From a virus: 64,000 nt of DNA. Made by a program: the position numbers and the translations under genes. The stretch lies in the IMG/VR virus record IMGVR_UViG_3300024265_000031. One strand, 5' to 3'. Positions within the stretch are counted from its first letter, which is position 1. Every line of letters begins with the position of its first letter. Below the pieces are notes generated by a model. The model did not search any database. It was not told the origin of the DNA and saw nothing but the letters and a program-made list of their open reading frames with translations. Positions 1 to 64,000 of this stretch are shown piece by piece.

Positions 1-143
1 TTCAATATGCATCGTTGGCCAAATACAAGCAGAGGAATATTGACAATTCCACAAAAAACATTCAATAAACACTCTACGAAATACATCCATAGCGGAATGG
101 TTTTCGCCACTCCTGAAAACACCTTTAGGTCTGTTATTTTCAT
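1..143 (-). CDS. hypothetical protein, truncated by window edge
   Basis: ATG at 143 next to the stop of the upstream ORF; reads MKITDLKVFSG... open to position 1. Confidence 0.5.
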   Translation of the reverse strand, partial: MKITDLKVFSGVAKTIPLWMYFVECLLNVFCGIVNIPLLVFGQRCIL

Positions 144-144
144 A

Positions 145-420
145 TTATTTGTTTTCCTTTTCTAAAGTCTTTTCTGCTTCATCAATATCAAACTCGTCAA
201 TATATTTTACCACATCCCAAAAATTATATCTTGGGTCAGGGGTAAGACTATAGGATCCAATTCTTTCAGTCCAAATATGTCCAAGTTTAGAGAAAAATCT
301 TATAAATATTTTATGATCGCACCATATTGTTATGGTGCTATCGAGATCAATTACGCTTTTGTCCTCATAATTATAAATCTTGTATTCTAATTTACTTATC
401 ATTTTTGGTGGTTTATTCAT
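145..420 (-). CDS. hypothetical phage protein
   Basis: 91-aa ORF with AGGAGG RBS. Confidence 0.7.
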   Translation of the reverse strand: MNKPPKMISKLEYKIYNYEDKSVIDLDSTITIWCDHKIFIRFFSKLGHIWTERIGSYSLTPDPRYNFWDVVKYIDEFDIDEAEKTLEKENK

Positions 421-451
421 TGTGCCTCCTTCAATGAAATGTACGTTTTAT

Positions 452-715
452 CTATCCCATAATGCTTTTAATATCATCAGGACTCAAGCCAGCCATTAAC
501 AATGTTGCCAAATTTTCATTACGCTCTCGTTCTTGATTGCCAGCCATTATTAGTAATCCCGCGACTACATCATCTTTTTTGGCATGGTTAGACTGTTTCA
601 TTTCCCTTGCCATAGCACCCATTAATATGACCATAGCATTAGGATTGTTTGGGTCATCCCACCTACATCCAGCTTCACGTTCTGCTCTTTCAATTAAATT
701 AGTTGCATTATTCAT
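452..715 (-). CDS. hypothetical phage protein
   Basis: 87-aa ORF with AAGGAG RBS. Confidence 0.7.
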   Translation of the reverse strand: MNNATNLIERAEREAGCRWDDPNNPNAMVILMGAMAREMKQSNHAKKDDVVAGLLIMAGNQERERNENLATLLMAGLSPDDIKSIMG

Positions 716-726
716 TGTATTTCTCC

Positions 727-927
727 TTATTCAATTGGATCTAAATCTCTTTGTACCATTTCCCATTGTGAATTAGCAACTAAAGCATTGGGTAGATCAA
801 GCTGGTGTTCAAATCCAGGCGTGCATTTAATCAACATCCATTCTCTATCTTCTTCGCTCATTTCGTTCCATTTCTTTTTGCTGATCTCAACTATTACTGT
901 TGCTTTTGCTAAAATAATTGTGTCCAT
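727..927 (-). CDS. hypothetical phage protein
   Basis: AAGGAG RBS, directly downstream of promoter 952-980. Confidence 0.7.
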   Translation of the reverse strand: MDTIILAKATVIVEISKKKWNEMSEEDREWMLIKCTPGFEHQLDLPNALVANSQWEMVQRDLDPIE

Positions 928-951
928 TGATTCTCCTTGTATCTTATTATA

Positions 952-980
952 AGTATATCAGATTACATATGTTATGTCAA
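952..980 (-). promoter_or_regulatory. sigma70/sigmaA-type early promoter
   Basis: TTGACA-17bp-TATACT. Confidence 0.8.
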
Positions 981-995
981 GATAAAATGACGATT

Positions 996-1259
996 TTATT
1001 GAATCTCATCAACCCTTTTTATTGTCTTGCAATTTTTTGCAATCATAAAACTTTTAATATAAACGCTGCCATTATCTGGTTGAGAAGAATTAGACCTAAG
1101 TGAATTGTTATCAATACCTAGAGGAATTGCATTGCCAGAATATATTGCATTTATACCATCTTGAAGATATTTTCCACTTATTGCTTCGCATTCACAATGT
1201 CTGGTTTTCATTCTTAGACCAAAAATATCTTTGCACCTTCTACAATATAATAATTTCAT
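996..1259 (-). CDS. hypothetical protein, Cys-rich (CxxC...CxC)
   Basis: 87-aa ORF MKLLYCRRCKD...HCEC, coupled to upstream ORF. Confidence 0.7.
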   Translation of the reverse strand: MKLLYCRRCKDIFGLRMKTRHCECEAISGKYLQDGINAIYSGNAIPLGIDNNSLRSNSSQPDNGSVYIKSFMIAKNCKTIKRVDEIQ

Positions 1260-1456
1260 TTTACAACTCTAATTCCCTTTGAGAGTGTTCTTATCATTTT
1301 TCCAAACCACCATAGTTGCATAAATCCCAATTTTCTGTTGAATGGCAATAAGAACAAATTTGTAATGCCACAAAAAATGTCAATTAAATTACCAATGGCT
1401 TGCATCCATTTTGGAACTTCATTCAATCTTGTTATTTTAAGAGGGTAGGGGATCAT
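1256..1456 (-). CDS. hypothetical protein
   Basis: start refined to MIPYP after a GGAG RBS. Confidence 0.55.
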   Translation of the reverse strand: MIPYPLKITRLNEVPKWMQAIGNLIDIFCGITNLFLLPFNRKLGFMQLWWFGKMIRTLSKGIRVVK

Positions 1457-1457
1457 A

Positions 1458-1805
1458 TTATTCTCCAAATAAAATAGTTGTTTTATCTGTGCCAATCAGA
1501 TCAGTTACACTTATTGTATCTGTTGGTATTTTGTTTTCAACATATTTCAGCATTTCTTCTGTTATTTCAAATTCCAACACTGGTACTTCATAAATTTCAA
1601 TTATACTACCAGGATATTGTTTATTTAATATCTTCAATACCATTCTGATATCTCGCACTGAACCTTTTCTTAAATGTTCTTTTGCTGTTGATGGTGTTAA
1701 AAACATATGGTGTTCAAAAATAAGCGGATTACTAAATCCTTCTAAGCCTTTACGTCTAATAATTGTTACTGTCCTAGTTGCATTATGTTTTTCTCTATAG
1801 TTCAT
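1458..1805 (-). CDS. hypothetical protein
   Basis: 115-aa ORF in the co-oriented cluster. Confidence 0.65.
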   Translation of the reverse strand: MNYREKHNATRTVTIIRRKGLEGFSNPLIFEHHMFLTPSTAKEHLRKGSVRDIRMVLKILNKQYPGSIIEIYEVPVLEFEITEEMLKYVENKIPTDTISVTDLIGTDKTTILFGE

Positions 1806-1863
1806 AGTATTATGTATATATTCTTATATACTTCTCCTTTACGTATATCGAAATATGGGAAAA

Positions 1864-2085
1864 TTATACACATGGAATTTCTGGCAATATGGCAGATATC
1901 CATAAACCACTATTTTTGCTTTTGTTATGTGGATAGAAAAAATGTCCTTCTCTTACAAATGATATCTCATTATTCCCTTGCCACCCACGTACTAAACACA
2001 GAGATGGCTTTTCTCCAGCGTATTCTTGTCCATACCACCAATAAATTCCTGGTTTAGTAGGTATTTTTTTTGACCATGTATTCAT
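1864..2085 (-). CDS. hypothetical phage protein
   Basis: AGGAG RBS; W..P..PG.YW N-terminal pattern typical of small phage proteins. Confidence 0.7.
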   Translation of the reverse strand: MNTWSKKIPTKPGIYWWYGQEYAGEKPSLCLVRGWQGNNEISFVREGHFFYPHNKSKNSGLWISAILPEIPCV

Positions 2086-2109
2086 ATTTCTCCTAGATAA
2101 AACAATTTT

Positions 2110-2301
2110 TTACCTAATATTTTCTAATTCTAACAGCCTGTTATTTATCCAACGTCTTCTTTTTGGCGAACAAGCATACCTTTCTGACTCTAAAGATTTT
2201 TTTTCTCCCTTTAATGATTCATGTAACAAAAAATTGAATGCCAACGGATAATTTTTTAGAAATTTTTGCCAAGCATTATAAGACACGTATTTTATTTGCA
2301 T
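2110..2301 (-). CDS. hypothetical protein
   Basis: 63-aa ORF with AAGGA RBS. Confidence 0.6.
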   Translation of the reverse strand: MQIKYVSYNAWQKFLKNYPLAFNFLLHESLKGEKKSLESERYACSPKRRRWINNRLLELENIR

Positions 2302-2331
2302 TTATATATCCTTCCAGATAAAATCAATCTT

Positions 2332-2517
2332 TTATTTAACATACATTAAATCTATAGCTACAGATAAATCAAAAGTTTCTTCAAACCAACGCCAAATATC
2401 TTCTCTGGGTGTTCCTGGCTCAAACTCCAAAACCCACTCTTCGATTTTTTCATCATCGTTAATTGGAATATCGCCCAATAATTGCCAAAGTTCTTTTGCT
2501 TCCTCTAATTTATTCAT
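2332..2517 (-). CDS. hypothetical phage protein
   Basis: AGGAG RBS; LW..LGDIP...F..GT.REDIW.WFEE.F pattern. Confidence 0.7.
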   Translation of the reverse strand: MNKLEEAKELWQLLGDIPINDDEKIEEWVLEFEPGTPREDIWRWFEETFDLSVAIDLMYVK

Positions 2518-2545
2518 GTTGTTCTCCTAAGATAAAATGGATCTT

Positions 2546-2800
2546 TTATTTGGGATACATTTCCATTGCGTGAATTTGAATACATGAAGTGCCTTTTTTT
2601 ACATGTTCCATAACACCATCAATTTGACCCCTTTCATACAAATATTCTTCTGCAACTGCATGATTAATTTGTTTGATTTGACATCCAGTTCTTGAACAAT
2701 CAATTATAAATACTGGCAAACCTTCTCCATGTTTTTTAATAAGGTGATTGACAACGCTTTTTAATTCACCTAAAGTCATTGTTATGTCTTCAACTTTCAT
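2546..2800 (-). CDS. hypothetical protein
   Basis: start refined to MKVED after AAGGAG. Confidence 0.65.
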   Translation of the reverse strand: MKVEDITMTLGELKSVVNHLIKKHGEGLPVFIIDCSRTGCQIKQINHAVAEEYLYERGQIDGVMEHVKKGTSCIQIHAMEMYPK

Positions 2801-2829
2801 GTTGTTCTCCTTCAAATGAAATAAACCTT

Positions 2830-3120
2830 TTATTCAGTATATCCAAAATCTTGAACATATCCAAAAAACATATCACGCGGATCTCCTGCTCGTTCAATTT
2901 TTGAAATAAGAAATCTTGCTGTTTTTCCACTTTCCATTTTTGCTCTTAACTCATCACCAATGCTAGGGATGGGTGTCATATGTCCTGTTATGCGTCTTGA
3001 GTTCCAATCAGAAAAATATATTGAGTTTCCCCAACCGCTATGGTTACTCATATTTATAATTGTTCCAGTTAGTGGTGGTCGTCTAACTTTCTTTTTGAAA
3101 ATTTTATTAAGTAATTTCAT
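2830..3120 (-). CDS. hypothetical protein
   Basis: start refined to MKLLNK after AAGGAG. Confidence 0.65.
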   Translation of the reverse strand: MKLLNKIFKKKVRRPPLTGTIINMSNHSGWGNSIYFSDWNSRRITGHMTPIPSIGDELRAKMESGKTARFLISKIERAGDPRDMFFGYVQDFGYTE

Positions 3121-3149
3121 TTTTATCTCCTTCAGATAAAATAGACCTT

Positions 3150-3299
3150 TTATTTCCAGCGATATTCTACTGACTGGCAACTAATCCATAGCGGAATAAT
3201 TCCCAATAGAAAATATCCGTGCCATTTGCGTTCTACAAAATTGCCAAACGACTTTATTTTTGTCTTTCTTTCTGTTATCCATATATTTTTTATAATCAT
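3150..3299 (-). CDS. small hypothetical protein (49 aa, below ORF-track cutoff)
   Basis: MIIKNIWITE...W.GYFLLGIIPLWI...; fills the gap between two junction palindromes. Confidence 0.55.
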   Translation of the reverse strand: MIIKNIWITERKTKIKSFGNFVERKWHGYFLLGIIPLWISCQSVEYRWK

Positions 3300-3330
3300 A
3301 GTATTTTTCTCAATAAAACAGACATTTCAT

Positions 3331-3549
3331 TTAAAAATTCTTTAAATTTTTATATGTTTCTTTTACATATCCATAACTACTCATAACATTTTCCATAGCC
3401 ACATAATGCAAAGTGCTTATGGGAATGTCTTGGTCAGTATCTAATGCTCCACAATATAAAAGTTTCTTAACTTCATTGGCAAATTTTTCTGTTATTTGTG
3501 CTAAAAATCTTTCCATGTGTATTGAGTCTAGGTATTCTTTTCTGTTCAT
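3331..3549 (-). CDS. hypothetical protein
   Basis: 72-aa ORF with AAGGA RBS. Confidence 0.65.
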   Translation of the reverse strand: MNRKEYLDSIHMERFLAQITEKFANEVKKLLYCGALDTDQDIPISTLHYVAMENVMSSYGYVKETYKNLKNF

Positions 3550-3573
3550 ATGTATTTTCCTTGTTTGATTTTA

Positions 3574-3598
3574 TGTGGAGGGATTTGCACCCTCCACA
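3574..3598. terminator. GC-rich hairpin after the 680/129-aa gene pair
   Basis: TGTGGAGGG-7nt-CCCTCCACA; no clear U-tract. Confidence 0.45.
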
Positions 3599-3608
3599 CA
3601 AACTAAAA

Positions 3609-3998
3609 TTATCCTAGCCTGTCAAGCATTTCTTCCAATTCCTCCATTGTCTTACCTTCCAACGCAGCATCTTGCTTTGATGCCATGATTGCCATAATTT
3701 TTTGCTTTTGTTCTCGTCTTTCTTTTGCTAGAAGGCGTGTTGCTGTTTCCTCCTGTTTTACTGTTACAACATGCTTGACAACCTCAATTCTGAGTGCCAA
3801 TTCCCTATCTTCTTTTGTCTGCTTATCAAGCAAGCTTTCCTCATTGGCGCGTCTCAGTTGGGAATTAAGAGACTTGAAAATTCCATCCAAATTTTCAACG
3901 GACAAATCCCACAAATCTTCCGTTGAGATTGATCCCAAGTAAGGAAATCGTGCTTTTGATCGTGTTGCTACTTCAAATATATTCTGTTTTTTTGCCAT
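3609..3998 (-). CDS. conserved phage coiled-coil protein
   Basis: 129 aa; R...RFP..G.IS.EDLWDL motif with helical C-terminus. Confidence 0.8.
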   Translation of the reverse strand: MAKKQNIFEVATRSKARFPYLGSISTEDLWDLSVENLDGIFKSLNSQLRRANEESLLDKQTKEDRELALRIEVVKHVVTVKQEETATRLLAKERREQKQKIMAIMASKQDAALEGKTMEELEEMLDRLG

Positions 3999-4013
3999 TT
4001 TTTGTATTCTCCT

Positions 4014-6056
4014 TTAGAATCGTACTTTGATTACTCTTTCTGATTGACCCTTTACTTTGACTACTAGTTCATTTCTTCTGGTTGACGAAAATCCAACACC
4101 AGATAACTGATCGTTAACATCTTTTACTGCCATTCTTCCGCCTAATGCTTCAAATACTCTCTTATGTCTTAATAAATCCTCCTTTAAGAATTCATTGTAG
4201 AACCCGTTTGGATTTTCTGTATTGACACAATCTTTTAACATGAACAGGTAGTGCCTGTTGCCAATTCCACTCTGCTCATCCCAATAGTTAGGTGAGAACA
4301 TTACTACAGATACAGGAATAAACTGATTTGTTTTCAATCCCCATGCTTCTCTGGAAGATACATTTGAAGGTAGTTTTTCCTTGATTGTAAAACCTTCCTC
4401 ATTTAATGTAACTTCTGCTACTTGAACCCTTTCATTTTGTCTTAGTTCTTCACCATAGTCAAATGAGAATATTTGTCCGTCATATTCTATTTCTGCTCTA
4501 AAACCCTCTCTTCCGCCGCGATTAGCAAACTGAAGAACAAAAAATTTATAAACACCTGATTCCATTTGATCTTTGTTGATCCAAGTGATGTTTTCAACCG
4601 CAACAGTATTTGGTTTTGGACGTTGTATGTCAACATCAAGTCTTCCGCTTGTTGATAAATTTCTTAGATTTCTAAAGAAAATTTCATTTCCTCCAGGTTC
4701 AATACAGTGTGCATCTAAATCATTTTTATCATGATCTCCTGCGTCATTCCATTGAATTGAAAACCTGAGAATACCTTCAACATTGCCACCAGCAGATTTT
4801 ACTCTTTTTTTCATAGAACTGTCTGTTATGTTGCCAGAATAAGCCCAACTGAATGCATTATTCCATTTAAACATTGTTGGAGAATCGCCATTTTCTGGAG
4901 CGATCAAAGATACAAGATTTGGCGAATGCTTATTCTCAAAGAAAACTTCAATTTCTTGTGCCGTAGGAAGTACACCAGAAACAAAATCCTCTATAGAAAC
5001 TTCCTCAATTTTTGAAAACTTTTTTGGGTTGATGGAGACATCTACAATCATTTCTTCAAAAACATCTTCGCCACTGATTCTTCTAGATGCATCTCTATTT
5101 GAAAACAGTATATTGTTAACGGTAATGTTATCAAGCTTTGCATAACGCCTGTTTAAAGACTTTAAATATCCAAGTTCTTCAACTGTCTTTTTGGCTTCTT
5201 CTAACATCTTCTTGGTGAAAATAGCCTTTGGCCGTTTGTAGTTTGATGGTGCTACAATAACTTCATACTTCTTTACCGCAACATCTAAATCCATATCTTC
5301 ACTAACATTGATAAGCAGAGTACCAATACTATGATTTCTAATCCTTCCAATTGCCATGCCAGCTTTAACAGACTGTTCCCAAGCATAGTTTTCTTCTTGT
5401 TCTTGGGTTTGCAACTTGTCATAGGATTTTTTCAATTTTAAGAATTGTGTTAATACGCCTTTCCACTCTTCTCCCTTGTATAAAGAGTTTTGAGCAATCA
5501 GTTCCAGGATGGTTTCAATGCTATCTCTTGTAATCTCGTCCAACGACCTCTTGAACACATTCTTTGTGGCTTCGTATGATCCTCTAATATCCCCCAATGT
5601 TCGTCCTGTATTATTGACAAATTTGTCTGGTAAATCCAAAAAGAAATGATGCCATTCAATAATCTTTCCATCATCATCCTCAAAGTTCTTGTCTGTTCCC
5701 ATCTTTTTTACTTTGCTGAGATGGATGCCAGCAATAATTTTAGATTTTATATATGTGTTCAATGCATCAATAACAGGCTGATATCTTGAGTTGTTGGTAT
5801 CAAAATCCCAAATTGTCTTTACTTGGTTGTTATGAATGGCAACTACACCACCCATAGTCTTAATGAAGTGTCTACAACAAGAGCAATCATGATCTCTCCT
5901 CTCTCTGTAGACTTCATTTGTACCTGGAGCAAAGCTATCTAGATAAAGATTCCACATCTCATCTTTATCTAACTCAACTTCAAATAGATGGGTTGAATTT
6001 TTTGTTGTTTGTTCGAAATTCTTTTGAAATAAATTTTTGAATTCTTTAAATTCCAT
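4014..6056 (-). CDS. large conserved phage protein with a YfaP/DUF2135-like C-terminal domain
   Basis: 680 aa; N-terminal HDCSCCRHF; DLDAHCIEP.G.EI...G.LDVD...VENI.W motif; own promoter and RBS. Confidence 0.7.
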   Translation of the reverse strand: MEFKEFKNLFQKNFEQTTKNSTHLFEVELDKDEMWNLYLDSFAPGTNEVYRERRDHDCSCCRHFIKTMGGVVAIHNNQVKTIWDFDTNNSRYQPVIDALNTYIKSKIIAGIHLSKVKKMGTDKNFEDDDGKIIEWHHFFLDLPDKFVNNTGRTLGDIRGSYEATKNVFKRSLDEITRDSIETILELIAQNSLYKGEEWKGVLTQFLKLKKSYDKLQTQEQEENYAWEQSVKAGMAIGRIRNHSIGTLLINVSEDMDLDVAVKKYEVIVAPSNYKRPKAIFTKKMLEEAKKTVEELGYLKSLNRRYAKLDNITVNNILFSNRDASRRISGEDVFEEMIVDVSINPKKFSKIEEVSIEDFVSGVLPTAQEIEVFFENKHSPNLVSLIAPENGDSPTMFKWNNAFSWAYSGNITDSSMKKRVKSAGGNVEGILRFSIQWNDAGDHDKNDLDAHCIEPGGNEIFFRNLRNLSTSGRLDVDIQRPKPNTVAVENITWINKDQMESGVYKFFVLQFANRGGREGFRAEIEYDGQIFSFDYGEELRQNERVQVAEVTLNEEGFTIKEKLPSNVSSREAWGLKTNQFIPVSVVMFSPNYWDEQSGIGNRHYLFMLKDCVNTENPNGFYNEFLKEDLLRHKRVFEALGGRMAVKDVNDQLSGVGFSSTRRNELVVKVKGQSERVIKVRF

Positions 6057-6076
6057 TTGTTTCTCCTTGTTTTATA

Positions 6077-6105
6077 ATTGTATCAGATTTGATTTGTTAT
6101 GTCAA
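6077..6105 (-). promoter_or_regulatory. sigma70/sigmaA-type early promoter
   Basis: TTGACA-17bp-TACAAT. Confidence 0.8.
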
Positions 6106-6108
6106 GTT

Positions 6109-6531
6109 TTATTTATAATCATCATATATTTTTTGTAAGTGTGGATGTAGCTTCTTTTTGTATCCCAACCAATACCATTGCAAATTGCGATAAAGCTTTA
6201 TAATCCACCACCTATTGATTTTCTCATCAAAGTGTGTATAAAACCAATCCCATGAAAAAATTGCTTCAGAACTGTCTTCCCAATTGAATACTTTTCTTGT
6301 AGCTTCCCAATCTATAGTATAAAACCCTCCATCCTCATCCCAATAGGCTACGTTTTCAGGTAAACAATTTTTACATACATAAGTATCACGCAATGGTCTT
6401 TCATATTCATCGTTGGGATCTAAGCAATGTTCTGCCGTATTTGTAAATCTTCTTTTTTCGCCTAGCGTAAGTACCTGCTTACATTTTGGACAACGATTTT
6501 TAAGTTTTGTGTGTAAGTTGTTAATTCTCAT
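6109..6531 (-). CDS. hypothetical zinc-ribbon protein
   Basis: CPKC...CKNC. Confidence 0.65.
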   Translation of the reverse strand: MRINNLHTKLKNRCPKCKQVLTLGEKRRFTNTAEHCLDPNDEYERPLRDTYVCKNCLPENVAYWDEDGGFYTIDWEATRKVFNWEDSSEAIFSWDWFYTHFDEKINRWWIIKLYRNLQWYWLGYKKKLHPHLQKIYDDYK

Positions 6532-6561
6532 TGCATATTCCTTTCAGATAAAATTAGTCTT

Positions 6562-6879
6562 TTATTTGTCAAATTTATCATTTAATTTTTCCATTACCAT
6601 CTGCAAAATCTCTTCTTTTTTCAATACCATCCTAGTATTCATTCTTACATTTTGTCCTAAAATATGTCGAGCAGTACTAATAATGTCAGGTATTTTCTTT
6701 TTGTTCTCACATTCTTTTAGTTTCTGCAAGATTAAATATATGCCATCCATCAAATGTTCATGTCGTTCTACCATATTATTCTTTTTATGTTCAGAAATTA
6801 TTAGCTTACCTGTTGTTATTTTAAGTTTCTTTTTTAGCACTTCATTTTCTTTTTGTAGGGTTTTTGTTTTCAACCACAT
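6562..6879 (-). CDS. hypothetical protein
   Basis: 105-aa ORF with AAGGA RBS. Confidence 0.6.
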   Translation of the reverse strand: MWLKTKTLQKENEVLKKKLKITTGKLIISEHKKNNMVERHEHLMDGIYLILQKLKECENKKKIPDIISTARHILGQNVRMNTRMVLKKEEILQMVMEKLNDKFDK

Positions 6880-6915
6880 AATATTTTCCTTTCAAGATAA
6901 AATTGTCGTTTTATT

Positions 6916-7089
6916 TTAGTCTTTCGTTTGTGCTGGAATTTCTTCTGCCTTGATTACATGAAAATCTTGGCAGTCTTCCTTTCCATCTAGTTCTCCCGCT
7001 AAAACTTTATCAATTGCGCTAGATATATCAATTGCTTCAACTTCATAATAGAATTCCACCACTTGTTCTGCTATTATTTTGAATTTCAT
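6916..7089 (-). CDS. hypothetical protein
   Basis: start refined to MKFKI after AAGGAG. Confidence 0.65.
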   Translation of the reverse strand: MKFKIIAEQVVEFYYEVEAIDISSAIDKVLAGELDGKEDCQDFHVIKAEEIPAQTKD

Positions 7090-7118
7090 TTTATTCTCCT
7101 TGTATATTTTGTTATTCA

Positions 7119-7191
7119 AGCCCGTAGTAGGATTTGAACCTACATTCTCCTATTTCGAAGATAGTTGCTGATCCAGTTTAGCTATACGGGC
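7119..7191 (-). tRNA. tRNA-Arg(UCG), no encoded CCA
   Basis: GCCCGTA/TACGGGC acceptor stem, CT-TCG-AA anticodon loop, GTAGG-TTCAAAT-CCTAC T arm. Confidence 0.85.
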
Positions 7192-7193
7192 AA

Positions 7194-7268
7194 AGTCCGT
7201 GACAGGATTCGAACCTGCATAACTTTCTCCTTAGAAGGGAGATGTTCATCCTCTTGAACTACACGGAC
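7194..7268 (-). tRNA. tRNA-Arg(UCU), no encoded CCA
   Basis: GTCCGTG/CACGGAC acceptor stem, TCTCC-CT-TCT-AA-GGAGA anticodon arm, GGTTCGAATCC T arm. Confidence 0.9.
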
Positions 7269-7274
7269 GTTAGA

Positions 7275-7349
7275 TGCGCCTGGGAGGATTTGAACCTCGC
7301 GACTCTTGGCTTAAAAGGCCACTACTCTACCAGACTGAGTTACAGGCGC
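7275..7349 (-). tRNA. tRNA-Lys(UUU), no encoded CCA
   Basis: GCGCCTG/CAGGCGC acceptor stem, TGGC-CT-TTT-AA-GCCA anticodon arm, GGTTCAAATCC T arm. Confidence 0.9.
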
Positions 7350-7365
7350 AAATGAAATGGTCATT

Positions 7366-7629
7366 TTATTGGTAACATTCTCGTTTATCAAGACTTGTGC
7401 TTTCAAGAGAAATTCTTCTGGGATCTTCTTTGTTGATATCATCCCAAATTAAAAGCTGTAGTTCACCATCAAACACTTCAAGAGTGACAAGAATGTTTTG
7501 GTTTGTAAAAGTACCATACCCATCAGCAGAAATATCTATGCCGTCACCATTGCTTCCAATTACCATTTTTATTCTTACTTCTTTGGGTGTTATCTCATCT
7601 TTCAAAATTTCTTCAGTCCATTTTGCCAT
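7366..7629 (-). CDS. hypothetical protein
   Basis: 87-aa ORF with AGGAG RBS. Confidence 0.7.
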   Translation of the reverse strand: MAKWTEEILKDEITPKEVRIKMVIGSNGDGIDISADGYGTFTNQNILVTLEVFDGELQLLIWDDINKEDPRRISLESTSLDKRECYQ

Positions 7630-7630
7630 G

Positions 7631-7894
7631 TTATTCTCCTAATGCATCCAAGCATTGTTCAAGCGCTTTTGGATCACTTTGTTCTAAGTACTCTCTAATA
7701 TGTGGTGTGAGTATGATTACTTTCAATGCCTTTACCATGTTGTTGCGCCTTATTGGATGTTCAATTGCCGTTACTTCTTCCATCGTATAAGGATTTTTAT
7801 TACCAGAAATCCAATTGCGTTCTATATAATTTTTTGCACATTGCTGGTTTACCAATGTTGCTACTGGTTGGCCTAATTTTTTTACTATAACCAT
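7631..7894 (-). CDS. hypothetical protein
   Basis: 87-aa ORF with AAGGA RBS. Confidence 0.65.
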   Translation of the reverse strand: MVIVKKLGQPVATLVNQQCAKNYIERNWISGNKNPYTMEEVTAIEHPIRRNNMVKALKVIILTPHIREYLEQSDPKALEQCLDALGE

Positions 7895-8100
7895 TTTATT
7901 TTCCTTTTTAGTTATGTTATCCTTTCAAAATCTTCTGTTATTATTATGTTTGATTCTTGTGACCTGGGATCAAACCACATTGGTTGCATATCGCGCTCTT
8001 CAATTTCTTCAGCAATAGAATCTCTAGTTCCCTCCCAATCTATTCTATATAAGTCTATCAAGTTATTTTCTATACTCCAATTCATTTTATCTCCATTGTT

Positions 8101-8129
8101 ATTGTAGCATACCTCAAGGCGAATGTCAA
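8101..8129 (-). promoter_or_regulatory. early promoter upstream of the tRNA-containing unit
   Basis: TTGACA-17bp-TACAAT with extended -10 TG. Confidence 0.8.
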
Positions 8130-8153
8130 GTAAAAATGGTGTTGTGATAAAAT

Positions 8154-8390
8154 CTAGCTTTCATCTATGGATTTTGCATTTTGAAAATCTTGAAACATAC
8201 AGTGATTGAATTTTTGATTCAACATTTTTTCAATGTTCTCATCTGTTATGATTGTTTCAAGTTTATATAATACTAATCTTGTTTGAGGCAAACATTTTTT
8301 TATTTCTTTAAATGTTTGTTTTGCTTTATCTTCATCAAAATAATAATGTGTGTTTAGAGTTCCCGTTATCCAATATATTGTTTTTTTCAT
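8154..8390 (-). CDS. hypothetical protein
   Basis: 78-aa ORF, coupled to upstream ORF. Confidence 0.6.
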   Translation of the reverse strand: MKKTIYWITGTLNTHYYFDEDKAKQTFKEIKKCLPQTRLVLYKLETIITDENIEKMLNQKFNHCMFQDFQNAKSIDES

Positions 8391-8392
8391 TA

Positions 8393-8788
8393 TTATCCTT
8401 CGCTATGCCCACCCATACTAATAGCCATAAGATTAGAAATTGTTCCATCCCTATCTAATCCATCTGTATAATCCACATATCCACATCTTTTATCTGTGGG
8501 TGTCATCAATGCCCATTCGCATTCACTGAACAATTCTTTATACATTGCTTCAACTTCTGATTCTGTGGGATCAACTTTACCTGGATAGTCAGAGTCAAAA
8601 TACTCACCACAATTCTGACAAAACATATCGCAACCGTCTTCATTTTCTCCTTTTTCATCCTCATATAAATCGAAAAGGTGTTGTGCATCAGCATCAATAT
8701 CATCATGATACCAATGTGCTTCACAATTAGGACAAAGCGTATATGGTTCTTTGTTATTTTGATATTCTGATTGCATTTTTATTCTCAT
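8393..8788 (-). CDS. acidic zinc-ribbon protein
   Basis: start refined to MRIKMQ after GGAGG; CPNC...CQNC. Confidence 0.65.
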   Translation of the reverse strand: MRIKMQSEYQNNKEPYTLCPNCEAHWYHDDIDADAQHLFDLYEDEKGENEDGCDMFCQNCGEYFDSDYPGKVDPTESEVEAMYKELFSECEWALMTPTDKRCGYVDYTDGLDRDGTISNLMAISMGGHSEG

Positions 8789-8789
8789 G

Positions 8790-9005
8790 TTATCCTCCAA
8801 ACCTAGTTGGGTGTGTCTGAATGGGTTTGCCCAATTTCCAATTGAGCAAATCAATTTGGTCACCATTAGAAATATATTCTTGTTCTACTCGTGTTAATGT
8901 ATCAAAAGGGTCTTCATCGTTTGTGCCACAAAATGAATCACCCATTATCTCTTCAATTTCTTGTTGTCTAGCCAAAAGTTGTTCAAGCTTTTCTTTATCT
9001 GACAT
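8790..9005 (-). CDS. hypothetical protein
   Basis: AAGGAG RBS lies inside a junction palindrome. Confidence 0.65.
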   Translation of the reverse strand: MSDKEKLEQLLARQQEIEEIMGDSFCGTNDEDPFDTLTRVEQEYISNGDQIDLLNWKLGKPIQTHPTRFGG

Positions 9006-9017
9006 AAAATGCTCCTT

Positions 9018-9203
9018 TTATCTGGAATATTGAGTATTGGAAGTTGCAACAACTAAATGAATATAGTCACACGTATCGCATGTTTGGTTTCCATTTGTTG
9101 GGTTGTAATTTTCCAATTGTAATTCTAAACATTTTGGACACGCCCACGCATATTCATCCTCGCCGTTATATTTTCCTACTTGAATTAATTCTGCTGTTTT
9201 CAT
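9018..9203 (-). CDS. small zinc-ribbon protein
   Basis: CPKC...CDTC; AGGAG RBS. Confidence 0.65.
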   Translation of the reverse strand: MKTAELIQVGKYNGEDEYAWACPKCLELQLENYNPTNGNQTCDTCDYIHLVVATSNTQYSR

Positions 9204-9226
9204 TTTATTCTCCTAGTCTACATTCA

Positions 9227-10606
9227 TTATAACACATCTGTTATGTACTTGTCAAGCCAAACTTGACCTTCTTCTAAATTATTGAACACACCATCTAACT
9301 GAGCCTCAAACGCATCTCTTAAAATATCTCCAAACTTTGGAGATGGATTCATTCCTCTTTCAATTAAATGCCTACCTAATAAAATCTCTTTTGGTGCTTG
9401 AGATTCTACTTGTAAATCTTTTGCTATTTCACGAATTTGAATTGCTTCTTTAGGCAATCCTCCCTTTAATGGTGGTCTTCCATCATGATCTGCTTCCATA
9501 ATCATAAGCAATTCTGTTATGGTACATGGGTGCAATCTTCTGGCTAATCTTCTAACTGCGCGCTTAGATGGATTCCTGTTATGTACATGTGCCATGTGTT
9601 CACGTACAAGAGGAATGATTCTCTCAATTAGATATGTTTCTTTCATACCAATTGAGTCAAGAAATTGGCGCGCTGGTTCTTCTCCCATTATATCATGCGC
9701 ATGGGAGATTATTTTGCCATCCTTCACCTCTGTTGTAGCTGGTTTCCCCACATCATGCAATAATGCAGCGTACAGAACATTTAATTTGTCTGTTATCACT
9801 CTGGCAGCATCTATTGTATGCAATGTATGATCCCATGCATTCCCTTCTGGATGATGTGCTGGTTCTTGTGGTGTGCTTCTGAGCGCATCCAAGACAGGAA
9901 ATTTAGATATCCAACCTGTTTGGACAAGAACATCAAGTCCAAGCGAAATATACTTTCCCTTCTGCAACATCTTATTAAATTCAATAAGAATTCTTTCTTT
10001 GGCCAACGAATCAAATTCTGTTATCATAAATTTACTAAGATTAATTGTCTCTGTAGCCACAACAAAACTAAATCTCGCGGCAAATTGCATTATACGCAAG
10101 ACCCTTAATGGATCCTCCATAAATGCTTTGCTTGTATGTCTTATTATCTTGTTATGTATGTCTTCAATTCCACCATAGAAGTCAATAACTTCTTGCAAGA
10201 ATGGATCATAAAACATGCTATTACAAGTGATATCGCGTCTAGACGCGGCTTCTTTCAGTGTTATTGTAGGATCAATTTCTACAATAAAACCTTTATGTCC
10301 TTGCCCTTCCTTATTCTCTGTTCTTGGAAGAGAGAAATCTAATTCATCTCCTCCCTCTTTTCTCATATCAACTTTAAATATTCCAAATGCCATACCTACT
10401 GCATCAACATTTGAGGTATGTTTGCGAAGAACAAACTCTAATTTCTTTGCTGTTATATTGAAACACTCAACGTCTACATCTTTAGAATTGATTCCCATTA
10501 TTAAATCCCTAACCCATCCTCCAATGATATAAGGTTTTCCGCCTGCTTTTTTTATGTCTTTAAGGATTGTAAGAGTTTTGGGATTAATTTTTGACGGTAT
10601 TCTCAT
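9227..10606 (-). CDS. cca: CCA tRNA nucleotidyltransferase with HD phosphohydrolase domain (class II)
   Basis: GGWVRD, DVDVE, RRDIT.N, EDPLRVLR, ERI..E and H..H...LLHDVGKP motifs; start refined to MRIPSK. Confidence 0.93.
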   Translation of the reverse strand: MRIPSKINPKTLTILKDIKKAGGKPYIIGGWVRDLIMGINSKDVDVECFNITAKKLEFVLRKHTSNVDAVGMAFGIFKVDMRKEGGDELDFSLPRTENKEGQGHKGFIVEIDPTITLKEAASRRDITCNSMFYDPFLQEVIDFYGGIEDIHNKIIRHTSKAFMEDPLRVLRIMQFAARFSFVVATETINLSKFMITEFDSLAKERILIEFNKMLQKGKYISLGLDVLVQTGWISKFPVLDALRSTPQEPAHHPEGNAWDHTLHTIDAARVITDKLNVLYAALLHDVGKPATTEVKDGKIISHAHDIMGEEPARQFLDSIGMKETYLIERIIPLVREHMAHVHNRNPSKRAVRRLARRLHPCTITELLMIMEADHDGRPPLKGGLPKEAIQIREIAKDLQVESQAPKEILLGRHLIERGMNPSPKFGDILRDAFEAQLDGVFNNLEEGQVWLDKYITDVL

Positions 10607-10612
10607 TGTGTA

Positions 10613-10641
10613 ATTATATCCTTTTTCAATGTGTTTGTCAA
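10613..10641 (-). promoter_or_regulatory. consensus promoter for cca, probably leaderless
   Basis: TTGACA-17bp-TATAAT, with the ATG 6 nt downstream. Confidence 0.85.
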
Positions 10642-10696
10642 GCTCCCATAAGCAGTAGCGAACTGCAATCATCCTCTGTTATGGGATTTAGGATTG

Positions 10697-10768
10697 CTAT
10701 CCTAAAAAGGCAACAACCAATACAACTATTACTAAAAGAGCTATTCCAAAAGCAACTCCTGCAGCCAT
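10697..10768 (-). CDS. 23-aa single-pass membrane microprotein
   Basis: MAAGVAFGIALLVIVVLVVAFLG with AAAGGAG RBS. Confidence 0.6.
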   Translation of the reverse strand: MAAGVAFGIALLVIVVLVVAFLG

Positions 10769-10795
10769 AATTATCTCCTTTCTTTTAAAAAATAT

Positions 10796-10867
10796 CTAAA
10801 GGCCCAATATCAACGCCACAATACAAATCACTAGTAATATTCCCAATCCCATTACGACTGTTCCCAT
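10796..10867 (-). CDS. 23-aa single-pass membrane microprotein
   Basis: MGTVVMGLGILLVICIVALILGL with AAAGGAG RBS. Confidence 0.6.
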   Translation of the reverse strand: MGTVVMGLGILLVICIVALILGL

Positions 10868-10903
10868 TTTGTTCTCCTTTTATTCTTGGATGAAATTATG
10901 ATT

Positions 10904-11284
10904 TTATCTGGCAAAACCAGATTCAATTTCAACTTTATAGTATTCTTCTGCAGTATTCATGATTTCCTTGTAGCCTGGATCACTATCCCAATTTATACCA
11001 CAATATGGGCATATCAAATCTGTTTTTCCAACGTGTCCTTTTATTTTGTTTATCAGTCTTTCAAATAATTTTCCTGTTGGCACAAATTTTAGTTTTCCGT
11101 AACATAAAGGACAATTTTCACATCCCTCCATATCTAAGTCAATAATGAAATGACATTCTGGTGGATTGATTACATCTTGCACTAAACCACCTTTAACAAA
11201 AATGTATGTAGGTTCTTTTTCGTTATATGATGGTTCTTCATGGTTTAAAAGTTCGTCTTGAATTTTTTCTTCATGTTCGTTCAT
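10904..11284 (-). CDS. hypothetical zinc-ribbon protein
   Basis: CPLC...CPYC; AAGGAG RBS. Confidence 0.65.
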   Translation of the reverse strand: MNEHEEKIQDELLNHEEPSYNEKEPTYIFVKGGLVQDVINPPECHFIIDLDMEGCENCPLCYGKLKFVPTGKLFERLINKIKGHVGKTDLICPYCGINWDSDPGYKEIMNTAEEYYKVEIESGFAR

Positions 11285-11327
11285 GTTATTTCTCCTTTTT
11301 GTATCTAATGAAATATGCTTTTATCTG

Positions 11328-11627
11328 TTACATACTCTTATACAATCGTGGGTTGTCGCGCTTGTCTTTAGGTAGAAATGAACAAGCAAAACATGTTCCG
11401 TCTAGGCAAACACATTCCTCTGTATCTCCTATATATATAAGAATTTGTTCAATTCTATCAAGATTGTCAATCTCTTCCTGAATTTTGTTCTCCCATTCCA
11501 TTAGATGTCCTTCAATATATTCAAATGGTTTATGAACATACTTATTGCCAGTTAAATTTTCCCAATCTTGTAGAGAAAGATTTGATTTTAAGGATTCAAG
11601 TGCATATTCAACTAATTTCTTGTTCAT
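11328..11627 (-). CDS. hypothetical protein
   Basis: AAGGAG RBS; C-terminal CxC..CxxC. Confidence 0.65.
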   Translation of the reverse strand: MNKKLVEYALESLKSNLSLQDWENLTGNKYVHKPFEYIEGHLMEWENKIQEEIDNLDRIEQILIYIGDTEECVCLDGTCFACSFLPKDKRDNPRLYKSM

Positions 11628-11628
11628 G

Positions 11629-11910
11629 TTATTTCTCCTTTATTTTAGCTTCACCAATAGCTGCTAATGCGGCACTAACCATGCTGTATGCAGATTCTTG
11701 TGCATTGCCACACATTGTATTAAACAATTCGTTGAATGCTTTTACATGGTTGTCTGATCCAAACTCAATAAGATTGATAATCAAACTGATTTTCTCAGAC
11801 AATTCCTTATTGCCAACCACATATAACGCACTTCTAATTTCACAAAGCATAGACAACCCATCATCTATGTCTGCTTTTGCGTTACTAAAATTATCTATGT
11901 ATTCTGTCAT
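11629..11910 (-). CDS. hypothetical protein
   Basis: AAGGAG RBS. Confidence 0.65.
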   Translation of the reverse strand: MTEYIDNFSNAKADIDDGLSMLCEIRSALYVVGNKELSEKISLIINLIEFGSDNHVKAFNELFNTMCGNAQESAYSMVSAALAAIGEAKIKEK

Positions 11911-11929
11911 TGTTTTCTCCTTTTTTTAT

Positions 11930-12124
11930 TTAATTATTTTTGGAAATTAATGTGTCTACCTTGTCTTTTAAAAGTATTATTGCAGATGATAAAGTGTCTA
12001 TAGCATCTATCAAGATAGTGGATTCATAGGGTGATAATTCACAATGTTCTCCAGAGATTACAGAAACCCATAAATCTTTTTTTATTTTTTTCATAATTAA
12101 TTGCATTTCTTTTGTTTTATCCAT
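11930..12124 (-). CDS. hypothetical protein
   Basis: start refined to MDKTK after AGGAG. Confidence 0.6.
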   Translation of the reverse strand: MDKTKEMQLIMKKIKKDLWVSVISGEHCELSPYESTILIDAIDTLSSAIILLKDKVDTLISKNN

Positions 12125-12149
12125 TTTGCTCCTAGATGAAATCACGATT

Positions 12150-12341
12150 TTATGTATGGTTAGTCATACGTATAGTCTTTTTTAGATATTTTGCATCATT
12201 TAGTGCATAGCTTCTATGAATGCGCGGAATATTTGTGGGTATATTATAAGATACTGTGTCTGTTATTCTAACATAGCCCATATAATGTTGTCCTAAGTCT
12301 ATTGTTGTTCTTTTTCTAGTATATGCTTTTATTTCTGACAT
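12150..12341 (-). CDS. hypothetical protein
   Basis: start refined to MSEIK after GAGGA. Confidence 0.55.
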   Translation of the reverse strand: MSEIKAYTRKRTTIDLGQHYMGYVRITDTVSYNIPTNIPRIHRSYALNDAKYLKKTIRMTNHT

Positions 12342-12351
12342 TGTTATTCCT

Positions 12352-12585
12352 CTAAAATGGATTATCTGGATGCTTGTTAGTGTTATATGAATCAATTCGC
12401 TTTTGAGCAAATTCTTGTGTTGAATGAAAACTTGCAGACCTCCATCCAGTCCAAACAGATTCTTTGTTATCTCTGGTGCATAGTTGAGTTACAAAGTTTG
12501 CAATCAAAGCTGAATGTTCTACAATCCTAAATTTCATTGTATCACTTACTCTTTGTGTTTTTATAAGTTTGCCCATAAATCCCAT
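12352..12585 (-). CDS. hypothetical protein
   Basis: 77-aa ORF in the cluster; start uncertain. Confidence 0.5.
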   Translation of the reverse strand: MGFMGKLIKTQRVSDTMKFRIVEHSALIANFVTQLCTRDNKESVWTGWRSASFHSTQEFAQKRIDSYNTNKHPDNPF

Positions 12586-12836
12586 GATTTTCTCCTGTTA
12601 TCCTGTAAAAACAATCTAAACATAATCAATCTGAATAAAGATATTTCAAAAAATCTTTGTCGTCTTTTTTCGCCAGTTTTAGTATCTGAAAATGATCTTG
12701 TGTTATAGAACGTTGGTTTGGAATATGATTTGTATATAACCAAATTAATCTTGGGTAGGTAATGGTACACTCTTTGTTTGCCTGGATATTTGATTGCTCC
12801 AAACGCCCAATCTGATTTGCCTATGTGAACATTCAT
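12561..12836 (-). CDS. hypothetical protein
   Basis: TAATG coupling with upstream ORF. Confidence 0.55.
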   Translation of the reverse strand: MNVHIGKSDWAFGAIKYPGKQRVYHYLPKINLVIYKSYSKPTFYNTRSFSDTKTGEKRRQRFFEISLFRLIMFRLFLQDNRRKSWDLWANL

Positions 12837-13099
12837 TATACAATACTATGCTCGCAGGTGTGTTTGAATGTATACTTGCTTTGTTTTCCTTTAGTCGTAT
12901 ACATATACCCCATGCAGTTTAGCCAAGACATATCAAATCCATCAGGAATCAAATCCTTGATAATTGGCCCACGCAATCTTACGATGTAGTGTACCATGTC
13001 TGATCTTTCTTCGCTGGTCAAATTCTTTATCTTGCGAATGTCGAGTCGTTTTCGTGTTGTTATTCTGTTCAATAGTTTTCGAAAGTCTCTTTTTTTCAT
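12836..13099 (-). CDS. hypothetical basic protein
   Basis: AGGAG RBS. Confidence 0.6.
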   Translation of the reverse strand: MKKRDFRKLLNRITTRKRLDIRKIKNLTSEERSDMVHYIVRLRGPIIKDLIPDGFDMSWLNCMGYMYTTKGKQSKYTFKHTCEHSIV

Positions 13100-13190
13100 T
13101 TTAAACTCCTAGTCTACAACATAACTGTTTTCACCCTTTCAGGATCATTCAGGCCAGACACACATCTGACTAACGCCCCCTGTTATGTTG

Positions 13191-13370
13191 TTATTTGCGA
13201 TTGATGCGCCTGGATTCCTTGCGCTGCTTGCGTTTCTTTTTTGTATCTGCTGCAATCTTGCGCGTATAGCCACGACCACGCAAACCACGCCCACGATTTT
13301 CGCGTTCTTCTGTATTTTTTGCTCTGATTGCTTTTATTCTTGAAACCTTATCTTTGATCGATTCTAACAT
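13191..13370 (-). CDS. 59-aa highly basic Arg/Lys-rich peptide
   Basis: MLESIKDKVSRIKAIRAKNTEERENRGRGLRGRGYTRKIAADTKKKRKQRKESRRINRK; AAGGAG RBS. Confidence 0.6.
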   Translation of the reverse strand: MLESIKDKVSRIKAIRAKNTEERENRGRGLRGRGYTRKIAADTKKKRKQRKESRRINRK

Positions 13371-13516
13371 TTTGTTATCTCCTTATTTGTCCATACATAT
13401 CTCTAAGACGGACTCTACCTGATTGTGCTACATATAGTTTATCGCCATATTTCATCTTTGCCAGTCATGTATCAAGTTTATCTTTATCTCCTTTTAATGC
13501 TTCTAGTATTGTTTTG

Positions 13517-13708
13517 CTATGTGACATATTTTTCAAATTCCTTTTGCAAGAGATATTCTGTTTCAGCATATAAAACTTGCAAAACGCATTGTTCATCATA
13601 TCCATATGTTACCGTGTCTTCAATGAGGTATATTTCTCCATAGAATCCCATGTTGTCTTGTCGTTGGTCGTCTGGTATAATACGTAGATGAAAATCTCCA
13701 ATATTCAT
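13517..13708 (-). CDS. hypothetical protein
   Basis: start refined to MNIGD after AAGGA. Confidence 0.55.
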   Translation of the reverse strand: MNIGDFHLRIIPDDQRQDNMGFYGEIYLIEDTVTYGYDEQCVLQVLYAETEYLLQKEFEKYVT

Positions 13709-13740
13709 TGTGTTATCCTTAAATGAAATGTTCCTTTTAT

Positions 13741-14172
13741 CTAGCCCCAAATAGCCTTGTCATATTCTGGAAGGTCTTGTACAATCATTGTTGCAAGGTC
13801 ACCAGCATATTTATCTAATACCTGATATAGCATATCTTCTGGAACATTTCCTTCTGCGCATTGATAAAGCAAGCACTTTATTGACGACATTGCTTGAATT
13901 CTTTGTGGAGGAACAATGCTTGTATATTGATATTCTGATCCACCAGTAAATTCTTTAATTGTTTTCTGGTTATATCTGGCAATGATGGCTTTTTCATTCA
14001 TTTTTCTTATTGCATTGCCTAAATTTTTACATTCTTCTTTGGTTGAAACTAAAAGCATTGCATTATTATATTTGGGGTCTGGCATTTTGGATGTCCATCC
14101 CCTTTCAGTTGCATATTGAAGTGTTGATACAATTCTGTTGATTGTTATGTCGTCCACGATATAAGCACTCAT
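13741..14172 (-). CDS. conserved hypothetical phage protein
   Basis: MSAYIV...N..AI.ARY...CL.YQC.E pattern; AAGGAG RBS. Confidence 0.75.
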   Translation of the reverse strand: MSAYIVDDITINRIVSTLQYATERGWTSKMPDPKYNNAMLLVSTKEECKNLGNAIRKMNEKAIIARYNQKTIKEFTGGSEYQYTSIVPPQRIQAMSSIKCLLYQCAEGNVPEDMLYQVLDKYAGDLATMIVQDLPEYDKAIWG

Positions 14173-14215
14173 TTTTATCTCCTTGTATTTGTTATAGATG
14201 AAATATATCTTTTAT

Positions 14216-14452
14216 CTACAGATTCTTAGTGACATAGCCAAGATGATAAATACTCTTACCATCTTTATAATCATTGTAGCTTACAATATCTTTATCATTC
14301 AATATCGCAACTAATATTTTTTGGTTTGGATCTTTCCTATCAAATTGGAATCTTTCTGTTTCATATGCACCAGTTTTCTTGTTAATGGTTTTCACTGCTA
14401 CATATGCCACATTACTTTGATGATCTGCTTCAACTTCAATTATGACTGACAT
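14216..14452 (-). CDS. hypothetical protein
   Basis: start refined to MSVII after AAGGAG. Confidence 0.6.
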   Translation of the reverse strand: MSVIIEVEADHQSNVAYVAVKTINKKTGAYETERFQFDRKDPNQKILVAILNDKDIVSYNDYKDGKSIYHLGYVTKNL

Positions 14453-14453
14453 G

Positions 14454-14669
14454 TTAACTCCTTGCACCACTTAAAAAATTAATGATCTTGCCAGTAGTTT
14501 TTTCAACTATAGCAAAGTCATTTAAATTAACGGGCTTTAAATCATACCTGTTATGGAATGATTCTGCCCCGCGTTTACCAATTGATTGCATGTGTTCTGT
14601 TCCATGCTTTTTATATGTGGCTAAATCTCCCATTTTGCCACATTCAACTTTTGTAAGTTTTTGTTTCAT
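14454..14669 (-). CDS. KGG-like (general stress protein-like) small protein
   Basis: ECGKMG..T.KKHG.EHMQSIGKRG resembles the KGG repeat. Confidence 0.5.
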   Translation of the reverse strand: MKQKLTKVECGKMGDLATYKKHGTEHMQSIGKRGAESFHNRYDLKPVNLNDFAIVEKTTGKIINFLSGARS

Positions 14670-14953
14670 TCTTTATTATCCTCACATAGAAATTCTGGTA
14701 TGTCTGATATTTGCATAGGTCGTGGTATTTTATGAATTTTGTATTTTCCATAATTTTTTAGAAGATAATTTTTAACACGGTTTAACCCATTATCTAAATA
14801 GGGAAAACTATCAAGGATACAACTTTTCCCACATTTATAATGAGAGTGACGATACCATCGATTCTTAAATCTAATAATGTATGGTGGTTGTACTACACTT
14901 CCCTGATATCCACTCGCATACCAAACTTTTCCAGTATATTTTTTGTATTTCAT
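14666..14953 (-). CDS. hypothetical basic protein
   Basis: 95-aa ORF directly downstream of tRNA-Cys. Confidence 0.55.
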   Translation of the reverse strand: MKYKKYTGKVWYASGYQGSVVQPPYIIRFKNRWYRHSHYKCGKSCILDSFPYLDNGLNRVKNYLLKNYGKYKIHKIPRPMQISDIPEFLCEDNKE

Positions 14954-14980
14954 TCTATTATCCTAGTATTTTGTTATCAA

Positions 14981-15051
14981 AGATGATGGTGGGAATTGAA
15001 CCCACATAAACTGTTTTGCAGACAGTTACCTTACCAATTGGATACACCATC
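14981..15051 (-). tRNA. tRNA-Cys(GCA), no encoded CCA
   Basis: GATGGTG/CATCATC acceptor stem, ACTGT-CT-GCA-AA-ACAGT anticodon arm, GTGGG-TTCAATT-CCCAC T arm. Confidence 0.88.
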
Positions 15052-15063
15052 TAATGTACCTTA

Positions 15064-15092
15064 ATTATAACATATTGAGACTGTTATGTCAA
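15064..15092 (-). promoter_or_regulatory. consensus promoter immediately upstream of tRNA-Cys
   Basis: TTGACA-17bp-TATAAT with extended -10 TG. Confidence 0.85.
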
Positions 15093-15110
15093 GCTAAAAA
15101 CAACTTTCTG

Positions 15111-15347
15111 TTATTGTCCTAAAATCTCAACACACTCAGGACAATAATGATCTTCGTTCAAATTTTCATCTGTAGCTGCGCAATGAAGACACCAACCATC
15201 TTCAAAATCATACAATAAATGCCAAGCGTCAATAAGTTTTTTTAATTCTTCTCGCTTTTCCCAATTCATCATTCCAGGGTCTTCAAATATCCAATCATTT
15301 ACAAAATTACAAATTTTATGTTCATGTTCATGAATTTTTTTGCTCAT
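15111..15347 (-). CDS. hypothetical zinc-binding protein
   Basis: CLHC...CPEC; AGGAG RBS. Confidence 0.65.
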   Translation of the reverse strand: MSKKIHEHEHKICNFVNDWIFEDPGMMNWEKREELKKLIDAWHLLYDFEDGWCLHCAATDENLNEDHYCPECVEILGQ

Positions 15348-15381
15348 TTTTTCTCCTGTTATATGATTATAGATGAAACAC

Positions 15382-15675
15382 TCATTTTATCTGTGGAACT
15401 GGATTTAAGCATTTGCCAGACAACCATACAACAGATTCATCATGTAAAATAACTTCATAAACGCAACCCATATCATCATTCCAATAAGAAAAATCACCAG
15501 TTAGTCTGCATTCAGTTCTTACATATTCTGCGCTTGTATCGCCTTCAAAATATGCTTGTGTTGTTATTATTGCCTTCGTCCATGCCATTGTATGACTAAA
15601 TTCAATTGCGTTTTTAGATGGGCATACCTTATTCATTGTCATAATAAAACTCCTTAAATGAAATCTGTCTTTCAT
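15382..15675 (-). CDS. hypothetical protein
   Basis: ORF between two junction palindromes; true start probably MTMNK after AAGGAG. Confidence 0.55.
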   Translation of the reverse strand: MKDRFHLRSFIMTMNKVCPSKNAIEFSHTMAWTKAIITTQAYFEGDTSAEYVRTECRLTGDFSYWNDDMGCVYEVILHDESVVWLSGKCLNPVPQIK

Positions 15676-15987
15676 CTATCTTGATAATCCCATACATCCT
15701 ATTGGATTACCATTATCATCGCGCACTAATTCACCTGGAGCATATAAATCAGGTCTGCTACAAGCATTTAATACTAATCGCGACACAATAAAAATCGTAC
15801 CTTCTTCTGGTTCTGGAAGATTTTCCAATTCGCCAAAAGTTGTAGTTACTACAGGAATACCAAATATATCAGGCAATTCTGTTTTTGTTGTTGCTACACG
15901 TGCAATCTGTTTACAATGTGGTACAATTGCCAATATTCCTTTTTTGTCCATGATTGTTATATCGTGAGGGGTTAAATTTTTGATCAT
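15676..15987 (-). CDS. conserved phage protein (NLTPH family), function unknown
   Basis: NLTPH.I...RV...LPEP..GT..IVS..V...R.DL..PG..VRD..G..IGC pattern. Confidence 0.75.
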   Translation of the reverse strand: MIKNLTPHDITIMDKKGILAIVPHCKQIARVATTKTELPDIFGIPVVTTTFGELENLPEPEEGTIFIVSRLVLNACSRPDLYAPGELVRDDNGNPIGCMGLSR

Positions 15988-16247
15988 TATTTTTCTCCTT
16001 GTGTTATATCGAATCCTACTGATTTTCCAAAGTTAATTATCTTTTCAGATAAATGACCAACAACTTCAAATTGTCCTAGCTGACATTCATCAAACATAGC
16101 CCAATTTTCTGACATAAATGTGTTAAAGTCTTTGTACGTATCAGAGTCAATTATTACAGTCTTTCTTGTTGAGTCCCATCTTGCCCATGCTCTGTTATCC
16201 CAAATACCCCACCAAATATCTGTTTGTTCTCTCATTTCAATCTCCAA
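15987..16247 (-). CDS. hypothetical protein
   Basis: 86-aa ORF, coupled to downstream ORF. Confidence 0.55.
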   Translation of the reverse strand: MEIEMREQTDIWWGIWDNRAWARWDSTRKTVIIDSDTYKDFNTFMSENWAMFDECQLGQFEVVGHLSEKIINFGKSVGFDITQGEK

Positions 16248-16264
16248 TAAAATATGTGTTTTAT

Positions 16265-16576
16265 TTATACTAAATCTGTAATTTGTTCTCTGAATGCAGA
16301 CAACAAATCGTTAAAACTTGAATTATCACTGTAATCTATCATTACAGTGTTTTCCAATCGTTCTACTAAAATTGATTTTTGTTCTTTAGTCATTGCCCTG
16401 ATTCGAAAATCCATAGCACATCCAGACAATCGATTCTGTTCAATCAGTTCTTGTAATCTGTTATCTGCAAGAAATTCTTCATGATCTGCTTTAATAATAT
16501 CGTATTTATCTATCAGATTACCATCAATCAGTTTTTTCTGTTCTTGTGTAGGTACTCTCATACTATCTTGTATCAT
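16265..16576 (-). CDS. hypothetical protein
   Basis: GAGGA RBS. Confidence 0.6.
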   Translation of the reverse strand: MIQDSMRVPTQEQKKLIDGNLIDKYDIIKADHEEFLADNRLQELIEQNRLSGCAMDFRIRAMTKEQKSILVERLENTVMIDYSDNSSFNDLLSAFREQITDLV

Positions 16577-16577
16577 G

Positions 16578-16784
16578 TTATCCTCTCAAATCATCTAAAA
16601 AATATTGCATTGCGGAATATTGGTCGTCTGTTAGCAGATTTGAAATGTATTCTGGCACATCATTTTTAACGTCTGCAACTGCTATGATTCTGGTATCTTT
16701 AATAAAGGAAACATTGGTGGGAATTGTTTCCAATATTAAAACTTTGTTATCTTTGAATTGTATACTAATCATTTTGCCTCTCAA
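16578..16784 (-). CDS. hypothetical protein
   Basis: 68-aa ORF in the cluster. Confidence 0.55.
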   Translation of the reverse strand: MRGKMISIQFKDNKVLILETIPTNVSFIKDTRIIAVADVKNDVPEYISNLLTDDQYSAMQYFLDDLRG

Positions 16785-16973
16785 TGAATTGTGGGTTTTA
16801 TGTGTACATTGTCAATTCTGCGCGCAATGTTATAGCTGCATTTTTGGCTCTCATACATTCAGATTCTTTTCGCTGATTCTTTTGTGCCATTCGCATTAAT
16901 TGCTTGCGTCTTTTTTGTTGTAGTTTATGAAATTCTCTTTTATGATTTTTTCTCATTGTTATGATCCTTCCAC

Positions 16974-17183
16974 TTAAACTTTCTTAATTCTTCTATTTCT
17001 TTGTGCATAAGTATTGAGTGTTAATGATAATTCATACTTATCTGTACATACATGCATTGCGGTACAAGCGAAGGCATTATCCCTGCTATAATTCCACTGT
17101 GTTCTCAAATACTTATAATGCTTGTGTGATTTTACTTTGTCTATTGCTTCATCTGCCTTTTCTCTGTTGAATATTGCCGTCAT
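16974..17183 (-). CDS. hypothetical protein
   Basis: start refined to MTAIF after AAGGAGTCTAAA. Confidence 0.6.
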   Translation of the reverse strand: MTAIFNREKADEAIDKVKSHKHYKYLRTQWNYSRDNAFACTAMHVCTDKYELSLTLNTYAQRNRRIKKV

Positions 17184-17210
17184 TTTAGACTCCTTTTTTA
17201 GTATAATATA

Positions 17211-17239
17211 ATTATAGCACATTTGTCCTACAACGTTAA
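17211..17239 (-). promoter_or_regulatory. extended -10 promoter
   Basis: TTAACG-17bp-TATAAT with TG. Confidence 0.6.
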
Positions 17240-17246
17240 GCTAAAA

Positions 17247-17423
17247 CTAAATTCTTGTTATGGATGCTACAGTGTACCATGCTCCATTAAATAAGAATCT
17301 ATCGCCTGTTATCAAATTTGAAATTTTCTTCCAATGAGACATCCAACAATTGCCAACGCGGACTCTTATACTTCCAGGAATTTCTTTAGGGTCAAACTGT
17401 GCACTTACATAAATTTGATACAT
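17247..17423 (-). CDS. hypothetical protein
   Basis: start refined to MYQIY after AAGGAGTCTAAA. Confidence 0.55.
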   Translation of the reverse strand: MYQIYVSAQFDPKEIPGSIRVRVGNCWMSHWKKISNLITGDRFLFNGAWYTVASITRI

Positions 17424-17675
17424 TTTAGACTCCTTGTATGTAATAAAAGATTGCTTTATTTCTTGTTGGATCCAAATATGCGCTGCCATACACACATATT
17501 TTTATATTCTAATCTATACCATCTAACAGATGGTAGTATTTTGAAGGTAAATTTTCCTAGGCGATATAGAGTAATTTCTTTGCCTGCTTCGTCTGGTTGT
17601 TTCGTTTTAATTATTTTACGTTTCAACATAATTTGCTCCTCGTTTTGAGATAAAATATTGGTTTTATTGTGGATC

Positions 17676-18995
17676 TTAGGATATTTTCATGGCATTCATG
17701 ATTATTGCTGCGCTTACATCAGTACATGCCTTAACGTGTTGGTTTGTTAAATCTTCTGTGTCATGTTCTGCATGTGCTAATTCATGTAGAAATGTACTGA
17801 TTGCGTCTTGTTTGTGATTGAGTCTTCTTACATTAATTCTGATTTTCTTTGTTATCCTGTCACAATCACCATTAGCAGATGGTAGTCGCGCAATAGAAAT
17901 TTTATTAGTATCAAAACCAAACTTTCTCGCGACTCTTCTTACTGCCTTAACTGATTCTTTCTGATATGGTTCAAGTGAATTATAACTTACATTGAAAGCC
18001 TTTTCCCCCATTTTTTCTTCAACGTATGATTCATCTGTTCCCACAATTTGTTCTAAAATCTGGCAAACATATGTGCCAAATTTTGATCTTTCTATTGGTT
18101 TGGCCTTTCTATGTTTTGCTTCGCGAGTGGCATTTTCTGTTGTTGATATTACAGCGTTTTTACCATAGACTGTTTCAAATGCTTCTTTAATTACATTATC
18201 AGTATCTTGAGGAATTCTAGGAATATATAAATCTTTTTCCTTGCATCCAGATGCTACCGCTTCAAAGAAGAGAGTCCAAGCACTTTCACCATCAATATTT
18301 TGCCAAATATTACCTATACATTCCAGCATTTCCCAAATTGAAATAATGTCGCGGTCTCTGTTAATTTTGTTGGTGAAAATGTTATAACCATATTTAAAAT
18401 CTTTTAAATCTTGTACATAAATTCCATTAACGTACAGTTTAGGTTTAATTGGTTGTGGAGGATCATCATCTGTTACATCATAAATAATCCAGCCATTGCG
18501 AGTTTTACATGCAATGTCAGATGATTCAGGATCAATTAGTTTATCCTGAAATGTTTCATATTCCCAATTATGAATTATAATTTTTGTTCCAACAAAAGGA
18601 TCATCATTTTCTGAATAGTATAACACAAAAGTTTCTGTGTCTGCAATTATCTCTATACCATTGGTAATATAGAGTCCATTAGTGAAAATTTCTGCTTCGA
18701 GTCCCATCCTAGTTATAACAAGCATTGCCAATTTTAAACCTTCTCCAAATTGGCCAATGGGGTTGTCTGTGGTTTTTTCAGAAATTCCTAATAACAATTG
18801 TTTAACTGTCAAACCACTTCCAGAGTCTTCAATCACTAAATTATCTCCCTTCATTTTTACTGAATATTCAAATCCAGTATCAATAGCATTGGAAGTTAAT
18901 TCCCTTACAATTTCCCATGCTCCCCATGTAGGAACATAATCAAGACTCATTCCATATGAAACTTTTTCTGCTGGTTTTTCTAGTGTATTTTCCAT
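17676..18995 (-). CDS. GHKL (HATPase_c-like) ATPase fused to a C-terminal HEXXH zincin-like domain
   Basis: RELTSNAID, EDSGSG and IGQFGEGLK GHKL boxes; FLHELAH near the C-terminus. Confidence 0.8.
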   Translation of the reverse strand: MENTLEKPAEKVSYGMSLDYVPTWGAWEIVRELTSNAIDTGFEYSVKMKGDNLVIEDSGSGLTVKQLLLGISEKTTDNPIGQFGEGLKLAMLVITRMGLEAEIFTNGLYITNGIEIIADTETFVLYYSENDDPFVGTKIIIHNWEYETFQDKLIDPESSDIACKTRNGWIIYDVTDDDPPQPIKPKLYVNGIYVQDLKDFKYGYNIFTNKINRDRDIISIWEMLECIGNIWQNIDGESAWTLFFEAVASGCKEKDLYIPRIPQDTDNVIKEAFETVYGKNAVISTTENATREAKHRKAKPIERSKFGTYVCQILEQIVGTDESYVEEKMGEKAFNVSYNSLEPYQKESVKAVRRVARKFGFDTNKISIARLPSANGDCDRITKKIRINVRRLNHKQDAISTFLHELAHAEHDTEDLTNQHVKACTDVSAAIIMNAMKIS

Positions 18996-19065
18996 TTTAC
19001 TCTCCTTTTTTCTAGTATAAAAAACTCAATGAAATTACTATTTTATTGTATAGTTCTGTTATATA

Positions 19066-19094
19066 ATTATACCATATTTAATGGTTGTTGTCTA
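19066..19094 (-). promoter_or_regulatory. early promoter for the GHKL gene
   Basis: TAGACA-17bp-TATAAT with TG. Confidence 0.7.
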
Positions 19095-20795
19095 ATGTAA
19101 ACCATTATCTTTATTTACCCAAAACATATTATCTTTGCTGCGCGTCATTGCCACATAGATAATATTTTGTTCTTGCTGTATATCTTCTTTGCTTATAGCT
19201 TTTGTTGATGGCATTAATTCTGGACGCAAGATAAAGATATTTTCTGCTTCTTTACCTTTTGCTTTATGAATAGATGAAAATCGTATGCCATAACTATCAT
19301 CTGAAAACATCTCATCTATTTGAGATATTAATTCATTTACTGTTTCAACTTCTTCTGCTATTGCAGAAATTGCCAATATATTGTCTTCTAGATTCTCTAA
19401 TTTTCTGTCAGTATCATTGTCATTTTTTGCAATGATAATATCTCTTCTTTTCATATGATGGTCATCTAGCACTTGCCAAAACTTTTTAATTTCCTGGATA
19501 CTAGTATTTCCTATAGCCTGTTGAATTGTATTGATTAAACCTACTCCAATTTGTTTTCCCAAAACATAAGCTTTGATTCCCTTCTTTAATAATGAGAAAC
19601 AAGGTTTCATTAATGGAGCATTCATTCTACAAATTGCTAAATCACCATCTTTAATGTGGGATAGCAGATTCGTTTCATTTATATATCGTTCTGATCCTTC
19701 TTTTGCTCCTGAAAAAGTTTGAAATTTTATGTGGTTAAATTCCCTGTTTACTGCCGCGACTACTGCCTTACTACATCTAAAACATACAGTTAATGGCATA
19801 ATATCTGCCTGAAGTTTTTCAATCAACAATGGTATCGCGTTAGTATCTGCACCGCGAAAACCATATATACTTTGATATTCATCTCCTACCGCGATAATTC
19901 TACCATTTTCTGTTAGACTATTCATTGCAAAATGAATTTGTGCTAGAGTAAAATCTTGTACTTCGTCTAGCATAAGTACATCAAATTTTCTGCATGATAC
20001 CCCATGCATTCCTGTTGCACAGAATAGGATAACATCTGAAAAATCTACATCTCTTTGAATTAGATTCCCATCTTTATCTAACATTTCAATTGATGTGTAG
20101 AAAATCTCATTGATTCCCCCATAAATCGTTTCTAAATACGGACTGTCAAAATCCACATTGTATTTAGAGCATACCATGTCAATGTTTTCTTCTGTTGGAT
20201 ATAGAAGTTTTCCCTTCAATAAATTTATGACATGCTTCATTTTAAATATGTTCTTTTTTACTTCTTTTGCTTTTCCCTTATCATCAAAATCTTTTATTCT
20301 TTCCCTAATAAGATTTTGTATCTTGTATTTTTGAATTTGAATTTCCTTGCCTAGTGTTGCTCTTACATTTTTTAATGCTAGAGAATGAGTAGTGGAATTA
20401 TAAACCCATGCAGGAGTAATTTCTGCATTATCTTCTGCATTTTGAGTGTTGAAAACAATTAATCCTGCTTGAATATCTGTAGGCAAAAAATCAATTACTC
20501 CCATTAATGTTGTTGTTTTCCCAGTTCCAGCGCGTGCCTTTACCACTAGATGATTATTAGTGGTTTGGATTCTGGTATAGATATTTGTTTGTTCAATTGT
20601 TGGAGGGAATTTTTTTCTTTCCACCTTAATTGTTGATTTTACTGTTTTCTTTTTTGAATAATAACTTACAGTACTACCAGAACATTTAGTTTTTGATTTA
20701 ATATGATGCCAATTAGAACATGCCCAAAACTTTCCCCCATTTTTTGATTTTAAAATCATTGGAGCATTGCATTTTTTGCAATTGGGTATTGTCAT
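19092..20795 (-). CDS. SF1 UvrD/Rep-like helicase with N-terminal topoisomerase-type zinc ribbon
   Basis: CKKC...FWACSN; ARAGTGKTT, DEVQD, VGDEYQSIYGFRGA, SIHKAKGKE, YVAMTRSK; start refined to MTIPN. Confidence 0.9.
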   Translation of the reverse strand: MTIPNCKKCNAPMILKSKNGGKFWACSNWHHIKSKTKCSGSTVSYYSKKKTVKSTIKVERKKFPPTIEQTNIYTRIQTTNNHLVVKARAGTGKTTTLMGVIDFLPTDIQAGLIVFNTQNAEDNAEITPAWVYNSTTHSLALKNVRATLGKEIQIQKYKIQNLIRERIKDFDDKGKAKEVKKNIFKMKHVINLLKGKLLYPTEENIDMVCSKYNVDFDSPYLETIYGGINEIFYTSIEMLDKDGNLIQRDVDFSDVILFCATGMHGVSCRKFDVLMLDEVQDFTLAQIHFAMNSLTENGRIIAVGDEYQSIYGFRGADTNAIPLLIEKLQADIMPLTVCFRCSKAVVAAVNREFNHIKFQTFSGAKEGSERYINETNLLSHIKDGDLAICRMNAPLMKPCFSLLKKGIKAYVLGKQIGVGLINTIQQAIGNTSIQEIKKFWQVLDDHHMKRRDIIIAKNDNDTDRKLENLEDNILAISAIAEEVETVNELISQIDEMFSDDSYGIRFSSIHKAKGKEAENIFILRPELMPSTKAISKEDIQQEQNIIYVAMTRSKDNMFWVNKDNGLH

Positions 20796-20970
20796 TTTTT
20801 TAACCTCATTTTTTTGTATAATTTGTCGATTCTGGTATTTTTGCCTGTTATTGGCGGCTACAGGAAAATTTTCTGTTATAGTGGAAAAACAGTTTTCTTG
20901 GGGAAAATGCAATCCCAAAATTTTCCTGTGGTCGCGCGGTAATAACGCGACAAACTTTAAATATACTTTA

Positions 20971-20999
20971 AGTATAGCATTAATAGTGGTAATTGTCAA
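20971..20999 (-). promoter_or_regulatory. promoter for the helicase, long structured leader
   Basis: TTGACA-17bp-TATACT with TG. Confidence 0.8.
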
Positions 21000-21064
21000 G
21001 TAATAATGATTATTATGAATTAAATATTAAATATTAAGATCTGTAATTTTTGTCCAGTTTAAAA

Positions 21065-21196
21065 CAGCTCTCACACCTGGCAGAGCTGTAAGCCAGGTCG
21101 CAGCTCTCACACCTGGCAGAGCTGTAAGCCAGGTCGCAGCTCTCACACCTGGCAGAGCTGTAAGCCAGGTCGCAGCTCTCACACCTGGCAGAGCTG
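21065..21196. repeat. GC-rich perfect tandem repeat, 36-bp unit x3.67
   Basis: CAGCTCTCACACCTGGCAGAGCTGTAAGCCAGGTCG at 21065, 21101, 21137 and a partial copy at 21173. Confidence 0.95.
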
Positions 21197-21298
21197 ATTA
21201 ACCCATCGGATTAAAACGTCTTTAAACCCCATTTTAAGCGATTCTAAGGAGTATTATTGTCAATAACTGGAAACATATACCAGCACAGTCTTAAACGC

Positions 21299-21328
21299 AA
21301 AAATCGCCAATTTTGCAATTGGCGATTC
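21299..21328 (-). terminator. intrinsic terminator of the DUF262 gene
   Basis: AATCGCCAATT-loop-AATTGGCGATT running into a T-tract on the minus strand. Confidence 0.75.
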
Positions 21329-21361
21329 TTGTCTATGGATTCAGATAAAATCTGAATTTTA

Positions 21362-22591
21362 TCAGTCTAATTCATTGGTCTTAATCATGCCGGTAACATT
21401 GCCGCGCGGAGTAAAATCATTTACGGATTCTTCTTTGGCGGATTCTACTTTTGCCATTTTTTCTGTCATGGTATCCGCGTCAATAATTTCAGGTTCGCCA
21501 TTGCGCGATTTATTGGTTTGTTTCTTTGGTTTGGTTTTTTCTACAATGGGCTTGGGTTTGTCACCATTGCCTGATAGAATCTTGCCAATTATTTCATGAC
21601 GCTTGACAATTTGACCGTTTGACGCTGTAGCAGAAGAACAAGAATCGCCGTAGAAAATGCGCATATCGGACCGCGCATTGCGCAATTGCCCAAAAAATTC
21701 AATGAGATAAAGAGTCATATTCTCACATGATTCTTTTTTCTCATTGCCTACCAGATTCGCAAGGATTGCTTCTACATGAGTCTTTTTTGAGAAACGCTTT
21801 ACACTTGCGATATCACTTTTTTCAGTGAATTCTACTGATACAATCCAGTACAATCTATCCAGTTTTTTCTTCAAATTGGCGATATCTTGCTTCGTCAATG
21901 TATGCGCAATAAACCAGTCTATTGCCTTGCGCGAGGTATAGTCAAGGTTTGCGGATTCTTCGTTCATTGACATAATAGATTGTATAACAATTGACTCAAC
22001 AACCAAAGATTTAAACGGGTTGTTTTTCAAGTTTGCTTTGTCGTTCATAAAATCCCAAACCTTATGATTCACGCAAGAATCAAGGTCTAATAATTTGTCA
22101 ACTATTTCACCGCGTTTCGCTTCTAACAGAGTCAATGGAATTCCACCGCGGTTTATATCGATGAAATATTCTACTACTTCGCTATCATCGAGAGACAATA
22201 CAACCATCATGATAACAGTGTTTAAAAATTGTTCGCGTTCGCGTTCTTGCCAATCCATAACACCATTTCCATTAACATTGTCGTCATAGTCTGTAGGGGT
22301 AAGCAACCCATCATACAAGCTTGACAACGTGCGCGTCCGTTGCTTCCCATCTACCATATTATACATGCCATTATCACGTGTGGCCAAAAATAAACCAATT
22401 GGTCTACCAGTCAAAATTGAACGAACAAAATTATCAACTATGTTTGGTTTATTCCAGTGATTTTTATCAGTTCGCTGATACGCCATAGCGGTATTAATCC
22501 TTCCCTTATTGCGTAGGGCTAGATATTCCCTGACAGTTAATTCTACCATTTCATAATTTTTAACCATTGCGTTTTTTTGTGTTTCAGTCAT
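21362..22591 (-). CDS. DUF262 (ParB/Srx-like, GmrS-type) domain protein
   Basis: YQR...W...SIL.G.PIG, VDGKQRT.TL and F.DINRGG.PLT motifs; no HNH/DUF1524 C-terminus seen. Confidence 0.8.
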   Translation of the reverse strand: MTETQKNAMVKNYEMVELTVREYLALRNKGRINTAMAYQRTDKNHWNKPNIVDNFVRSILTGRPIGLFLATRDNGMYNMVDGKQRTRTLSSLYDGLLTPTDYDDNVNGNGVMDWQEREREQFLNTVIMMVVLSLDDSEVVEYFIDINRGGIPLTLLEAKRGEIVDKLLDLDSCVNHKVWDFMNDKANLKNNPFKSLVVESIVIQSIMSMNEESANLDYTSRKAIDWFIAHTLTKQDIANLKKKLDRLYWIVSVEFTEKSDIASVKRFSKKTHVEAILANLVGNEKKESCENMTLYLIEFFGQLRNARSDMRIFYGDSCSSATASNGQIVKRHEIIGKILSGNGDKPKPIVEKTKPKKQTNKSRNGEPEIIDADTMTEKMAKVESAKEESVNDFTPRGNVTGMIKTNELD

Positions 22592-22941
22592 TTTACCTAT
22601 TCCTTATATGAATTGAATTATTGAATAAATTATGTACATCATTGTACAAATTGCGATTATTTCAGTATTATATTTTTTCATGTATTTTTTCCTTTTTTTG
22701 TAAAGTACTTTGAATAAAAATTAGTGATTAATTTCACTTTGATAATTTGCTATTCATACCTCTATAGAATAGCAAATTACGCAAGTAAAATCAAGGAATA
22801 ATTTGATTTTTAATTTTGAGAAGTTTATACCTCAAAAACAATACTTGCCACAAAAACCAATTTAAAAAACCTGTAAAGATATCCCTTTTGTTTTTGCAAA
22901 AATCAAGTAAGCTTACAATTGTTTTCATTATGATAAAATCC

Positions 22942-23142
22942 TTATTTTATTGGTGACAAATTAGAGTAATATCTATCAACACAAAATAGACAAAATGCTA
23001 TAGCTTTTGTCAATGTGGGATATTTATTTACTACTTCTCTGTCATTGTATGTTAGGTGTATACCCCACTTTTCAACAGGGTTATATTCAAGATGAAATTT
23101 TACCCCATCGATATAAATTATTCTATCATGTATTGCGTACAT
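22942..23142 (-). CDS. hypothetical protein
   Basis: GAGG RBS. Confidence 0.55.
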   Translation of the reverse strand: MYAIHDRIIYIDGVKFHLEYNPVEKWGIHLTYNDREVVNKYPTLTKAIAFCLFCVDRYYSNLSPIK

Positions 23143-23347
23143 TTTATTTTGCCTCTTTTTTCTAAAATACTTTTGTTTCAGATATTATCTTAATACAAGA
23201 ATAGCATACCACAAAAACCACATTGCAAATATGGCATTCCTTGTCATCGTAACAACCATTATTATTATATGTATTTTTCTTATTGTCAACATTTTAGACT
23301 CCTTTTGTCTGATTAAGATTTAATAGTTTGGGTTAAACCCTACAAAA

Positions 23348-23377
23348 ATTATACAATTGGAAGTACTGTTTTGTCAA
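23348..23377 (-). promoter_or_regulatory. first leftward early promoter
   Basis: TTGACA-18bp-TATAAT. Confidence 0.7.
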
Positions 23378-23389
23378 GCACTCTATCAT

Positions 23390-24790
23390 TGCATTTATAC
23401 GATATGATATACTATGTCATATAGATATATATCTATATGTATTGTAGGATGATACTATACTATAGTGTATTAGTACTATAATACAGTATAGCTTATGCAT
23501 ATATAGATAAGTATCTATATGTATTGTAGCATGATACCAGTATATACTAATATTAACTTAACTATAGTGTATAGAGAAGCCTTCTCTACCACAACAAGAT
23601 CATACAATTAGAACATACATTCTATTTTACTAGGGATTCTCTCTTATAAGTGATTATTACTTCATTTAAAGGATTTATTTTATCTCAAGCATTTTTTATC
23701 CGGTAAAATGTATCCAACACAACAACAGTTTAAAACGTGTTTAAAGGTATCATACAGCGATTCTAAGTGATTATTTTACAATAAATGACTATAGGATATC
23801 AATTTACTTTTTAATTGTACTCTGATTGCATTTTATGGTATCCTTGTAACGTATATGATGGTAATATACATTATGTGAGTACAATGTATATACATATGGT
23901 ATGTTTGTGGTATATAATTTATAATGATATGGTGTATAGTTTATAGGGATATGATATAATGATGTATGATGTGATGTATATATATTTTTTTTTAAAATTA
24001 AATTTATATTTTATATGTATACACTCAATAATCTTAAGGTTTATATTCAATTTTCTTTAATCCTATCACCAAACTATTCATTTATCCTTATTACTTGTTA
24101 TTATTATAATATAATGAGAAGTAATACTAGATAGAAGGGTGGTATAAATATTGGCAGTATCCCAAGAATTGACAGGGCCATCGGGCTATTTTACTCACAC
24201 ACTACATTTCACATCATTTTTTTTCATTTTACAAATCACATTCCACTATTTATTCACTATGCAATTCTTCAGTCATAAATATAAAAATGGCATATAGAAA
24301 AATAAAAAATAATAATAACTTATTCAATGACAATAAAAAAAGGCACTCATATAAATATTGAGTTTCTAGTATTTTTTGAAGGTATAATGTATACTGGGTA
24401 ACGGGGAAGTTAAATAAAAAATTAAAAAAAAATACTAGATAATCATAATGATTATCTAGTATACTATAATGTCGAATAATAATTTAGTATTCTATATTAT
24501 TAAACAAGACTATTATATAGGTGAAGCAATTAAAAATGAAAGAGGGAAGTTGTTTTTGTGGCTACAGAAAAATAGGGAATTCTATATACCCTTCTTTTAA
24601 CACATCTCAGAATATTTCTATAAAATTGAAAAATATTACTGTTGATAACTATATATTTTTTTGTGGATTCTAATAATTTTATAATTCTAGGGAACTTTTA
24701 TTCTAGAAATTCACTAAGTCATGAAGCCGCGGGTTTACTACACTAGAATTATTGAGTTTTAGGGTATTTAAAACTAGTCAAATTCACATA
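23390..24790. other. long non-coding AT-rich region (candidate replication origin or genome terminus/pac region)
   Basis: no ORF of 60 aa or more; 22-bp palindrome at 23418-23439; 26-bp direct repeat x2; abrupt GT-rich/AC-rich skew blocks. Confidence 0.45.
24424..24462 (-). terminator. 15-1-15 palindrome with T-tract; probable terminator for the YonV-like unit
   Basis: ATACTAGATAATCAT-A-ATGATTATCTAGTAT followed by poly-T on the minus strand. Confidence 0.55.
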
Positions 24791-24791
24791 T

Positions 24792-26075
24792 TTAATATTC
24801 TAAGTATTTTCGCAACAAATTTCTCATTCTTTCACTAGGTATATAAATTTGTATTTCTTTATCATTTCTTATGGCGCTCCTAAATATCCACTGTAGCATT
24901 TCTGATAGAGCAAACTTATCTTGATCTATTTGAATATTTCTTTTTTTGAAAAATAAATTATAATAAGGATTGATATACCTATTCACCATGTAAGCCAGAA
25001 CGGTTCTATCCCCATAATTGTTAGTGGCTCTGGAGTTTACTGAAATATGATTTTTAGGCGAAACATTTTTACTCTTTAGTAAATTGATATGTGGTTTAAA
25101 GCAAGTCCACAATCTTTCAGAGGATTTGCTATGAGTAATATTGGTAAAAAAATTTCTCATATTATTTTGTAGAATTGGAATAAATGATGGATTTTTATCA
25201 TACCAGTTAGAAGAGAGAGTAGTTTCATGTAATCTATTTTTGGTATCATAGTAAGCTTCACCAATTTTGTTTATTTTATGATTTTGTTGAAAAACTATTT
25301 TTCTAAGTATTTTTTGCTTCCACTCGCTTTCGTCATGCAATCCCTTTTCAATTGAAAACTTGTTATTTATATGATCGTGTACAATATGATAAATAGAATA
25401 ATCCAACTCGAAATAATCATAATAATAGCTTTGCATTTGTGAAGAAAATTGGTGAGTCATAATAAATACTTCAGAGAATGTTCCTTCCATGAAAACACTT
25501 ATTGGGAATGACCATAGCAATAATGAATCGCTCACTAAGTATAATAGTCCTCTGTTTGCCATTTCTTTCATTGGCTCATAAAAACTAAGAGTTTTATTAG
25601 ATAGCCATCGTATTGTGTAATCATCATCGACCCCTATTGTATTATCGTCTTTTAATATACTTACATCATTTCTTGTAATATGGTCTTGTTGTTCTCTGGC
25701 TAAGTCTTTTTTCCCAGATACATTCCATTTATCTATGGTTTGAAATACTTCATCTAGAAATAATATATATTCGTGTAATCGCAATGCTTGTATCAATTCA
25801 TCAGATATATTGGAGAATAGTGCGTGGGTAGAAACAATATTTTCTCCATCCATAACTAATTGAACCAGGTGTCTTAGTTTGCTTCCTTTGCCTTTTCTGG
25901 CATCTGGTTGCACAAAATTTTTATTAGGACAAGATTTTATAATTCTGTTTACTTCATCCAGATATGGAGTAATATAAATTATTTTAGTGTCCGAATCCGA
26001 TTCATTGATTGTTTGGATTCCAAAACTTGTTTTCCCGCACCCTGGATATCCATCTATTACTTTTACTCTGCTCAT
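24792..26075 (-). CDS. SF2 helicase-fold protein, SPbeta YonV-like
   Basis: VIDGYPGCGKTS, YITPYLDEV, STHALF, LDEV and SEMLQWIFRSAIR motifs; located next to the YonO-like gene. Confidence 0.75.
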   Translation of the reverse strand: MSRVKVIDGYPGCGKTSFGIQTINESDSDTKIIYITPYLDEVNRIIKSCPNKNFVQPDARKGKGSKLRHLVQLVMDGENIVSTHALFSNISDELIQALRLHEYILFLDEVFQTIDKWNVSGKKDLAREQQDHITRNDVSILKDDNTIGVDDDYTIRWLSNKTLSFYEPMKEMANRGLLYLVSDSLLLWSFPISVFMEGTFSEVFIMTHQFSSQMQSYYYDYFELDYSIYHIVHDHINNKFSIEKGLHDESEWKQKILRKIVFQQNHKINKIGEAYYDTKNRLHETTLSSNWYDKNPSFIPILQNNMRNFFTNITHSKSSERLWTCFKPHINLLKSKNVSPKNHISVNSRATNNYGDRTVLAYMVNRYINPYYNLFFKKRNIQIDQDKFALSEMLQWIFRSAIRNDKEIQIYIPSERMRNLLRKYLEY

Positions 26076-26266
26076 AAAGTTTTCTCGATACTATGGAACA
26101 TTTTACCAGTATCTTTTAATTTATCTTTGGGAATGGCATAATGGAGAGCCAGAAACCTTCTCAATTCAGTCATCCATAATTCCCAGTCACAATTAGCCAT
26201 TTCTTTCCATATTTCTACATCCTCTACTTGGGATCTAGCAAGAATTTCTTTTATTTCAATATTCAT
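26072..26266 (-). CDS. hypothetical protein
   Basis: AGGAG RBS; ATGA overlap with the downstream gene. Confidence 0.65.
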   Translation of the reverse strand: MNIEIKEILARSQVEDVEIWKEMANCDWELWMTELRRFLALHYAIPKDKLKDTGKMFHSIEKTL

Positions 26267-26296
26267 TGTGCTCCTAAATGTTAGTTTCTAGTAATA

Positions 26297-26325
26297 ATTA
26301 TAACATATATTGGTATATTTGTCAA
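26297..26325 (-). promoter_or_regulatory. leftward promoter of a divergent pair
   Basis: TTGACA-17bp-TATAAT with TG. Confidence 0.85.
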
Positions 26326-26336
26326 TAGACAACCAC

Positions 26337-26365
26337 TTGACAAAACGGTAATTTTATGGTATACT
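26337..26365 (+). promoter_or_regulatory. rightward promoter driving the RNA polymerase operon
   Basis: TTGACA-17bp-TATACT with TG. Confidence 0.85.
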
Positions 26366-26390
26366 TTTAGTAATATGAAAGGAATAAAGT

Positions 26391-26621
26391 ATGGATAGTG
26401 ACAATAGTAGTAATAATAACAATCTCCCCCAATTAGAATTATCTGAATGTGATTTATGTATTCATTGTGAAATATGCACTTGGATAGAAAAGTTCTCAGA
26501 CAACTCTGGCAGTTTGTGTATAAATTTTATTGATTTAGATTATTCAATCAGATATAATGGAAAAGAAGAATCTGATTGGGAAGAAATGTCATTTAGGAAA
26601 TATGTAAGTCAAGCATATTAA
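26391..26621 (+). CDS. small Cys-rich protein
   Basis: CDLCIHCEIC...C; AAGGA RBS. Confidence 0.65.
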   Translation: MDSDNSSNNNNLPQLELSECDLCIHCEICTWIEKFSDNSGSLCINFIDLDYSIRYNGKEESDWEEMSFRKYVSQAY

Positions 26622-26642
26622 AAATTTATTCTGGAGGTACTT

Positions 26643-29369
26643 ATTACTACGCCTAAAAAGCTACAACAGTACTACATATTTAAATTTAAATCGAGCAGGC
26701 TTAAAAACAATGATTACAACATAAAGTTAGACATAGGCCAAAGTCGTAAAAATGGTGAATTGATCAGTATGGGGGATTCACAAATGCTGAGAAGTTTGCG
26801 GAACATAAAAGACCAACAAAATAATCAAGAAGAAATAACCACTCTGTTTACAGAAAAAAATAAAATTAAAAATAGAGTTTCTAGTAAAGAAAATTCCAAA
26901 AAACTAAAAAGATTGCAAGGTAACATAGACAGAATTCTTTTTGTTCCAGAAATCATTAGTGTGGTTATAGATGATAACCGTCACTATGATAATATAATTA
27001 AAAATGGACTTTTTATAAACAACAAAAAATTTGTAAGATTATTGTGTGGGGCTGGAAATGCCAGAAGAGACACGGTTATATTTGTAGCAGAAAATTATGA
27101 GTTTGAATTGAAAGAATTATTGAATAATAATAGAAATTCAACTCAATTAGTTCCAGCAAAGTTTAATGCATATTTTGCTTTGTGTGCTTCAGCTACATTA
27201 CAAGTAAGCGAACCATATTTTTGTGTGATCCCAGATTGTGTAATTCCTAAAACGGTTGAAGTTGACTATATCAATGGTGACAACACAGTAATTCAAAAAC
27301 AAATGGAAATTTCATTTAATTTGTTTGATGGGATGGGATTGATTTCTCCAAGGGGGGCTGAAATGTGGGCGGGTGATTTAGGGTTAGATTATATACCTGC
27401 TACTTTCATAATCCGCAATTCCTTTTTAAAGGGAATGGTCTGCGTAATGGATTTTAATAAATTCTCTGATGAAATTGGAAAGCATTTGATAAAAGATATA
27501 TGGGGAAATACTGTAAATACAAGAGACATGGATTTGATTTTAACAGAATCACAATTTAAATTATGGAATGCATATGATTCGTGCGATACATATATACAAG
27601 CATGTAGACAAAACAATATGACTTGGGGAATTTCCAGATATGCTCCTAAAGAAGAAAGTACATTTGTTTTTAGTAACTATCAGTTTTTGCAAGCCCTTGA
27701 TTTAAATGAATCACAAATTGAAAAATTATGTCAAAAAACAATTGATTATTTTGAGGGAGTAATCAATGAAGATATTGCATATACTTTATTATATTTGTTA
27801 GGCAAAAATTCAAGCAAATCTTATGATTCTAATATTATTGATAAAGTGTACGACAATGTAACCAAGGCCATATTGTTGCACAATGACTTGTTAACTGATC
27901 CATACATTAAAAATTACATCATTAGATCTTTAAACAAGAAAATTAAAAAATCCTATATTGGTAATCTAATAATGGATGGAAATTATCAAATAATGATACA
28001 TGATCCTTATGCGTTTATGGAACATGCATTTAGTCTATCTGTTAAAGGCTTGTTAGAAAAGAACACTCATTATAGTACTTATTGGAATGAAAGAGATGTT
28101 GATATAGTAGTCGCTTGTCGCCCTCCTTTAACTTGGAGATCTGAAGTAAATAAGTTAAACTTGATTTCTGGAGCAAAACAAAAACACTGGTACAAACATA
28201 TAACAGGTGGTATCATTTATAATATCCATGGCCATGACACTATGCTTCATGCAGACAGTGACGTTGATGGTGACATAATAATGACTACAAACAACACTCA
28301 AATAATTGACGGTTCGTATGGGGGCTTGCCCATTACGTATGAATTAAACAAAATTTCCAAAGAAACAATCATGGAAGAAGAACTATATAAAGTAGATAAA
28401 AAGGCTTTTCACACTAAAATAGGCTTCATTACCAATTGTAGCACCACATTGTATTCTATGTTGCCAGAATATAAAGAAGGTTCATTAGAATACAATACCC
28501 TTATCAATCGTTTAAAAATTTGTCGTAAAGAACAAGGAAATCAAATAGACAAGTCTAAAGGATTGCAAGTCAAACCCTTTCCCAAACATTGGACAACGTG
28601 GCAAAAAGTACAAGTAGATAAGGAATATTCTAGTAGAGATCTCAAAAAAATAGACCTTGACAATTCTATTATAATAGATAAGCGTCCTTATTTTATGCGT
28701 TATTTATATAGTGGCTACAACAAGAAATATAAAAAACATTTGCATAATTATGATAATTATTCGATTGCATTCTTTGGCAAAGAGCTTGACCAGTTATTAA
28801 AAAACCCTGGAACCAAAGAAGAGCATGATACAATTAGCAAGTATTATAGGTTTAGTCCATTGCTGGATTCAAAATGTCTTATGAATAAAGTTTGTCACTA
28901 TATGGAATCGCAAGTTAATTTACTTAAAGAAAAACATCGTCCACATATTACAGAAAAGAACATCATGTTATTGAAAGACCATTCTATTGAAACAGATCCA
29001 ACAAAATTGAAAAAATTATATGATTTATATAAAAAATATAAAAATGAAAAACGTAATTTTGCCATGATCTATAATGAAGATGGTACGGCTAAGTATAAAA
29101 CTATTGAACAATTTAATAAGTCTGTTCGTCAAGAAGCCTATAATACAATTAGTTCTAATATAAGCGAATTAGCAAATCTTGCAGTAGCAATTTGCTATGA
29201 AGCTCATGTTGCAGACAATAAATCTTTTGCTTGGAGTGTTTTTTCTGAGGGGATTATTCAAAACATTATGAAAAACAAACAGAAGAATATTGTGGCTCCC
29301 TTTTTGGACAGAAATGGAGATATTGAATATTTGGGCAATATGTATGCATTGAAAAATATTGAGATATAA
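26643..29369 (+). CDS. yonO: YonO-like single-subunit two-barrel DNA-dependent RNA polymerase
   Basis: DSDVDGD (DxDGD) catalytic loop, FDGMGLISP, R..FLKGM, LT.SQFK, SNYQFLQ.L, R.P motifs; frame stays open to an ATT start after GGAGG. Confidence 0.9.
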   Translation: MTTPKKLQQYYIFKFKSSRLKNNDYNIKLDIGQSRKNGELISMGDSQMLRSLRNIKDQQNNQEEITTLFTEKNKIKNRVSSKENSKKLKRLQGNIDRILFVPEIISVVIDDNRHYDNIIKNGLFINNKKFVRLLCGAGNARRDTVIFVAENYEFELKELLNNNRNSTQLVPAKFNAYFALCASATLQVSEPYFCVIPDCVIPKTVEVDYINGDNTVIQKQMEISFNLFDGMGLISPRGAEMWAGDLGLDYIPATFIIRNSFLKGMVCVMDFNKFSDEIGKHLIKDIWGNTVNTRDMDLILTESQFKLWNAYDSCDTYIQACRQNNMTWGISRYAPKEESTFVFSNYQFLQALDLNESQIEKLCQKTIDYFEGVINEDIAYTLLYLLGKNSSKSYDSNIIDKVYDNVTKAILLHNDLLTDPYIKNYIIRSLNKKIKKSYIGNLIMDGNYQIMIHDPYAFMEHAFSLSVKGLLEKNTHYSTYWNERDVDIVVACRPPLTWRSEVNKLNLISGAKQKHWYKHITGGIIYNIHGHDTMLHADSDVDGDIIMTTNNTQIIDGSYGGLPITYELNKISKETIMEEELYKVDKKAFHTKIGFITNCSTTLYSMLPEYKEGSLEYNTLINRLKICRKEQGNQIDKSKGLQVKPFPKHWTTWQKVQVDKEYSSRDLKKIDLDNSIIIDKRPYFMRYLYSGYNKKYKKHLHNYDNYSIAFFGKELDQLLKNPGTKEEHDTISKYYRFSPLLDSKCLMNKVCHYMESQVNLLKEKHRPHITEKNIMLLKDHSIETDPTKLKKLYDLYKKYKNEKRNFAMIYNEDGTAKYKTIEQFNKSVRQEAYNTISSNISELANLAVAICYEAHVADNKSFAWSVFSEGIIQNIMKNKQKNIVAPFLDRNGDIEYLGNMYALKNIEI

Positions 29370-30105
29370 TTTGAAAATATTGTATGAAAAAAGGCACGCT
29401 GAAAAAATATTGAAATCTGGATTTTCTTCTTTTATGTCCAGGGGCGATTTATTTATCCTTGCAAAATATTTTAAACATATAGGAAAAAATAAAAGACAAA
29501 TAGAAAAAGATCTAATATTATTTTGTGAAGAACACAATCCTGAATTTAATCATGTTATTTTTGATAAAATAATAAAAAATATTGTGCGAAATTCATTGAA
29601 ATATGCATTAAACTCAGAAAATCCTGTTAAAATTACTAAAAACGAACTAAAATCAATAAGATCTGTAAAAAATTACAATAAAGAGAAAATTTTACTAGTT
29701 ATGCTTGTTTCTGCTAAATATTTAGCTAAGAAAGGAGCGGAATCTTTTTATGCCAAGATGGAATTTACTGAAATTATTAAAAGGGCTAAGGTAAGTGTTC
29801 CCAAAGAAGAAAGAAAGAAAATTTTACATGCATTGAATAATACTGAACTAATCCAGGCCACATTTTTTTCAAATTCTTTTAGAGTAACATTTGTAGACAT
29901 GGACAATAGAAACAATGGTGATGGGGAAGCATTTATTGTTGACGATGTAGACAATGTTCCTTTGTTTTTGCCATTTTTTTGTGATAGCTGTGGAAAACAA
30001 TTGAAAAAGAAACCTAAAAGAAGAGTTGTATGTAATAAATGTTATCCAGCGTCTAAAAATGAACAAACTGCTGCTAGAGTAAAAAAACATAGAGAAAAAC
30101 GTTAA
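29359..30105 (+). CDS. hypothetical protein with C-terminal zinc finger
   Basis: overlaps the RNAP stop; CDSC...CNKC. Confidence 0.7.
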   Translation: MRYNLKILYEKRHAEKILKSGFSSFMSRGDLFILAKYFKHIGKNKRQIEKDLILFCEEHNPEFNHVIFDKIIKNIVRNSLKYALNSENPVKITKNELKSIRSVKNYNKEKILLVMLVSAKYLAKKGAESFYAKMEFTEIIKRAKVSVPKEERKKILHALNNTELIQATFFSNSFRVTFVDMDNRNNGDGEAFIVDDVDNVPLFLPFFCDSCGKQLKKKPKRRVVCNKCYPASKNEQTAARVKKHREKR

Positions 30106-30124
30106 TGTAACGCTATAAATTTAT

Positions 30125-30868
30125 TTGTTAATAAGGTATATAAATAAAGGAATAAAATGTTATATGGATATTAGTGACATGTGTAAAACCCCAGAGGACA
30201 AAGAAGAGACTGAATGGTTTGATAAAATATTTAAAATGAATCCTCCAGATGAAGTTATTGCATATTTTGGAATATATAGAAGAAGATATTATCTTTTTCC
30301 AAACAGGCATGTAAATTTCTTGTTTAAATTTTTTTATCCTTTAGTGTTTGGTTCTCGTGAGACTGATGAAAAAGCAGCGGAATACTCAGTTGTTAGTGAG
30401 CTCAAAGTTCGCAATGGAATGGTTTGGTTATTTCATGAAATATGTCAAAATTTTATAAGAGTTAATTCAGTGGCTTTTATACGCAGGAATCGTCAGTGTC
30501 CAATTTGCGATATTTTAGAAGGAAGATCTAAGGGCGAAGATAAAATTATAAAATTTTTGAGAAATCATTCAATATTTTTTGACAAAGAATATTCTTTTAA
30601 AGATTTGAAATCTAAAAATAATTATAAACTTAGATTTGATTTCGCTATTTTTAATGATTTTGAAATGGACAAATTAGATTTTTTATGTGAATATGATGGG
30701 GAGTTTCATTATCTACCTTTAATTAGCGAAGAACGATTAAAAAAACAACAAGAAACAGATTTTTTAAAAAATAATTATTGTAAGAAAAATAATATAAGAC
30801 TTCTTAGAATACCATATTGGGAATTGGACAATATTGAAAATATTTTAGAAAAAGAATTTAAATTATAA
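30125..30868 (+). CDS. putative homing endonuclease, DUF559/Vsr-like PD-(D/E)xK C-terminus
   Basis: CPIC..S.GE..I...L.FDF...EYDG..HY...D..KN.YC..NNI.LLRIPYW; true start may be MDISD. Confidence 0.7.
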   Translation: MLIRYINKGIKCYMDISDMCKTPEDKEETEWFDKIFKMNPPDEVIAYFGIYRRRYYLFPNRHVNFLFKFFYPLVFGSRETDEKAAEYSVVSELKVRNGMVWLFHEICQNFIRVNSVAFIRRNRQCPICDILEGRSKGEDKIIKFLRNHSIFFDKEYSFKDLKSKNNYKLRFDFAIFNDFEMDKLDFLCEYDGEFHYLPLISEERLKKQQETDFLKNNYCKKNNIRLLRIPYWELDNIENILEKEFKL

Positions 30869-30894
30869 AAATAAAAAAGAGAGCAAAATAAAAA

Positions 30895-31224
30895 ATGAAT
30901 GAAAGATTTAATCGTGAATGGCTAATAAAAGAATTATCAGAACGTTATCAATTTACTAAGGGTGATGTTAAAATATTGATGGATGGGTTTAAAGAGATCT
31001 GTGAAGAAGTTGTGGAGAATCAAGACATACTTCATATTCCTGCGCTTTTTACATTGCAGGTTACTCCAATGAAGCCAAAAAAATATTGGAATATGCGCGA
31101 GAAGAAAATATTGGAATACAGTGGATCTTTTAGGGTGAAATTTACACCATCTCAATTATTGAGCAAACGTGCTAAAGTAGCGCATGAAGAATCATTAGAG
31201 GAGGAATTGGAATATGGCGAGTGA
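30895..31224 (+). CDS. HU/IHF-family DNA-binding protein (YonN-like)
   Basis: helix pair then LFTLQV...K.K.WN......RVKFTPSQLL; follows yonO as in SPbeta. Confidence 0.75.
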   Translation: MNERFNREWLIKELSERYQFTKGDVKILMDGFKEICEEVVENQDILHIPALFTLQVTPMKPKKYWNMREKKILEYSGSFRVKFTPSQLLSKRAKVAHEESLEEELEYGE

Positions 31225-31528
31225 TATACAGGGCAGGTACTATAGCGAAACATTAACTTCCGCTTCGGCTAATTATGATTTAATGGATATTTTTAGGGAA
31301 AGGTTGGCAATACCTGCCACGGCTCCATTTGTAGCAAAAAAGGTAACGTTGATCAGTTCTGGATCTGCTTCAATTAGTGTAAACGTTAATAATGTTGGTA
31401 ATGCCACATTATTTGAAAATGCTGATGGCAATCGAGTTTTAAATTTAGACGGAAAAGATGTTCTGGTTTCTTCTTTAAAAGTTGTTGAAGCTAGTGCAAG
31501 TAGCATTTTCCTAGCCATTGTATACTAG
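31214..31528 (+). CDS. hypothetical (possible virion) protein
   Basis: GGAGG RBS; beta-strand-like composition. Confidence 0.65.
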   Translation: MASDIQGRYYSETLTSASANYDLMDIFRERLAIPATAPFVAKKVTLISSGSASISVNVNNVGNATLFENADGNRVLNLDGKDVLVSSLKVVEASASSIFLAIVY

Positions 31529-31537
31529 GGGTAAAAA

Positions 31538-31801
31538 ATGGGTATAAGCAGAGTTGCTACATTTAAAAGTGGAAATACTAGTTGTATTGTTGAATCTGAT
31601 GAGGGGATTTTTACTTTGAAGGCTACTGATTTACTTGGCCAATTTAATACGGCTGGAAAAATTTTAACAGAATGCAATAAATATATAACTAAAGATTCCA
31701 TATTTTTCCATAAAAACAGGGATGGAACCATTGCAATAGCAACTGGGGCGGAACCTGATATATGGCCTGAAGATGAATCTGAACCAAAAGAACCTAAATA
31801 A
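31538..31801 (+). CDS. hypothetical protein
   Basis: 87-aa ORF in the operon. Confidence 0.65.
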   Translation: MGISRVATFKSGNTSCIVESDEGIFTLKATDLLGQFNTAGKILTECNKYITKDSIFFHKNRDGTIAIATGAEPDIWPEDESEPKEPK

Positions 31802-31850
31802 AATGGGCGTTTTATTGGGGTTGATGATTGTAATAAATAAGAGGTGAAAT

Positions 31851-33263
31851 ATGGGCGTTTTGTTTAATATTAATCATCAGACTGGTGATTTGAGCCAGTA
31901 TGATTCTACTGTTACGGATGGGGGCGATCTTTCTGTAACTGCTGCGGCTAATATGAGTGGAACTAATTCGTATGGGTTGCAGTGTTTAATTGATGTTGGA
32001 AATGACGCTATGTATGGGCAAATGAATCAAACTGATCCTGGAGGGGGGAAGTTGAGACTTAGGTTTTATGTGAATCCTAATGGGTTAACTATGGGAGAGG
32101 GGGAAGCATTTAGTATTTTGACGCTGAATACAACTGAGGCAGGTGTATCTTACTTGGCTTATGTAAATTTTCTCTATACTGTTGCTACAGGATACAGGGT
32201 AAGAATTGCTGCTCGTGAAGATGATAATACATATTTTGAAACAGTAGCAATTAATATTACAGATGATGTTCATTATATCGAAGCATATATTCAACAAGCT
32301 GCGACTAATGTATCCTCTGATGGATCAATTGCGTGGTGGATTGACGGAATAGCTCAAACAGAAGTAACTGGAAAAGATAATTTTGATGCTTTTGCAAATA
32401 TAAGCAATTTACAGTTTGGAACGCCTGCATTTCTAGACGCAGGAACATCAGGAACCTTCTACCTAGACGAATTCCTAGCCAACGATGACGGCTCCGAAAT
32501 CGGCGCAGTAACAACTCCTTCAGGAACCCTATTCAACATAGACCACCAAACAGGCGATCTCTCCCAATACGACTCCACAGCAACAGACGGCGGAGATTTA
32601 TCAGTTACAAATCCTGCTGGATTGGCTGGAACTAATTTTGGGTTGAATTGTTTTGTGGATACTACTGATGCTATGTATGGGCAAGTTGATCAGGCGGATA
32701 CGGGGACGGGGGTTTTGAGGTTTAGGTTTTATGTCAACCCTAATACCTTGACAATGGCTGATAATGATGAGTTTACACTATTGCAATTTTTTGGAACAAC
32801 TTCAGATTTTATAGTATTAGTTCAGTTGGGATACACCTTAGCAAATGGTTACAATTTGAGAACAACAAGTAGGAATGATGCCAATCAAAATGTTATAAAT
32901 TTTACTGAAAATATAACAAATTCTGTGCACTTTATTGAATTAGACATGCAGCAGGCAGCTACCGATGTTAGTTCTAACGGATCTGTTGAACTGTTTATTG
33001 ATGGGGTGTCTAAAGCATCAGGGACATCAATAGATAACTATGATATTTTTGCTGACATGCAAACATTTCGTTTGGGGGCAGCATTTGGTCTAGACGCAGG
33101 AACCTCTGGCACATTCTACCTAGATGAATTCCTAGCCAATGACGACGGCTCCGAAATAGGTCGTAGAGTTTCCCCATTCGCTGAAGGAAAAGGCGGAAAG
33201 TTAGTTTCTGCAGGAATGACAGATTATGGTTTGGTTAACCCTCAAGGACTAGCGAGTTTCTGA
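31851..33263 (+). CDS. acidic protein with two tandem ~220-aa ConA/lectin-like domains
   Basis: LFNI.HQTGDLSQYDST...GTSGTFYLDEF occurs twice; the fold call is inference. Confidence 0.65.
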   Translation: MGVLFNINHQTGDLSQYDSTVTDGGDLSVTAAANMSGTNSYGLQCLIDVGNDAMYGQMNQTDPGGGKLRLRFYVNPNGLTMGEGEAFSILTLNTTEAGVSYLAYVNFLYTVATGYRVRIAAREDDNTYFETVAINITDDVHYIEAYIQQAATNVSSDGSIAWWIDGIAQTEVTGKDNFDAFANISNLQFGTPAFLDAGTSGTFYLDEFLANDDGSEIGAVTTPSGTLFNIDHQTGDLSQYDSTATDGGDLSVTNPAGLAGTNFGLNCFVDTTDAMYGQVDQADTGTGVLRFRFYVNPNTLTMADNDEFTLLQFFGTTSDFIVLVQLGYTLANGYNLRTTSRNDANQNVINFTENITNSVHFIELDMQQAATDVSSNGSVELFIDGVSKASGTSIDNYDIFADMQTFRLGAAFGLDAGTSGTFYLDEFLANDDGSEIGRRVSPFAEGKGGKLVSAGMTDYGLVNPQGLASF

Positions 33264-33326
33264 AATTTTTCCAAATAAAAGGGAGGTTTTATTTAAAACT
33301 TTCTCAATAACTAAAAGGGAGGCTTT

Positions 33327-34166
33327 ATGGCTATTAGTAATGTAAGTCGTGATACCATAAATAAAATGAATGTTGCCTCTCAAAGAGTATCAATGGGCAC
33401 AATCATACAAGGATTGCAGAATTTCTCTAATACTACGGGATCACACATTGATTCTAGTGGCAGCGAAGTTCACAGCCTTGGAACAATGAGTTCTCAAAGT
33501 GCAAGTAGCATAGACATTTCTGGCGGAGTTGGCAGATTTTCAGACGTTCAAATAAGTGGATCTGTAAATGTAATAAACGCATCTGGATCAGTTGCTAAAT
33601 TTGGAAATGGTGCAGAAAGTTATACCCACTTTGAATCAGATGGGACAATGATAATGTCTGGCAGTGCTTTAGTTTGGGAAGATCTAATAATGCCTCTTAC
33701 TACAACAAAAATAGGGGCAAATGAAAAACCAGATTTTGACGAAACAAATGTTGGATATTTGTTTCCACAAAACGACACTGCAGAAATATTATACTTGATT
33801 ATACAAATGCCTCATAGTTGGGCAGAAGGAACGACAATCTGCCCTCATCTTCATTGGAGACAAGAGGAAGATGCTGCTGCCGTTTTCAAATTAGATTATA
33901 AATGGATCAATATGGATGCGGATACTTCTGGATCTTTTCAAACCCATGTTTTGGATAAATATGAATATACATTTACAAGTGGTAGCATACATCAAGTTTC
34001 AGAATGTTTAGATTTTATTGATGGAACTGGAAAAACAATATCGTCTGTTTTAACAATGAAATTGTATAGAGATGATGATGTTTATGATGGGGATGCTTTG
34101 GCTTATCAATTTGATATACATTACCAAAGGGATTCTCTTGGCAGTAGAGAGGAGTACGTGAAATAA
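33327..34166 (+). CDS. probable virion (head fibre/decoration-like) protein
   Basis: Ser/Gly-rich N-terminal half; N-terminus resembles that of 43149..43817. Confidence 0.55.
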   Translation: MAISNVSRDTINKMNVASQRVSMGTIIQGLQNFSNTTGSHIDSSGSEVHSLGTMSSQSASSIDISGGVGRFSDVQISGSVNVINASGSVAKFGNGAESYTHFESDGTMIMSGSALVWEDLIMPLTTTKIGANEKPDFDETNVGYLFPQNDTAEILYLIIQMPHSWAEGTTICPHLHWRQEEDAAAVFKLDYKWINMDADTSGSFQTHVLDKYEYTFTSGSIHQVSECLDFIDGTGKTISSVLTMKLYRDDDVYDGDALAYQFDIHYQRDSLGSREEYVK

Positions 34167-34319
34167 TGTGGTGGATTGAAGAAATTGAGATGAAAAAATG
34201 GTTTCCCAGAAAATATGCAAAATTTTACTGCGATCATCATAGATCCAATAAAACAGAACCGCATAAAACTAGAGGTGGACAAGGTATTGTAGCAAAAGTA
34301 TTTAATAAAAGGAAAACAA

Positions 34320-35150
34320 ATGCGAACAGAACCCGTTATTTATGATGTATGTAGATACCAAATTTGGGATCCTGGTAGAAAAGAACACATGGATGTGGAT
34401 AAATTTGTTAGTGTAGCACCCGTACAAGAATTCAACGTGTGTAGGGCTACAATTGCGGATTATTATACAGATCCTCATACATCATGGTTCTTTGATCAGA
34501 TGTTAGAAAAGAAAATGCCCACAACATTCTATTTTGTAACAAATCAAAAAATTGATACTAATTCAGCTAGGGCAGCTAAAAAACATCTTGATTATTTAGA
34601 TAAAGCAATTTATTCAAGAGTGAATCAAATTGGTTGTCCGCTAGTTTTAGATGTAGAAATTAAAGGTCAGAATCATAAATTCAATAATGACATGATTTAT
34701 CGTATTTTGAAAGACGGTGAACAGAAATATGGTCATAAATTTTTGATTTATACTGGATCTTATGCCTGGGATGAAATTATGGGCAAAAAGGAATGGCATA
34801 GAGAATATGAGCTCTGGATGGCTTGGTATGCTAAAGTTGGAGAATCTCAAAAATTACCAGATGAATTACGCATGCCTTCTACATTTGAACGAAAAAATCT
34901 TATTATGCACCAAACTACAGACAAAGCAGATGGTAAAGCGAAGGGATGTACTTCATATGGTCTGGATTTATCTAGATGGGTGCATGAATCTAAAACCGCA
35001 TCTGAATGGATGAATGATTTTAATGATAACCCAACAACACCACCAGATCCCCCTGTAGATCCACCAATAGAAGAAAATTGCGATCAAATTGAAAATGAAC
35101 GCGATGAACTGCAAGAAATACTTCAGCAGATAAAGGGCTTGGTTTGCTAA
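34320..35150 (+). CDS. GH25 family muramidase (endolysin)
   Basis: DV..YQ, LVLDVE, IYTG...W, LW.AWY, MHQ.T...LDL motifs; Pro-rich linker. Confidence 0.8.
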   Translation: MRTEPVIYDVCRYQIWDPGRKEHMDVDKFVSVAPVQEFNVCRATIADYYTDPHTSWFFDQMLEKKMPTTFYFVTNQKIDTNSARAAKKHLDYLDKAIYSRVNQIGCPLVLDVEIKGQNHKFNNDMIYRILKDGEQKYGHKFLIYTGSYAWDEIMGKKEWHREYELWMAWYAKVGESQKLPDELRMPSTFERKNLIMHQTTDKADGKAKGCTSYGLDLSRWVHESKTASEWMNDFNDNPTTPPDPPVDPPIEENCDQIENERDELQEILQQIKGLVC

Positions 35151-35190
35151 GGGGATAGGGATATTCTGTTTATTGTGGGGAAATTGATTG

Positions 35191-35220
35191 TCTGGGGTGG
35201 GTTGCTCTTCCCACCCTAGA
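35191..35220 (+). terminator. GC-rich hairpin after the lysin
   Basis: TCTGGGGTGGG-loop-CCCACCCTAGA. Confidence 0.55.
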
Positions 35221-35429
35221 CTAGTTCTAAAAATTGAAAAAATTATTTATTTTATTCAAAATAAGATAATTGTGATTGTCTTATATTGAATGCAATAAAT
35301 ATAATTGCAGAAAATTATACCCCTTGAATAGCATGTCGATGATGAGTGGGGGGATGCTATTCAATAATAATATTTTAGTCAGCTTTAAAAATGAGTATTC
35401 CTAGCTGAAAATACATAAGGAGAATAAAA

Positions 35430-36239
35430 ATGTTTAAAAATAATTTTGTTGTTGCAATTCAGATGGATAGAAAATCTATAAGAGAAAGTGGAGATCAAGT
35501 TTTTCTTCCTTTTGATTCAGAGTACGGAATTTATCTGAAAAATTTAAATAGCGTAGATGCTGTTGTAGATGTTTCAATTGATGGATGCGATGTGTTGAAT
35601 GGGAATTCCATTGTGGTAAGGGCAAATTGTGCCACTGAATTATTGGGATATATGAATGGCAATGTAGTCAAAAATAAATTCAAATTTATTGAGATGTCTC
35701 AAAAGATTGCTGATCATCGCGGGATTAAACCAGAAGATGGAATTATAAGAATTGAATTTAAGTTTAAAAAACGATATCCTATGTTTCAACCACAACCTGC
35801 TTGGGTGATAAAACCTTATTGGCCTGTATATAGAGAATATGTATGGTATGGTGATTATACTACATATCCTGCGGGAACTACATATAGTGTAGATACCATT
35901 AATACTGGTGGAGACATATCTTGTACAAGCAGTATTAATGAAACTGGAACGACTTTTAGTGTGCCAGTTGCGACAAATTTATCCCAAGAACAAGACTTTG
36001 GCAATTCTGGAATTACAGTTCCAGGCAGCGAAACCCAACAAAACTTTACTCCAACATATGTGGGAGCATTAGAAGATCAGTCTCATGTAATTACATTGAG
36101 ATTGTTTGGAGAAAAAGAAAATACGTCTGTATTGCAACCTACTTTTACAAGAACAAAAGTTATATGCGTGACTTGCGGAACAAGCTGCAATACAAAATTA
36201 AAATTCTGTGGGGAATGCGGAACTTGTTTGAAGTACTAA
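35430..36239 (+). CDS. conserved phage protein with C-terminal zinc ribbon
   Basis: LPF.SEY.I.LKNLN...VSIDG.DV; CVTCG...FCGECGT. Confidence 0.75.
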   Translation: MFKNNFVVAIQMDRKSIRESGDQVFLPFDSEYGIYLKNLNSVDAVVDVSIDGCDVLNGNSIVVRANCATELLGYMNGNVVKNKFKFIEMSQKIADHRGIKPEDGIIRIEFKFKKRYPMFQPQPAWVIKPYWPVYREYVWYGDYTTYPAGTTYSVDTINTGGDISCTSSINETGTTFSVPVATNLSQEQDFGNSGITVPGSETQQNFTPTYVGALEDQSHVITLRLFGEKENTSVLQPTFTRTKVICVTCGTSCNTKLKFCGECGTCLKY

Positions 36240-36245
36240 TTTACA

Positions 36246-37550
36246 TTGAGGAGATGCATTTTGAAAAACGAAATTTTTATAGCATGTTTGAAAGAATATA
36301 ACACAAATATAAAAAGTCCATATTGGGACAAACTTGCAAAGAAATTTGATTTGTATGGGGGAAATGGTGAGAAATTAAGATCTGCATTTAAGAATGAAAG
36401 AAGAAAGAGGGGTATTCCTCCTAAAGGAAAGAATTCTGAAACTAATGTATTGGGCAATGAAGACATAGAATATATGGAAACATTTTCTATCAAAAATGAT
36501 GGAAAAATGTATTCAGATAAAGTTATTGCAATTCATGAAGAAGATAAAAAAAATCCTGAAAAACTTTTAGAACTTCACGGATTTAATCCTGAAACATGGA
36601 GTGTTTTTCATTGTACGAATAATTTGTGGCATGCTCAACGTAAAAACGATCAAGGCCATCTTTTAATGTATCAGTCTAAATTGACTGCTAGACCTAAGAA
36701 ATTAGAAGGTATTACTTTTGATGATATTGAAAAGTTTTTTAAGAAATTCAAACCACTTAATGTTTCCGCTCAGTCTAAACCATCACATTATGATAAAGAT
36801 GGATTGATGCTTGAGGTTGATATAGCAGATATTCATATTGGTGGAAAACCATTTGGCAGAGATTTGGGAGAAGATATAAAAGAAAGGTTTATACGGCTTA
36901 TTGATGATGTTTACAATAGGGCTAAAACACAACCCAAATTTGCAAAAGTTCTTTTAGTTGGACTGGGTGATATATTCCATTTTGATAATATCAAAAATAC
37001 AACTGTATATGGTACTGTCATGGAAACAAACGGCATGGATTATTCAGAAATTTTTGACCTTGGTGTTGAAATGCTTGTTTATGCCATTGATTCTTTATCT
37101 AGACTTGCACCATTAGAATTTATATTTCTACATGGCAATCATGATAAAACGTTTTCTTTCTTTTTAGCAAAGGTATTAGAAACTCATTATAAAGATGATA
37201 AAAATATTCTTGTTGATAGCAAAACATTGCCGAGAAAATTTAGGTTGTTTGGAAATTCTCTTGTTGGTTTTGCTCATGGAGATATGGCTAAAGCAAGAAT
37301 GCCTTCTTGGTTGCATCTTGAAGCAAGAAAGGAATGGAGTCTTTCAAAAAGCGTAGAAGTTCATGCGGGACATTGGCATTCTCAGACAACTATAGAAAAA
37401 AATGGTATGGTTATTCGGTATGTGCCAAGCATTGCCAATATAGATCAATGGCATTATGAAAAGGGATTTATAGGATCTAAAAAAGCTACAGTTTCATTTG
37501 TTTGGACAAAAAATAATGGACTAAAGGAAATGTGGTTTCATAATGCGTAG
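36246..37550 (+). CDS. calcineurin-like metallophosphoesterase (YonJ-like)
   Basis: DIHIG, GD.FH.D, GNHD, HGD and GHWH motifs. Confidence 0.85.
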   Translation: MRRCILKNEIFIACLKEYNTNIKSPYWDKLAKKFDLYGGNGEKLRSAFKNERRKRGIPPKGKNSETNVLGNEDIEYMETFSIKNDGKMYSDKVIAIHEEDKKNPEKLLELHGFNPETWSVFHCTNNLWHAQRKNDQGHLLMYQSKLTARPKKLEGITFDDIEKFFKKFKPLNVSAQSKPSHYDKDGLMLEVDIADIHIGGKPFGRDLGEDIKERFIRLIDDVYNRAKTQPKFAKVLLVGLGDIFHFDNIKNTTVYGTVMETNGMDYSEIFDLGVEMLVYAIDSLSRLAPLEFIFLHGNHDKTFSFFLAKVLETHYKDDKNILVDSKTLPRKFRLFGNSLVGFAHGDMAKARMPSWLHLEARKEWSLSKSVEVHAGHWHSQTTIEKNGMVIRYVPSIANIDQWHYEKGFIGSKKATVSFVWTKNNGLKEMWFHNA

Positions 37551-37562
37551 GAGTTAATCATT

Positions 37563-38546
37563 ATGGCTCAAAGAATAAAAAGCAGACAAAAAAAAACAGT
37601 GGGACAAATTACCAAAACGGGTGTTACTGTAACAGAATGTTATTGTAGAAAATGTATGCAAATGAAGCACCCAAAGTTTTTTTATTCTGCGGTTGATCCT
37701 TCTTTAGATGCTAATGGTAAATTTTCTGTTTGTACTGAATGTATTAATGATATGTTTAATAGGTTTTTTCAAATTGAATTGACAATGGAAAGAACGATTC
37801 TGAAGCTGTGTAGATTATTGAATTTACAATACGATGAGAATGCCATTGTTGCTTTGAAAAAACAGTTGGAAACAGAAGAACAAAAGGGGAAAGCACCTTC
37901 TGGGATTTTTGGAAAATATAAAGCAAGATTAAGTGCTGTCAATAGAACAAAGTTTGGCAAAGATGGTTCTGCTGACGATGAATTGGTGTTTGTTGAACCA
38001 GCCAAAGCTGTTCCAGCACAATCATTGGAAGATGTTGGTGTTGAAATAGATATAGCAGACCATTGGAAATCATTTTGGGGTATTGACTTTAATGTAGAAG
38101 ATTATCTATATCTGGATCAAGAACTTGCTAATTGGAAACGCACTAATAAATGCGATACACATCAAGAAATAACTCTTATGCGAGAAATATGTTTTATTCA
38201 AAACGATCTTCGAAAAGCAAGGATGGCTGATAAAAATACTGCTGGATTACAAAAGAACCTCATGGATGTAATGAAAAGCAGTGCTCTTACTCCAGCATCA
38301 CAAAATGCGGCTTCTAGTGGTAAAAGTGCTGATGCATTTGGTGTGTGGATAAAACAAATAGAAGGATCTACTCCTGCGGAATGGTGGGAGGATAATGAGT
38401 TATTTAAAGATGTAGATGATATTGGGAAATATATTAAAAACTACATTACACGTCCTATAAAAAATTTTATTGATGGAAGTCGCGATTTTACAATTGAAGA
38501 AATAAACGAGATGAAAGGTAAGGGAATTCTCGAAGAGGTGAAATAG
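37563..38546 (+). CDS. YonG-like protein, candidate terminase small subunit
   Basis: CRKC...CTEC; directly upstream of and coupled to terL. Confidence 0.6.
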   Translation: MAQRIKSRQKKTVGQITKTGVTVTECYCRKCMQMKHPKFFYSAVDPSLDANGKFSVCTECINDMFNRFFQIELTMERTILKLCRLLNLQYDENAIVALKKQLETEEQKGKAPSGIFGKYKARLSAVNRTKFGKDGSADDELVFVEPAKAVPAQSLEDVGVEIDIADHWKSFWGIDFNVEDYLYLDQELANWKRTNKCDTHQEITLMREICFIQNDLRKARMADKNTAGLQKNLMDVMKSSALTPASQNAASSGKSADAFGVWIKQIEGSTPAEWWEDNELFKDVDDIGKYIKNYITRPIKNFIDGSRDFTIEEINEMKGKGILEEVK

Positions 38547-41470
38547 TGTCTTATAAAAACTTCAAAAATGAATATAGGCAGGGCGCACGTAGCTCAAATG
38601 TTTTTAGACAGCCTAAAATAATGAAGACGGAAAAGGAAATAACTCAAGAAAGAAAAAATAGACAAATTGATTGGATTACTTTTTATAGAAGAAACGTTCA
38701 TAGGTTTATAGAACATTATTTTGGGATAACACTACATCCATATCAAATTATATGGATTTATGCAATGTCTGTAAGTGATTCGTATGTTTCTATATGTAGT
38801 CGTGCTGTTGGTAAAACATGGTTGCTTGCTATATATGCTATGGCAAGAGCAGTTTTATATCCTGGCTCAAAAGTAGTAGTAGTAAGTTCTACTAAAGAAC
38901 AGGGTGGTATTATTATTGATGAAAAAATCAAAGACTTGCGAGATGAATATCCAAATGTTGCAAGAGAAATAAAAAGTTTGACTTCTAATATGAATGTAAG
39001 AGAGGTTGAATTGCACAATGGAAGTCGTGTGGTTGTGGTTGCAGCAAGAGATTCGAGCAGAGGTAAACGCAGCACGTTCACAATTTACGAAGAATTCAGA
39101 CTCATTGAGAAAGAAGTTATAGACGCTATAATTAGGCCGTTTTCATTTATTAGACAAACGCCATATTTGAAAAATCCAAAATATCAGCATCTTGTTGAAA
39201 GATCAAAAGAAGCATTTATTTCTTCTGCGTGGCGCAAGGGTGAATGGTGGCACGAAGAAACATTGAAAAATATAAAAAATATGATTCTTGGTAAAAATTT
39301 TGGGTTTATTGCAATTGATTATTTAGCTGCTATAAAACACAGAATAAAAACTAAAGAAATGATTGAAGATGATAGGGCGGCAATGGATGACGTTACTGCC
39401 CTTATGGAAATTGATAATATTCCTTGGGGTGAAAGTGCCCTTGCGTATTTTAAATTGCAAATGCTTACAAGGGATAGAAAAATAAAGAAAGCTTTTTATC
39501 CTCAAAGAAATGAAACATATAACGAAAGAAAAAATCCTTATCAGTTAGATATTGCTGGAGATGAAGTTAGAATTGTTACTTGCGATATTGCTCAAATAGC
39601 TGGAAAGGCAAATGACCTTTCCATTACTGGATGCATTAGGTTGTTGCCAACCAAGAAGGGATTTCGCAGGGAGTTGGTTTATATGGAATCATATTCTGGA
39701 GTCAATTCTATTTTACAAGTATTGAAAATTAAACAAATTTATTATGATTTTAGGGCTGATTATTTAGTGTTGGATATGATGAATAGCGGGATAAATTAAG
39801 TTGTCCTCCTCATTGGTGACTTTGAGGTAATAAATTGCGGAATTAAGCGTGAAAGCTGAGAAGCCAACGCGAATCGAAGTCCATTTTTAAAAAAATAGAC
39901 AGAGGCAGAGCGTAGAAGTTGAACCTATTTATAGAATATAATACTTCCAAGAGGCCGCAATATCTTTTTTGGAGAAAAGAGAAATGATTGTAGATCAACA
40001 TGTTGAAACACGATGGAATAGCAGAACTAAAAAATATTACGAAGAGTTGGGATATGAGTACACTAAGATGGGTGATTCTATTTTTGTATTGGTGTCCGAT
40101 TTGAAATTTAGCAGTTGTGAAAAAGTAAAAATAGAATGTGATTATTGTGGTAATCAATATGGTGTTCGTTGGGCAAGTAGAACAGCCAATCTTGCAAGAA
40201 CGCCTATAAAGAAAGATGCTTGTGATGAGTGCAAGCATATAAAGGCAAGTGAAACTCTTTTTTTTAGATATGGGGATCATAGAATAATGTATATTCAAGA
40301 ATTTAAAGATAAATTGACCAATACATTTTTAGAAAAATATGGAGTTGAAAATCCTTTTGAATCTGACGAAATAAAAAAGAAAATTATAGAAACTAATTTA
40401 AAAAAATATGGAAAGCCACATTATAATCAAACTAAAGAAAGTCAAGAAAAAAGAAAATCTACTATGTTTGAAAAGTATGGTGTAGAACACATTATGCATC
40501 TTTCGGAATATCAGGAGAAAATGACAGGATCAAATCATCCTAGTTGGAAAGGCGGTGTAAGACATCCAAGGTGGGATAGACTACAGCCACCATATAAAGA
40601 ATGGCGAGATTCAGTTTATGGTAGGGACAGGTATACTTGTCAGAAATGTTTACAGCACAGCAATAAATTAGAAGCACATCATATATTAAATTGGAATGAT
40701 TTTGAAAATGAGAGATATAATGTATCTAATGGTATTACATTTTGTCAGAATTGTCATATAGAATTTCATAGAGAATATGGGAAAAAGAAAAATAATTCAG
40801 AACAACTTTCTGAATTTCTCCAAAAAAGATAAAGATTTACGCCGAACTAACAGGAAATGAACTGTTAGAACATAGGGATAAAAAGCCTTATGGATAACAA
40901 AATTGAACTATGTATGATATGTTAGGTGCAATCACCAAAGACGAAGAAAGAGGAAAGGAATATCCTCCCATGACTATCATGGAACATAAATCTCTTGATG
41001 CTGCAAAGCGCGAAGAATTATTTGAAAGAACAACTGGATTGAATGCATTACCTATGATATATCCAATTAGTGCAGGTGCTAGAGATAATGCAAATATTGC
41101 GGTAGCAATGAAAGACGTTCTACAAAAAAGAATGTTTCATTTGTTAATTGAAGAGTCTTCAGCGGGTGATTATCTGGTTAGATCACCATATAGAAAAGAA
41201 TACATGGATCCCGAAGATCTTGCTGCCAACTCGTTCTTTATCGCTCCATATGTTCAAACAAGTTTATTTATCAATGAATGCATCAATCTTGAACAAGGAT
41301 TGGCTAGTGGTCTTTTAAAATTGACTGAGCCTGGGGGTCAGAGAAAAGATAGGTATACTGCTATATCTTATGGTAATTATTTTGCTTCTATATTAGAACA
41401 AGATTTATTGATGGAAAATGAAAATCAAGATATATTTAAACAAATGATGGCTGTAACGCAAGCTGTATGA
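38546..41470 (+). CDS. terL: terminase large subunit; exons 38546-39792 and 40906-41470 (603 aa spliced)
   Basis: SRAVGKT Walker A, RGKR, IYEE Walker B, TCDIA...NDLS and RKDRY nuclease motifs; splicing gives the in-frame junction LDMMNSGITMYDMLG. Confidence 0.9.
39793..40905 (+). ncRNA. group I self-splicing intron in terL
   Basis: 5' exon GGGAT pairs with IGS GTCCT (U.G at the splice site); AGTT pairs with 3' exon AACT (P10); P3 TTGCGG/CCGCAA; P7 GAGCGTA/TACGCC; terminal G. Confidence 0.88.
39969..40832 (+). CDS. intron-encoded HNH homing endonuclease
   Basis: WR..VY.RD.YTCQKC...AHHI...NGITFC..CH..FH; KYGVE repeats. Confidence 0.88.
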   Translation: MEKREMIVDQHVETRWNSRTKKYYEELGYEYTKMGDSIFVLVSDLKFSSCEKVKIECDYCGNQYGVRWASRTANLARTPIKKDACDECKHIKASETLFFRYGDHRIMYIQEFKDKLTNTFLEKYGVENPFESDEIKKKIIETNLKKYGKPHYNQTKESQEKRKSTMFEKYGVEHIMHLSEYQEKMTGSNHPSWKGGVRHPRWDRLQPPYKEWRDSVYGRDRYTCQKCLQHSNKLEAHHILNWNDFENERYNVSNGITFCQNCHIEFHREYGKKKNNSEQLSEFLQKR

Positions 41471-41498
41471 TGTATCCTTGGGAAAGGAGGTATAAAAT

Positions 41499-43097
41499 TT
41501 GACAGACAAAGAAAATGACATTCTTCTAACTGAAGAAGAAGTTTATCAAGTTGTAGAATTTGCAAAATTTTATGGATTGAATTATCCTGGCATGATGTCT
41601 TCTTCTCTTTTAAATCAGAGAATGCAAGACGTATCTATGAATCCTGTAGCGGCAACTGAAGCCACATTAGATGCTGCTTTGAAATCACCAAAGGATTCTG
41701 AAGAACAATTGCAAGAATTTAGTCAGAATTTTGAAATTACCTCCCAACCATATAAAAGGTTGTTATCTTATCTGGGGAATACGCTTGCTTTTGATTATAC
41801 TTATAGTTGTATAAATATTAAAAAAACAAGTGATTATAAAAAACCTTCTTATAATGAAGATTTGGATGTTCTGAAAAAATTTATGGATCGTTTTGATTAT
41901 AAAAGTGAATTTACAACAGTTGTAAAACAATTGCTTAGAAACGAAGCATTCTTTTGTAGTCCCAGATTTAATTTAAATTCAAAAGAAGAAGAAAAATATA
42001 TCTTACAAGAATTTCCATCACGTCCCAGATATACAATGATAACTGGACGTTGGGCACATGGATTTTTGTTTTCATTGAATATGTATTGGTTTTTACAATC
42101 TGGTGTTGATATAAACTTATATGATCCATTTTTTAAAGAGAAATATAATCAGATTTATGATGGGCAGGGTAATCTTAAAAGATATAATCCAGCCGCATCT
42201 CCTTTAACAAGGGGCACATCTAGTTATATGTATTGGCAAGACATACCCGTTGATATTGGCTGGTGTTGGAAATTTGATCCAGCCGTGGTCACTAGAGTTC
42301 CATATTTTAGTGGTTTGTTCTTGGATTTGGTTCAACAACCTTTGATGAGAGCGTTGCAGAAAAGTATAAATATGAGTACTGCATCAAGAATTATCATAGG
42401 ACAAGTTGGAACATTGAAAGACACTGGAACTAAACAAAAGGATCAATTCAATATTAATCCGCGTGTTCTTGGTGAATTTTTAGCAGTTGTAAAAGCTGCT
42501 ATTGGAGAAGCTGCAAAAGTTGCTGCCGTTCCACTTGAAGAAGTTCAAGGTGTTGAATTTAAAAGCGAAAACGAGATGTATAATTCATATCTCAAAACTG
42601 CTTTGGGTAGTAGCGGAGTAAACTCAAATCTTATATTTTCTTCTAATTTGAAGATGAATACAATTGAAACACAATTAAGTTTGAATAATGATGAGCAATT
42701 AATGGAAGGATTGTATCCTGAATTTAATTCGTTTATTAATTATCAAGTTAATCGCAAGACAAAGAAATATAAATTTAGTGTTAAATTTGAAGGGACGCAG
42801 TTTTTTAATAATAGAAATGAAAGATTTGAGAAAGTAACAAAGTTAGCCGAAATGGGTGTTGTGCTACCTCAAAAAATGGCTGCTGCAAATGGAATGAGTC
42901 CATTTGAATTACAAAGACAAATGGAAGAAGCAAAAGCACAAGGATTTGTAGACAACCTTACTCCTATTTTATCTGTTGAACAAGGTGTAGGCAATGATAA
43001 AGGCGGACGACCAAGGAAAAAAGCAAATGAATTAGGTGAAGAAGGTTCTGAAAATAGAGCCACTGGAGCCAATATTCAGCAAGGGGGTAAGATTTGA
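41499..43097 (+). CDS. portal protein (YonE-like)
   Basis: 532 aa directly after terL; C-terminal GGRP. Confidence 0.8.
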   Translation: MTDKENDILLTEEEVYQVVEFAKFYGLNYPGMMSSSLLNQRMQDVSMNPVAATEATLDAALKSPKDSEEQLQEFSQNFEITSQPYKRLLSYLGNTLAFDYTYSCINIKKTSDYKKPSYNEDLDVLKKFMDRFDYKSEFTTVVKQLLRNEAFFCSPRFNLNSKEEEKYILQEFPSRPRYTMITGRWAHGFLFSLNMYWFLQSGVDINLYDPFFKEKYNQIYDGQGNLKRYNPAASPLTRGTSSYMYWQDIPVDIGWCWKFDPAVVTRVPYFSGLFLDLVQQPLMRALQKSINMSTASRIIIGQVGTLKDTGTKQKDQFNINPRVLGEFLAVVKAAIGEAAKVAAVPLEEVQGVEFKSENEMYNSYLKTALGSSGVNSNLIFSSNLKMNTIETQLSLNNDEQLMEGLYPEFNSFINYQVNRKTKKYKFSVKFEGTQFFNNRNERFEKVTKLAEMGVVLPQKMAAANGMSPFELQRQMEEAKAQGFVDNLTPILSVEQGVGNDKGGRPRKKANELGEEGSENRATGANIQQGGKI

Positions 43098-43148
43098 AAA
43101 TTCAAATGAAAGATAGTTTTTATCTCAATAATTTAGGAGGAATGAAAA

Positions 43149-43817
43149 ATGACAAATTTATCTACAGCCAATAAAACAAAGCTGAATAACTCAATGAGGG
43201 CTGCGCAAAATGTTGCATTGGGAGATTTGCTTGGAACAATTGAAACTGGTTCTGCTGCACAAGCAGTTGAGATTACTACTTTGCAATCTGCCTCTGCAAC
43301 GCATGATGCTGAAATTACAGCCATACAAACTAGTCAGTCTATTGTGACAGGTTCAGCGGCGGTGACAGCAGTTCACGCAAATGCTTCTGCAGTTACAATT
43401 AATACTGGAATTGGCGCAATCAAAGGGTTTACCGCACAAATATCTAGGTCTGGTAGTTTCTTTCCTGGTGGTTATGCTCTTAATTCAAGTGGAAGTTTGA
43501 TATTTGGCAAAGACACTACGGGATCATATGCCATGACAACGGGCGACTTCATCAATTATATGGCATGGCGCGACACATCAATAGTTGGAACAGGTTCAGC
43601 AACAGTGACGGAAGCGCATGTGAATGCATCAGCGGTTACTTTGGACACCAGCTTAGGATCAATCAAAGGATTTACTGCACAACTAAGTAGGTCTGGAAGT
43701 TTGTTGCCAAATGGTTATGTTCTTAATTCAAGTGGTTCACTTGTATTTGGAGCCGATTCTACGGGAAGCTATGTATTAACAGAGGTCGATTCCATATTCT
43801 ATTTCGCGTGGCAATAA
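43149..43817 (+). CDS. virion protein with internal duplication (head fibre/decoration-like)
   Basis: VT..H.NASAVT..T..G.IKGFTAQ.SRSGS...NSSGSL.FG.D.TGSY occurs twice. Confidence 0.6.
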   Translation: MTNLSTANKTKLNNSMRAAQNVALGDLLGTIETGSAAQAVEITTLQSASATHDAEITAIQTSQSIVTGSAAVTAVHANASAVTINTGIGAIKGFTAQISRSGSFFPGGYALNSSGSLIFGKDTTGSYAMTTGDFINYMAWRDTSIVGTGSATVTEAHVNASAVTLDTSLGSIKGFTAQLSRSGSLLPNGYVLNSSGSLVFGADSTGSYVLTEVDSIFYFAWQ

Positions 43818-43830
43818 AATTATATTTATT

Positions 43831-44061
43831 ATGTATATCAAAAATGCAACTAAAGAAATTTTAGATAGTGCATATAAATGTAATAAAAATATTGCTCATT
43901 ATTTGATATATACTTGCGGTTTACCAATTTTAAGTATTGTAAAAAATCAATATTATTTTGCTAAAACTGAGAAATTAGAAAATGCAGTTAAAAATTTGCC
44001 TATAGTCTTAGGGGGTGGAAAGGAGGTAAAAATTGATAAAAAAATTAAAATTTGCTGTTGA
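43831..44061 (+). CDS. hypothetical protein
   Basis: 76-aa ORF between head genes. Confidence 0.6.
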   Translation: MYIKNATKEILDSAYKCNKNIAHYLIYTCGLPILSIVKNQYYFAKTEKLENAVKNLPIVLGGGKEVKIDKKIKICC

Positions 44062-45637
44062 AAATATTAGATTTGAAGAAGACAAAAATGATAGTCAATT
44101 TGTGAATGTTTTTATAGATGCTTTTGCCTCTGGCGATAATTTACATCATATGTATGTAAGTGAAAAAGTTTTGCGAAGAACTGCACATACATTATATGAA
44201 AAACCTTTAGTTTGGGTTTATGATTCAGTGCTAGACGACATAGGTACTCACGATGAAGAATTTCAAGTTCCTGGTGGATTTATTCCAAAAGATAAACCAA
44301 TGGAGTTCAAGGAATTAGAAGATGGTAGAATTATGCTTTCTGTATGGGGAAAGATTTGGAAAAAATATAGTGGAAGACTACTAGAATTTTTTGAAAGAGA
44401 TTCTGATACCAAACCTGTATCTGTTGAAATGAATTTATTTGAACATCAAGATCATGATAAATATGAAAATGGTGAAATTTTGGATTATGCTTTTACGGCT
44501 ATCACTATGCTTGGGTCGCTTGTAACGCCTGCAATACCTGGCGCTAAAGCAAACGTAATGGCTTTTGCAAAAGAAGAAGAAGTTGCATATCAAAAAGCAT
44601 TTAGTCAAGAATTTTTATCAATTCCAGAAAAAGTTAAAGCGAGTGCAAAGCTTGGTTTGGCTTTAAGTAAGGAATATGGTGATCAAGATGATATTGCTTC
44701 ATTTATAGCAGAACACCTTGCAAATAGTGAAATTTCTTCATTAGAAAAGATACAACAAATAATTAAGCGTTTTACAAAAGATAAAATTGATATTTTATCT
44801 GAAATGGAAAAATCGCCTCCTTCAAAGGACTATATCGCATTTCAATTATGTGGTGGAATCGAAGGGTATAAATGGGCAAAACAAATTATAGCTCTAAAGG
44901 ATGATGGTTGTCCCGAAGACAATAAAGAGGAGATATTTATGACAGAAAAAGATAAAGATAATCTGACTCCTGAAGAGAAGGATCCTAATGTTGATATGTC
45001 TGTAGATAATACAGAAGATAAAGATCCTGCTGGCGAAGCGCCTGAACAGGAGCCACAGGAGGTAGAAAAGCCAGATAGTGCTAATATGTCAGAAGATTCA
45101 GATAATGAATCAAATGATGAAGATAATGATGGCGATTCAGTTAAAGAATTTAATCTTGATATGTCTTCTGTTTTTGAATCCTTGAAAGAGGATACAGAAG
45201 AGTATGCCGCATTTGAAGCCGAATTCAAGAAACCAGAAGATGAAAGAAATTATGCAGTTGGTTTTGGTTATGTGTATGCACGAATGTGTGGCTTGCAAGA
45301 GCGAATGGCAGAATATGCTGAAAAAGAAAAAGTTTATATGGCCGAATTAGAAGAATTGCGTTCATATAAAGCAGATATGGAAAAAGAAAACTTTGATTCT
45401 CAAGTTAATGTTACTTTGAAAGAAGTTGAAGGTATCGTTCCTGAAGATGAAATGGTTGTTTTGCGGGAAGATTCTGCAAACTTTGATCTGCAAACACTCG
45501 ATGGGTGGAAAAATGCCGTGAAAGCTAAAGCATTTTCATATTCAAAGAAAGAATCTGAAAATTCAGATGTTACTAAGGTTGCTTTGCCATGGATGACTGG
45601 AAAAGCAAATGAAGAAAAGGGAATTTGGGACGATTAA
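44033..45637 (+). CDS. prohead protease/scaffold (YonD-like)
   Basis: G.N.H...KP.V...H, VSVEM, F.AI..LG...PA motifs; acidic coiled C-terminus; in-frame internal RBS and ATG at 44939. Confidence 0.75.
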   Translation: MIKKLKFAVENIRFEEDKNDSQFVNVFIDAFASGDNLHHMYVSEKVLRRTAHTLYEKPLVWVYDSVLDDIGTHDEEFQVPGGFIPKDKPMEFKELEDGRIMLSVWGKIWKKYSGRLLEFFERDSDTKPVSVEMNLFEHQDHDKYENGEILDYAFTAITMLGSLVTPAIPGAKANVMAFAKEEEVAYQKAFSQEFLSIPEKVKASAKLGLALSKEYGDQDDIASFIAEHLANSEISSLEKIQQIIKRFTKDKIDILSEMEKSPPSKDYIAFQLCGGIEGYKWAKQIIALKDDGCPEDNKEEIFMTEKDKDNLTPEEKDPNVDMSVDNTEDKDPAGEAPEQEPQEVEKPDSANMSEDSDNESNDEDNDGDSVKEFNLDMSSVFESLKEDTEEYAAFEAEFKKPEDERNYAVGFGYVYARMCGLQERMAEYAEKEKVYMAELEELRSYKADMEKENFDSQVNVTLKEVEGIVPEDEMVVLREDSANFDLQTLDGWKNAVKAKAFSYSKKESENSDVTKVALPWMTGKANEEKGIWDD

Positions 45638-45676
45638 GTCTCATATCCCTAACTAATTTTTAGGAGGAATAAAAAA

Positions 45677-46240
45677 ATGGCAAATGCAATATTAGTTCCA
45701 AGCAAAATCATGGCTACAGATGTTGGTTCTTTGAACAGAAGTGTAGTTTCTGGTTCATCTACCGATATCAATCAAGGAGGAATGTTTAAACTTAGTAGTA
45801 GCGTTGTTTCTGCGAGCTCTGGTTATACAGAGGTGTGGAATACGGTTATTACTAGTGGCACTTCGGACTTGTTTGATCTGTGGATGGCGTATTCAGATGA
45901 ATTGGTAACGGTTACATCTGGAACAAGCGAATACCGTGGGCCGGATCCTGATCCAAGAAATTTCACTAACATTGGTGCAAAAGTATTTGATGCTTTCAAA
46001 CCTATGCAGGGCGATATTATTTTGATTAGTTCTGATGGAATTACTGGTAGTCCGTCTACTGGTGCTTATGTTAATGCTGGTTCTGCTACGTACACTATGA
46101 TTTGGGAAGCAGCACGTGCAGGTAGCGCAACGTCCTTCAAACTTTTGGAGGAAACATATATTTCAATAGGAACCGGTTTGATTGACACACAACGCGTTTT
46201 GGCTTACCGTTTGGAATGCCTTGGTAATCAACCTAACTAA
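45677..46240 (+). CDS. head decoration protein (YonC-like)
   Basis: between scaffold and capsid genes; F.N..K...AFKP..GDI. Confidence 0.65.
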   Translation: MANAILVPSKIMATDVGSLNRSVVSGSSTDINQGGMFKLSSSVVSASSGYTEVWNTVITSGTSDLFDLWMAYSDELVTVTSGTSEYRGPDPDPRNFTNIGAKVFDAFKPMQGDIILISSDGITGSPSTGAYVNAGSATYTMIWEAARAGSATSFKLLEETYISIGTGLIDTQRVLAYRLECLGNQPN

Positions 46241-46269
46241 TCCCAACTTTAAAAGGAGGAAATAAAAAT

Positions 46270-47388
46270 ATGAAACTCACAACTAATTTAAAACAGTTTG
46301 CTGCACAGTCTCCTGGGATTATGCAACTATTTGTAATGTTTGAGGATTACTGGAAACATTATCGTTCTAATAACGATAAGAATTTGAGTCTTGATTTCAG
46401 TATGACTAAAAATGATGGCACGTCTGTTTCGTTTTCTGAGAAAGAAGAAAAACTGAATGGTGCTATGAAACGCGAAATTCTTAAGTTGGCTGGCATTGCT
46501 GACTTTGCAGATCTTCCATTGGAAAGATGGATAACACATCCTACTCTAACATGGGCTACGTTTGCAATAGTAGGATCGCTGATTGATTTAATTATGCCAC
46601 AAACCTTGATTGAAGATATTGGTTTGTATACGGCTATAAGCACGATTGGATTTGGTGATAGTGCTTCGTTTGATGTTCAACCTCGCGACTTGTTTACTGT
46701 AAGTCGTCACGGTGCAAGACAACGAACAACAGAACTTCACAAGCAATTCCGCGGGCAAAGAACTCTTATTCCCGAAAACAGACAGATGACCGTTGTTGTT
46801 GGTATGTACAAAGTTCTTGCAGGGCAAGAATCTCTTGCTTTCTTTGTTTCTAAAGCTGTTCGCAGTATTGAAACACAAATTTTGAGAGACAGCTATGACG
46901 CGTTCTTAGTTTTAATGGAAGCTCTTGACGCAACAGCAGTAACAGGATTGCGTGTTTCTGGGTACTCCCAGGACGAAATCGCCCGTCTCGCAGAAAATGT
47001 TGAGGCGTGGAACGCGTCTTCAGTAATACTGTTGGGCACAAAACGTGCTTTGGCCACTATTTTGCCAGGAGACGCAAATTACCGCTATTCTCTCGATGAC
47101 GATTATGTTCGAATGGGATATATTTCTAATTTCTTGGGCTATCCGGTAGTCGCGTTACGGCAAGTCGCGGATCCTGCTACACCGTGGACTTCAGTCATTG
47201 ACAATGATAATATTTATATCCTTTCGCCTGGAACTGACAAATTGTTAAAATTAGTCTTCGAAGGCGGAACTATCGCGTCAACTGATAATTCGTTTGACAA
47301 TGCTAATCTGCTTCAAACTTCGACTATGATGAAGCGTTGGGCGGTGTCAGCCATCACGTCAAGCGTGGCCGGGATTATTCAAATCTAG
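46270..47388 (+). CDS. major capsid protein (YonB-like)
   Basis: 372 aa with strong AGGAGG RBS; position in head module; GFGDS, LLGT..AL..I motifs. Confidence 0.8.
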   Translation: MKLTTNLKQFAAQSPGIMQLFVMFEDYWKHYRSNNDKNLSLDFSMTKNDGTSVSFSEKEEKLNGAMKREILKLAGIADFADLPLERWITHPTLTWATFAIVGSLIDLIMPQTLIEDIGLYTAISTIGFGDSASFDVQPRDLFTVSRHGARQRTTELHKQFRGQRTLIPENRQMTVVVGMYKVLAGQESLAFFVSKAVRSIETQILRDSYDAFLVLMEALDATAVTGLRVSGYSQDEIARLAENVEAWNASSVILLGTKRALATILPGDANYRYSLDDDYVRMGYISNFLGYPVVALRQVADPATPWTSVIDNDNIYILSPGTDKLLKLVFEGGTIASTDNSFDNANLLQTSTMMKRWAVSAITSSVAGIIQI

Positions 47389-47497
47389 AGTTATTGACTG
47401 TAAATATTAACTAAGTTTTATAGCTAGGCAGATAGACAAGCATAATTACCTTGTTCGAACAGATAGCCTCTCCTATCCTTCTGTCTAGCTTAAAATA

Positions 47498-48595
47498 TTG
47501 AGAGATTATGTGAGGATAAAAATGTCGCGGAAACAAAAAGTATTTTTAAAAGATGCAAAAGAAAGAGTATTCAATAAACATGGAAACAATATAGAAATTC
47601 TTGAATATACATACATTAGCGCTCATGCGAAATTTAAATGTAATGTTTGTGGGAATATATGGGAATCTGAAGCAAGATCTATGTGTAGAGGTCATGGATG
47701 CCCAAGGTGTTCTGAGAAGGCAACGATAAAAAAACTTACATTTAATATAGAATATGTGAAATCATTTATTGCCAATGCTGGTTGTGAACTTATTTCTAAA
47801 GAATATGTTAATTCAAAGACACCTATAAGAATTAAATTTCAATGTGGTTGTATTTCAGAAATGGGATTTAGAAGGTTTAAAATTGGTCAAAGATGCAAAT
47901 GTATGAGAGAAAAGCAGAATAAAATTCGCCGTGAACAAAAAACGAGAAAAAAAACATTGGACACATTAAACAAGATTGGTTTTGAATTTATTTCTTTTGA
48001 AAACAATTGGGCTACACATGCCACTAAGGTTACATATGTATGCAATAGGGAACATTTAGAAACAAAAAGTGTAGCCAGTATTTTAAGAAAAAAAAGATGT
48101 ATTGCTTGTTCAAAAATAAAGTATGATTTGAACAATAAAGGAAAAAATGCCAATGGTTGGAATGGCGGAACTTCAAATCTTAGACAATATGCTCATACTA
48201 AACTATATCTTTGGAGAAAGGCTAGTATAAAAAATAGTGATGGTGTTTGTGTAATTTCAGGCGATAAGTTTGACAGGACACACCACCTATATTCATTAAG
48301 TGCCATAGTAAAAGAAGCCATATCAAATTTGGGGCTTGAAACAAAAGATACGATTGGAGAATATAAAGAAGAAGATTTAGAACTCTTCGCAAAAGAAATT
48401 TTAAGATTGCATGATGTCTATGGCCCTGGAGTTTGTCTTAGGAAGGATATTCATAAAAAGTTTCATGATATGTTTGATTATCGTGGCAATACAATTCCCG
48501 CCCAATTCAAAGAATTCCATCACCTCATCCTTTCTGGCGAAATAAAAATCCCCAACTTAAATATAGAAAAACAAAAGGAACTACAAAATGTCTAA
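47498..48595 (+). CDS. free-standing HNH-type homing endonuclease with zinc-ribbon repeats
   Basis: CNVCG..W...GCPRC; WNGG.S; WRK.S....CVISG...HHLYS...GVCL...H.KFH; probable start MSRKQ at 47522. Confidence 0.8.
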   Translation: MRDYVRIKMSRKQKVFLKDAKERVFNKHGNNIEILEYTYISAHAKFKCNVCGNIWESEARSMCRGHGCPRCSEKATIKKLTFNIEYVKSFIANAGCELISKEYVNSKTPIRIKFQCGCISEMGFRRFKIGQRCKCMREKQNKIRREQKTRKKTLDTLNKIGFEFISFENNWATHATKVTYVCNREHLETKSVASILRKKRCIACSKIKYDLNNKGKNANGWNGGTSNLRQYAHTKLYLWRKASIKNSDGVCVISGDKFDRTHHLYSLSAIVKEAISNLGLETKDTIGEYKEEDLELFAKEILRLHDVYGPGVCLRKDIHKKFHDMFDYRGNTIPAQFKEFHHLILSGEIKIPNLNIEKQKELQNV

Positions 48596-49226
48596 AACAA
48601 AAAGAGCACCTGGAAGACCAAGTAATGCTTCTAAAATAGAAGAATTAAAAGAAAATGAACAATTACTACAAGCAGAACTTGCAGAACTTAGGGCAGCTAC
48701 ACAAGAAAGTGTTGTAGAACCCGAATCAAGGGACAAAATACCCCAAGATGACTACATTACAGTAATATCTCTATGTCCTAATACATTATGCTTATCAAGA
48801 GAAAAGGGAGATAAACAAACAAAAATATTCCGTGAATTTGGTGAATCAAAAAGAATTATATATTCAGTTTTAGTTCAAATTATGGAACATCACCATAACT
48901 TTTTACATGATGGATTTTTCTACATAGCAGACCAAAGAGTTATTAGGGCTCATGGTCTTGATGAAGCTTATTCTAAAATACTAACAGAATCGACAATAAA
49001 AAGGATTGTCAATGGCAATGAAGAAAATATAGAAGAAGTTTTCATGTCCGCCAATAAAGCACAACGAAAATTCATTGTGCAAATGATTATTGAGCGAATT
49101 TTGAATCCTAACATTGAAATGAATTTAAATATGGTTGATAGATTAGAACGTGCTTCTGGCATTAAGATAAACGAAGCCGTAGCTTACCGCAGATATTTAG
49201 AGGACTTAGAAACTGAAGTAGCATAG
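48588..49226 (+). CDS. YonA-like head-associated protein
   Basis: position after the capsid gene; 212 aa. Confidence 0.55.
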   Translation: MSKTKRAPGRPSNASKIEELKENEQLLQAELAELRAATQESVVEPESRDKIPQDDYITVISLCPNTLCLSREKGDKQTKIFREFGESKRIIYSVLVQIMEHHHNFLHDGFFYIADQRVIRAHGLDEAYSKILTESTIKRIVNGNEENIEEVFMSANKAQRKFIVQMIIERILNPNIEMNLNMVDRLERASGIKINEAVAYRRYLEDLETEVA

Positions 49227-49244
49227 CAATAAGAAGGAGGAAAT

Positions 49245-49694
49245 ATGGCAACTACAGCAGAAGAGGTTTTTGACGTTTTTCTTTCGCTTATAAATGACTA
49301 TTCATTAACCTCCTTATTTACGACTTCTGGGTCTGAGAATTTTAATACCTATCTTCAACCCTGGTTGCTTTTTTCAAATCAAGCATTAACTAATGTTGGT
49401 GCAACACTTACATATGTAACTGACTCTCAATCATATACTACCACACTTGCTTCAGAAGAAATATTAATTCTTGCCCAAGTAATGGTAAGATATTGGATGT
49501 CAAAACAAGTAAACAATGTTCTTCAAATGGAAAACATATTGCAAGACAGGGACTTCAAAAGACACTCTGCTGCCCAAAACTTGGATAAAAAAACAGAAGT
49601 TTACAGCAACAAGATTGAAGAGGTTGAACAATTGTTGGGTGATTACGCATATAAAAATAATGCTTGGACTAATTGGGAAAATCAAAGTTATTAA
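49245..49694 (+). CDS. head-tail adaptor
   Basis: T..EVFD.FL..I.DY...EILILA..MV..W...DFK..S.A..L pattern. Confidence 0.65.
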   Translation: MATTAEEVFDVFLSLINDYSLTSLFTTSGSENFNTYLQPWLLFSNQALTNVGATLTYVTDSQSYTTTLASEEILILAQVMVRYWMSKQVNNVLQMENILQDRDFKRHSAAQNLDKKTEVYSNKIEEVEQLLGDYAYKNNAWTNWENQSY

Positions 49695-49709
49695 ATAAGA
49701 GGTGATTCC

Positions 49710-50987
49710 ATGGCATATCCATATTTTACTGCAGGATCACCAACATATTTTGGAAACGCCAAAGATACGGTTAGAAATGAGTTTCAAGCGATGCTTGATG
49801 CCCAATTTTATACGTCAACGTGGGTCAATGTTCAAGAGGAAACGTCTGTTGGTTCTGGTTCATTTGCAGGACTTGATGTTCGTGTGGAATCGGCCATTGA
49901 ATCTTTATCTGGTGAAAAATTAGGGGATGATTTTAAGGTTTTACTTTTTAAAAGTATCACTCATGATACGGGCTTAGGAAAGCTTTATTATTTTAATGAT
50001 AATTATTGGATTGTTTCTCACAGTGAAGTTATAGAAGCATTGGGTGTTTCTTGCACAGTAAGAAGGTGCAATAATATGCTTCGATGGGTAGACGTTAATG
50101 GTAAAGAATTTTCAGAAAAATGTGCAATAGATTATAAAGTTAAACGACCTACTGATTCTGCCAGATCAAGAGCCATTGTTACACCCGAAGGTTTTATAGA
50201 AGTAATGTCACAGGGGAATGACAGAACAAGAACAATAAGGGATGGACAAAGATTTTTATTTGGCAATACTGAAAATCGTATTGGCTATAGGGTGTATGGC
50301 GATGGAGTAAATAATTTTCTCAATCAACAGACATTGGATGATGATTCCGCAAATGTGCTTTATTTTATGATGGGGGTCAACTACGTCAATGACGATACGG
50401 ATGATCTTACAAACGGTATAGCAGATAAATATAAAGAAGCATTTGTTCTATCCGCTTCGCCCACATCCTTTACTGGCAATGTATCTGATTCATTCCAGAT
50501 TACAGCAACATTAACAAGAAATGAAATTCCTGTTACGAAACCAATCACATACATGACCAGTTCAAGTCCTATTGCAACCGTTTCTGCTTCAGGATTGGTT
50601 TCATTGGTAGCAACTGGATCTTGCAACATTTCTGCATCTATGACAAACAATGCAAGTGCTAGTGCAACTATTTTAACTACGGTTTCTGGTACACCAATTG
50701 ATCAAGATGAAATACGTGTTTCTCCGAATCCTGATTTTATTTTACAGGAAGATACTCAAACTTATCTCGTATACGCATGGTCTAGCGGTTCCGTACAAGC
50801 AGATACGTTTACATTTGTTGCAAGTGGTAGCGTGCCCGTTGCCAATTATGCATTGACAACTATAAACGATAATTCATTCTCAATTAAAAATGAAGATAAA
50901 TATTTGGATGCACCGTTGATAATTACATGTACAAGCAGTGAATCTGCAACAAGACGATTGAGTATTGAATTAAGAGGAGCGTGGTAA
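49710..50987 (+). CDS. head closure/neck protein with Ig-like domain
   Basis: YWIV...RRCN..LRW; SS.P.ATVS.SGLV...G...I.AS (Big_2-like). Confidence 0.65.
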   Translation: MAYPYFTAGSPTYFGNAKDTVRNEFQAMLDAQFYTSTWVNVQEETSVGSGSFAGLDVRVESAIESLSGEKLGDDFKVLLFKSITHDTGLGKLYYFNDNYWIVSHSEVIEALGVSCTVRRCNNMLRWVDVNGKEFSEKCAIDYKVKRPTDSARSRAIVTPEGFIEVMSQGNDRTRTIRDGQRFLFGNTENRIGYRVYGDGVNNFLNQQTLDDDSANVLYFMMGVNYVNDDTDDLTNGIADKYKEAFVLSASPTSFTGNVSDSFQITATLTRNEIPVTKPITYMTSSSPIATVSASGLVSLVATGSCNISASMTNNASASATILTTVSGTPIDQDEIRVSPNPDFILQEDTQTYLVYAWSSGSVQADTFTFVASGSVPVANYALTTINDNSFSIKNEDKYLDAPLIITCTSSESATRRLSIELRGAW

Positions 50988-51566
50988 ATGACGAGTGCTA
51001 GTGCCACGAACATTAGACAATCTGTTTATAATAAATATTCAAACTTTGCCCAGGTATCCTACAATTGCATTACCTATCTTATTGAAAATAATGAAATGGT
51101 ATGGAAACTTTTGAAATATGACGATGCTGATGCTTGGAAAGACGATGCTGATCATCCTGATTTGACAAAAGCACAAAAGGGTGCTCTTATTTATGCTGGA
51201 CAAAAGGATGAAACTCAATTCAGAGTGTTTTCAGATATAGGACAAGACCAACCTTGGGAAATAGAAGCTTGTACTTTAAGAATACACCCTGTTGAATTGT
51301 ATCCAACCAATCATATTTGGGGCGAATTAATTCTAGGGTACGAAACATATTCTCATTACGCAATGAACACATTATCAAATTATGAAACGCGTATAGATCG
51401 TATTATTCAAGAACTTTTAAAAACATTTAATGGTGCTGAAGTAGAAAATATTGGTAGAATATTCTTTGATGATAGTGCTTATGGAAGAAGTAAAGTTTCT
51501 ATTGTAGGGCAAATTCCATGGAAGGGGAAAGCCATGACGATGTGTACTCAAGCATTGGGGCAATAA
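50988..51566 (+). CDS. probable tail terminator/completion protein
   Basis: position; KLLKY..DA...RID.I...L...FNG...IG. Confidence 0.55.
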   Translation: MTSASATNIRQSVYNKYSNFAQVSYNCITYLIENNEMVWKLLKYDDADAWKDDADHPDLTKAQKGALIYAGQKDETQFRVFSDIGQDQPWEIEACTLRIHPVELYPTNHIWGELILGYETYSHYAMNTLSNYETRIDRIIQELLKTFNGAEVENIGRIFFDDSAYGRSKVSIVGQIPWKGKAMTMCTQALGQ

Positions 51567-52360
51567 TGAATAACTCAGTGGCTAAAATTTATAAAAGAAA
51601 TAATGACATATGGGGATTGCCACAAGAATATAAAAATATAAAGTTTTCTCCAGTTATGATAAAAGATGTTGAATATTTAGATCTATTATATATGCTGTTT
51701 GGTCAACCAAAAAACTATATACCAGATCGACAAATAATAAAAATGTCATATTTAATGTTCTTGTTATATATAGTTTTTGCTTCAGATCCAAATTCTAAAA
51801 GAGATCCAGAAGATGTGGGAAAAGATTTGATAAAATTTTTTAAGTATATAACCAAAACAGAAGATGTGGAGTTGGGTCAAATTATAAACCCTGAAGCTAA
51901 AGACCCAATAAACAGAAAGAAGTTGTGTATTAGAATAGACGATGTTGAATTTTCAGAAAATGAATTTGATAACATTAGAGAAATAATTTTAGAACAAAAT
52001 GGAATTGGAATCAAATATATAGATGATTACAATCCAGAATTAGAAGCCAAGATGATAGGAATCAATGCAAACAAAACTGGAAAGATTGCGTTGCATGACG
52101 AAGTATTTACTCTTTGTGCTCTATTAGGACAGAGTGTATTTGAGATTGGAAAATATAGTTTATTTCAATTTAAAATGCAAGTTGAAAAGTCTTTTGCCTT
52201 GAATAGTTTTGAGGTTTATAAACCTATGGAGGCATGGGCGGAAATTAAGGGTGGTGTAGATCATTTTCTATTCCATTCTGAAAATAAAGGAAGATATGAC
52301 AGTATTCTTATATCGAAAAATGAATATATGAAGAGTGATATTTTCAAGGCATCAGCATAG
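51566..52360 (+). CDS. tail-associated hypothetical protein
   Basis: TAATG coupling; EFDNIREIILEQN. Confidence 0.6.
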   Translation: MNNSVAKIYKRNNDIWGLPQEYKNIKFSPVMIKDVEYLDLLYMLFGQPKNYIPDRQIIKMSYLMFLLYIVFASDPNSKRDPEDVGKDLIKFFKYITKTEDVELGQIINPEAKDPINRKKLCIRIDDVEFSENEFDNIREIILEQNGIGIKYIDDYNPELEAKMIGINANKTGKIALHDEVFTLCALLGQSVFEIGKYSLFQFKMQVEKSFALNSFEVYKPMEAWAEIKGGVDHFLFHSENKGRYDSILISKNEYMKSDIFKASA

Positions 52361-52388
52361 AAAATAATTTACAAAAGGAGTTAAAAAT

Positions 52389-53420
52389 ATGGCAGCACAA
52401 GAATATCTAGTTAGTGTAGCTAATGCGATTATACGCGATAGTGCAACTGGCAACGCATTGGTTTATGGTATTACAAATATTAGTTCAGCATTTACGCTGA
52501 CAACAAATAAAACAGAGGTGCGGGGTGGTATTAACAACGCTCTTTTGTATGAATATATTCATGACAGAAACTTGGAAGTAAACATTGAACAAGCAATTTT
52601 CAATGAAACACTTTTGGGATTGAATGTTGGACAAACAGCTTCTACAGCTTCAGTAACGGTTACTGCAACGGATTGTATTGTACTTTCTGGCGGGTCTGGA
52701 AATACTTTATCAACTCCTAATAGTACGACTGTAAGCGTATTCCTTCCTGATGGAACTATTGATAACGTTACACCTGCGGGGTCGGCAATATATGTGGGCG
52801 CTGGAGCTAGTCAAAAAGTTAATGCAGTTTATACAACTGCTCAAACGGCTTCTCAAATTACTGTTGAATCAACAACACCACCTAATGTTGTAGATCTGAC
52901 GCTTGTGGCAGAAGTACGAGACAATACGAATACAATTGTAGACAGTTTGCAAATTAACATTCCGCGTTTCCAAGTCTCAGGTGATTATACTTTGTCGATG
53001 ACTGCCAATGGTGTGTCAAGTGAAACCTTAAATGGTAAAGCTCTTGTTAATGTGTCTGATGATTGTGATACAGAGGATTATTATGCTAAATGTACGTGGA
53101 TACCAGTAGATTCAACAGTATTGGTTTCAAGCATTGCTGCAATCCCATCAACCATTACATTTGATGACGAAAGCCTTCCTGATACAGCCCAAATTACAAC
53201 TTTGGGAATCAAAGGTGGAATTTATCAGAATGTTAATATTACAACTGATTGCACGTATGCAAGAGAAAGTGGAGAAACTGAGATTTCTGTAGGTGGGGCA
53301 ACTGGTTTGGTAACAGCAGCCTCAAGTGGATCTGATGGAGACTCTGCTATAATTAGTTCAACATATTATCAAGCAACTGCTGGATCATTGATTGACTACG
53401 TTACAGTAAATATTACATAA
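52389..53420 (+). CDS. major tail (tube) protein with C-terminal Ig-like extension
   Basis: EVRGG..N.L...HD, QI.IPRFQ.SG...L motifs; strong RBS; upstream of tape measure. Confidence 0.75.
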   Translation: MAAQEYLVSVANAIIRDSATGNALVYGITNISSAFTLTTNKTEVRGGINNALLYEYIHDRNLEVNIEQAIFNETLLGLNVGQTASTASVTVTATDCIVLSGGSGNTLSTPNSTTVSVFLPDGTIDNVTPAGSAIYVGAGASQKVNAVYTTAQTASQITVESTTPPNVVDLTLVAEVRDNTNTIVDSLQINIPRFQVSGDYTLSMTANGVSSETLNGKALVNVSDDCDTEDYYAKCTWIPVDSTVLVSSIAAIPSTITFDDESLPDTAQITTLGIKGGIYQNVNITTDCTYARESGETEISVGGATGLVTAASSGSDGDSAIISSTYYQATAGSLIDYVTVNIT

Positions 53421-53426
53421 TAACTT

Positions 53427-53603
53427 ATGGCTAATTGTGCCAATGGGAAACAAGAGAAAATCAGTGGTGGGCTATTTTATATTTGTCAATATGGCAAACA
53501 TAAAGGAAATCATTGTCAGTTTGTAAGATTGTGTAAAAAAACACAATTATTTAAACAATCTGCCATTAACTGTTCTGATTTCTCAACAAAAAAAGCATAC
53601 TGA
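53427..53603 (+). CDS. 58-aa Cys-rich protein
   Basis: MANCANG...C...C.F.R.C...C, between the tail tube gene and a terminator. Confidence 0.5.
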   Translation: MANCANGKQEKISGGLFYICQYGKHKGNHCQFVRLCKKTQLFKQSAINCSDFSTKKAY

Positions 53604-53607
53604 AATT

Positions 53608-53640
53608 GGGGGTGGGCGTAAAATCCCACTCCCTTATTTT
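53608..53640 (+). terminator. intrinsic terminator
   Basis: GGGGGTGGG-loop-CCCACTCCC followed by TTATTTT. Confidence 0.75.
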
Positions 53641-53663
53641 AATTTTAAGGATGAAATTTATCA

Positions 53664-54263
53664 ATGGATAAAGTAAAAATTAATTTTGAACAAATACAAT
53701 GGATTCCATTCAATATTGGAGAAGAAACCATTCACATTAACCCATATATCTCTTTAAGAAATAAACAGACATTATTGCAATCATATATAAATATGATGAT
53801 GGATGAATCTTTTGATTTGAGCAATAGGTATTTACAAGCTGAATATGGATTAGCTTTGAGTATTGTAGAGCTTTGCACCACAATAGATGTTGATTTTGAT
53901 AGTGAAAACGCTTTTGATATTGAAACTTTTATGAGCAGTGGTATCTGGGAAAAAATTTCAGCCCAAATAAAAAATCTTGCTAGTTTTCAAAATGATATTC
54001 GCAAGGCTCTTTTGATTGCAAGAGAGGACGTTGCATTAGAAAAATCTGTTGGTGTAACCATTGATAAATTGGCTTTATGGCTTTATGGCTTTTTAGAAAA
54101 CATTTCAGAACTTGATTTGTCTGAAGATGGTATAGCTAAACTTTTAGAAAGATTGAGCAAAGAGGCTGAAAAACTTGATCAAATTTTGCCTGTAGTTAAA
54201 CAAACAGAAGAATCGCCAAAGAAAAAGCCTGGAAGACCACGAAAGAAACCAGAAACAGAATAA
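53664..54263 (+). CDS. hypothetical protein (possible tail assembly chaperone)
   Basis: 199 aa in the tail module. Confidence 0.55.
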   Translation: MDKVKINFEQIQWIPFNIGEETIHINPYISLRNKQTLLQSYINMMMDESFDLSNRYLQAEYGLALSIVELCTTIDVDFDSENAFDIETFMSSGIWEKISAQIKNLASFQNDIRKALLIAREDVALEKSVGVTIDKLALWLYGFLENISELDLSEDGIAKLLERLSKEAEKLDQILPVVKQTEESPKKKPGRPRKKPETE

Positions 54264-54264
54264 T

Positions 54265-54450
54265 ATGAGTAAAAGAAAAAGAAATAAGTTGTGCCCTGTT
54301 TGTTGTGAGGGACAACTAAGAATAGCTGATTATCCTCAAAGAAAAGCAAAAATTACCTATATTGATAAATATTTTGAGTGTGATTATTGTGATTATAGCG
54401 AAAGAATAAAGTCATCTGGCAATAGGAGTAAAGAGATTTTTGGAGGGTGA
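54265..54450 (+). CDS. small zinc-ribbon protein
   Basis: CPVC...CDYC. Confidence 0.6.
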   Translation: MSKRKRNKLCPVCCEGQLRIADYPQRKAKITYIDKYFECDYCDYSERIKSSGNRSKEIFGG

Positions 54451-55013
54451 TTATGCCACAAATGAAAAATGATGCTGAACTTTTGGCCATAATGAAAATG
54501 GATATTGCATCAATTATCAATGATGTCACTGAAGTTGTTCAAAGTAAACTTAAGAAAAAAATTGAGACGGAGGTTTATAACAAGAAACATCCAAAGTGGT
54601 ATGTTAGAAGAAAAGAAGATGGGGGTCTTTTGGGAACTTTTACAAGATCGTCAGCTAAAAGTGCAGGAAATAAGATATGGGCTGAAATTTCTCCAAGTAT
54701 TGGCAATATGGTAAATAAACCAGATTTATTTACTCACGGAAGCCATTTTTGGGGTGGAATCACAGACATACGACACTTATTAGTTGATATTATCGTAAGA
54801 GGATTGTCTGGGCCATTATTCAATCAGCATAGAATAACAGGATCAGACGGTAAATTGACCGAAGGAACTCCTGGATGGTGGACTTATCCCAGAGATTTTT
54901 GGACGCCAACAGTAGATTTATTGTATGATGGTACGTGGATGCCAAACAAAATGGAACCAATGTTTAGTAAAAAATTTGGTAGGCAAGGTATTGGTTGGAA
55001 AAGAATTAAATAA
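54447..55013 (+). CDS. hypothetical tail/neck protein
   Basis: I.TEVY....P..Y.R...PR.F pattern. Confidence 0.55.
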   Translation: MIMPQMKNDAELLAIMKMDIASIINDVTEVVQSKLKKKIETEVYNKKHPKWYVRRKEDGGLLGTFTRSSAKSAGNKIWAEISPSIGNMVNKPDLFTHGSHFWGGITDIRHLLVDIIVRGLSGPLFNQHRITGSDGKLTEGTPGWWTYPRDFWTPTVDLLYDGTWMPNKMEPMFSKKFGRQGIGWKRIK

Positions 55014-55029
55014 AAAGGAGCAATAAATT

Positions 55030-55446
55030 ATGGATCCCAATTTTTGGGCTGAATTTGGAATGAATATGGCAAATGCTGTAGCTGGAGTTATGGTGTGGGC
55101 ATTGCCCGTTCTTGTAACAGCATTGGTTGGTTTGGTTGTACAATTTATTCGTGTGCAACAAGCAAAATTAAAGGGCATGTATCCTTCTCAATATGAGATG
55201 CTTGGAAAAGTTGCTGCAACAGCAGTAAAAATAGCAGAACAATTAGGAGTCAAGAATCTTATTGAAAACAAGAAACAGTGGGCTATTGATTATGTTCAGG
55301 TAGAAGTCAATAAACTGGGTCTTGAAGTCAGTATGGAAGAAATTGCCAATATCATAGAGAAAGCTTTGTTTGATGAGATTACAGTTAAGTATGACGCAGA
55401 AAAACTTCTCAGTGATGCAAGTCGTGTTGTTATAAAAGATATTTAA
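55030..55446 (+). CDS. LL-H family phage holin
   Basis: N-terminal TM helix; A..AV..AEQ.....KK..A...V...IE.A. Confidence 0.75.
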   Translation: MDPNFWAEFGMNMANAVAGVMVWALPVLVTALVGLVVQFIRVQQAKLKGMYPSQYEMLGKVAATAVKIAEQLGVKNLIENKKQWAIDYVQVEVNKLGLEVSMEEIANIIEKALFDEITVKYDAEKLLSDASRVVIKDI

Positions 55447-55462
55447 TAATAAATAGTGGGTG

Positions 55463-55502
55463 AATAGAGACAAACATACATAATGTTTGTCTCTATTTTT
55501 TT
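55463..55502 (+). terminator. intrinsic terminator
   Basis: 15-bp stem AATAGAGACAAACAT/ATGTTTGTCTCTATT with T-tract. Confidence 0.8.
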
Positions 55503-55511
55503 GGTTGATAT

Positions 55512-56090
55512 ATGAAAATAGTTAACAAAAAAACAAACATATATTGTATTGGGGATTGTTTAACTGAAGGTATTGGTGCAACAGAGGATCGTAATTATCC
55601 ATATTTTTTACAAAAAATATTAAGAAATAAATATCATGTAGTTAATATGGGTAGAACCATGATAAAAATGGATGCATTAATAAAATATCCAGATTTATTT
55701 ATGCCAGAAAATTCAGGTATTGCGTGTATATGGTGTGGTACAAATGATTTATATTTTCAAGAAAATCCAAACATCGTATTAGAAAATTTAAATACCTATT
55801 GCAAATTGTTACAAAATAAAGATGTGCAACCACTCATTATTACTATATTACCCCGCAGTAATAAAACGCCAAAAAATTTTGAAGATCTTAGGTTAAGGTT
55901 TAATCAACTTGTTAGAGATGCTTACAAGCATGTGGCAGACGTTGCTGAAAACGAAAGAATAGGGTTTGAGGGAAGTGAAATGTATATGCAATATTATTGT
56001 ACCAAAGACAATACACATTTGAACAATCTTGGATATGCATTAGTAGGAAAAATTGTTGCTAAGGCTATAAAGAATATGAGGATAAAATGA
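55512..56090 (+). CDS. SGNH/GDSL hydrolase with Cys at the nucleophile position
   Basis: IGDCLT.G, N.G, GTND and D.THLN..GY motifs. Confidence 0.8.
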   Translation: MKIVNKKTNIYCIGDCLTEGIGATEDRNYPYFLQKILRNKYHVVNMGRTMIKMDALIKYPDLFMPENSGIACIWCGTNDLYFQENPNIVLENLNTYCKLLQNKDVQPLIITILPRSNKTPKNFEDLRLRFNQLVRDAYKHVADVAENERIGFEGSEMYMQYYCTKDNTHLNNLGYALVGKIVAKAIKNMRIK

Positions 56091-56303
56091 GTAAAATAAA
56101 AAAAATGTATTTATTTTTTAAATATTTAATATGCGATTTTTCTGTGCCTATCCATGGCAAAATAAAAGATGCAAAACTTAGAGTAGAACGGGATGAAAAA
56201 TGGAACATAGAATTATCAAAAATGCATCTTGTAAATGGGTTTGTGGTAAGAGATGAGTAAATATTTTTAAATAAAACGATGATTTTATTGTGAGGAGAAT
56301 TTA

Positions 56304-56777
56304 TTGAAAAAATACATCTGGTCTTTTGATTTAAGTTTGTCTAACACTGGGTTTTGTATTTGGGATCTTGATGGAAATCCTCTTCATGTTTTTAGTGTAA
56401 AAACCACAGATAAGCAAAGTCATCCCAATAGATTGCGAACCATAGGGAATTTTATATTGGGTAAAAAAGAAGCATTCCCAACAGAACTTATAGTTATAGA
56501 ATCTGGATTTACTAAATTCAATAAAAGTACACAGGCATTATTTAAAGTGTTGGGTGTTATACAATATTTGTTTTATGACTGCAAACAAATTTTTTATGCT
56601 TCCACTACAATAAAGAAGGCTGTTTGTGGGTATGGAAAAGCAACTAAGGATCAAGTGGCATATATAATATTGCAAGAATATCCTAATTTACAAATAAATA
56701 ATGATGATGAAAGTGATGCCGTGGCTATAGGCGTGTGCCATTTTTTGGAGAATAGATATGCCCAAAAATGTTTATAA
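56304..56777 (+). CDS. ruvC: RuvC-like Holliday junction resolvase
   Basis: DLSL..TG, IE, IKK...G.GKATK, DESDA.A motifs. Confidence 0.85.
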   Translation: MKKYIWSFDLSLSNTGFCIWDLDGNPLHVFSVKTTDKQSHPNRLRTIGNFILGKKEAFPTELIVIESGFTKFNKSTQALFKVLGVIQYLFYDCKQIFYASTTIKKAVCGYGKATKDQVAYIILQEYPNLQINNDDESDAVAIGVCHFLENRYAQKCL

Positions 56778-57741
56778 TGCGTTCTTCGATAAAGATATTT
56801 ATGAAAAAGTTTGTACAGAAAATAAAACTTTGCTTGAAGATTACCTTTTAGAGCTAAAACAAAATCAAAAAAGCGAAGGAACTATTTATCAATATAAACG
56901 CGATATTATGGGGTTTTTTGTTTATGCATATAGAAAATTGGATAATGCAAGTATTTTGACATTTACAAAAAAAGACTTTAGACGCTACTCATTGTATCTT
57001 CAAGATTTAGGATTATCTAATGCAAGACAGAACAGATTGCTTTCTTCTCTTAGATCAATGTTATCGTTTGCGGAAGATGAAGACGACTACGAATACGACA
57101 TAAACATAGCCAAAAAAGTAAGGGGCTTGCCTAAACAGTCAGTCAGGGAAATATTTTATCTTACAGATAATCAAATTCTAAAAATACGAGATGTTCTTAT
57201 GGAACGAAAAGAATACCAAAGAGCGACTCTTCTTATGTTGGCTTATGATTCTTCTGGTAGAAAAAATGAATTGTCTCAGGTTGAAAAACATTCCTTTTAT
57301 GATTCTAAAAAGAGTAGTACAAATAAAGTGATTGGAAAAAGAAAGAAAGTTTTTAGATTGCTTTATTTTTCTGGCACTAAAGAATGTGTTGTAAAATGGT
57401 TGGAACAACGCGGCGAAGACGATATAAATTCTTTGTGGTTCGTTAATAGTGAACGACCAACATCTAATGTTCTTTATGATTGGACGATAGAAATGAGAGA
57501 TATCTTATATGAGATTGATGGGGCAAACATTGATTTTAATCTTCACTCTATGCGTCATGCTTGTCTTCAAAATCTTTCTGATGGTTCTCATTATGTTGCT
57601 AGAGAACTTGGTATAGATGGATTTCCTATTGAGAAGTTGAAATTAATTGCTAATCACATTTCAATAGAGACGACCCAGAGTTACCTCAAAGATAATTCTA
57701 TAGACGAATTAGAAAACATGTTCAATATCAAAATTGATTAA
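56758..57741 (+). CDS. tyrosine recombinase (YomM-like)
   Basis: SAM-like N-terminus; GRKNE, GK..K, HSMRH, NH..I.TT..Y catalytic residues. Confidence 0.9.
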   Translation: MPKNVYNAFFDKDIYEKVCTENKTLLEDYLLELKQNQKSEGTIYQYKRDIMGFFVYAYRKLDNASILTFTKKDFRRYSLYLQDLGLSNARQNRLLSSLRSMLSFAEDEDDYEYDINIAKKVRGLPKQSVREIFYLTDNQILKIRDVLMERKEYQRATLLMLAYDSSGRKNELSQVEKHSFYDSKKSSTNKVIGKRKKVFRLLYFSGTKECVVKWLEQRGEDDINSLWFVNSERPTSNVLYDWTIEMRDILYEIDGANIDFNLHSMRHACLQNLSDGSHYVARELGIDGFPIEKLKLIANHISIETTQSYLKDNSIDELENMFNIKID

Positions 57742-57773
57742 ACAGAGAACTTGCTTCTCTAAATGGAGGGAAT

Positions 57774-60700
57774 ATGGCTGAGAAAGTAAGTGCTCCTGAC
57801 AAATATCAGATTTTAGTAGAAGCGGTTCTTAAAACAACAACGGCTGGAAAAAGCAATGTTCAGACTGGATTAAATAAACTTTCTAAAGAATTAGAACTCA
57901 CAATACATAAAGTTAAAATTAGTGGCAAAGGTCTTGCACATATTAAATCCCAATTGAAAAGCGCTTTATCTGATTTTGATGTTGATTTAGAAAAAATTGA
58001 AAAGGGGGGCGAAGCTGCTGGAAAAGCTCTTGGGATAAATGTTGGAAAAGGATACCAAAAAGCCGCTGCTGGAATTAATAAAATAGTAATTGAAAATGTT
58101 GATGATATTAGAAAATATTATGAGGGATTGGGCTGGCAAGAAATTTCTGCAAAAAAAATATTTGATGATGAAGAAACAAAAAAATATAATGTTACTCTTA
58201 AAAAGATAGTTGGGAATGAACAACAAATTCTAAGAACTAGAGTTGATATTAATAAAAATGGTAAACATTATATTAAACTTTTGGATGAATCGTCAAGATA
58301 TACAAAAAGTATTGCAGATCAAACTAAAACTTGGTCAACTAGACTTGAAGATATAAGAACTAGAAATGCTGATGTTGTTAAATCTAGTAGTGCAGTTAGA
58401 GATAAAATTAGAGAAATTGGAATCAGTATGCAAAAGTTTACTGGTGCAACTGCTGAAAGAGATAAAATAACTCAACAATTTAGAGAATTAAATTTAGAAG
58501 TTAATAAAACAAAAACAGCATTGGCCAGTGCTCACAAACAAGGCATGACTTTTACATCAATGTTGAGTCTTGCACTCAAGAAAATTGTGCTTTGGGGAAT
58601 CGGTACTGCTGTAGTTTATGGAACAATTAGACAAATACAGAAAGCAGTTGGATATGTAAAAGAATTAAATAAAGAGATGACTAATATCCAAATTGTTTCT
58701 GGTGCTTCTGTGCATGAAATAAAGAATCTCGCGCAAGAGTATAACAATTTGGCTATTGCTCTTGGTGTAACAACTTTAGAAGTTACTAAGGGAAGTCTTG
58801 AATGGATACGACAAGGTAAGACAGCAAAAGAAACCGCTGAGTTGTTGCGTGCAAGCACTATGATGGCAACTTTAGGCAATCTTGATCAAGCAGAATCAAC
58901 AGAATATTTAACATCCATTATTAATGGGTATGATTTAGCTTTAGAAGAAGTTATGCCCACCATTGATAAACTTATTGCTCTAGATAATGCTTACGCTACA
59001 AGTGTTGGTGAAATAGCTGCTGCTTTGCGTAGGGCCGCCAATTCGGCGCGTCTTATTCAAATTCCACTTGAAAATGTGGCAGCAATGATTACTGTTGTTT
59101 CTGCCGTGACTAGAAAAAGTGCGGAAAGTATTGGTGAAAGTTTTAAAACAATCTTTTCACGTATGAGAGATGTAAAACTCAATAAAGATATTGATGAAGC
59201 AGGGGAAAGTATATCTGATGTAGAAAAAATACTTGCTAGGTTTGGTATTGAACTTCGAGATAGTAGTCATCAATTTAGAAATATGAATGATGTTCTTGAT
59301 GAAACAAGAGCAAAATGGTTAGAACTAGCTGAAGCAGGAAGGACTGTTGATCAATCTACGATTGCAAAAGCATTTGCTGGTGTTAGACAGGCTGAAAACT
59401 TTATTGCGTTAATGAACAATCAAGAAATGTACATTGAAGCTTTAAAAATTGAAGCAGAAGCACTAGGCACAACAGAAGAAAGATATGAAATTTATGTCAA
59501 TAGTGTTGAAGCTGCTTCCAATCGCCTTATAGCCACTTGGGAAAAATTAGTTGCAAATACTTTTACAGATGAATTATTGAAAAATGTTCTTGGTTTAGGC
59601 GAAGGTATAATAAAATTTGCAGATGCAGTGGGAATTCTTAATTTAGCTTTTGTTGCCCTTGGCATTTATTTAACAGCCAAATTTTCAATTATATTGCCAT
59701 TTGTTGGACAGCAATTAGCTGGACTTTCAGCCGCCTTAAGCATTACAACTGTAGCGGCTGAAGGATTAATGGTTGCGTTATCTGGAGTTGCAATAGTTTT
59801 GGGCATTATTGCCGTTATAGCCCTTGGTAAAATATATAGTAATTGGATAAATGGCGCTGAAATAGCCCGCGAAAAAACTATTGAGTTAAAAAATGAAATT
59901 GATTCTTTAACTCGTTCAATTAAAAAACTTGAAGAAGAGCGAAATTCCGTTAGCTTATTGGCACAAGAATTTGTAGATTTACAACAAGATACTAAAAAAT
60001 CAGCAGATGAGCAAGAAAGATACGTTGAGGTTCAAAATGAACTAAAAGATTTAATTCCTGGTCTTCAAGGATATTATAATGATCTTGGCAATTTTCGTAT
60101 TACTGAAATTGCAGATTTAAAAACCATTATTGAACTGAGAAAAGAAGAATTAAGTTTAATAAAAGAGACGCTTAAAGAAAAAAAAATAGAGGGATTTGAA
60201 GCAGAATTAGAACTTTATGAGGAGCTTATAAAAAAACAAACTAGGCTTCAGGCCCTATCTGATATGGCTGAAATAAGAGTTGCAGATCCTTGGACAGGAT
60301 TGCCAACAACTGATGTTAGTGCCGTTAATGCTGAAAAAGCCAGAAAAGATCTTAAGTCAGTAAGTGATGAAGTAGAGCTTTTTGTAAATAGAACTAAACA
60401 AGAATTTCTTTCTTTAGATGTTGCTACACAAAATCTTTTCTTAGATATGGCTGAAAATTTGGGACGTTCTGATTTGGCTAATGAATTGCGTAAACTTGTG
60501 GGATCTTTTGATGTAATTGCCCAAAGAGCTATGCGTGCATTGCCATTTAATCAACTTGGCGAATTTTTTGATGAATTAAATTTTGTTTTAAGTGAAACTT
60601 TAGATGAACTTATTGACTTCGATAAACAAATATTTTCCATTGTTGATACTATGGAAGAATTTGGCAAAATTAGTGCAGAACAAGTAAAAATACTTGCTGG

Positions 60701-62021
60701 AATATTATCTCCTGCAGATTATGATGCTATAGTTTCTTGGGATGAATTGAATAATGCCTACAAGATAAACATAGGGTTGCTGAAAAGCATATCTATAGCA
60801 AATGTTGATACCGCAATCACTATGGCATATATGGCAGATGCCAGCGATGAAGTGATAGAATCATTAAGGGGATATTTAGAACTTCTTGCCACTGGCGATC
60901 CATTTAAAAAATTTGGAGACAATCTCAAAGAAGTAGAACAAGCAGAAAAAGACTACCAAAAAGCCTTGGAAGACGCAGAAAAAGAACGAGAAAAAGCATA
61001 TCAAGATCTCCTAAAAGCCACAATTTCAATGATCAAACAACGCAAAGAAGAAGAACGCGATGCTTTAAAAGATCAACTTGATGGATATAAAAAAATCATT
61101 GATGCTAGAAAACAAATCATTGATCAAGAAAAGAAAGAACGTGATCATCTAAGGGCAGTTAAAGATCAACAAAAAGAAATTACAAACATTGAAGAAGAAT
61201 TAATGGAACTTCAGTTTGATACCAGCGAAGAAGGAATGAAACGCAGGTTGGAGCTTGAAGAACAATTATTCGAAGAAAAGCGCGACCTTGAAGATGAAGA
61301 ATATGATCATAGTGTTGATAAACAAAAGAGTGCCTTAGACGAAGAATATGATAGGTTTAAGCACATTATTGATAAAAAACTTGATGTCATACAAGCATAT
61401 TTACAACAATCTGGAACCATAGCCATGCAAGCCATTACCATGATTGAAAATAGAAGTGACACATTCTATCAATCATTATTGGAATGGAATAGAATTTATG
61501 GTAGTGGCATAGATAATGATATTGTGGGTGCTTGGAATAGGGCATTTATGGCTGCAAGTCAATATGCAAGTGTTGTTGGGGCTCAACAAACACTCTCTGC
61601 ACTTACTGGCACTGGATATACTGGGTCTTCATGGGGCGCAACGGAAATTGCAAGATTGCAAGCGTTGGGAATGGAATCTAGGGAATATCGCCAAGATCCT
61701 TCTATGATTAGAGGATATCATGAAGGTGGTTTTGTTGGCGGTCTTCCAAAGATAAGATCAAATGAAGAATATGCTAAATTAATGACGGGTGAATTCGTAT
61801 CTAGACCAGATCAAATATCCAATTTTATGAATAAAACATTGCCAAACATTGTTGCTAACACTGGCGGTGATGGCGAAATAACTATACATAATGAATTCAA
61901 TGTTGCTGGAAACTTAGATAAGTCAGTTATTCCTATAATTGATAACAAGATAGCGGAATCTCTCAATAGAATAATGAAAAATCGTGGAATTCGCCGTAAC
62001 GCAAACGCATACAGTATTTAA
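57774..62021 (+). CDS. tail tape measure protein
   Basis: 1415 aa; TP901-type core (IDKL.A.DN.YATS...IGESFKTIFSR), coiled coils, YHEGG C-terminus. Confidence 0.9.
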   Translation: MAEKVSAPDKYQILVEAVLKTTTAGKSNVQTGLNKLSKELELTIHKVKISGKGLAHIKSQLKSALSDFDVDLEKIEKGGEAAGKALGINVGKGYQKAAAGINKIVIENVDDIRKYYEGLGWQEISAKKIFDDEETKKYNVTLKKIVGNEQQILRTRVDINKNGKHYIKLLDESSRYTKSIADQTKTWSTRLEDIRTRNADVVKSSSAVRDKIREIGISMQKFTGATAERDKITQQFRELNLEVNKTKTALASAHKQGMTFTSMLSLALKKIVLWGIGTAVVYGTIRQIQKAVGYVKELNKEMTNIQIVSGASVHEIKNLAQEYNNLAIALGVTTLEVTKGSLEWIRQGKTAKETAELLRASTMMATLGNLDQAESTEYLTSIINGYDLALEEVMPTIDKLIALDNAYATSVGEIAAALRRAANSARLIQIPLENVAAMITVVSAVTRKSAESIGESFKTIFSRMRDVKLNKDIDEAGESISDVEKILARFGIELRDSSHQFRNMNDVLDETRAKWLELAEAGRTVDQSTIAKAFAGVRQAENFIALMNNQEMYIEALKIEAEALGTTEERYEIYVNSVEAASNRLIATWEKLVANTFTDELLKNVLGLGEGIIKFADAVGILNLAFVALGIYLTAKFSIILPFVGQQLAGLSAALSITTVAAEGLMVALSGVAIVLGIIAVIALGKIYSNWINGAEIAREKTIELKNEIDSLTRSIKKLEEERNSVSLLAQEFVDLQQDTKKSADEQERYVEVQNELKDLIPGLQGYYNDLGNFRITEIADLKTIIELRKEELSLIKETLKEKKIEGFEAELELYEELIKKQTRLQALSDMAEIRVADPWTGLPTTDVSAVNAEKARKDLKSVSDEVELFVNRTKQEFLSLDVATQNLFLDMAENLGRSDLANELRKLVGSFDVIAQRAMRALPFNQLGEFFDELNFVLSETLDELIDFDKQIFSIVDTMEEFGKISAEQVKILAGILSPADYDAIVSWDELNNAYKINIGLLKSISIANVDTAITMAYMADASDEVIESLRGYLELLATGDPFKKFGDNLKEVEQAEKDYQKALEDAEKEREKAYQDLLKATISMIKQRKEEERDALKDQLDGYKKIIDARKQIIDQEKKERDHLRAVKDQQKEITNIEEELMELQFDTSEEGMKRRLELEEQLFEEKRDLEDEEYDHSVDKQKSALDEEYDRFKHIIDKKLDVIQAYLQQSGTIAMQAITMIENRSDTFYQSLLEWNRIYGSGIDNDIVGAWNRAFMAASQYASVVGAQQTLSALTGTGYTGSSWGATEIARLQALGMESREYRQDPSMIRGYHEGGFVGGLPKIRSNEEYAKLMTGEFVSRPDQISNFMNKTLPNIVANTGGDGEITIHNEFNVAGNLDKSVIPIIDNKIAESLNRIMKNRGIRRNANAYSI

Positions 62022-62027
62022 CTCAGA

Positions 62028-62060
62028 TAAAAGGGGGATTTTATTTAATCCCCCTTATTA
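62028..62060 (+). terminator. terminator hairpin after the tape measure gene, overlapping a junction palindrome
   Basis: AAGGGGGATT/AATCCCCCTT. Confidence 0.65.
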
Positions 62061-62075
62061 AATCAGGAGGTAACC

Positions 62076-62320
62076 GTCAACTACCGCTCCTTTGTGGAGA
62101 GACTTATAAAAGTCCGCGTTGACCAGCCTAAGTTCTTTGAGAACTACGTTATCAAGAAAGTTTAAGAACGTACGTTGGAATGACCGAGCCAGTTCCAACC
62201 ACTACAACCAAAAAGTTAAACATGTTGAGGGTATAAACAAGTGCTTTTTGGAAACACTGATTGATAACATTGGCGAGGCTCACTTTACCCTCGAAAGAGG
62301 AGATTACAGTAAACCATAAA
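62076..62320 (+). ncRNA. omegaRNA (HEARO) scaffold
   Basis: GTCAAC...GTTGACCAGCCTAAG, CTACGTT and ACATTGGCGAGG conserved blocks upstream of iscB; 3' end approximate. Confidence 0.85.
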
Positions 62321-62329
62321 AGGTAAAAT

Positions 62330-63610
62330 ATGCAAAGAGTATTTGTTTTAGATAGTAATAGAAAACCTCTTGTTCCTTGTCATCCGGCAAGGGCCAGACA
62401 GTTGATGAAGAATGGTAGAGCAAGTGTATTTCGTAAATATCCATTTACGATCATTTTGAATGACAGACTACAAGAAGAATCGACAATGTCTCCAATGAGA
62501 ATCAAGATTGATCCTGGCAGCAGGACAACGGGAATAGCAATTGTACAATTTGGGGGAAAAGTTTTGTGGGTGGCAGAAATAAATCATAGGGGGCAACAAA
62601 TTAAGTTTGGTCTTGAAAGAAGACGAAATCGGCGTCGCAATAGAAGATCTAATTTAAGATATCGTCCTGAAAGATTTAATAATCGTAGTAGATCAAAAAA
62701 ATGGTTGCCCCCAAGTTTGATGAGTAGGGTTCATAATGTTTTTACTTGGACATTTCGTTTATGTCGATATGCTCCAATACAAGCAATTTCGATGGAATTA
62801 ATTCGTTTTGATACCCAAAAAATGCAAAATCCAGAAATTTTAGGAGTTCAATATCAACAAGGTAAACTACAAGGGTATGAAGTAAGAGAATATTTGCTTG
62901 AAAAATGGGGAAGAAAATGTGCTTATTGTAACTCCAAGAATATTCCTTTAGAGATTGAACATATCATTCCTAGGGGCAGGGGAGGAAGCGATAGAGTGGA
63001 TAATTTGACTATTGCTTGTCGATCCTGTAATCTTGCCAAGGGTACACAAACGGCAAAAGAATTTGGATTTTCTAAGATACAAATAAAAGCACGAAAATCT
63101 CTAAGAGATGCTGCAGTTATGAATGCTACTAGATGGAAATTGTGGCAAACATTGAATGAATTTAGTTTGCCTTTAGAAATTGGTACTGGGGGAAGAACAA
63201 AATATAATCGTTTTCTTCAAGGATTGCCTAAGACACATTGGATTGATGCGATATGTGTTGGTAAAACTGGTGCACGCGTATATGTTCCTACAAAAATGAC
63301 ACCTTTAAGTATTAAAGCAAAGCGACATGGGAAAAGACAAATGTGCCTAATGAATAAGTATGGATTTCCAAGAACAAAAGCTAAAAAATCGTCAGTTGTT
63401 CACGGATTTAAGACAAATGATTTAGTTGTGGCAACAATACCTTTTGGAAAGAGATCGGGAACATATATCGGCAGGGTAGCGATTCGTTCAAGAGGATATT
63501 TTCGTGTTGGAAAAATTGATAGTATTCCTTATCAGCATTGTCAAATTTTACAAATGAGTGATGGTTATGAATATGTGGAATCTAAACAATCATTATTGTC
63601 GTTAAAATAA
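62330..63610 (+). CDS. iscB: RNA-guided endonuclease IscB
   Basis: PLVP (PLMP domain), IDPG RuvC-I, Arg-rich bridge helix, ELIRFD RuvC-II, CAYC..EHI.PR..GGS...NL..AC..CN HNH, HWIDA RuvC-III. Confidence 0.95.
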   Translation: MQRVFVLDSNRKPLVPCHPARARQLMKNGRASVFRKYPFTIILNDRLQEESTMSPMRIKIDPGSRTTGIAIVQFGGKVLWVAEINHRGQQIKFGLERRRNRRRNRRSNLRYRPERFNNRSRSKKWLPPSLMSRVHNVFTWTFRLCRYAPIQAISMELIRFDTQKMQNPEILGVQYQQGKLQGYEVREYLLEKWGRKCAYCNSKNIPLEIEHIIPRGRGGSDRVDNLTIACRSCNLAKGTQTAKEFGFSKIQIKARKSLRDAAVMNATRWKLWQTLNEFSLPLEIGTGGRTKYNRFLQGLPKTHWIDAICVGKTGARVYVPTKMTPLSIKAKRHGKRQMCLMNKYGFPRTKAKKSSVVHGFKTNDLVVATIPFGKRSGTYIGRVAIRSRGYFRVGKIDSIPYQHCQILQMSDGYEYVESKQSLLSLK

Positions 63611-63629
63611 AATTTGATTGGAGGGTTTT

Positions 63630-64000
63630 ATGGCATTTTTTGGAAGAAGATTTATTTGGGATGGAACTTCCAGTGATCTATATGGATTATATGTTACTAA
63701 TTTTAAAACTGGTTTAGTAAAGTCTGATGCAGGATCGAATGTTACACCAATTAGAACATTACCCTATCGCAGATCAAAACAATATTTCTTTGGTGTTACA
63801 CAAGATGAAATATTAGAAGTTGATTTGGAATTAACAAGTGCTGGTCGAGTTGATGGTCATATGAGAAGCCTTATGAAAAGGTGGTTATTTGGCAGTATTG
63901 TTGAAAAGAAGTTGCAAATTTTGCAATGCGATATTGATGAAGTTTATTTTAACGGAATTTTGACCAACGTTAAAGATATATATGTGGGCAACATTCATCA
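63630..64000 (+). CDS. distal tail protein (YomH-like), truncated by window edge
   Basis: MAFFGRRFIWDG.SS..YGL...KRWLFG...KKLQI; follows tape measure. Confidence 0.7.
   Translation, partial: MAFFGRRFIWDGTSSDLYGLYVTNFKTGLVKSDAGSNVTPIRTLPYRRSKQYFFGVTQDEILEVDLELTSAGRVDGHMRSLMKRWLFGSIVEKKLQILQCDIDEVYFNGILTNVKDIYVGNIH

Follow-up and report, generated by a model that had tools for sequence, protein, structure and literature searches.

Short palindromes recur at the gene junctions of a large, SPbeta-like phage, and the question is what kind of element they are and which protein acts on them. The DNA analysed is a stretch of 64,000 nucleotides (IMG/VR record IMGVR_UViG_3300024265_000031), hereafter the window. 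Its first-pass annotation had described an array with the pattern RATRAAA-N6-TTTYATY and proposed an integron- or pdif-like cassette system. The array is real: the strict 20-mer has 28 matches in the window versus 0.11 expected, and the largest number in any shuffle was 2. The earlier counts of 23 left-arm and 4 late-arm copies had to be raised to 24 (22 strict copies within 433–22951 and two 18-mers) and 6, respectively (Table 1). The core 18-mer ATRAAA-N6-TTTYAT occurs 30 times (0.27 in shuffles), and the spacer is nearly invariant, with 2, 30, 0 and 1 copies for N5, N6, N7 and N8. Copies of the 18-mer with one mismatch are at background (6 versus 5.5), so degenerate copies are not in excess. 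ATAAAA with a spacer of 6 is by far the commonest palindrome of the window, with 17 perfect copies; the runner-up has 4.

Table 1. Palindromes and associated recombination genes in the window. Palindromes are 20-mers unless described otherwise, and the strand of all palindromes is given as "."; ORF coordinates refer to the window.
Feature	Position	Strand	Remarks
Junction palindrome	433..452	.	ORF 452-715 stop ends on base 1; ATG 12 nt on
Junction palindrome	981..1000	.	ORF 996-1259 TAA stop in left arm; adjoins -35 of sigmaA-like promoter 980-952
Junction palindrome	1468..1487	.	Within last codons of ORF 1458-1805; next ATG 11 nt on
Junction palindrome	2317..2336	.	Arm holds ORF 2332-2517 stop; ATG 15 nt on
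Junction palindrome	2531..2550	.	Arm holds ORF 2546-2815 stop; ATG 13 nt on
Junction palindrome	2815..2834	.	Arm holds ORF 2830-3180 stop; ATG 14 nt on
Junction palindrome	3135..3154	.	Arm holds TAA; ATG 14 nt on
Junction palindrome	3312..3331	.	ORF 3331-3549 stop ends on base 1; ATG 12 nt on
Junction palindrome	6547..6566	.	Arm holds ORF 6562-6879 stop; ATG 15 nt on
Junction palindrome	6896..6915	.	Adjoins ORF 6916-7119 stop; ATG 16 nt on
Junction palindrome	7351..7370	.	Arm holds ORF 7366-7629 stop; adjoins tRNA-Lys 7273-7350
Junction palindrome	8146..8165	.	Core holds ORF 8154-8390 stop; 17 nt upstream of promoter-like site 8129-8101
Junction palindrome, 18-mer, outer bases off strict pattern	9004..9021	.	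ORF 9018-9203 stop, GGAG in core, ORF 8790-9005 ATG
Junction palindrome	10889..10908	.	Arm holds ORF 10904-11284 stop; an ATG 21 nt on
Junction palindrome, 18-mer, outer bases off strict pattern	12136..12153	.	An ATG 11 nt on
Junction palindrome	13722..13741	.	ORF 13741-14172 stop ends on base 1; ATG 13 nt on
Junction palindrome	14197..14216	.	ORF 14216-14470 stop ends on base 1; ATG 24 nt on
Junction palindrome	15372..15391	.	Core holds ORF 15382-15675 stop; ATG 24 nt on
Junction palindrome	15657..15676	.	ORF 15676-15987 stop ends on base 1; ATG 14 nt on
Junction palindrome	16246..16265	.	ORF 16265-16576 stop ends on base 1; ATG 10 nt on
Junction palindrome	17649..17668	.	8 nt past ORF 17676-18995 stop; ATG 19 nt on
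Palindrome in 5' leader	19028..19047	.	Downstream of promoter-like site 19094-19066; ORF 17676-18995 ATG 32 nt on
Junction palindrome	21344..21363	.	Bases 1-2 overlapped by ORF 21362-22591 stop; then hairpin 21302-21327
Palindrome nearest divergent region, first of early arm in transcription direction	22932..22951	.	Core holds ORF 22942-23142 stop
Variant, 5-bp spacer	11308..11324	.	
Variant, 5-bp spacer	16927..16943	.	
Late-arm palindrome, intergenic	31797..31816	.	34 nt before ORF 31851-33263 ATG
Late-arm palindrome	33274..33293	.	11 nt past ORF 31851-33263 stop; 33 nt before ATG 33327
Late-arm palindrome	43105..43124	.	8 nt past ORF 41499-43097 stop; 24 nt before ATG 43149
Late-arm palindrome, intragenic	44780..44799	.	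Within ORF 44033-45637
Palindrome just upstream of RuvC-recombinase gene pair	56270..56289	.	14 nt before TTG start 56304
RuvC-like resolvase, conserved partner	56304..56777	+	Overlaps recombinase start; Pfam PF02075, E 2.9e-11
YomM-family tyrosine recombinase, candidate cognate enzyme	56758..57741	+	Pfam PF00589 and PF02899 above cut-off
Late-arm palindrome after tape-measure gene	62026..62045	.	5 nt past stop at 62021; overlaps G+C-rich hairpin

The layout stop codon, site, Shine-Dalgarno sequence and ATG is found at 37 of 87 early junctions. Among the 40 sites of the extended arm, the stop codon lies as TRA within the left arm in 17 and ends directly before the 18-mer in 11 more, and the next start codon mostly follows after 11–16 nt. 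This is the placement originally described, including the copy at 9003 (9004 here) that holds stop codon, ribosome-binding site and ATG together and the copy beside the tRNA-Lys gene. The readable cores are indeed all distinct (46/46), and they are oriented as had been noticed: read along the coding strand, the cores of 20 of the 22 strict left-arm sites end in A, and none begins with A. Both arms accept the same transitions independently of each other (11 A-C combinations versus 10.8 expected). Because the arms do not covary, the palindrome is a DNA site for a symmetric protein pair and not an RNA hairpin.

The layout of inverted arms around a strictly 6-bp centre bears out the earlier comparison with tyrosine-recombinase sites, and the window encodes a recombinase that had been named beforehand as the candidate enzyme. 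It aligns with YomM of SPbeta over its full length (25% identity, E 7e-16), and the catalytic R-K-H-R-H-Y residues (R168, K194/K197, H263, R266, H300, Y309) are invariant in 30 homologues of 47–72% identity. The predicted model (pLDDT 85) has XerA, Cre, Tn1549 Int and XerH as best folds (Xer/Cre fold), and judged by its residues and this model the enzyme looks active. The gene order RuvC-recombinase-tape measure is kept in two other genomes, L032 and L033, and L032, a relative, also has a site at the same relative place upstream of the gene pair.

Sites and recombinase co-occur across phages. An excess of the 18-mer is present in each of the 11 phages examined that carry a YomM-like gene (SPbeta, BUCT082, GR1, Staphylococcus PG-2021_4, Enterococcus 9183, VPE25, Lenus, SA-C12, Leuconostoc phiLM33_01, c-st and Perkons), with 3–38 copies versus 0–2 for the backwards control; the recombinase matches of c-st and Perkons are weak (E about 1e-10 to 1e-9). 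Enrichment was absent in all seven AT-rich phages that lack such a gene (PMBT24, BCP78, K, A511, phiEF24C, Twort and LP65). PMBT24 has YonO and a YorL-type polymerase and neither YomM nor sites; c-st has sites and a YomM-like gene and no YorL. Two other identities of the site were rejected, namely a YonO promoter and the SPBRE/MrpR element; the site differs from SPBRE, and the window protein is not YopR/MrpR-like.

No close relatives of the window phage were present in the collections, and breakpoints were analysed in relatives of the SPbeta group. Between SPbeta and BUCT082, the end of a homology block (HSP) is no more than 12 bp away from 6 of the 14 sites, versus 0.64 expected from random intergenic positions, and none of 5000 trials reached 6; the comparison of breakpoints suggested in the first-pass annotation is thus positive. 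In the alignments, identity begins or ends at the edge of the palindrome, which has the same core in both phages; at SPbeta 95562 and 128076, the boundary falls within an arm. Sites with the same core are collinear in SPbeta, BUCT082 and phi3T, which are not independent genomes, and at several of them both 80-nt flanks are unrelated. The excess is weak for SPbeta versus phi3T (2/14, P = 0.13). In laboratory hybrids of SPbeta and phi3Ts, the sole non-homologous junction connects phi3Ts 107382 with the region that follows yosA (10.1101/2020.05.06.055103). A common site with the core TATTCC lies at SPbeta 116414–116431 and phi3Ts 107396–107413; the SPbeta side of the laboratory junction is mapped only approximately. 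A relative of the window phage (YonO 58%, recombinase 62%) has 25 sites in 20 kb in the same layout, and has no early-arm protein in common with the window. Shuffling within one genome, as originally suggested, was not borne out: the cores are distinct, and no paralogues or duplications bounded by sites were found in the window. No exchange event was visible in the window phage itself. The data agree better with two genomes that exchange DNA at a site which they share. Because the SPbeta sites mark the switch from identical to unrelated DNA between related genomes, the palindromes look like an undescribed site-specific gene-exchange system.

Our best explanation, to which we give slightly less than an even chance, is that the palindromes are crossover sites of the phage's YomM-family recombinase and that each of them, owing to its unique core, can exchange only with its equivalent in another genome. 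Each ATRAAA arm would be bound by one recombinase subunit, with strand exchange over the 6 bp between the arms. For exchange to be completed by a tyrosine recombinase, the centres of the two partners generally have to match. Since the centres differ within a genome, productive recombination of a site would be limited to the site of the same number in a second copy of the genome, in a relative that infects the same cell or in a prophage already present. The dozens of sites of one genome would then not give rise to deletions, yet a segment flanked by two sites could pass from one relative to another. Junctions that arise from incomplete exchange may be resolved by the RuvC-like enzyme, whose gene overlaps that of the recombinase. 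In the lineage of the window, the sites would have multiplied to about 4 in 10 early-gene junctions; as they are packed between stop codon and ribosome-binding site, the early arm would become a row of exchangeable slots.

Several observations count against crossover sites. With 6–8 conserved bases, the arms are short for a simple Xer/Cre-type site, and YomM of SPbeta has an apparent Lys in place of the second catalytic Arg (in a pairwise alignment only). Chance alone would also yield 46 distinct cores. A function in expression could account for the tight fit to stop codon and Shine-Dalgarno sequence and for the coding-strand preference for a core that ends in A.

Other explanations have to be weighed. 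The recombinase might use the sites for a physical task on its own DNA late in infection, such as resolving or cyclising concatemeric or terminally redundant genomes or relieving torsion like a site-specific topoisomerase, with gene exchange as a by-product. The gene lies in a late operon beside those of the RuvC-like resolvase and the tape measure, the catalytic residues are invariant, and the few sites of lytic siphoviruses, one of them intragenic, are evenly spaced at about 10 kb (GR1, CV 0.33, P = 0.001; Staphylococcus PG-2021_4, P = 0.004; Enterococcus 9183, P = 0.02). We nevertheless consider such a task rather unlikely: spacing is uneven in SPbeta and c-st, and neither the 25–40 sites per 20–40 kb that some lineages have only at early-gene junctions nor the persistence of same-core sites as islands amid unrelated DNA would be explained. 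It is unlikely that the sites are operators, comparable to the stoperators of mycobacteriophages, at which a symmetric regulator, be it an MrpR-like recombinase-fold protein or another dimer, silences or times early genes from numerous intergenic positions. Nearly all lie between genes with a ribosome-binding site directly 3' of them, those at 981, 8146, 19028 and 22932 adjoin or overlap sigmaA-like promoters, and SPbeta provides the precedent of a recombinase-fold repressor on a repeated element (PMC10516654). However, most sites lie away from promoters, neither site nor protein matches the SPBRE/MrpR pair, and a pure DNA-binder would not keep six catalytic residues invariant, which MrpR has lost (PMC10516654). 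Nor would one expect operators to lie within genes or at even spacing, as the sites do in lytic phages, or to coincide so precisely with mosaic boundaries.

The boundaries at the edge of the motif, sometimes within an arm, might also arise if a motif kept for another reason served only as a patch of microhomology for general or phage homologous recombination, with no site-specific enzyme. PeSLs of T4-type phages are a precedent (PMC2839356, PMC4122927), and SPbeta-like phages encode annealing proteins, with yorG annotated as Sak4-like. We regard this as highly unlikely, since different sites have just 12 bases in common, very short for homologous exchange, and the strict 6-bp spacing, the scarcity of degenerate copies and the 11/11 versus 0/7 linkage to one recombinase family would be left unexplained. 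The constant position between stop codon and Shine-Dalgarno sequence and the coding-strand bias at the last core base might finally suggest an intercistronic hairpin that acts in mRNA processing, stability or translation. Its probability is close to negligible: the mean folding energy of the 20-nt RNA is just -1.25 kcal/mol, a mid-stem A-C mismatch on the mRNA strand is present in 11 of 40 sites, as independence predicts (10.8), and sites also lie within genes, in divergent promoter regions and beside a tRNA gene.

The proposed crossover sites resemble several known systems in part. PeSLs likewise are repeated motifs, found where small early genes of hyperplastic phage regions meet, to which insertions, deletions and replacements between relatives map; they are composite units of about 50 bp with promoter and stem-loop that are thought to act via homologous recombination (PMC2839356, PMC4122927), whereas the present site is an exact 18-bp palindrome without promoter that is linked to a dedicated tyrosine recombinase. 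In the same phage group, SPBRE is also a repeated intergenic element recognised by a protein of tyrosine-recombinase fold (MrpR, YopR), but it is asymmetric, measures about 15–22 bp (CAAATACAAAAAATATGTATAT, as derived in this analysis) and occurs at some ten promoters, MrpR is without the catalytic residues (PMC10516654), and the window recombinase is not similar to YopR. As in integrons, the array consists of units of one to few genes with recombination-type sites between them, many of which overlap the stop codon before them, and the junction element persists although the genes are completely replaced from one relative to the next. The integron membership first proposed is not supported, however: an attC-type site, a long imperfect palindrome that recombines in folded single-stranded form, is absent, as is an IntI-type integrase beside attI/Pc; some 34 kb separate the recombinase from the array, IntI is only a mid-rank fold match, and the units have their own Shine-Dalgarno sequences and several internal sigmaA-like promoters. 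REPs and RAYTs are similar in that short intergenic palindromes, often just past stop codons, have been amplified to high numbers and are linked to a cognate enzyme whose gene is present once. RAYTs are HUH enzymes and REPs are G+C-rich imperfect hairpins of bacterial chromosomes; REP copies have their whole sequence in common, whereas here the centres are individual. Cre and heterospecific loxP sites illustrate the principle proposed here, in which one recombinase acts on inverted arms and identity of the central spacer decides the partner. In P1, however, there is just one loxP, whose arms measure 13 bp and whose spacer measures 8 bp; sets of lox spacers that are incompatible with one another are a laboratory device, and we know of no natural genome-wide set. 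A similar geometry is that of dif/pdif (in modules of Acinetobacter plasmids), XerH/difH and XerA/dif, which likewise have inverted arms around a 6-bp centre. Many pdif sites per replicon bound discrete gene modules, and in single-recombinase Xer systems, whose XerA and XerH are among the best structural matches, a palindromic site suits one recombinase. Membership of pdif is nevertheless not supported: the sites have 6–8 instead of 11 conserved bases per arm, the recombinase is encoded by the phage in a late operon and is not the host's XerCD, and dozens to more than 100 sites, every one with a different centre, are packed between stop codon and Shine-Dalgarno sequence.

The palindrome array claimed in the first-pass annotation is real and striking. 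The window contains 28 matches to RATRAAA-N6-TTTYATY, against 0.11 expected from dinucleotide-preserving shuffles, which bears out the proposed enrichment. Twenty-two of these strict matches lie within 433-22951, where the genes are on the minus strand (as judged from GC skew, ORFs and tRNAs), and the other six are in the late arm, which is on the plus strand. What is conserved is the inner 18-mer ATRAAA-N6-TTTYAT, present in 30 copies with a spacer of 6 bp (vs. 0.27 in shuffled sequence). The same arms occur twice with a spacer of 5 bp, never with 7 bp and once with 8 bp; the 6-bp spacer thus accounts for 30 of 33 pairs, and the other spacers are at background level, as are copies with a single arm mismatch (6 vs. 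5.5 expected). The commonest palindrome in the window is ATAAAA with a spacer of 6 (17 copies; the next best has 4). The early arm was lengthened by 11.3 kb past the window start with an identical Logan contig (32 kb), and the array carries on into the added sequence, giving 40 sites per 38 kb and, with the late-arm copies, 46 sites in total, whose 6-bp cores are all distinct (46/46). Site-bounded paralogues or duplications were not found in the 38-kb arm.

Arm conservation ends after 6-8 bases, and beyond one base on either side there are no conserved flanks around the 18-20-bp palindrome. The cores follow a symmetric rule, with A never first and T never last; in addition there is an asymmetry, the last core base being A on the coding strand in 20 of the 22 strict left-arm sites. 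Read along the coding strand, a stop codon is followed by the site, then by a Shine-Dalgarno sequence and a start codon. Of 40 sites, 17 have the stop as a TRA within the left arm and 11 others have it ending directly ahead of the 18-mer; most start codons come 11-16 nt past the site, and 37 of 87 early junctions are occupied. Two particular placements reported earlier, a copy at 9004 that holds stop, Shine-Dalgarno and ATG together and a copy at 7351 adjoining tRNA-Lys, proved correct. The same two positions of each arm can be A or G, and the arms vary independently of one another; a mid-stem A-C mismatch on the mRNA strand is found in 11 of 40 sites (10.8 expected). The 20-nt RNA of the site folds with a mean of only -1.25 kcal/mol. 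An RNA hairpin was rejected on account of this weak fold and the lack of covariation; together with the independence of the arms, the weak fold identifies the palindrome as a double-stranded DNA site for a symmetric pair of protein subunits.

The source contig has a length of about 150 kb, and an INPHARED nucleotide search with the window returned no match. Genes common to the window and the Bacillus phage SPbeta are those resembling yonV, yonG, yonF and yomD, and the tape measure of the window resembles YomI. The YonO-type polymerase shares 25% identity with SPbeta YonO and 38% with that of phage BUCT082; hundreds of metagenome homologues exist at 48-65% identity. The split large terminase possibly reflects an insertion by an intron, an intein or a homing endonuclease. 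The minus-strand early arm is driven by strong sigmaA-like promoters that are separate from the palindromes, and the GmrSD-N-like and UvrD-type genes are situated at its promoter-proximal end. The coordinates of these features are listed below.

Features located in the window
Feature	Position	Strand	Remarks
tRNA genes (Arg-TCG, Arg-TCT, Lys-TTT, Cys-GCA)	7119-7350, 14980-15052	-	Four genes within the early arm
CCA-adding enzyme gene	9227-10672		
UvrD-type helicase with Zn ribbon	19092-20999		
Tandem exact 60-nt repeat, 72 nt apart	21065-21196		G+C-rich for the genome; between the site at 21344 and the helicase ORF
GmrSD-N-like nuclease domain protein	21362-22591	-	PF03235, E 1e-9
YonO-type single-subunit RNA polymerase	26760-29369	+	Pfam RdRP, E 2e-18; first in the late arm
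YonF-like large terminase, two ORFs	38546-39799 and 40910-41470		The pair aligns to contiguous parts of SPbeta YonF
ORF between the terminase halves	39969-40832		
RuvC-like gene	56304-56777		Overlaps the recombinase gene
YomM-family tyrosine recombinase	56758-57741	+	327 aa

Searches for close relatives of the early arm in IMG/VR and by a genome scan yielded only distant YonO loci, and contigs reached via helicase homologues were unrelated (45% G+C, zero sites). One metagenomic relative, with a YonO 58% and a recombinase 62% identical to those of the window, shares the stop-site-Shine-Dalgarno-ATG layout, with 25 sites in a 20-kb stretch of its early arm against 0 for the control. None of its 44 early proteins matched any of the 93 encoded by the 38-kb arm of the window at E 1e-3. 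At L037:542-580, in a relative's early arm, a gap of only 3 bp separates two complete palindromes whose cores differ; the pair resembles an empty slot. The cultured phages Perkons and phiLM33_01 likewise have amplified arrays with stops within the left arm; the palindromes go unmentioned in the Perkons paper. Few, evenly spaced sites (~10-15 kb) occur in GR1 (OK896991.1), Enterococcus phage 9183 (MT939241.1; sites at 7964, 19799, 30314, 40755 and 50652, among others) and Staphylococcus phage PG-2021_4 (MZ417338.1). In these three lytic siphoviruses, gap lengths have a coefficient of variation of 0.26-0.37, compared with ~0.8-0.9 for random placement, and one site of the set falls inside a gene.

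The window encodes just one YomM-family protein, which aligns over its full length with SPbeta YomM (25% identity, E 7e-16) and, like YomM, is encoded in the tail module directly upstream of the tape-measure gene; the order RuvC, recombinase, tape measure is retained in two metagenomic relatives. Pfam assigns PF02899 (29.3 bits; cut-off 22.3) and PF00589 (29.8 bits; cut-off 27.1), and the protein has the two-domain fold of a SAM-like core-binding domain and a catalytic domain. Its structural model (pLDDT 85) matched XerA, Cre, Tn1549 Int, XerH, IntI and lambda Int with a probability of 1.00. The catalytic set Arg-Lys-His-Arg-His/Trp-Tyr is complete, and R168, K194/K197, H263, R266, H300 and Y309 are invariant among 30 homologues (47-72% identity); the enzyme is apparently active. 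ATRAAA/TTTYAT with a spacer of 6 has the form of a tyrosine recombinase core site, namely two inverted arms around an overlap region of 6-8 bp. A literature search on yomM brought up nothing of relevance.

The 18-mer is enriched in all 11 tested phages with a YomM-like gene (backwards controls with the reversed motif, 0-2), although several of these phages belong to one genus and the recombinase protein matches of c-st and Perkons are weak. SPbeta has 14 copies (backwards control 1), BUCT082 15, GR1 10, Staphylococcus PG-2021_4 6, Enterococcus 9183 6, VPE25 4, Lenus 3, SA-C12 3, Leuconostoc phiLM33_01 27, c-st 14 and Perkons 38. It is not enriched in seven phages lacking the gene (0-2 copies vs. 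0-2 in controls), five of which are Herelleviridae of 130-150 kb with 30-37% G+C. A link of the site to YonO or the YorL-type replicase instead was ruled out: YonO and a YorL-type polymerase are present in PMBT24, which lacks both recombinase and site, and YorL is absent from c-st, where the site occurs along with a recombinase match. The site therefore follows the recombinase and not the polymerase modules, and site and enzyme family are tied together in at least five phage groups. From this co-occurrence only (11 of 11 phages vs. 0 of 7), the palindrome is a candidate for the site that the recombinase binds and cleaves.

The first-pass annotation had proposed to check whether breakpoints of gene gain and loss in relatives map to the 6-bp cores. 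Since the window phage has no close relative, this comparison was made in the SPbeta group, where the outcome was positive for SPbeta vs. BUCT082 and weaker for SPbeta vs. phi3T. In the former pair, a blastn block end lies within 12 bp of 6 of the 14 SPbeta sites; the value for random intergenic positions is 0.64, and a count of 6 never came up in 5000 trials. Identity extends up to and through the palindrome, including an equal core, and the opposite flank is unrelated. In the latter pair, the 12-bp limit takes in 2 of 14 sites (P = 0.13), and another two lie no more than 20 bp away. Sites with the same core are collinear in SPbeta, BUCT082 and phi3T, and several, among them the SPbeta sites at 99497, 113663, 116414 and 132746 relative to BUCT082, are islands, both 80-nt flanks being unrelated. 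The SPbeta (NC_001884.1) stretches 113663-113710 and 132746-132790 share ~25 nt more downstream (TTAGARTAAAAATAAAAT), before the next Shine-Dalgarno sequence; in some cases, sites may have spread along with flanking sequence. Laboratory SPbeta x phi3Ts hybrids have homologous DNA at 15 of 16 junctions, and the sole non-homologous one (N1) joins the region after yosA to phi3Ts 107382 (10.1101/2020.05.06.055103). A palindrome with the core TATTCC is common to SPbeta 116414-116431 (between yorZ and yosA) and phi3Ts 107396-107413, with unrelated flanks; the location of N1 at this site is suggestive only, because its SPbeta side (chromosome 2170033) is not placed exactly in phage coordinates.

Four observations point to the palindromes as crossover sites of the YomM-family recombinase: the geometry of the site, its linkage to a recombinase that is apparently active, mosaic joints that are sharp and retain the site, and a complete replacement of genes around conserved junctions. 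As the centres all differ within a genome and orthologous sites keep their centre, we propose that exchange would reach completion only where both genomes contribute the same address; private centres would protect a genome from internal deletions, and the segments between sites would become swappable. A natural, genome-wide set of dozens to more than 100 mutually incompatible, lox-like palindromes with private 6-bp centres and crossover at the same address only seems to us possible rather than probable. The main rival keeps the link between enzyme and site and assigns it a physical role late in infection, which is favoured by the ~10-kb even spacing in the three lytic siphoviruses with a YomM-like recombinase (P = 0.001, 0.004 and 0.02) and by the position of the recombinase gene in the late operon beside RuvC.

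Three other readings are less likely. Enzyme-free exchange driven by microhomology would leave the tie between site and enzyme family aside, and an RNA role of the motif has to contend with the weak fold. For an operator-like role there is a precedent in SPBRE, a repeated SPbeta element bound by MrpR (YopR), a repressor with a recombinase fold (PMC10516654). SPBRE, as derived from the promoters which that study names for SPbeta, is asymmetric and unrelated to the palindrome, and the window recombinase resembles neither YopR (BLASTP, E = 2.9) nor YopP. YonO starts from one promoter upstream of yonK (PMC5467207), so that the palindromes, of which the 14 in SPbeta are spread across early and late regions, are not YonO promoters.

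With such a set of mutually incompatible sites, position-preserving, slot-by-slot swapping of accessory genes would be built into SPbeta-like and related Firmicute phages, and lytic members would have evenly spaced recombination points. If the crossover reading is true, it would account for the puzzling 'integrase' that many strictly lytic Firmicute phages carry in their late modules, give a rule to predict the positions of gene exchange in such phages and offer a natural toolbox of orthogonal recombination sites. How phage genomes come to be mosaics that join sharply at gene boundaries is a long-standing problem, and the answers proposed so far are rare illegitimate events or short linker homologies. 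The site-bearing groups include the genetically tractable SPbeta/phi3T pair of Bacillus subtilis, and the idea is therefore directly testable.

Among known systems, PeSL repeats combine an early promoter with a stem-loop terminator, whereas the motif has no sigma-70-type hexamers and only a weak hairpin, the strong promoter-like sites of the arm lying elsewhere. Integron attC sites are imperfect palindromes of 57-141 bp with R''/L'' and L'/R' boxes and a GTTRRRY core, unlike the simple 18-20-bp palindromes of the window. In integrons, the array is headed by intI with attI and Pc beside it; here, the recombinase gene is in a late operon on the other strand, ~34 kb off the array. The 28-bp dif/pdif sites have two 11-bp arms and use the host enzymes XerC and XerD, in contrast to the 6-8 conserved arm bases and the phage-encoded recombinase linked to them. 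The integron/pdif-like label of the first-pass annotation is thus dropped, and its idea of recombinase sites that delimit exchangeable gene units is retained in part, on comparative evidence. If real, the proposed genome-wide set of sites with private centres would add a third type of cassette system to integrons and pdif modules.

Follow-up and report, generated by a model that had tools for sequence, protein, structure and literature searches.

Closest described systems

Cas9 descends from IscB, a nuclease whose natural role is still under study. IStrons consist of a group I intron fused to an IS200/IS605 element, and the interrupted gene is restored by RNA splicing. The element described here is similar to IStrons in that an IS605-type insertion has been made harmless to the gene, although only translation initiation is restored, via an SD.

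The ISC transposons (Kapitonov, Makarova & Koonin 2016, PMC4810608) share with the present element a single iscB, a conserved structured region upstream, a 5'-GTCA terminus and an ...ATGG junction; they likewise neither duplicate the target nor have a tnpA of their own. Their termini are 5'-GTCA...ATGG-3' and the targets N|ATGA and GT|GR have been proven by empty sites, while start codons are not mentioned in that paper. Their 3'-side subterminal hairpin bound by the Y1 transposase is absent here, and the present element, whose last 10 nt include an SD, is a single phage copy located exactly at a start codon.

GstIscB from Geobacillus stearothermophilus (Meers 2023, bioRxiv 10.1101/2023.03.14.532601) is comparable in having an omegaRNA upstream of iscB bounded by the transposon end, a guide from the flank, a TAM at the other end and, as here, an element oriented in the same direction as the upstream gene. 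The GstIscB TAM is TTCAT, or ATGAA on the iscB strand, with the omegaRNA side corresponding to the transposon right end and the TAM abutting the other end, and the empty donor joint is a substrate of the nuclease. The published model for IscB is restoration of the transposon after TnpA excision in bacterial chromosomes, with IscB reinstating on the sister chromosome the element that TnpA has removed (Meers 2023). The present element differs in being carried by a phage, in having a predicted TAM with G as its last base and in that excision by TnpA is unlikely.

The IsrB nickases DtIsrB (NTGA) and BbIsrB (NTGG) resemble the present system in their NTGR TAMs and in a C-terminal TAM-interacting domain where base 4 is set by one residue, Gln for A and Arg also for G (Hirano 2022, PMC9581776). 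In IsrB, Q326 reads A4 and the Q326R variant accepts G too, and an NTG TAM is known among these nickases alongside NTGG (PMC9581776). IsrB is without HNH and only nicks, whereas the IscB described here has HNH. The Seg and Mob homing endonuclease genes of T-even phages (intronless homing; PMC13565253) are likewise nuclease genes between conserved phage genes that would cut co-infecting relatives and be copied by repair. Recognition by Seg and Mob is by protein only, whereas here it would involve a guide RNA and a 4-base motif, with self and non-self set by the insertion itself as in intron homing.

Position and boundaries of the element

The window analysed was a 64-kb stretch of a phage genome of approximately 150 kb, and all of the features described below are on the + strand. 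An IscB/omegaRNA element of approximately 1.55 kb (62076-63629) separates the start codon of the gene for the distal tail protein (Dit) from its ancestral SD. The Dit gene (63630-64000; Pfam DUF6558, phage tail protein N-terminal domain) runs past the window end, and its full product is 263 aa (P0001) with the complete gene present on L005 and L006. Upstream is the tape-measure protein (TMP) gene of the late tail operon (57774-62021; 1415 aa, Pfam PhageMin_Tail 3.7e-27), which ends with the stop codon TAA (62019-62021).

The element edges fit to the base. On the left, the orphaned ancestral SD AGGAGG (62065-62070) and its spacer TAACC (62071-62075) are followed by GTCAAC, the element 5' start, from 62076. 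On the right, the iscB stop codon (63608-63610) is followed by the element 3' tail (63611-63629), which includes the replacement SD GGAGGG (63620-63625) and ends in TTTT (63626-63629). The tail directly abuts ATGGCA (63630-63635), which contains the Dit start codon and the predicted TAM ATGG and would form the right half of the empty target, as indicated by the Dit alignment and by the R388 covariation described below. The letters given in the preliminary description were all present, although AGGAGG is at 62065-62070 and not one base further at 62066-62071. The flanks contained no direct repeat, and GTCAAC at 62076 and ATGG at 63630 correspond to ISC-type termini with no target duplication.

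The earlier claim that the element sits between the RBS and the ATG of the distal tail gene was confirmed by the sequence, HEARO and Pfam matches and seventeen insertion-free Dit relatives, and GGAGGG-TTTT directly before the Dit ATG bore out the proposal that the element supplies a replacement RBS. The element SD is 4 nt before the Dit ATG, within the last 10 nt of the element, and the spacing of 4-5 nt is as for the ancestral SD. In such DNA, 2.6% of positions have a 5-mer SD ending 3-11 nt ahead of them, and here both junctions do; together with the matching insertion-free architecture, this indicates that the layout is more than chance. The window includes one HEARO and one iscB, and the multiple copies characteristic of ISC or IS200/IS605 transposons were not seen in these 64 kb. 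All three assemblies of the phage carry the element. It is probably a non-autonomous ISC-type element (IscB and omegaRNA, IS200/IS605 superfamily) that inserted at N|ATGG, the Dit start codon, and thereby parted the SD of the gene from its ATG.

IscB, omegaRNA and guide

The iscB gene (62330-63610) is intact and encodes 426 aa. The N-terminal PLMP/RRXRR region and the split RuvC were both identified (Pfam RRXRR, 1.3e-68 over residues 4-178), and an HNH domain, which sets IscB apart from IsrB, is inserted in RuvC (Pfam HNH, 9.8e-12 over residues 197-239). The RuvC residues D61, E156, H303 and D306 and the HNH residues H211 and N234 are present in invariant alignment columns, and PDB matches included the IscB proteins TbaIscB (3e-48) and OgeuIscB (2e-27). 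The C-terminal TAM-interacting region includes R386 and R388. Sequence alignment of this C-terminal domain with solved IscB or IsrB structures gave no significant match, and R388 is likened to DtIsrB Q326 by analogy rather than by mapping.

The G+C content of iscB was 35.7% (22% at GC3) compared to 34% for the phage and 40-49% for the nearest relatives, a composition fully adapted to the phage that suggests long residence. A closely related element with more than 69% protein identity was not found anywhere searched.

The omegaRNA scaffold (62076-62329) is directly upstream of iscB on the same strand, as expected of a cognate omegaRNA. The Rfam HEARO match (RF02033; 62076-62288, model positions 1-211) scored 131.1 bits against a gathering score of 83, began exactly at 62076 and ended 42 nt before the iscB ATG, and the 3' part of the scaffold extends to the iscB start. 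The scaffold opens with the GTCA of the element 5' terminus, which in transposon terms is the right end (RE), and such a 5'-GTCA terminus is typical of ISC transposons (PMC4810608).

The predicted guide of 16 nt, AAATCAGGAGGTAACC (62060-62075), lies directly 5' of HEARO position 1 and would correspond to the left half of the empty target. The ancestral SD and spacer (AGGAGG and TAACC) fall within this guide, which is unique in the window with the next best matches having 3 mismatches, and aligns with GGAGGTATAC of the insertion-free locus L007. A guide derived from DNA 5' of the omegaRNA and a TAM located 3' of the target, as put forward earlier, agree with the published systems (Meers 2023; Kapitonov 2016, PMC4810608). 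In the occupied genome the 16 guide-matching nt are followed by GTCA and not ATGG, so the insertion destroys its own predicted recognition site.

Insertion-free Dit relatives and the left flank

In all seventeen insertion-free Dit relatives (28-48% identity) the TMP stop was followed by, usually, a hairpin, then an SD-like purine run, 3-7 nt and a start codon, with 13-25 nt between hairpin and ATG. The window without 62076-63629 reads GGAGGTAACC directly before ATG compared to GGAGGTATAC directly before ATG in L007, and removal of these positions yields the normal start AGGAGG-TAACC-ATG anticipated in the preliminary description, in agreement with 17/17 relatives. The Dit N-terminus aligned from the Met at 63630 with those of L007 and L008, and the left flank aligned with L007 up to the ATG. 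ATG is the start codon in nearly all Dit relatives, while TTG is used once and GTG never; the Dit of L100 also begins ATGGCATTTT. If insertion occurred at N|ATGG, the predicted empty junction would be AGGAGGTAACC followed by ATGGCA.

The search for an empty allele in related phages, proposed earlier as a check, gave seventeen distant relatives that fit the predicted architecture and no close empty allele. Megablast against the phage collection gave no match, and the sole blastn match there was to the HNH portion of an IscB from a Nodularia phage. No close relative was found among viral contigs with Dit as the query or in the bacterial genomes searched, and the protein database gave the window's own Dit only. 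Two distant relatives were identified in metagenome contigs, and a profile search added thirty-three viral loci of which the closest had 48% identity. The distant relatives are regarded as backing the architecture and are not true empty alleles. As every assembly of the phage carries the element, the target may be gone from nature.

A 9-bp hairpin after the TMP stop (62031-62056; AAGGGGGAT, loop TTTATTTA, ATCCCCCTT) is, on sequence comparison, an ancestral phage feature outside the element, and a G+C-rich hairpin is at the equivalent place in most of the seventeen relatives. This hairpin failed the terminator criteria of the prediction tool and may terminate part of the transcripts upstream of the guide. 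A scan for promoter-like sites between the TMP gene and the guide gave nothing above shuffled expectation, and a transcript from the TMP side likely carries the guide, omegaRNA, iscB and Dit. A 10/12 promoter match inside iscB (63180-63208) was not significant.

Survey of IscB relatives and the predicted TAM

The omegaRNA 5' ends of IscB relatives were located by Rfam hits and an nhmmer profile. Of 129 distinct relatives, 103 (43/55 viral and 60/74 bacterial) had ATGA, ATGG, GTGA or GTGG after the element, with the TAM called by the crude rule of taking the first such motif after the left end (LE) hairpin. The motif was usually approximately 5-20 nt past this hairpin, most often 9-10 nt in the viral set, and was ATGG in 22 of the 103 relatives with a TAM call. 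In 40% of viral and 53% of bacterial cases an ORF of 50 aa or more began at the motif, compared to 18-19% in controls, and approximately half of the copies ended exactly at a gene start. In relatives the element tail extends as far as the ATG of the gene that follows, and SD-bearing tails recur among them. A 5-mer SD was present 3-11 nt before the omegaRNA in 17 of 50 viral junctions against a background of 2.6%, which was counted over all positions, such that insertion survival limited to short phage intergenic gaps would yield part of the enrichment without targeting.

The residue at the R388 position was associated with TAM base 4 (19 Arg with G, 4 Arg with A, 9 non-Arg with G and 70 non-Arg with A; Fisher 2e-10). 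Ten independent tree pairs gave 7.0 concordant and 0.3 opposite changes, the window itself being one of the 103 rows. Sister elements illustrate this pattern, with RTRG and ATGG in L022 compared to RATG and ATGA in L026, while ATGG or GTGG occurs without the Arg at three viral loci and six bacterial ones. The residue at the L340 position covaried with the first motif base (A or G) at occupied junctions. The proposal that the TAM is ATGG is thus credible by comparison, given its presence at 22/103 relatives and the covariation of Arg388 with G at base 4.

Loss of the left end hairpin and absence of TnpA

The element 3' tail is the LE in transposon terms, and the hairpin kept at this end in 61 of 66 viral relatives is absent here. 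The LE folding z-score was -0.4 compared to -2.7 in relatives, and the best 40-nt LE hairpin was -5.7 kcal/mol compared to a median of -17, the second weakest of 66. The omegaRNA end keeps its stem and the iscB-distal end has no hairpin, and the element thus lacks one of the two hairpins expected for Y1 transposase. No TnpA was found among the ten ORFs of 115-157 aa in the 64-kb window of the approximately 150-kb phage. Nodularia phage gp086, tried as a TnpA probe in tblastn, proved to be a TnpB fragment and was uninformative.

The absence of tnpA had been taken earlier to fit spread by RNA-guided homing; none was found in the window, although this is not diagnostic since tnpA is near only about 1.5% of iscB genes and most iscB elements are without one (Meers 2023). 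Loss of the LE hairpin is a better argument for homing-type spread than the missing tnpA. As the LE hairpin needed by TnpA is gone, excision or transposition by TnpA is unlikely, leaving homing or plain vertical inheritance, and we infer that cut-and-copy homing would be the sole plausible way of spread for this copy. The intact ORF and omegaRNA beside the decayed hairpin point to selection on the nuclease and the RNA.

Alternative readings of the locus

Two alternatives concern the boundaries. Insertion in the GT|GG mode, as in Ktedonobacter ISC2-1_KR, would place the termini at CA...AT (62078-63631) with an empty site of AGGAGGTAACCGT followed by GGCA, a Dit start of GTG and a TAM of GTGG. 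Empty sites have proven this mode for elements whose occupied junctions are 5'-GTCA...ATGG-3', as here (PMC4810608), ATGG and the equivalent Arg are shared by L156 and L161 of Ktedonobacter, and the frame and SD spacing would be equally well preserved. The Dit relatives argue against it, having nearly all ATG, one TTG and no GTG, with L100 starting ATGGCATTTT, as does the L340 covariation, which is expected only if the first motif base belongs to the target; the latter is not decisive as the Ktedonobacter elements have Val at this position. An empty allele of ...TAACCGTGGCA, with GTGGCA after the AGGAGGTAACC region, would be predicted and one of ...TAACCATGGCA would not, and overall we consider this mode unlikely. 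It is very improbable that the element ends at approximately 63613 beside TTGA (63614-63617), with GGAGGG-TTTT-ATG as the native Dit RBS, the upstream AGGAGG a coincidence and an empty allele of ...TAACCTTGATTGGAGGGTTTTATG. TTGA does resemble the NTGA TAMs of IsrB (PMC9581776) and the gap from the iscB stop to the ATG is only 19 nt, but such an empty site would hold two SDs and 16 bases more than any of the seventeen relatives (13-25 nt from hairpin to ATG). The alignment of the left flank with L007 also continues to the ATG itself, Arg388 predicts G and not A at TAM base 4, and the tails of relatives reach the ATG of the next gene.

Two further alternatives accept insertion at the Dit ATG and differ in what IscB does today. 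The element may have landed once and become an immobile passenger with no targets left and an idle IscB, kept as imprecise deletion would cost the Dit RBS or start codon. This would be in keeping with the lost LE hairpin, the one copy in the window, its presence in all assemblies and the lack of any element above 69% protein identity in the searches. Such a history is rather doubtful, as despite a composition indicative of long residence the 426-aa ORF has no defect, all catalytic residues are kept and the omegaRNA match is at 131 bits, next to a hairpin that has decayed. Alternatively, the phage might keep IscB as a weapon that destroys co-infecting relatives without the insertion, with copying of the element not required. 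Such a weapon would have the anatomy expected of a homing element, the target is an essential and conserved translation start, and competitor killing has been described for phage homing endonucleases (review PMC13565253). The present data do not separate this from homing, but flanks homologous enough for the guide would be expected to allow repair from the element-bearing genome, and a role purely as a weapon appears improbable.

Proposed mechanism

For the homing interpretation, a late tail-operon transcript would read through the TMP hairpin and yield an omegaRNA with the guide AAAUCAGGAGGUAACC. IscB with this omegaRNA would recognise only the uninterrupted site, a guide match followed by ATGG, and the occupied genome would be spared by the GTCA after the guide sequence. 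If a genome without the element were present in the cell, most likely that of a co-infecting sibling phage, it would be cut, and repair from the element-bearing copy would copy the element in, or alternatively the rival genome would simply be destroyed. The replacement SD would keep Dit translated such that the insertion is tolerated. Without the hairpin needed by TnpA the copy would no longer be excised or transposed, with homing or plain vertical inheritance remaining. Cutting of sibling phages and homing by the element are what we infer from its anatomy.

Significance

A broader picture is put forward tentatively, as possible rather than probable. IscB elements with ATGA or ATGG TAMs would use start codons as landing pads, and a subset with a portable SD would thereby be able to live in compact phage genomes. 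The present copy would have dropped TnpA-dependent transposition, retuned its TAM reader (Arg388, NTGG) to the Dit ATGG, and would now persist between co-infecting phages solely as a homing or gene-drive element guided by RNA. If active, the element would represent RNA-guided homing between viruses, which would also explain the survival of such elements in genomes with almost no spare DNA. Two rules arise from the survey, namely that an ATGA- or ATGG-type TAM leads to frequent parking at gene starts, and that one C-terminal residue, Ser/Thr versus Arg, predicts A versus G at TAM base 4, with a possible use in predicting or re-engineering IscB TAMs.

An IscB insertion at the start codon of the distal tail gene

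The element (62076-63629) was located between the tape-measure gene (57774-62021; Pfam PhageMin_Tail) and the gene for the distal tail protein Dit, with the features of the locus all on the + strand. The tape-measure gene was followed by a G+C-rich hairpin of 9 bp (62031-62056), ATTAAATC, and the ribosome-binding purine run (SD) AGGAGG (62065-62070) with TAACC, after which the element began with GTCAAC at 62076. A HEARO omegaRNA (62076-62288; Rfam, 131 bits, gathering score 83) matched the model over its full length with model position 1 at 62076, and was the single HEARO RNA within the 64-kb window. The iscB ORF (62330-63610, 426 aa) encoded RRXRR (1.3e-68) and HNH domains, its product matched the solved structures of TbaIscB (3e-48) and OgeuIscB (2e-27), and the RuvC and HNH residues D61, E156, H211, N234, H303 and D306 fell in invariant columns of an alignment of 15 homologues. 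In every feature tested, the predicted nuclease and RNA are typical of the IscB/HEARO family. The element ended with GGAGGG-TTTT, and ATGGCA, starting 19 bases past the iscB stop, opened the 263-aa Dit (DUF6558).

Directly upstream of the tape-measure gene, at 56304-57741 and behind holin and lipase genes, were two ORFs, one RuvC-like (157 aa) and one weakly similar to tyrosine recombinases (327 aa). The window also included a GmrSD-like ORF (21362-22591, - strand) and four tRNA genes (7119-7349 and 14981-15051). A JGI contig of the same phage (L006:1-904; Ga0114923_10000023, 150,292-bp assembly) opens inside iscB at about window position 62707, and another record, of 150,297 bp, has the whole gene; the difference suggests a circular or permuted assembly cut open at two positions.

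Empty site and element boundaries

For the empty allele anticipated in the preliminary description, the collections searched yielded no close relative of the phage but did yield distant Dit relatives, two from metagenomes and 33 from viral contigs. Inspection of the 17 with the best tblastn E-values (28-48% identity) showed no insertion in the gap between the tape-measure gene and Dit in any of them (17/17). All 17 junctions shared one layout: the tape-measure stop, in most cases a G+C-rich hairpin, a short spacer, a purine run resembling an SD, and the start codon 3-7 bases further on. With 62076-63629 removed, the window aligned with these relatives from the tape-measure C-terminus via the hairpin into Dit, the reconstructed site reading GGAGGTAACC before ATG and that of the relative L007 GGAGGTATAC before ATG. 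The Dit proteins aligned from the methionine at 63630 (the start in the relative L100 is ATGGCATTTT). The arrangement described earlier was confirmed, and insertion between the SD and ATG of Dit, as earlier proposed, was thereby supported. The proposed boundaries were supported to the base on the left, where the RNA model and homology agree, while homology fixes the right end to within two bases.

This two-base ambiguity arises because two ISC insertion modes, N|ATGA and GT|GR, have been proven by empty sites (Kapitonov et al., PMC4810608). In the GT|GR mode the occupied junction reads 5'-GTCA...ATGG-3' but GT and GG are target bases (PMC4810608), and the junction in the window is exactly 5'-GTCA...ATGG-3', as in those published. 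The element would then be 62078-63631 and the original Dit start a GTG in the same place. This is less probable, since the Dit relatives start nearly all with ATG, with one TTG and zero GTG, and since a position in the protein covaries with base 1 of the junction motif; N|ATGG insertion is preferred on both grounds. A right end at TTGA (63614-63617), which would make GGAGGG native, is unlikely as the empty site would hold two SDs and 16 bases beyond any relative. Under the preferred N|ATGG insertion, GGAGGG is a replacement SD brought by the element.

Survey of related elements

The survey set consisted of 80 viral and 80 bacterial loci (IscB 46-60% identity) together with the two closest known IscB (67-69% identity). 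Most had, after iscB, a strong hairpin in two tiers that forms the transposon left end (LE), and ATGA, ATGG, GTGA or GTGG followed it in 43/55 viral and 60/74 bacterial distinct loci, usually within about 5-20 bases, with 9-10 the commonest distance among viral loci. An ORF of 50 aa or more began at the motif in 22/55 viral loci and in 32/60 bacterial loci with a motif call, compared with 18-19% for random positions, and in 18 of 26 viral loci when only ATGA and ATGG were counted. About half of the viral and of the bacterial sets (L009-L087, L124-L203) end at an ORF start, and it is this base-exact match with start codons that the TAM accounts for.

A 5-mer SD ended 3-11 bases before the omegaRNA at 17/50 distinct viral junctions (34%) versus 2.6% of all positions, an excess part of which could reflect survival of insertions only in short intergenic gaps. 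The same test gave 2/39 (5%) for the bacterial loci, which come mainly from Chloroflexota and cyanobacteria; these groups may make little use of SDs, or filtering may be stronger in compact phage genomes. An SD was present in the last 3-11 bases of the element in 12/54 copies at ORF starts versus 3/49 elsewhere, so the replacement SD is recurrent and not universal. Two surveyed elements end much like that of the window, L183 with GGAGGTTTT before ATGA and L033 with GGAGGTTTTG before ATGG.

Several IscB loci had rearranged or unusual surroundings. Two related phage contigs (L003:4264-4283 and L004:1102-1121; IMG/VR 3300033143_003234 and 3300033148_005523) have the same start-codon insertion, GAGG-TTTTGAG, the element and then ATGAATGC, with a 10-bp tandem duplication on the TAM side in L003 (ATGAATGCAA) and on the guide side in L004 (AGGTTTTGAG); these could be repair scars or target-altering changes. 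At the 5' junction in L069:2245-2268, GAGG is immediately followed by two tandem copies of the element's initial 12 nt (GTCAACAACCCA). In L010:2215-2259 the omegaRNA is flanked on its 5' side by sequence resembling a 5' tRNA-gene half (GGAGCGTAACTCAGTTGGTTAGAGTG...); four other tRNA genes are at this locus, and insertion may have been in or beside a tRNA gene. The cultured cyanophage Nodularia phage vB_NspS-kac68v162 (L090; MK605246: 62191-65680) encodes an IscB, gp085, annotated 'HNH endonuclease', immediately following a pair of genes for an IS607 serine transposase and TnpB; the 'transposase' gp086 behind it was rejected as a Y1 TnpA, being a TnpB C-terminal fragment.

TAM and C-terminal residues of the nuclease

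The ATGG TAM suggested in the preliminary description was supported by comparison, as ATGG followed the element in 8 viral and 14 bacterial relatives and base 4 of the motif covaried with the nuclease. Within the C-terminal region that interacts with the TAM, the residue two after a conserved Arg (R386 in the window) was Ser or Thr with A at TAM base 4 and mostly Arg with G. Among 102 viral and bacterial loci, the TAM being called as the first ATGA, ATGG, GTGA or GTGG past the hairpin, there were 19 Arg with G, 4 Arg with A, 9 non-Arg with G and 70 non-Arg with A (Fisher 2e-10). The pattern was first seen in 42 viral loci, and several exceptions look like miscalls by the first-motif rule. On a tree that included the window as one row, ten independent pairs differing at the residue gave a TAM base changing the same way in 7.0 and the opposite way in 0.3 (median p 0.03). 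Sister elements followed suit (L022 with RTRG and ATGG versus L026 with RATG and ATGA), and the window has R388 (63491-63493), the corresponding residue being Thr in its closest relative, L088, which has ATGA. A second C-terminal position (L340 in the window) was R or L with A at motif base 1 and N or G with G.

In IsrB nickases Gln326 reads A4, Q326R accepts G too, and natural NTG and NTGG TAMs occur (PMC9581776). Sequence alignment gave no mapping of R388 onto Gln326, so their equivalence is an analogy supported by the covariation.

Loss of the left-end hairpin, possible selection and predicted expression

As a transposon the element lacks one defining feature, the LE hairpin. Its last 100 bases fold like shuffles (z -0.4 on either strand), and three relatives in the same test gave z -2.7 to -2.8. 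The best 40-nt hairpin downstream of a DGYxY motif was -5.7 kcal/mol versus a median of -17, the second weakest of 66, and this fold sits inside Dit. IS200/IS605 transposases act on LE-type hairpins (PMC4810608; 10.1101/2023.03.14.532601), and TnpA should therefore no longer excise or move this copy. A partial test, covering ten small ORFs (115-157 aa) of the window, gave no TnpA, and its absence is the rule for iscB (10.1101/2023.03.14.532601).

In base composition iscB (35.7% GC, GC3 22%) is like the phage (34%) and unlike its nearest relatives, which have 40-49% GC, and across 77 viral loci iscB and flank GC were correlated (r = 0.86). A long-resident element with a flawless nuclease gene and omegaRNA and a decayed transposase site looks as if it has been selected for the nuclease. 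Homing or competitor killing would fit this better than a dead passenger, as an argument and not a demonstration, and homing, which the preliminary description favored, is plausible.

No promoter-like site was found between the tape-measure gene and the predicted guide (16 nt, 62060-62075), and the tape-measure hairpin was below the terminator criteria of the tool. The ancestral distance from hairpin to Dit ATG was 19 bases, so that read-through transcription of Dit must have been the rule from the start, which would probably place the guide, omegaRNA, iscB and Dit on one late tail transcript. In line with this, IscB elements are reported to lie preferentially in the same direction as the gene before them (10.1101/2023.03.14.532601). 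The guide is unique in the window and is followed in the occupied genome by GTCA and not ATGG; the phage is therefore predicted to spare itself.

The N|ATGA target and GTCA...ATGG termini (PMC4810608) and the logic of empty-site cutting (10.1101/2023.03.14.532601) have been published, and transposon homing between co-infecting phages has been proposed (review PMC13565253). Our literature search found no paper in which start codons or ribosome-binding sites are connected with IscB insertion. The window adds a clean, well-controlled tail-operon case of start-codon insertion, loss of the transposase hairpin and a covariation of Arg with G that ties the nuclease to its own site, and the C-terminal residue pair could serve as a TAM predictor.
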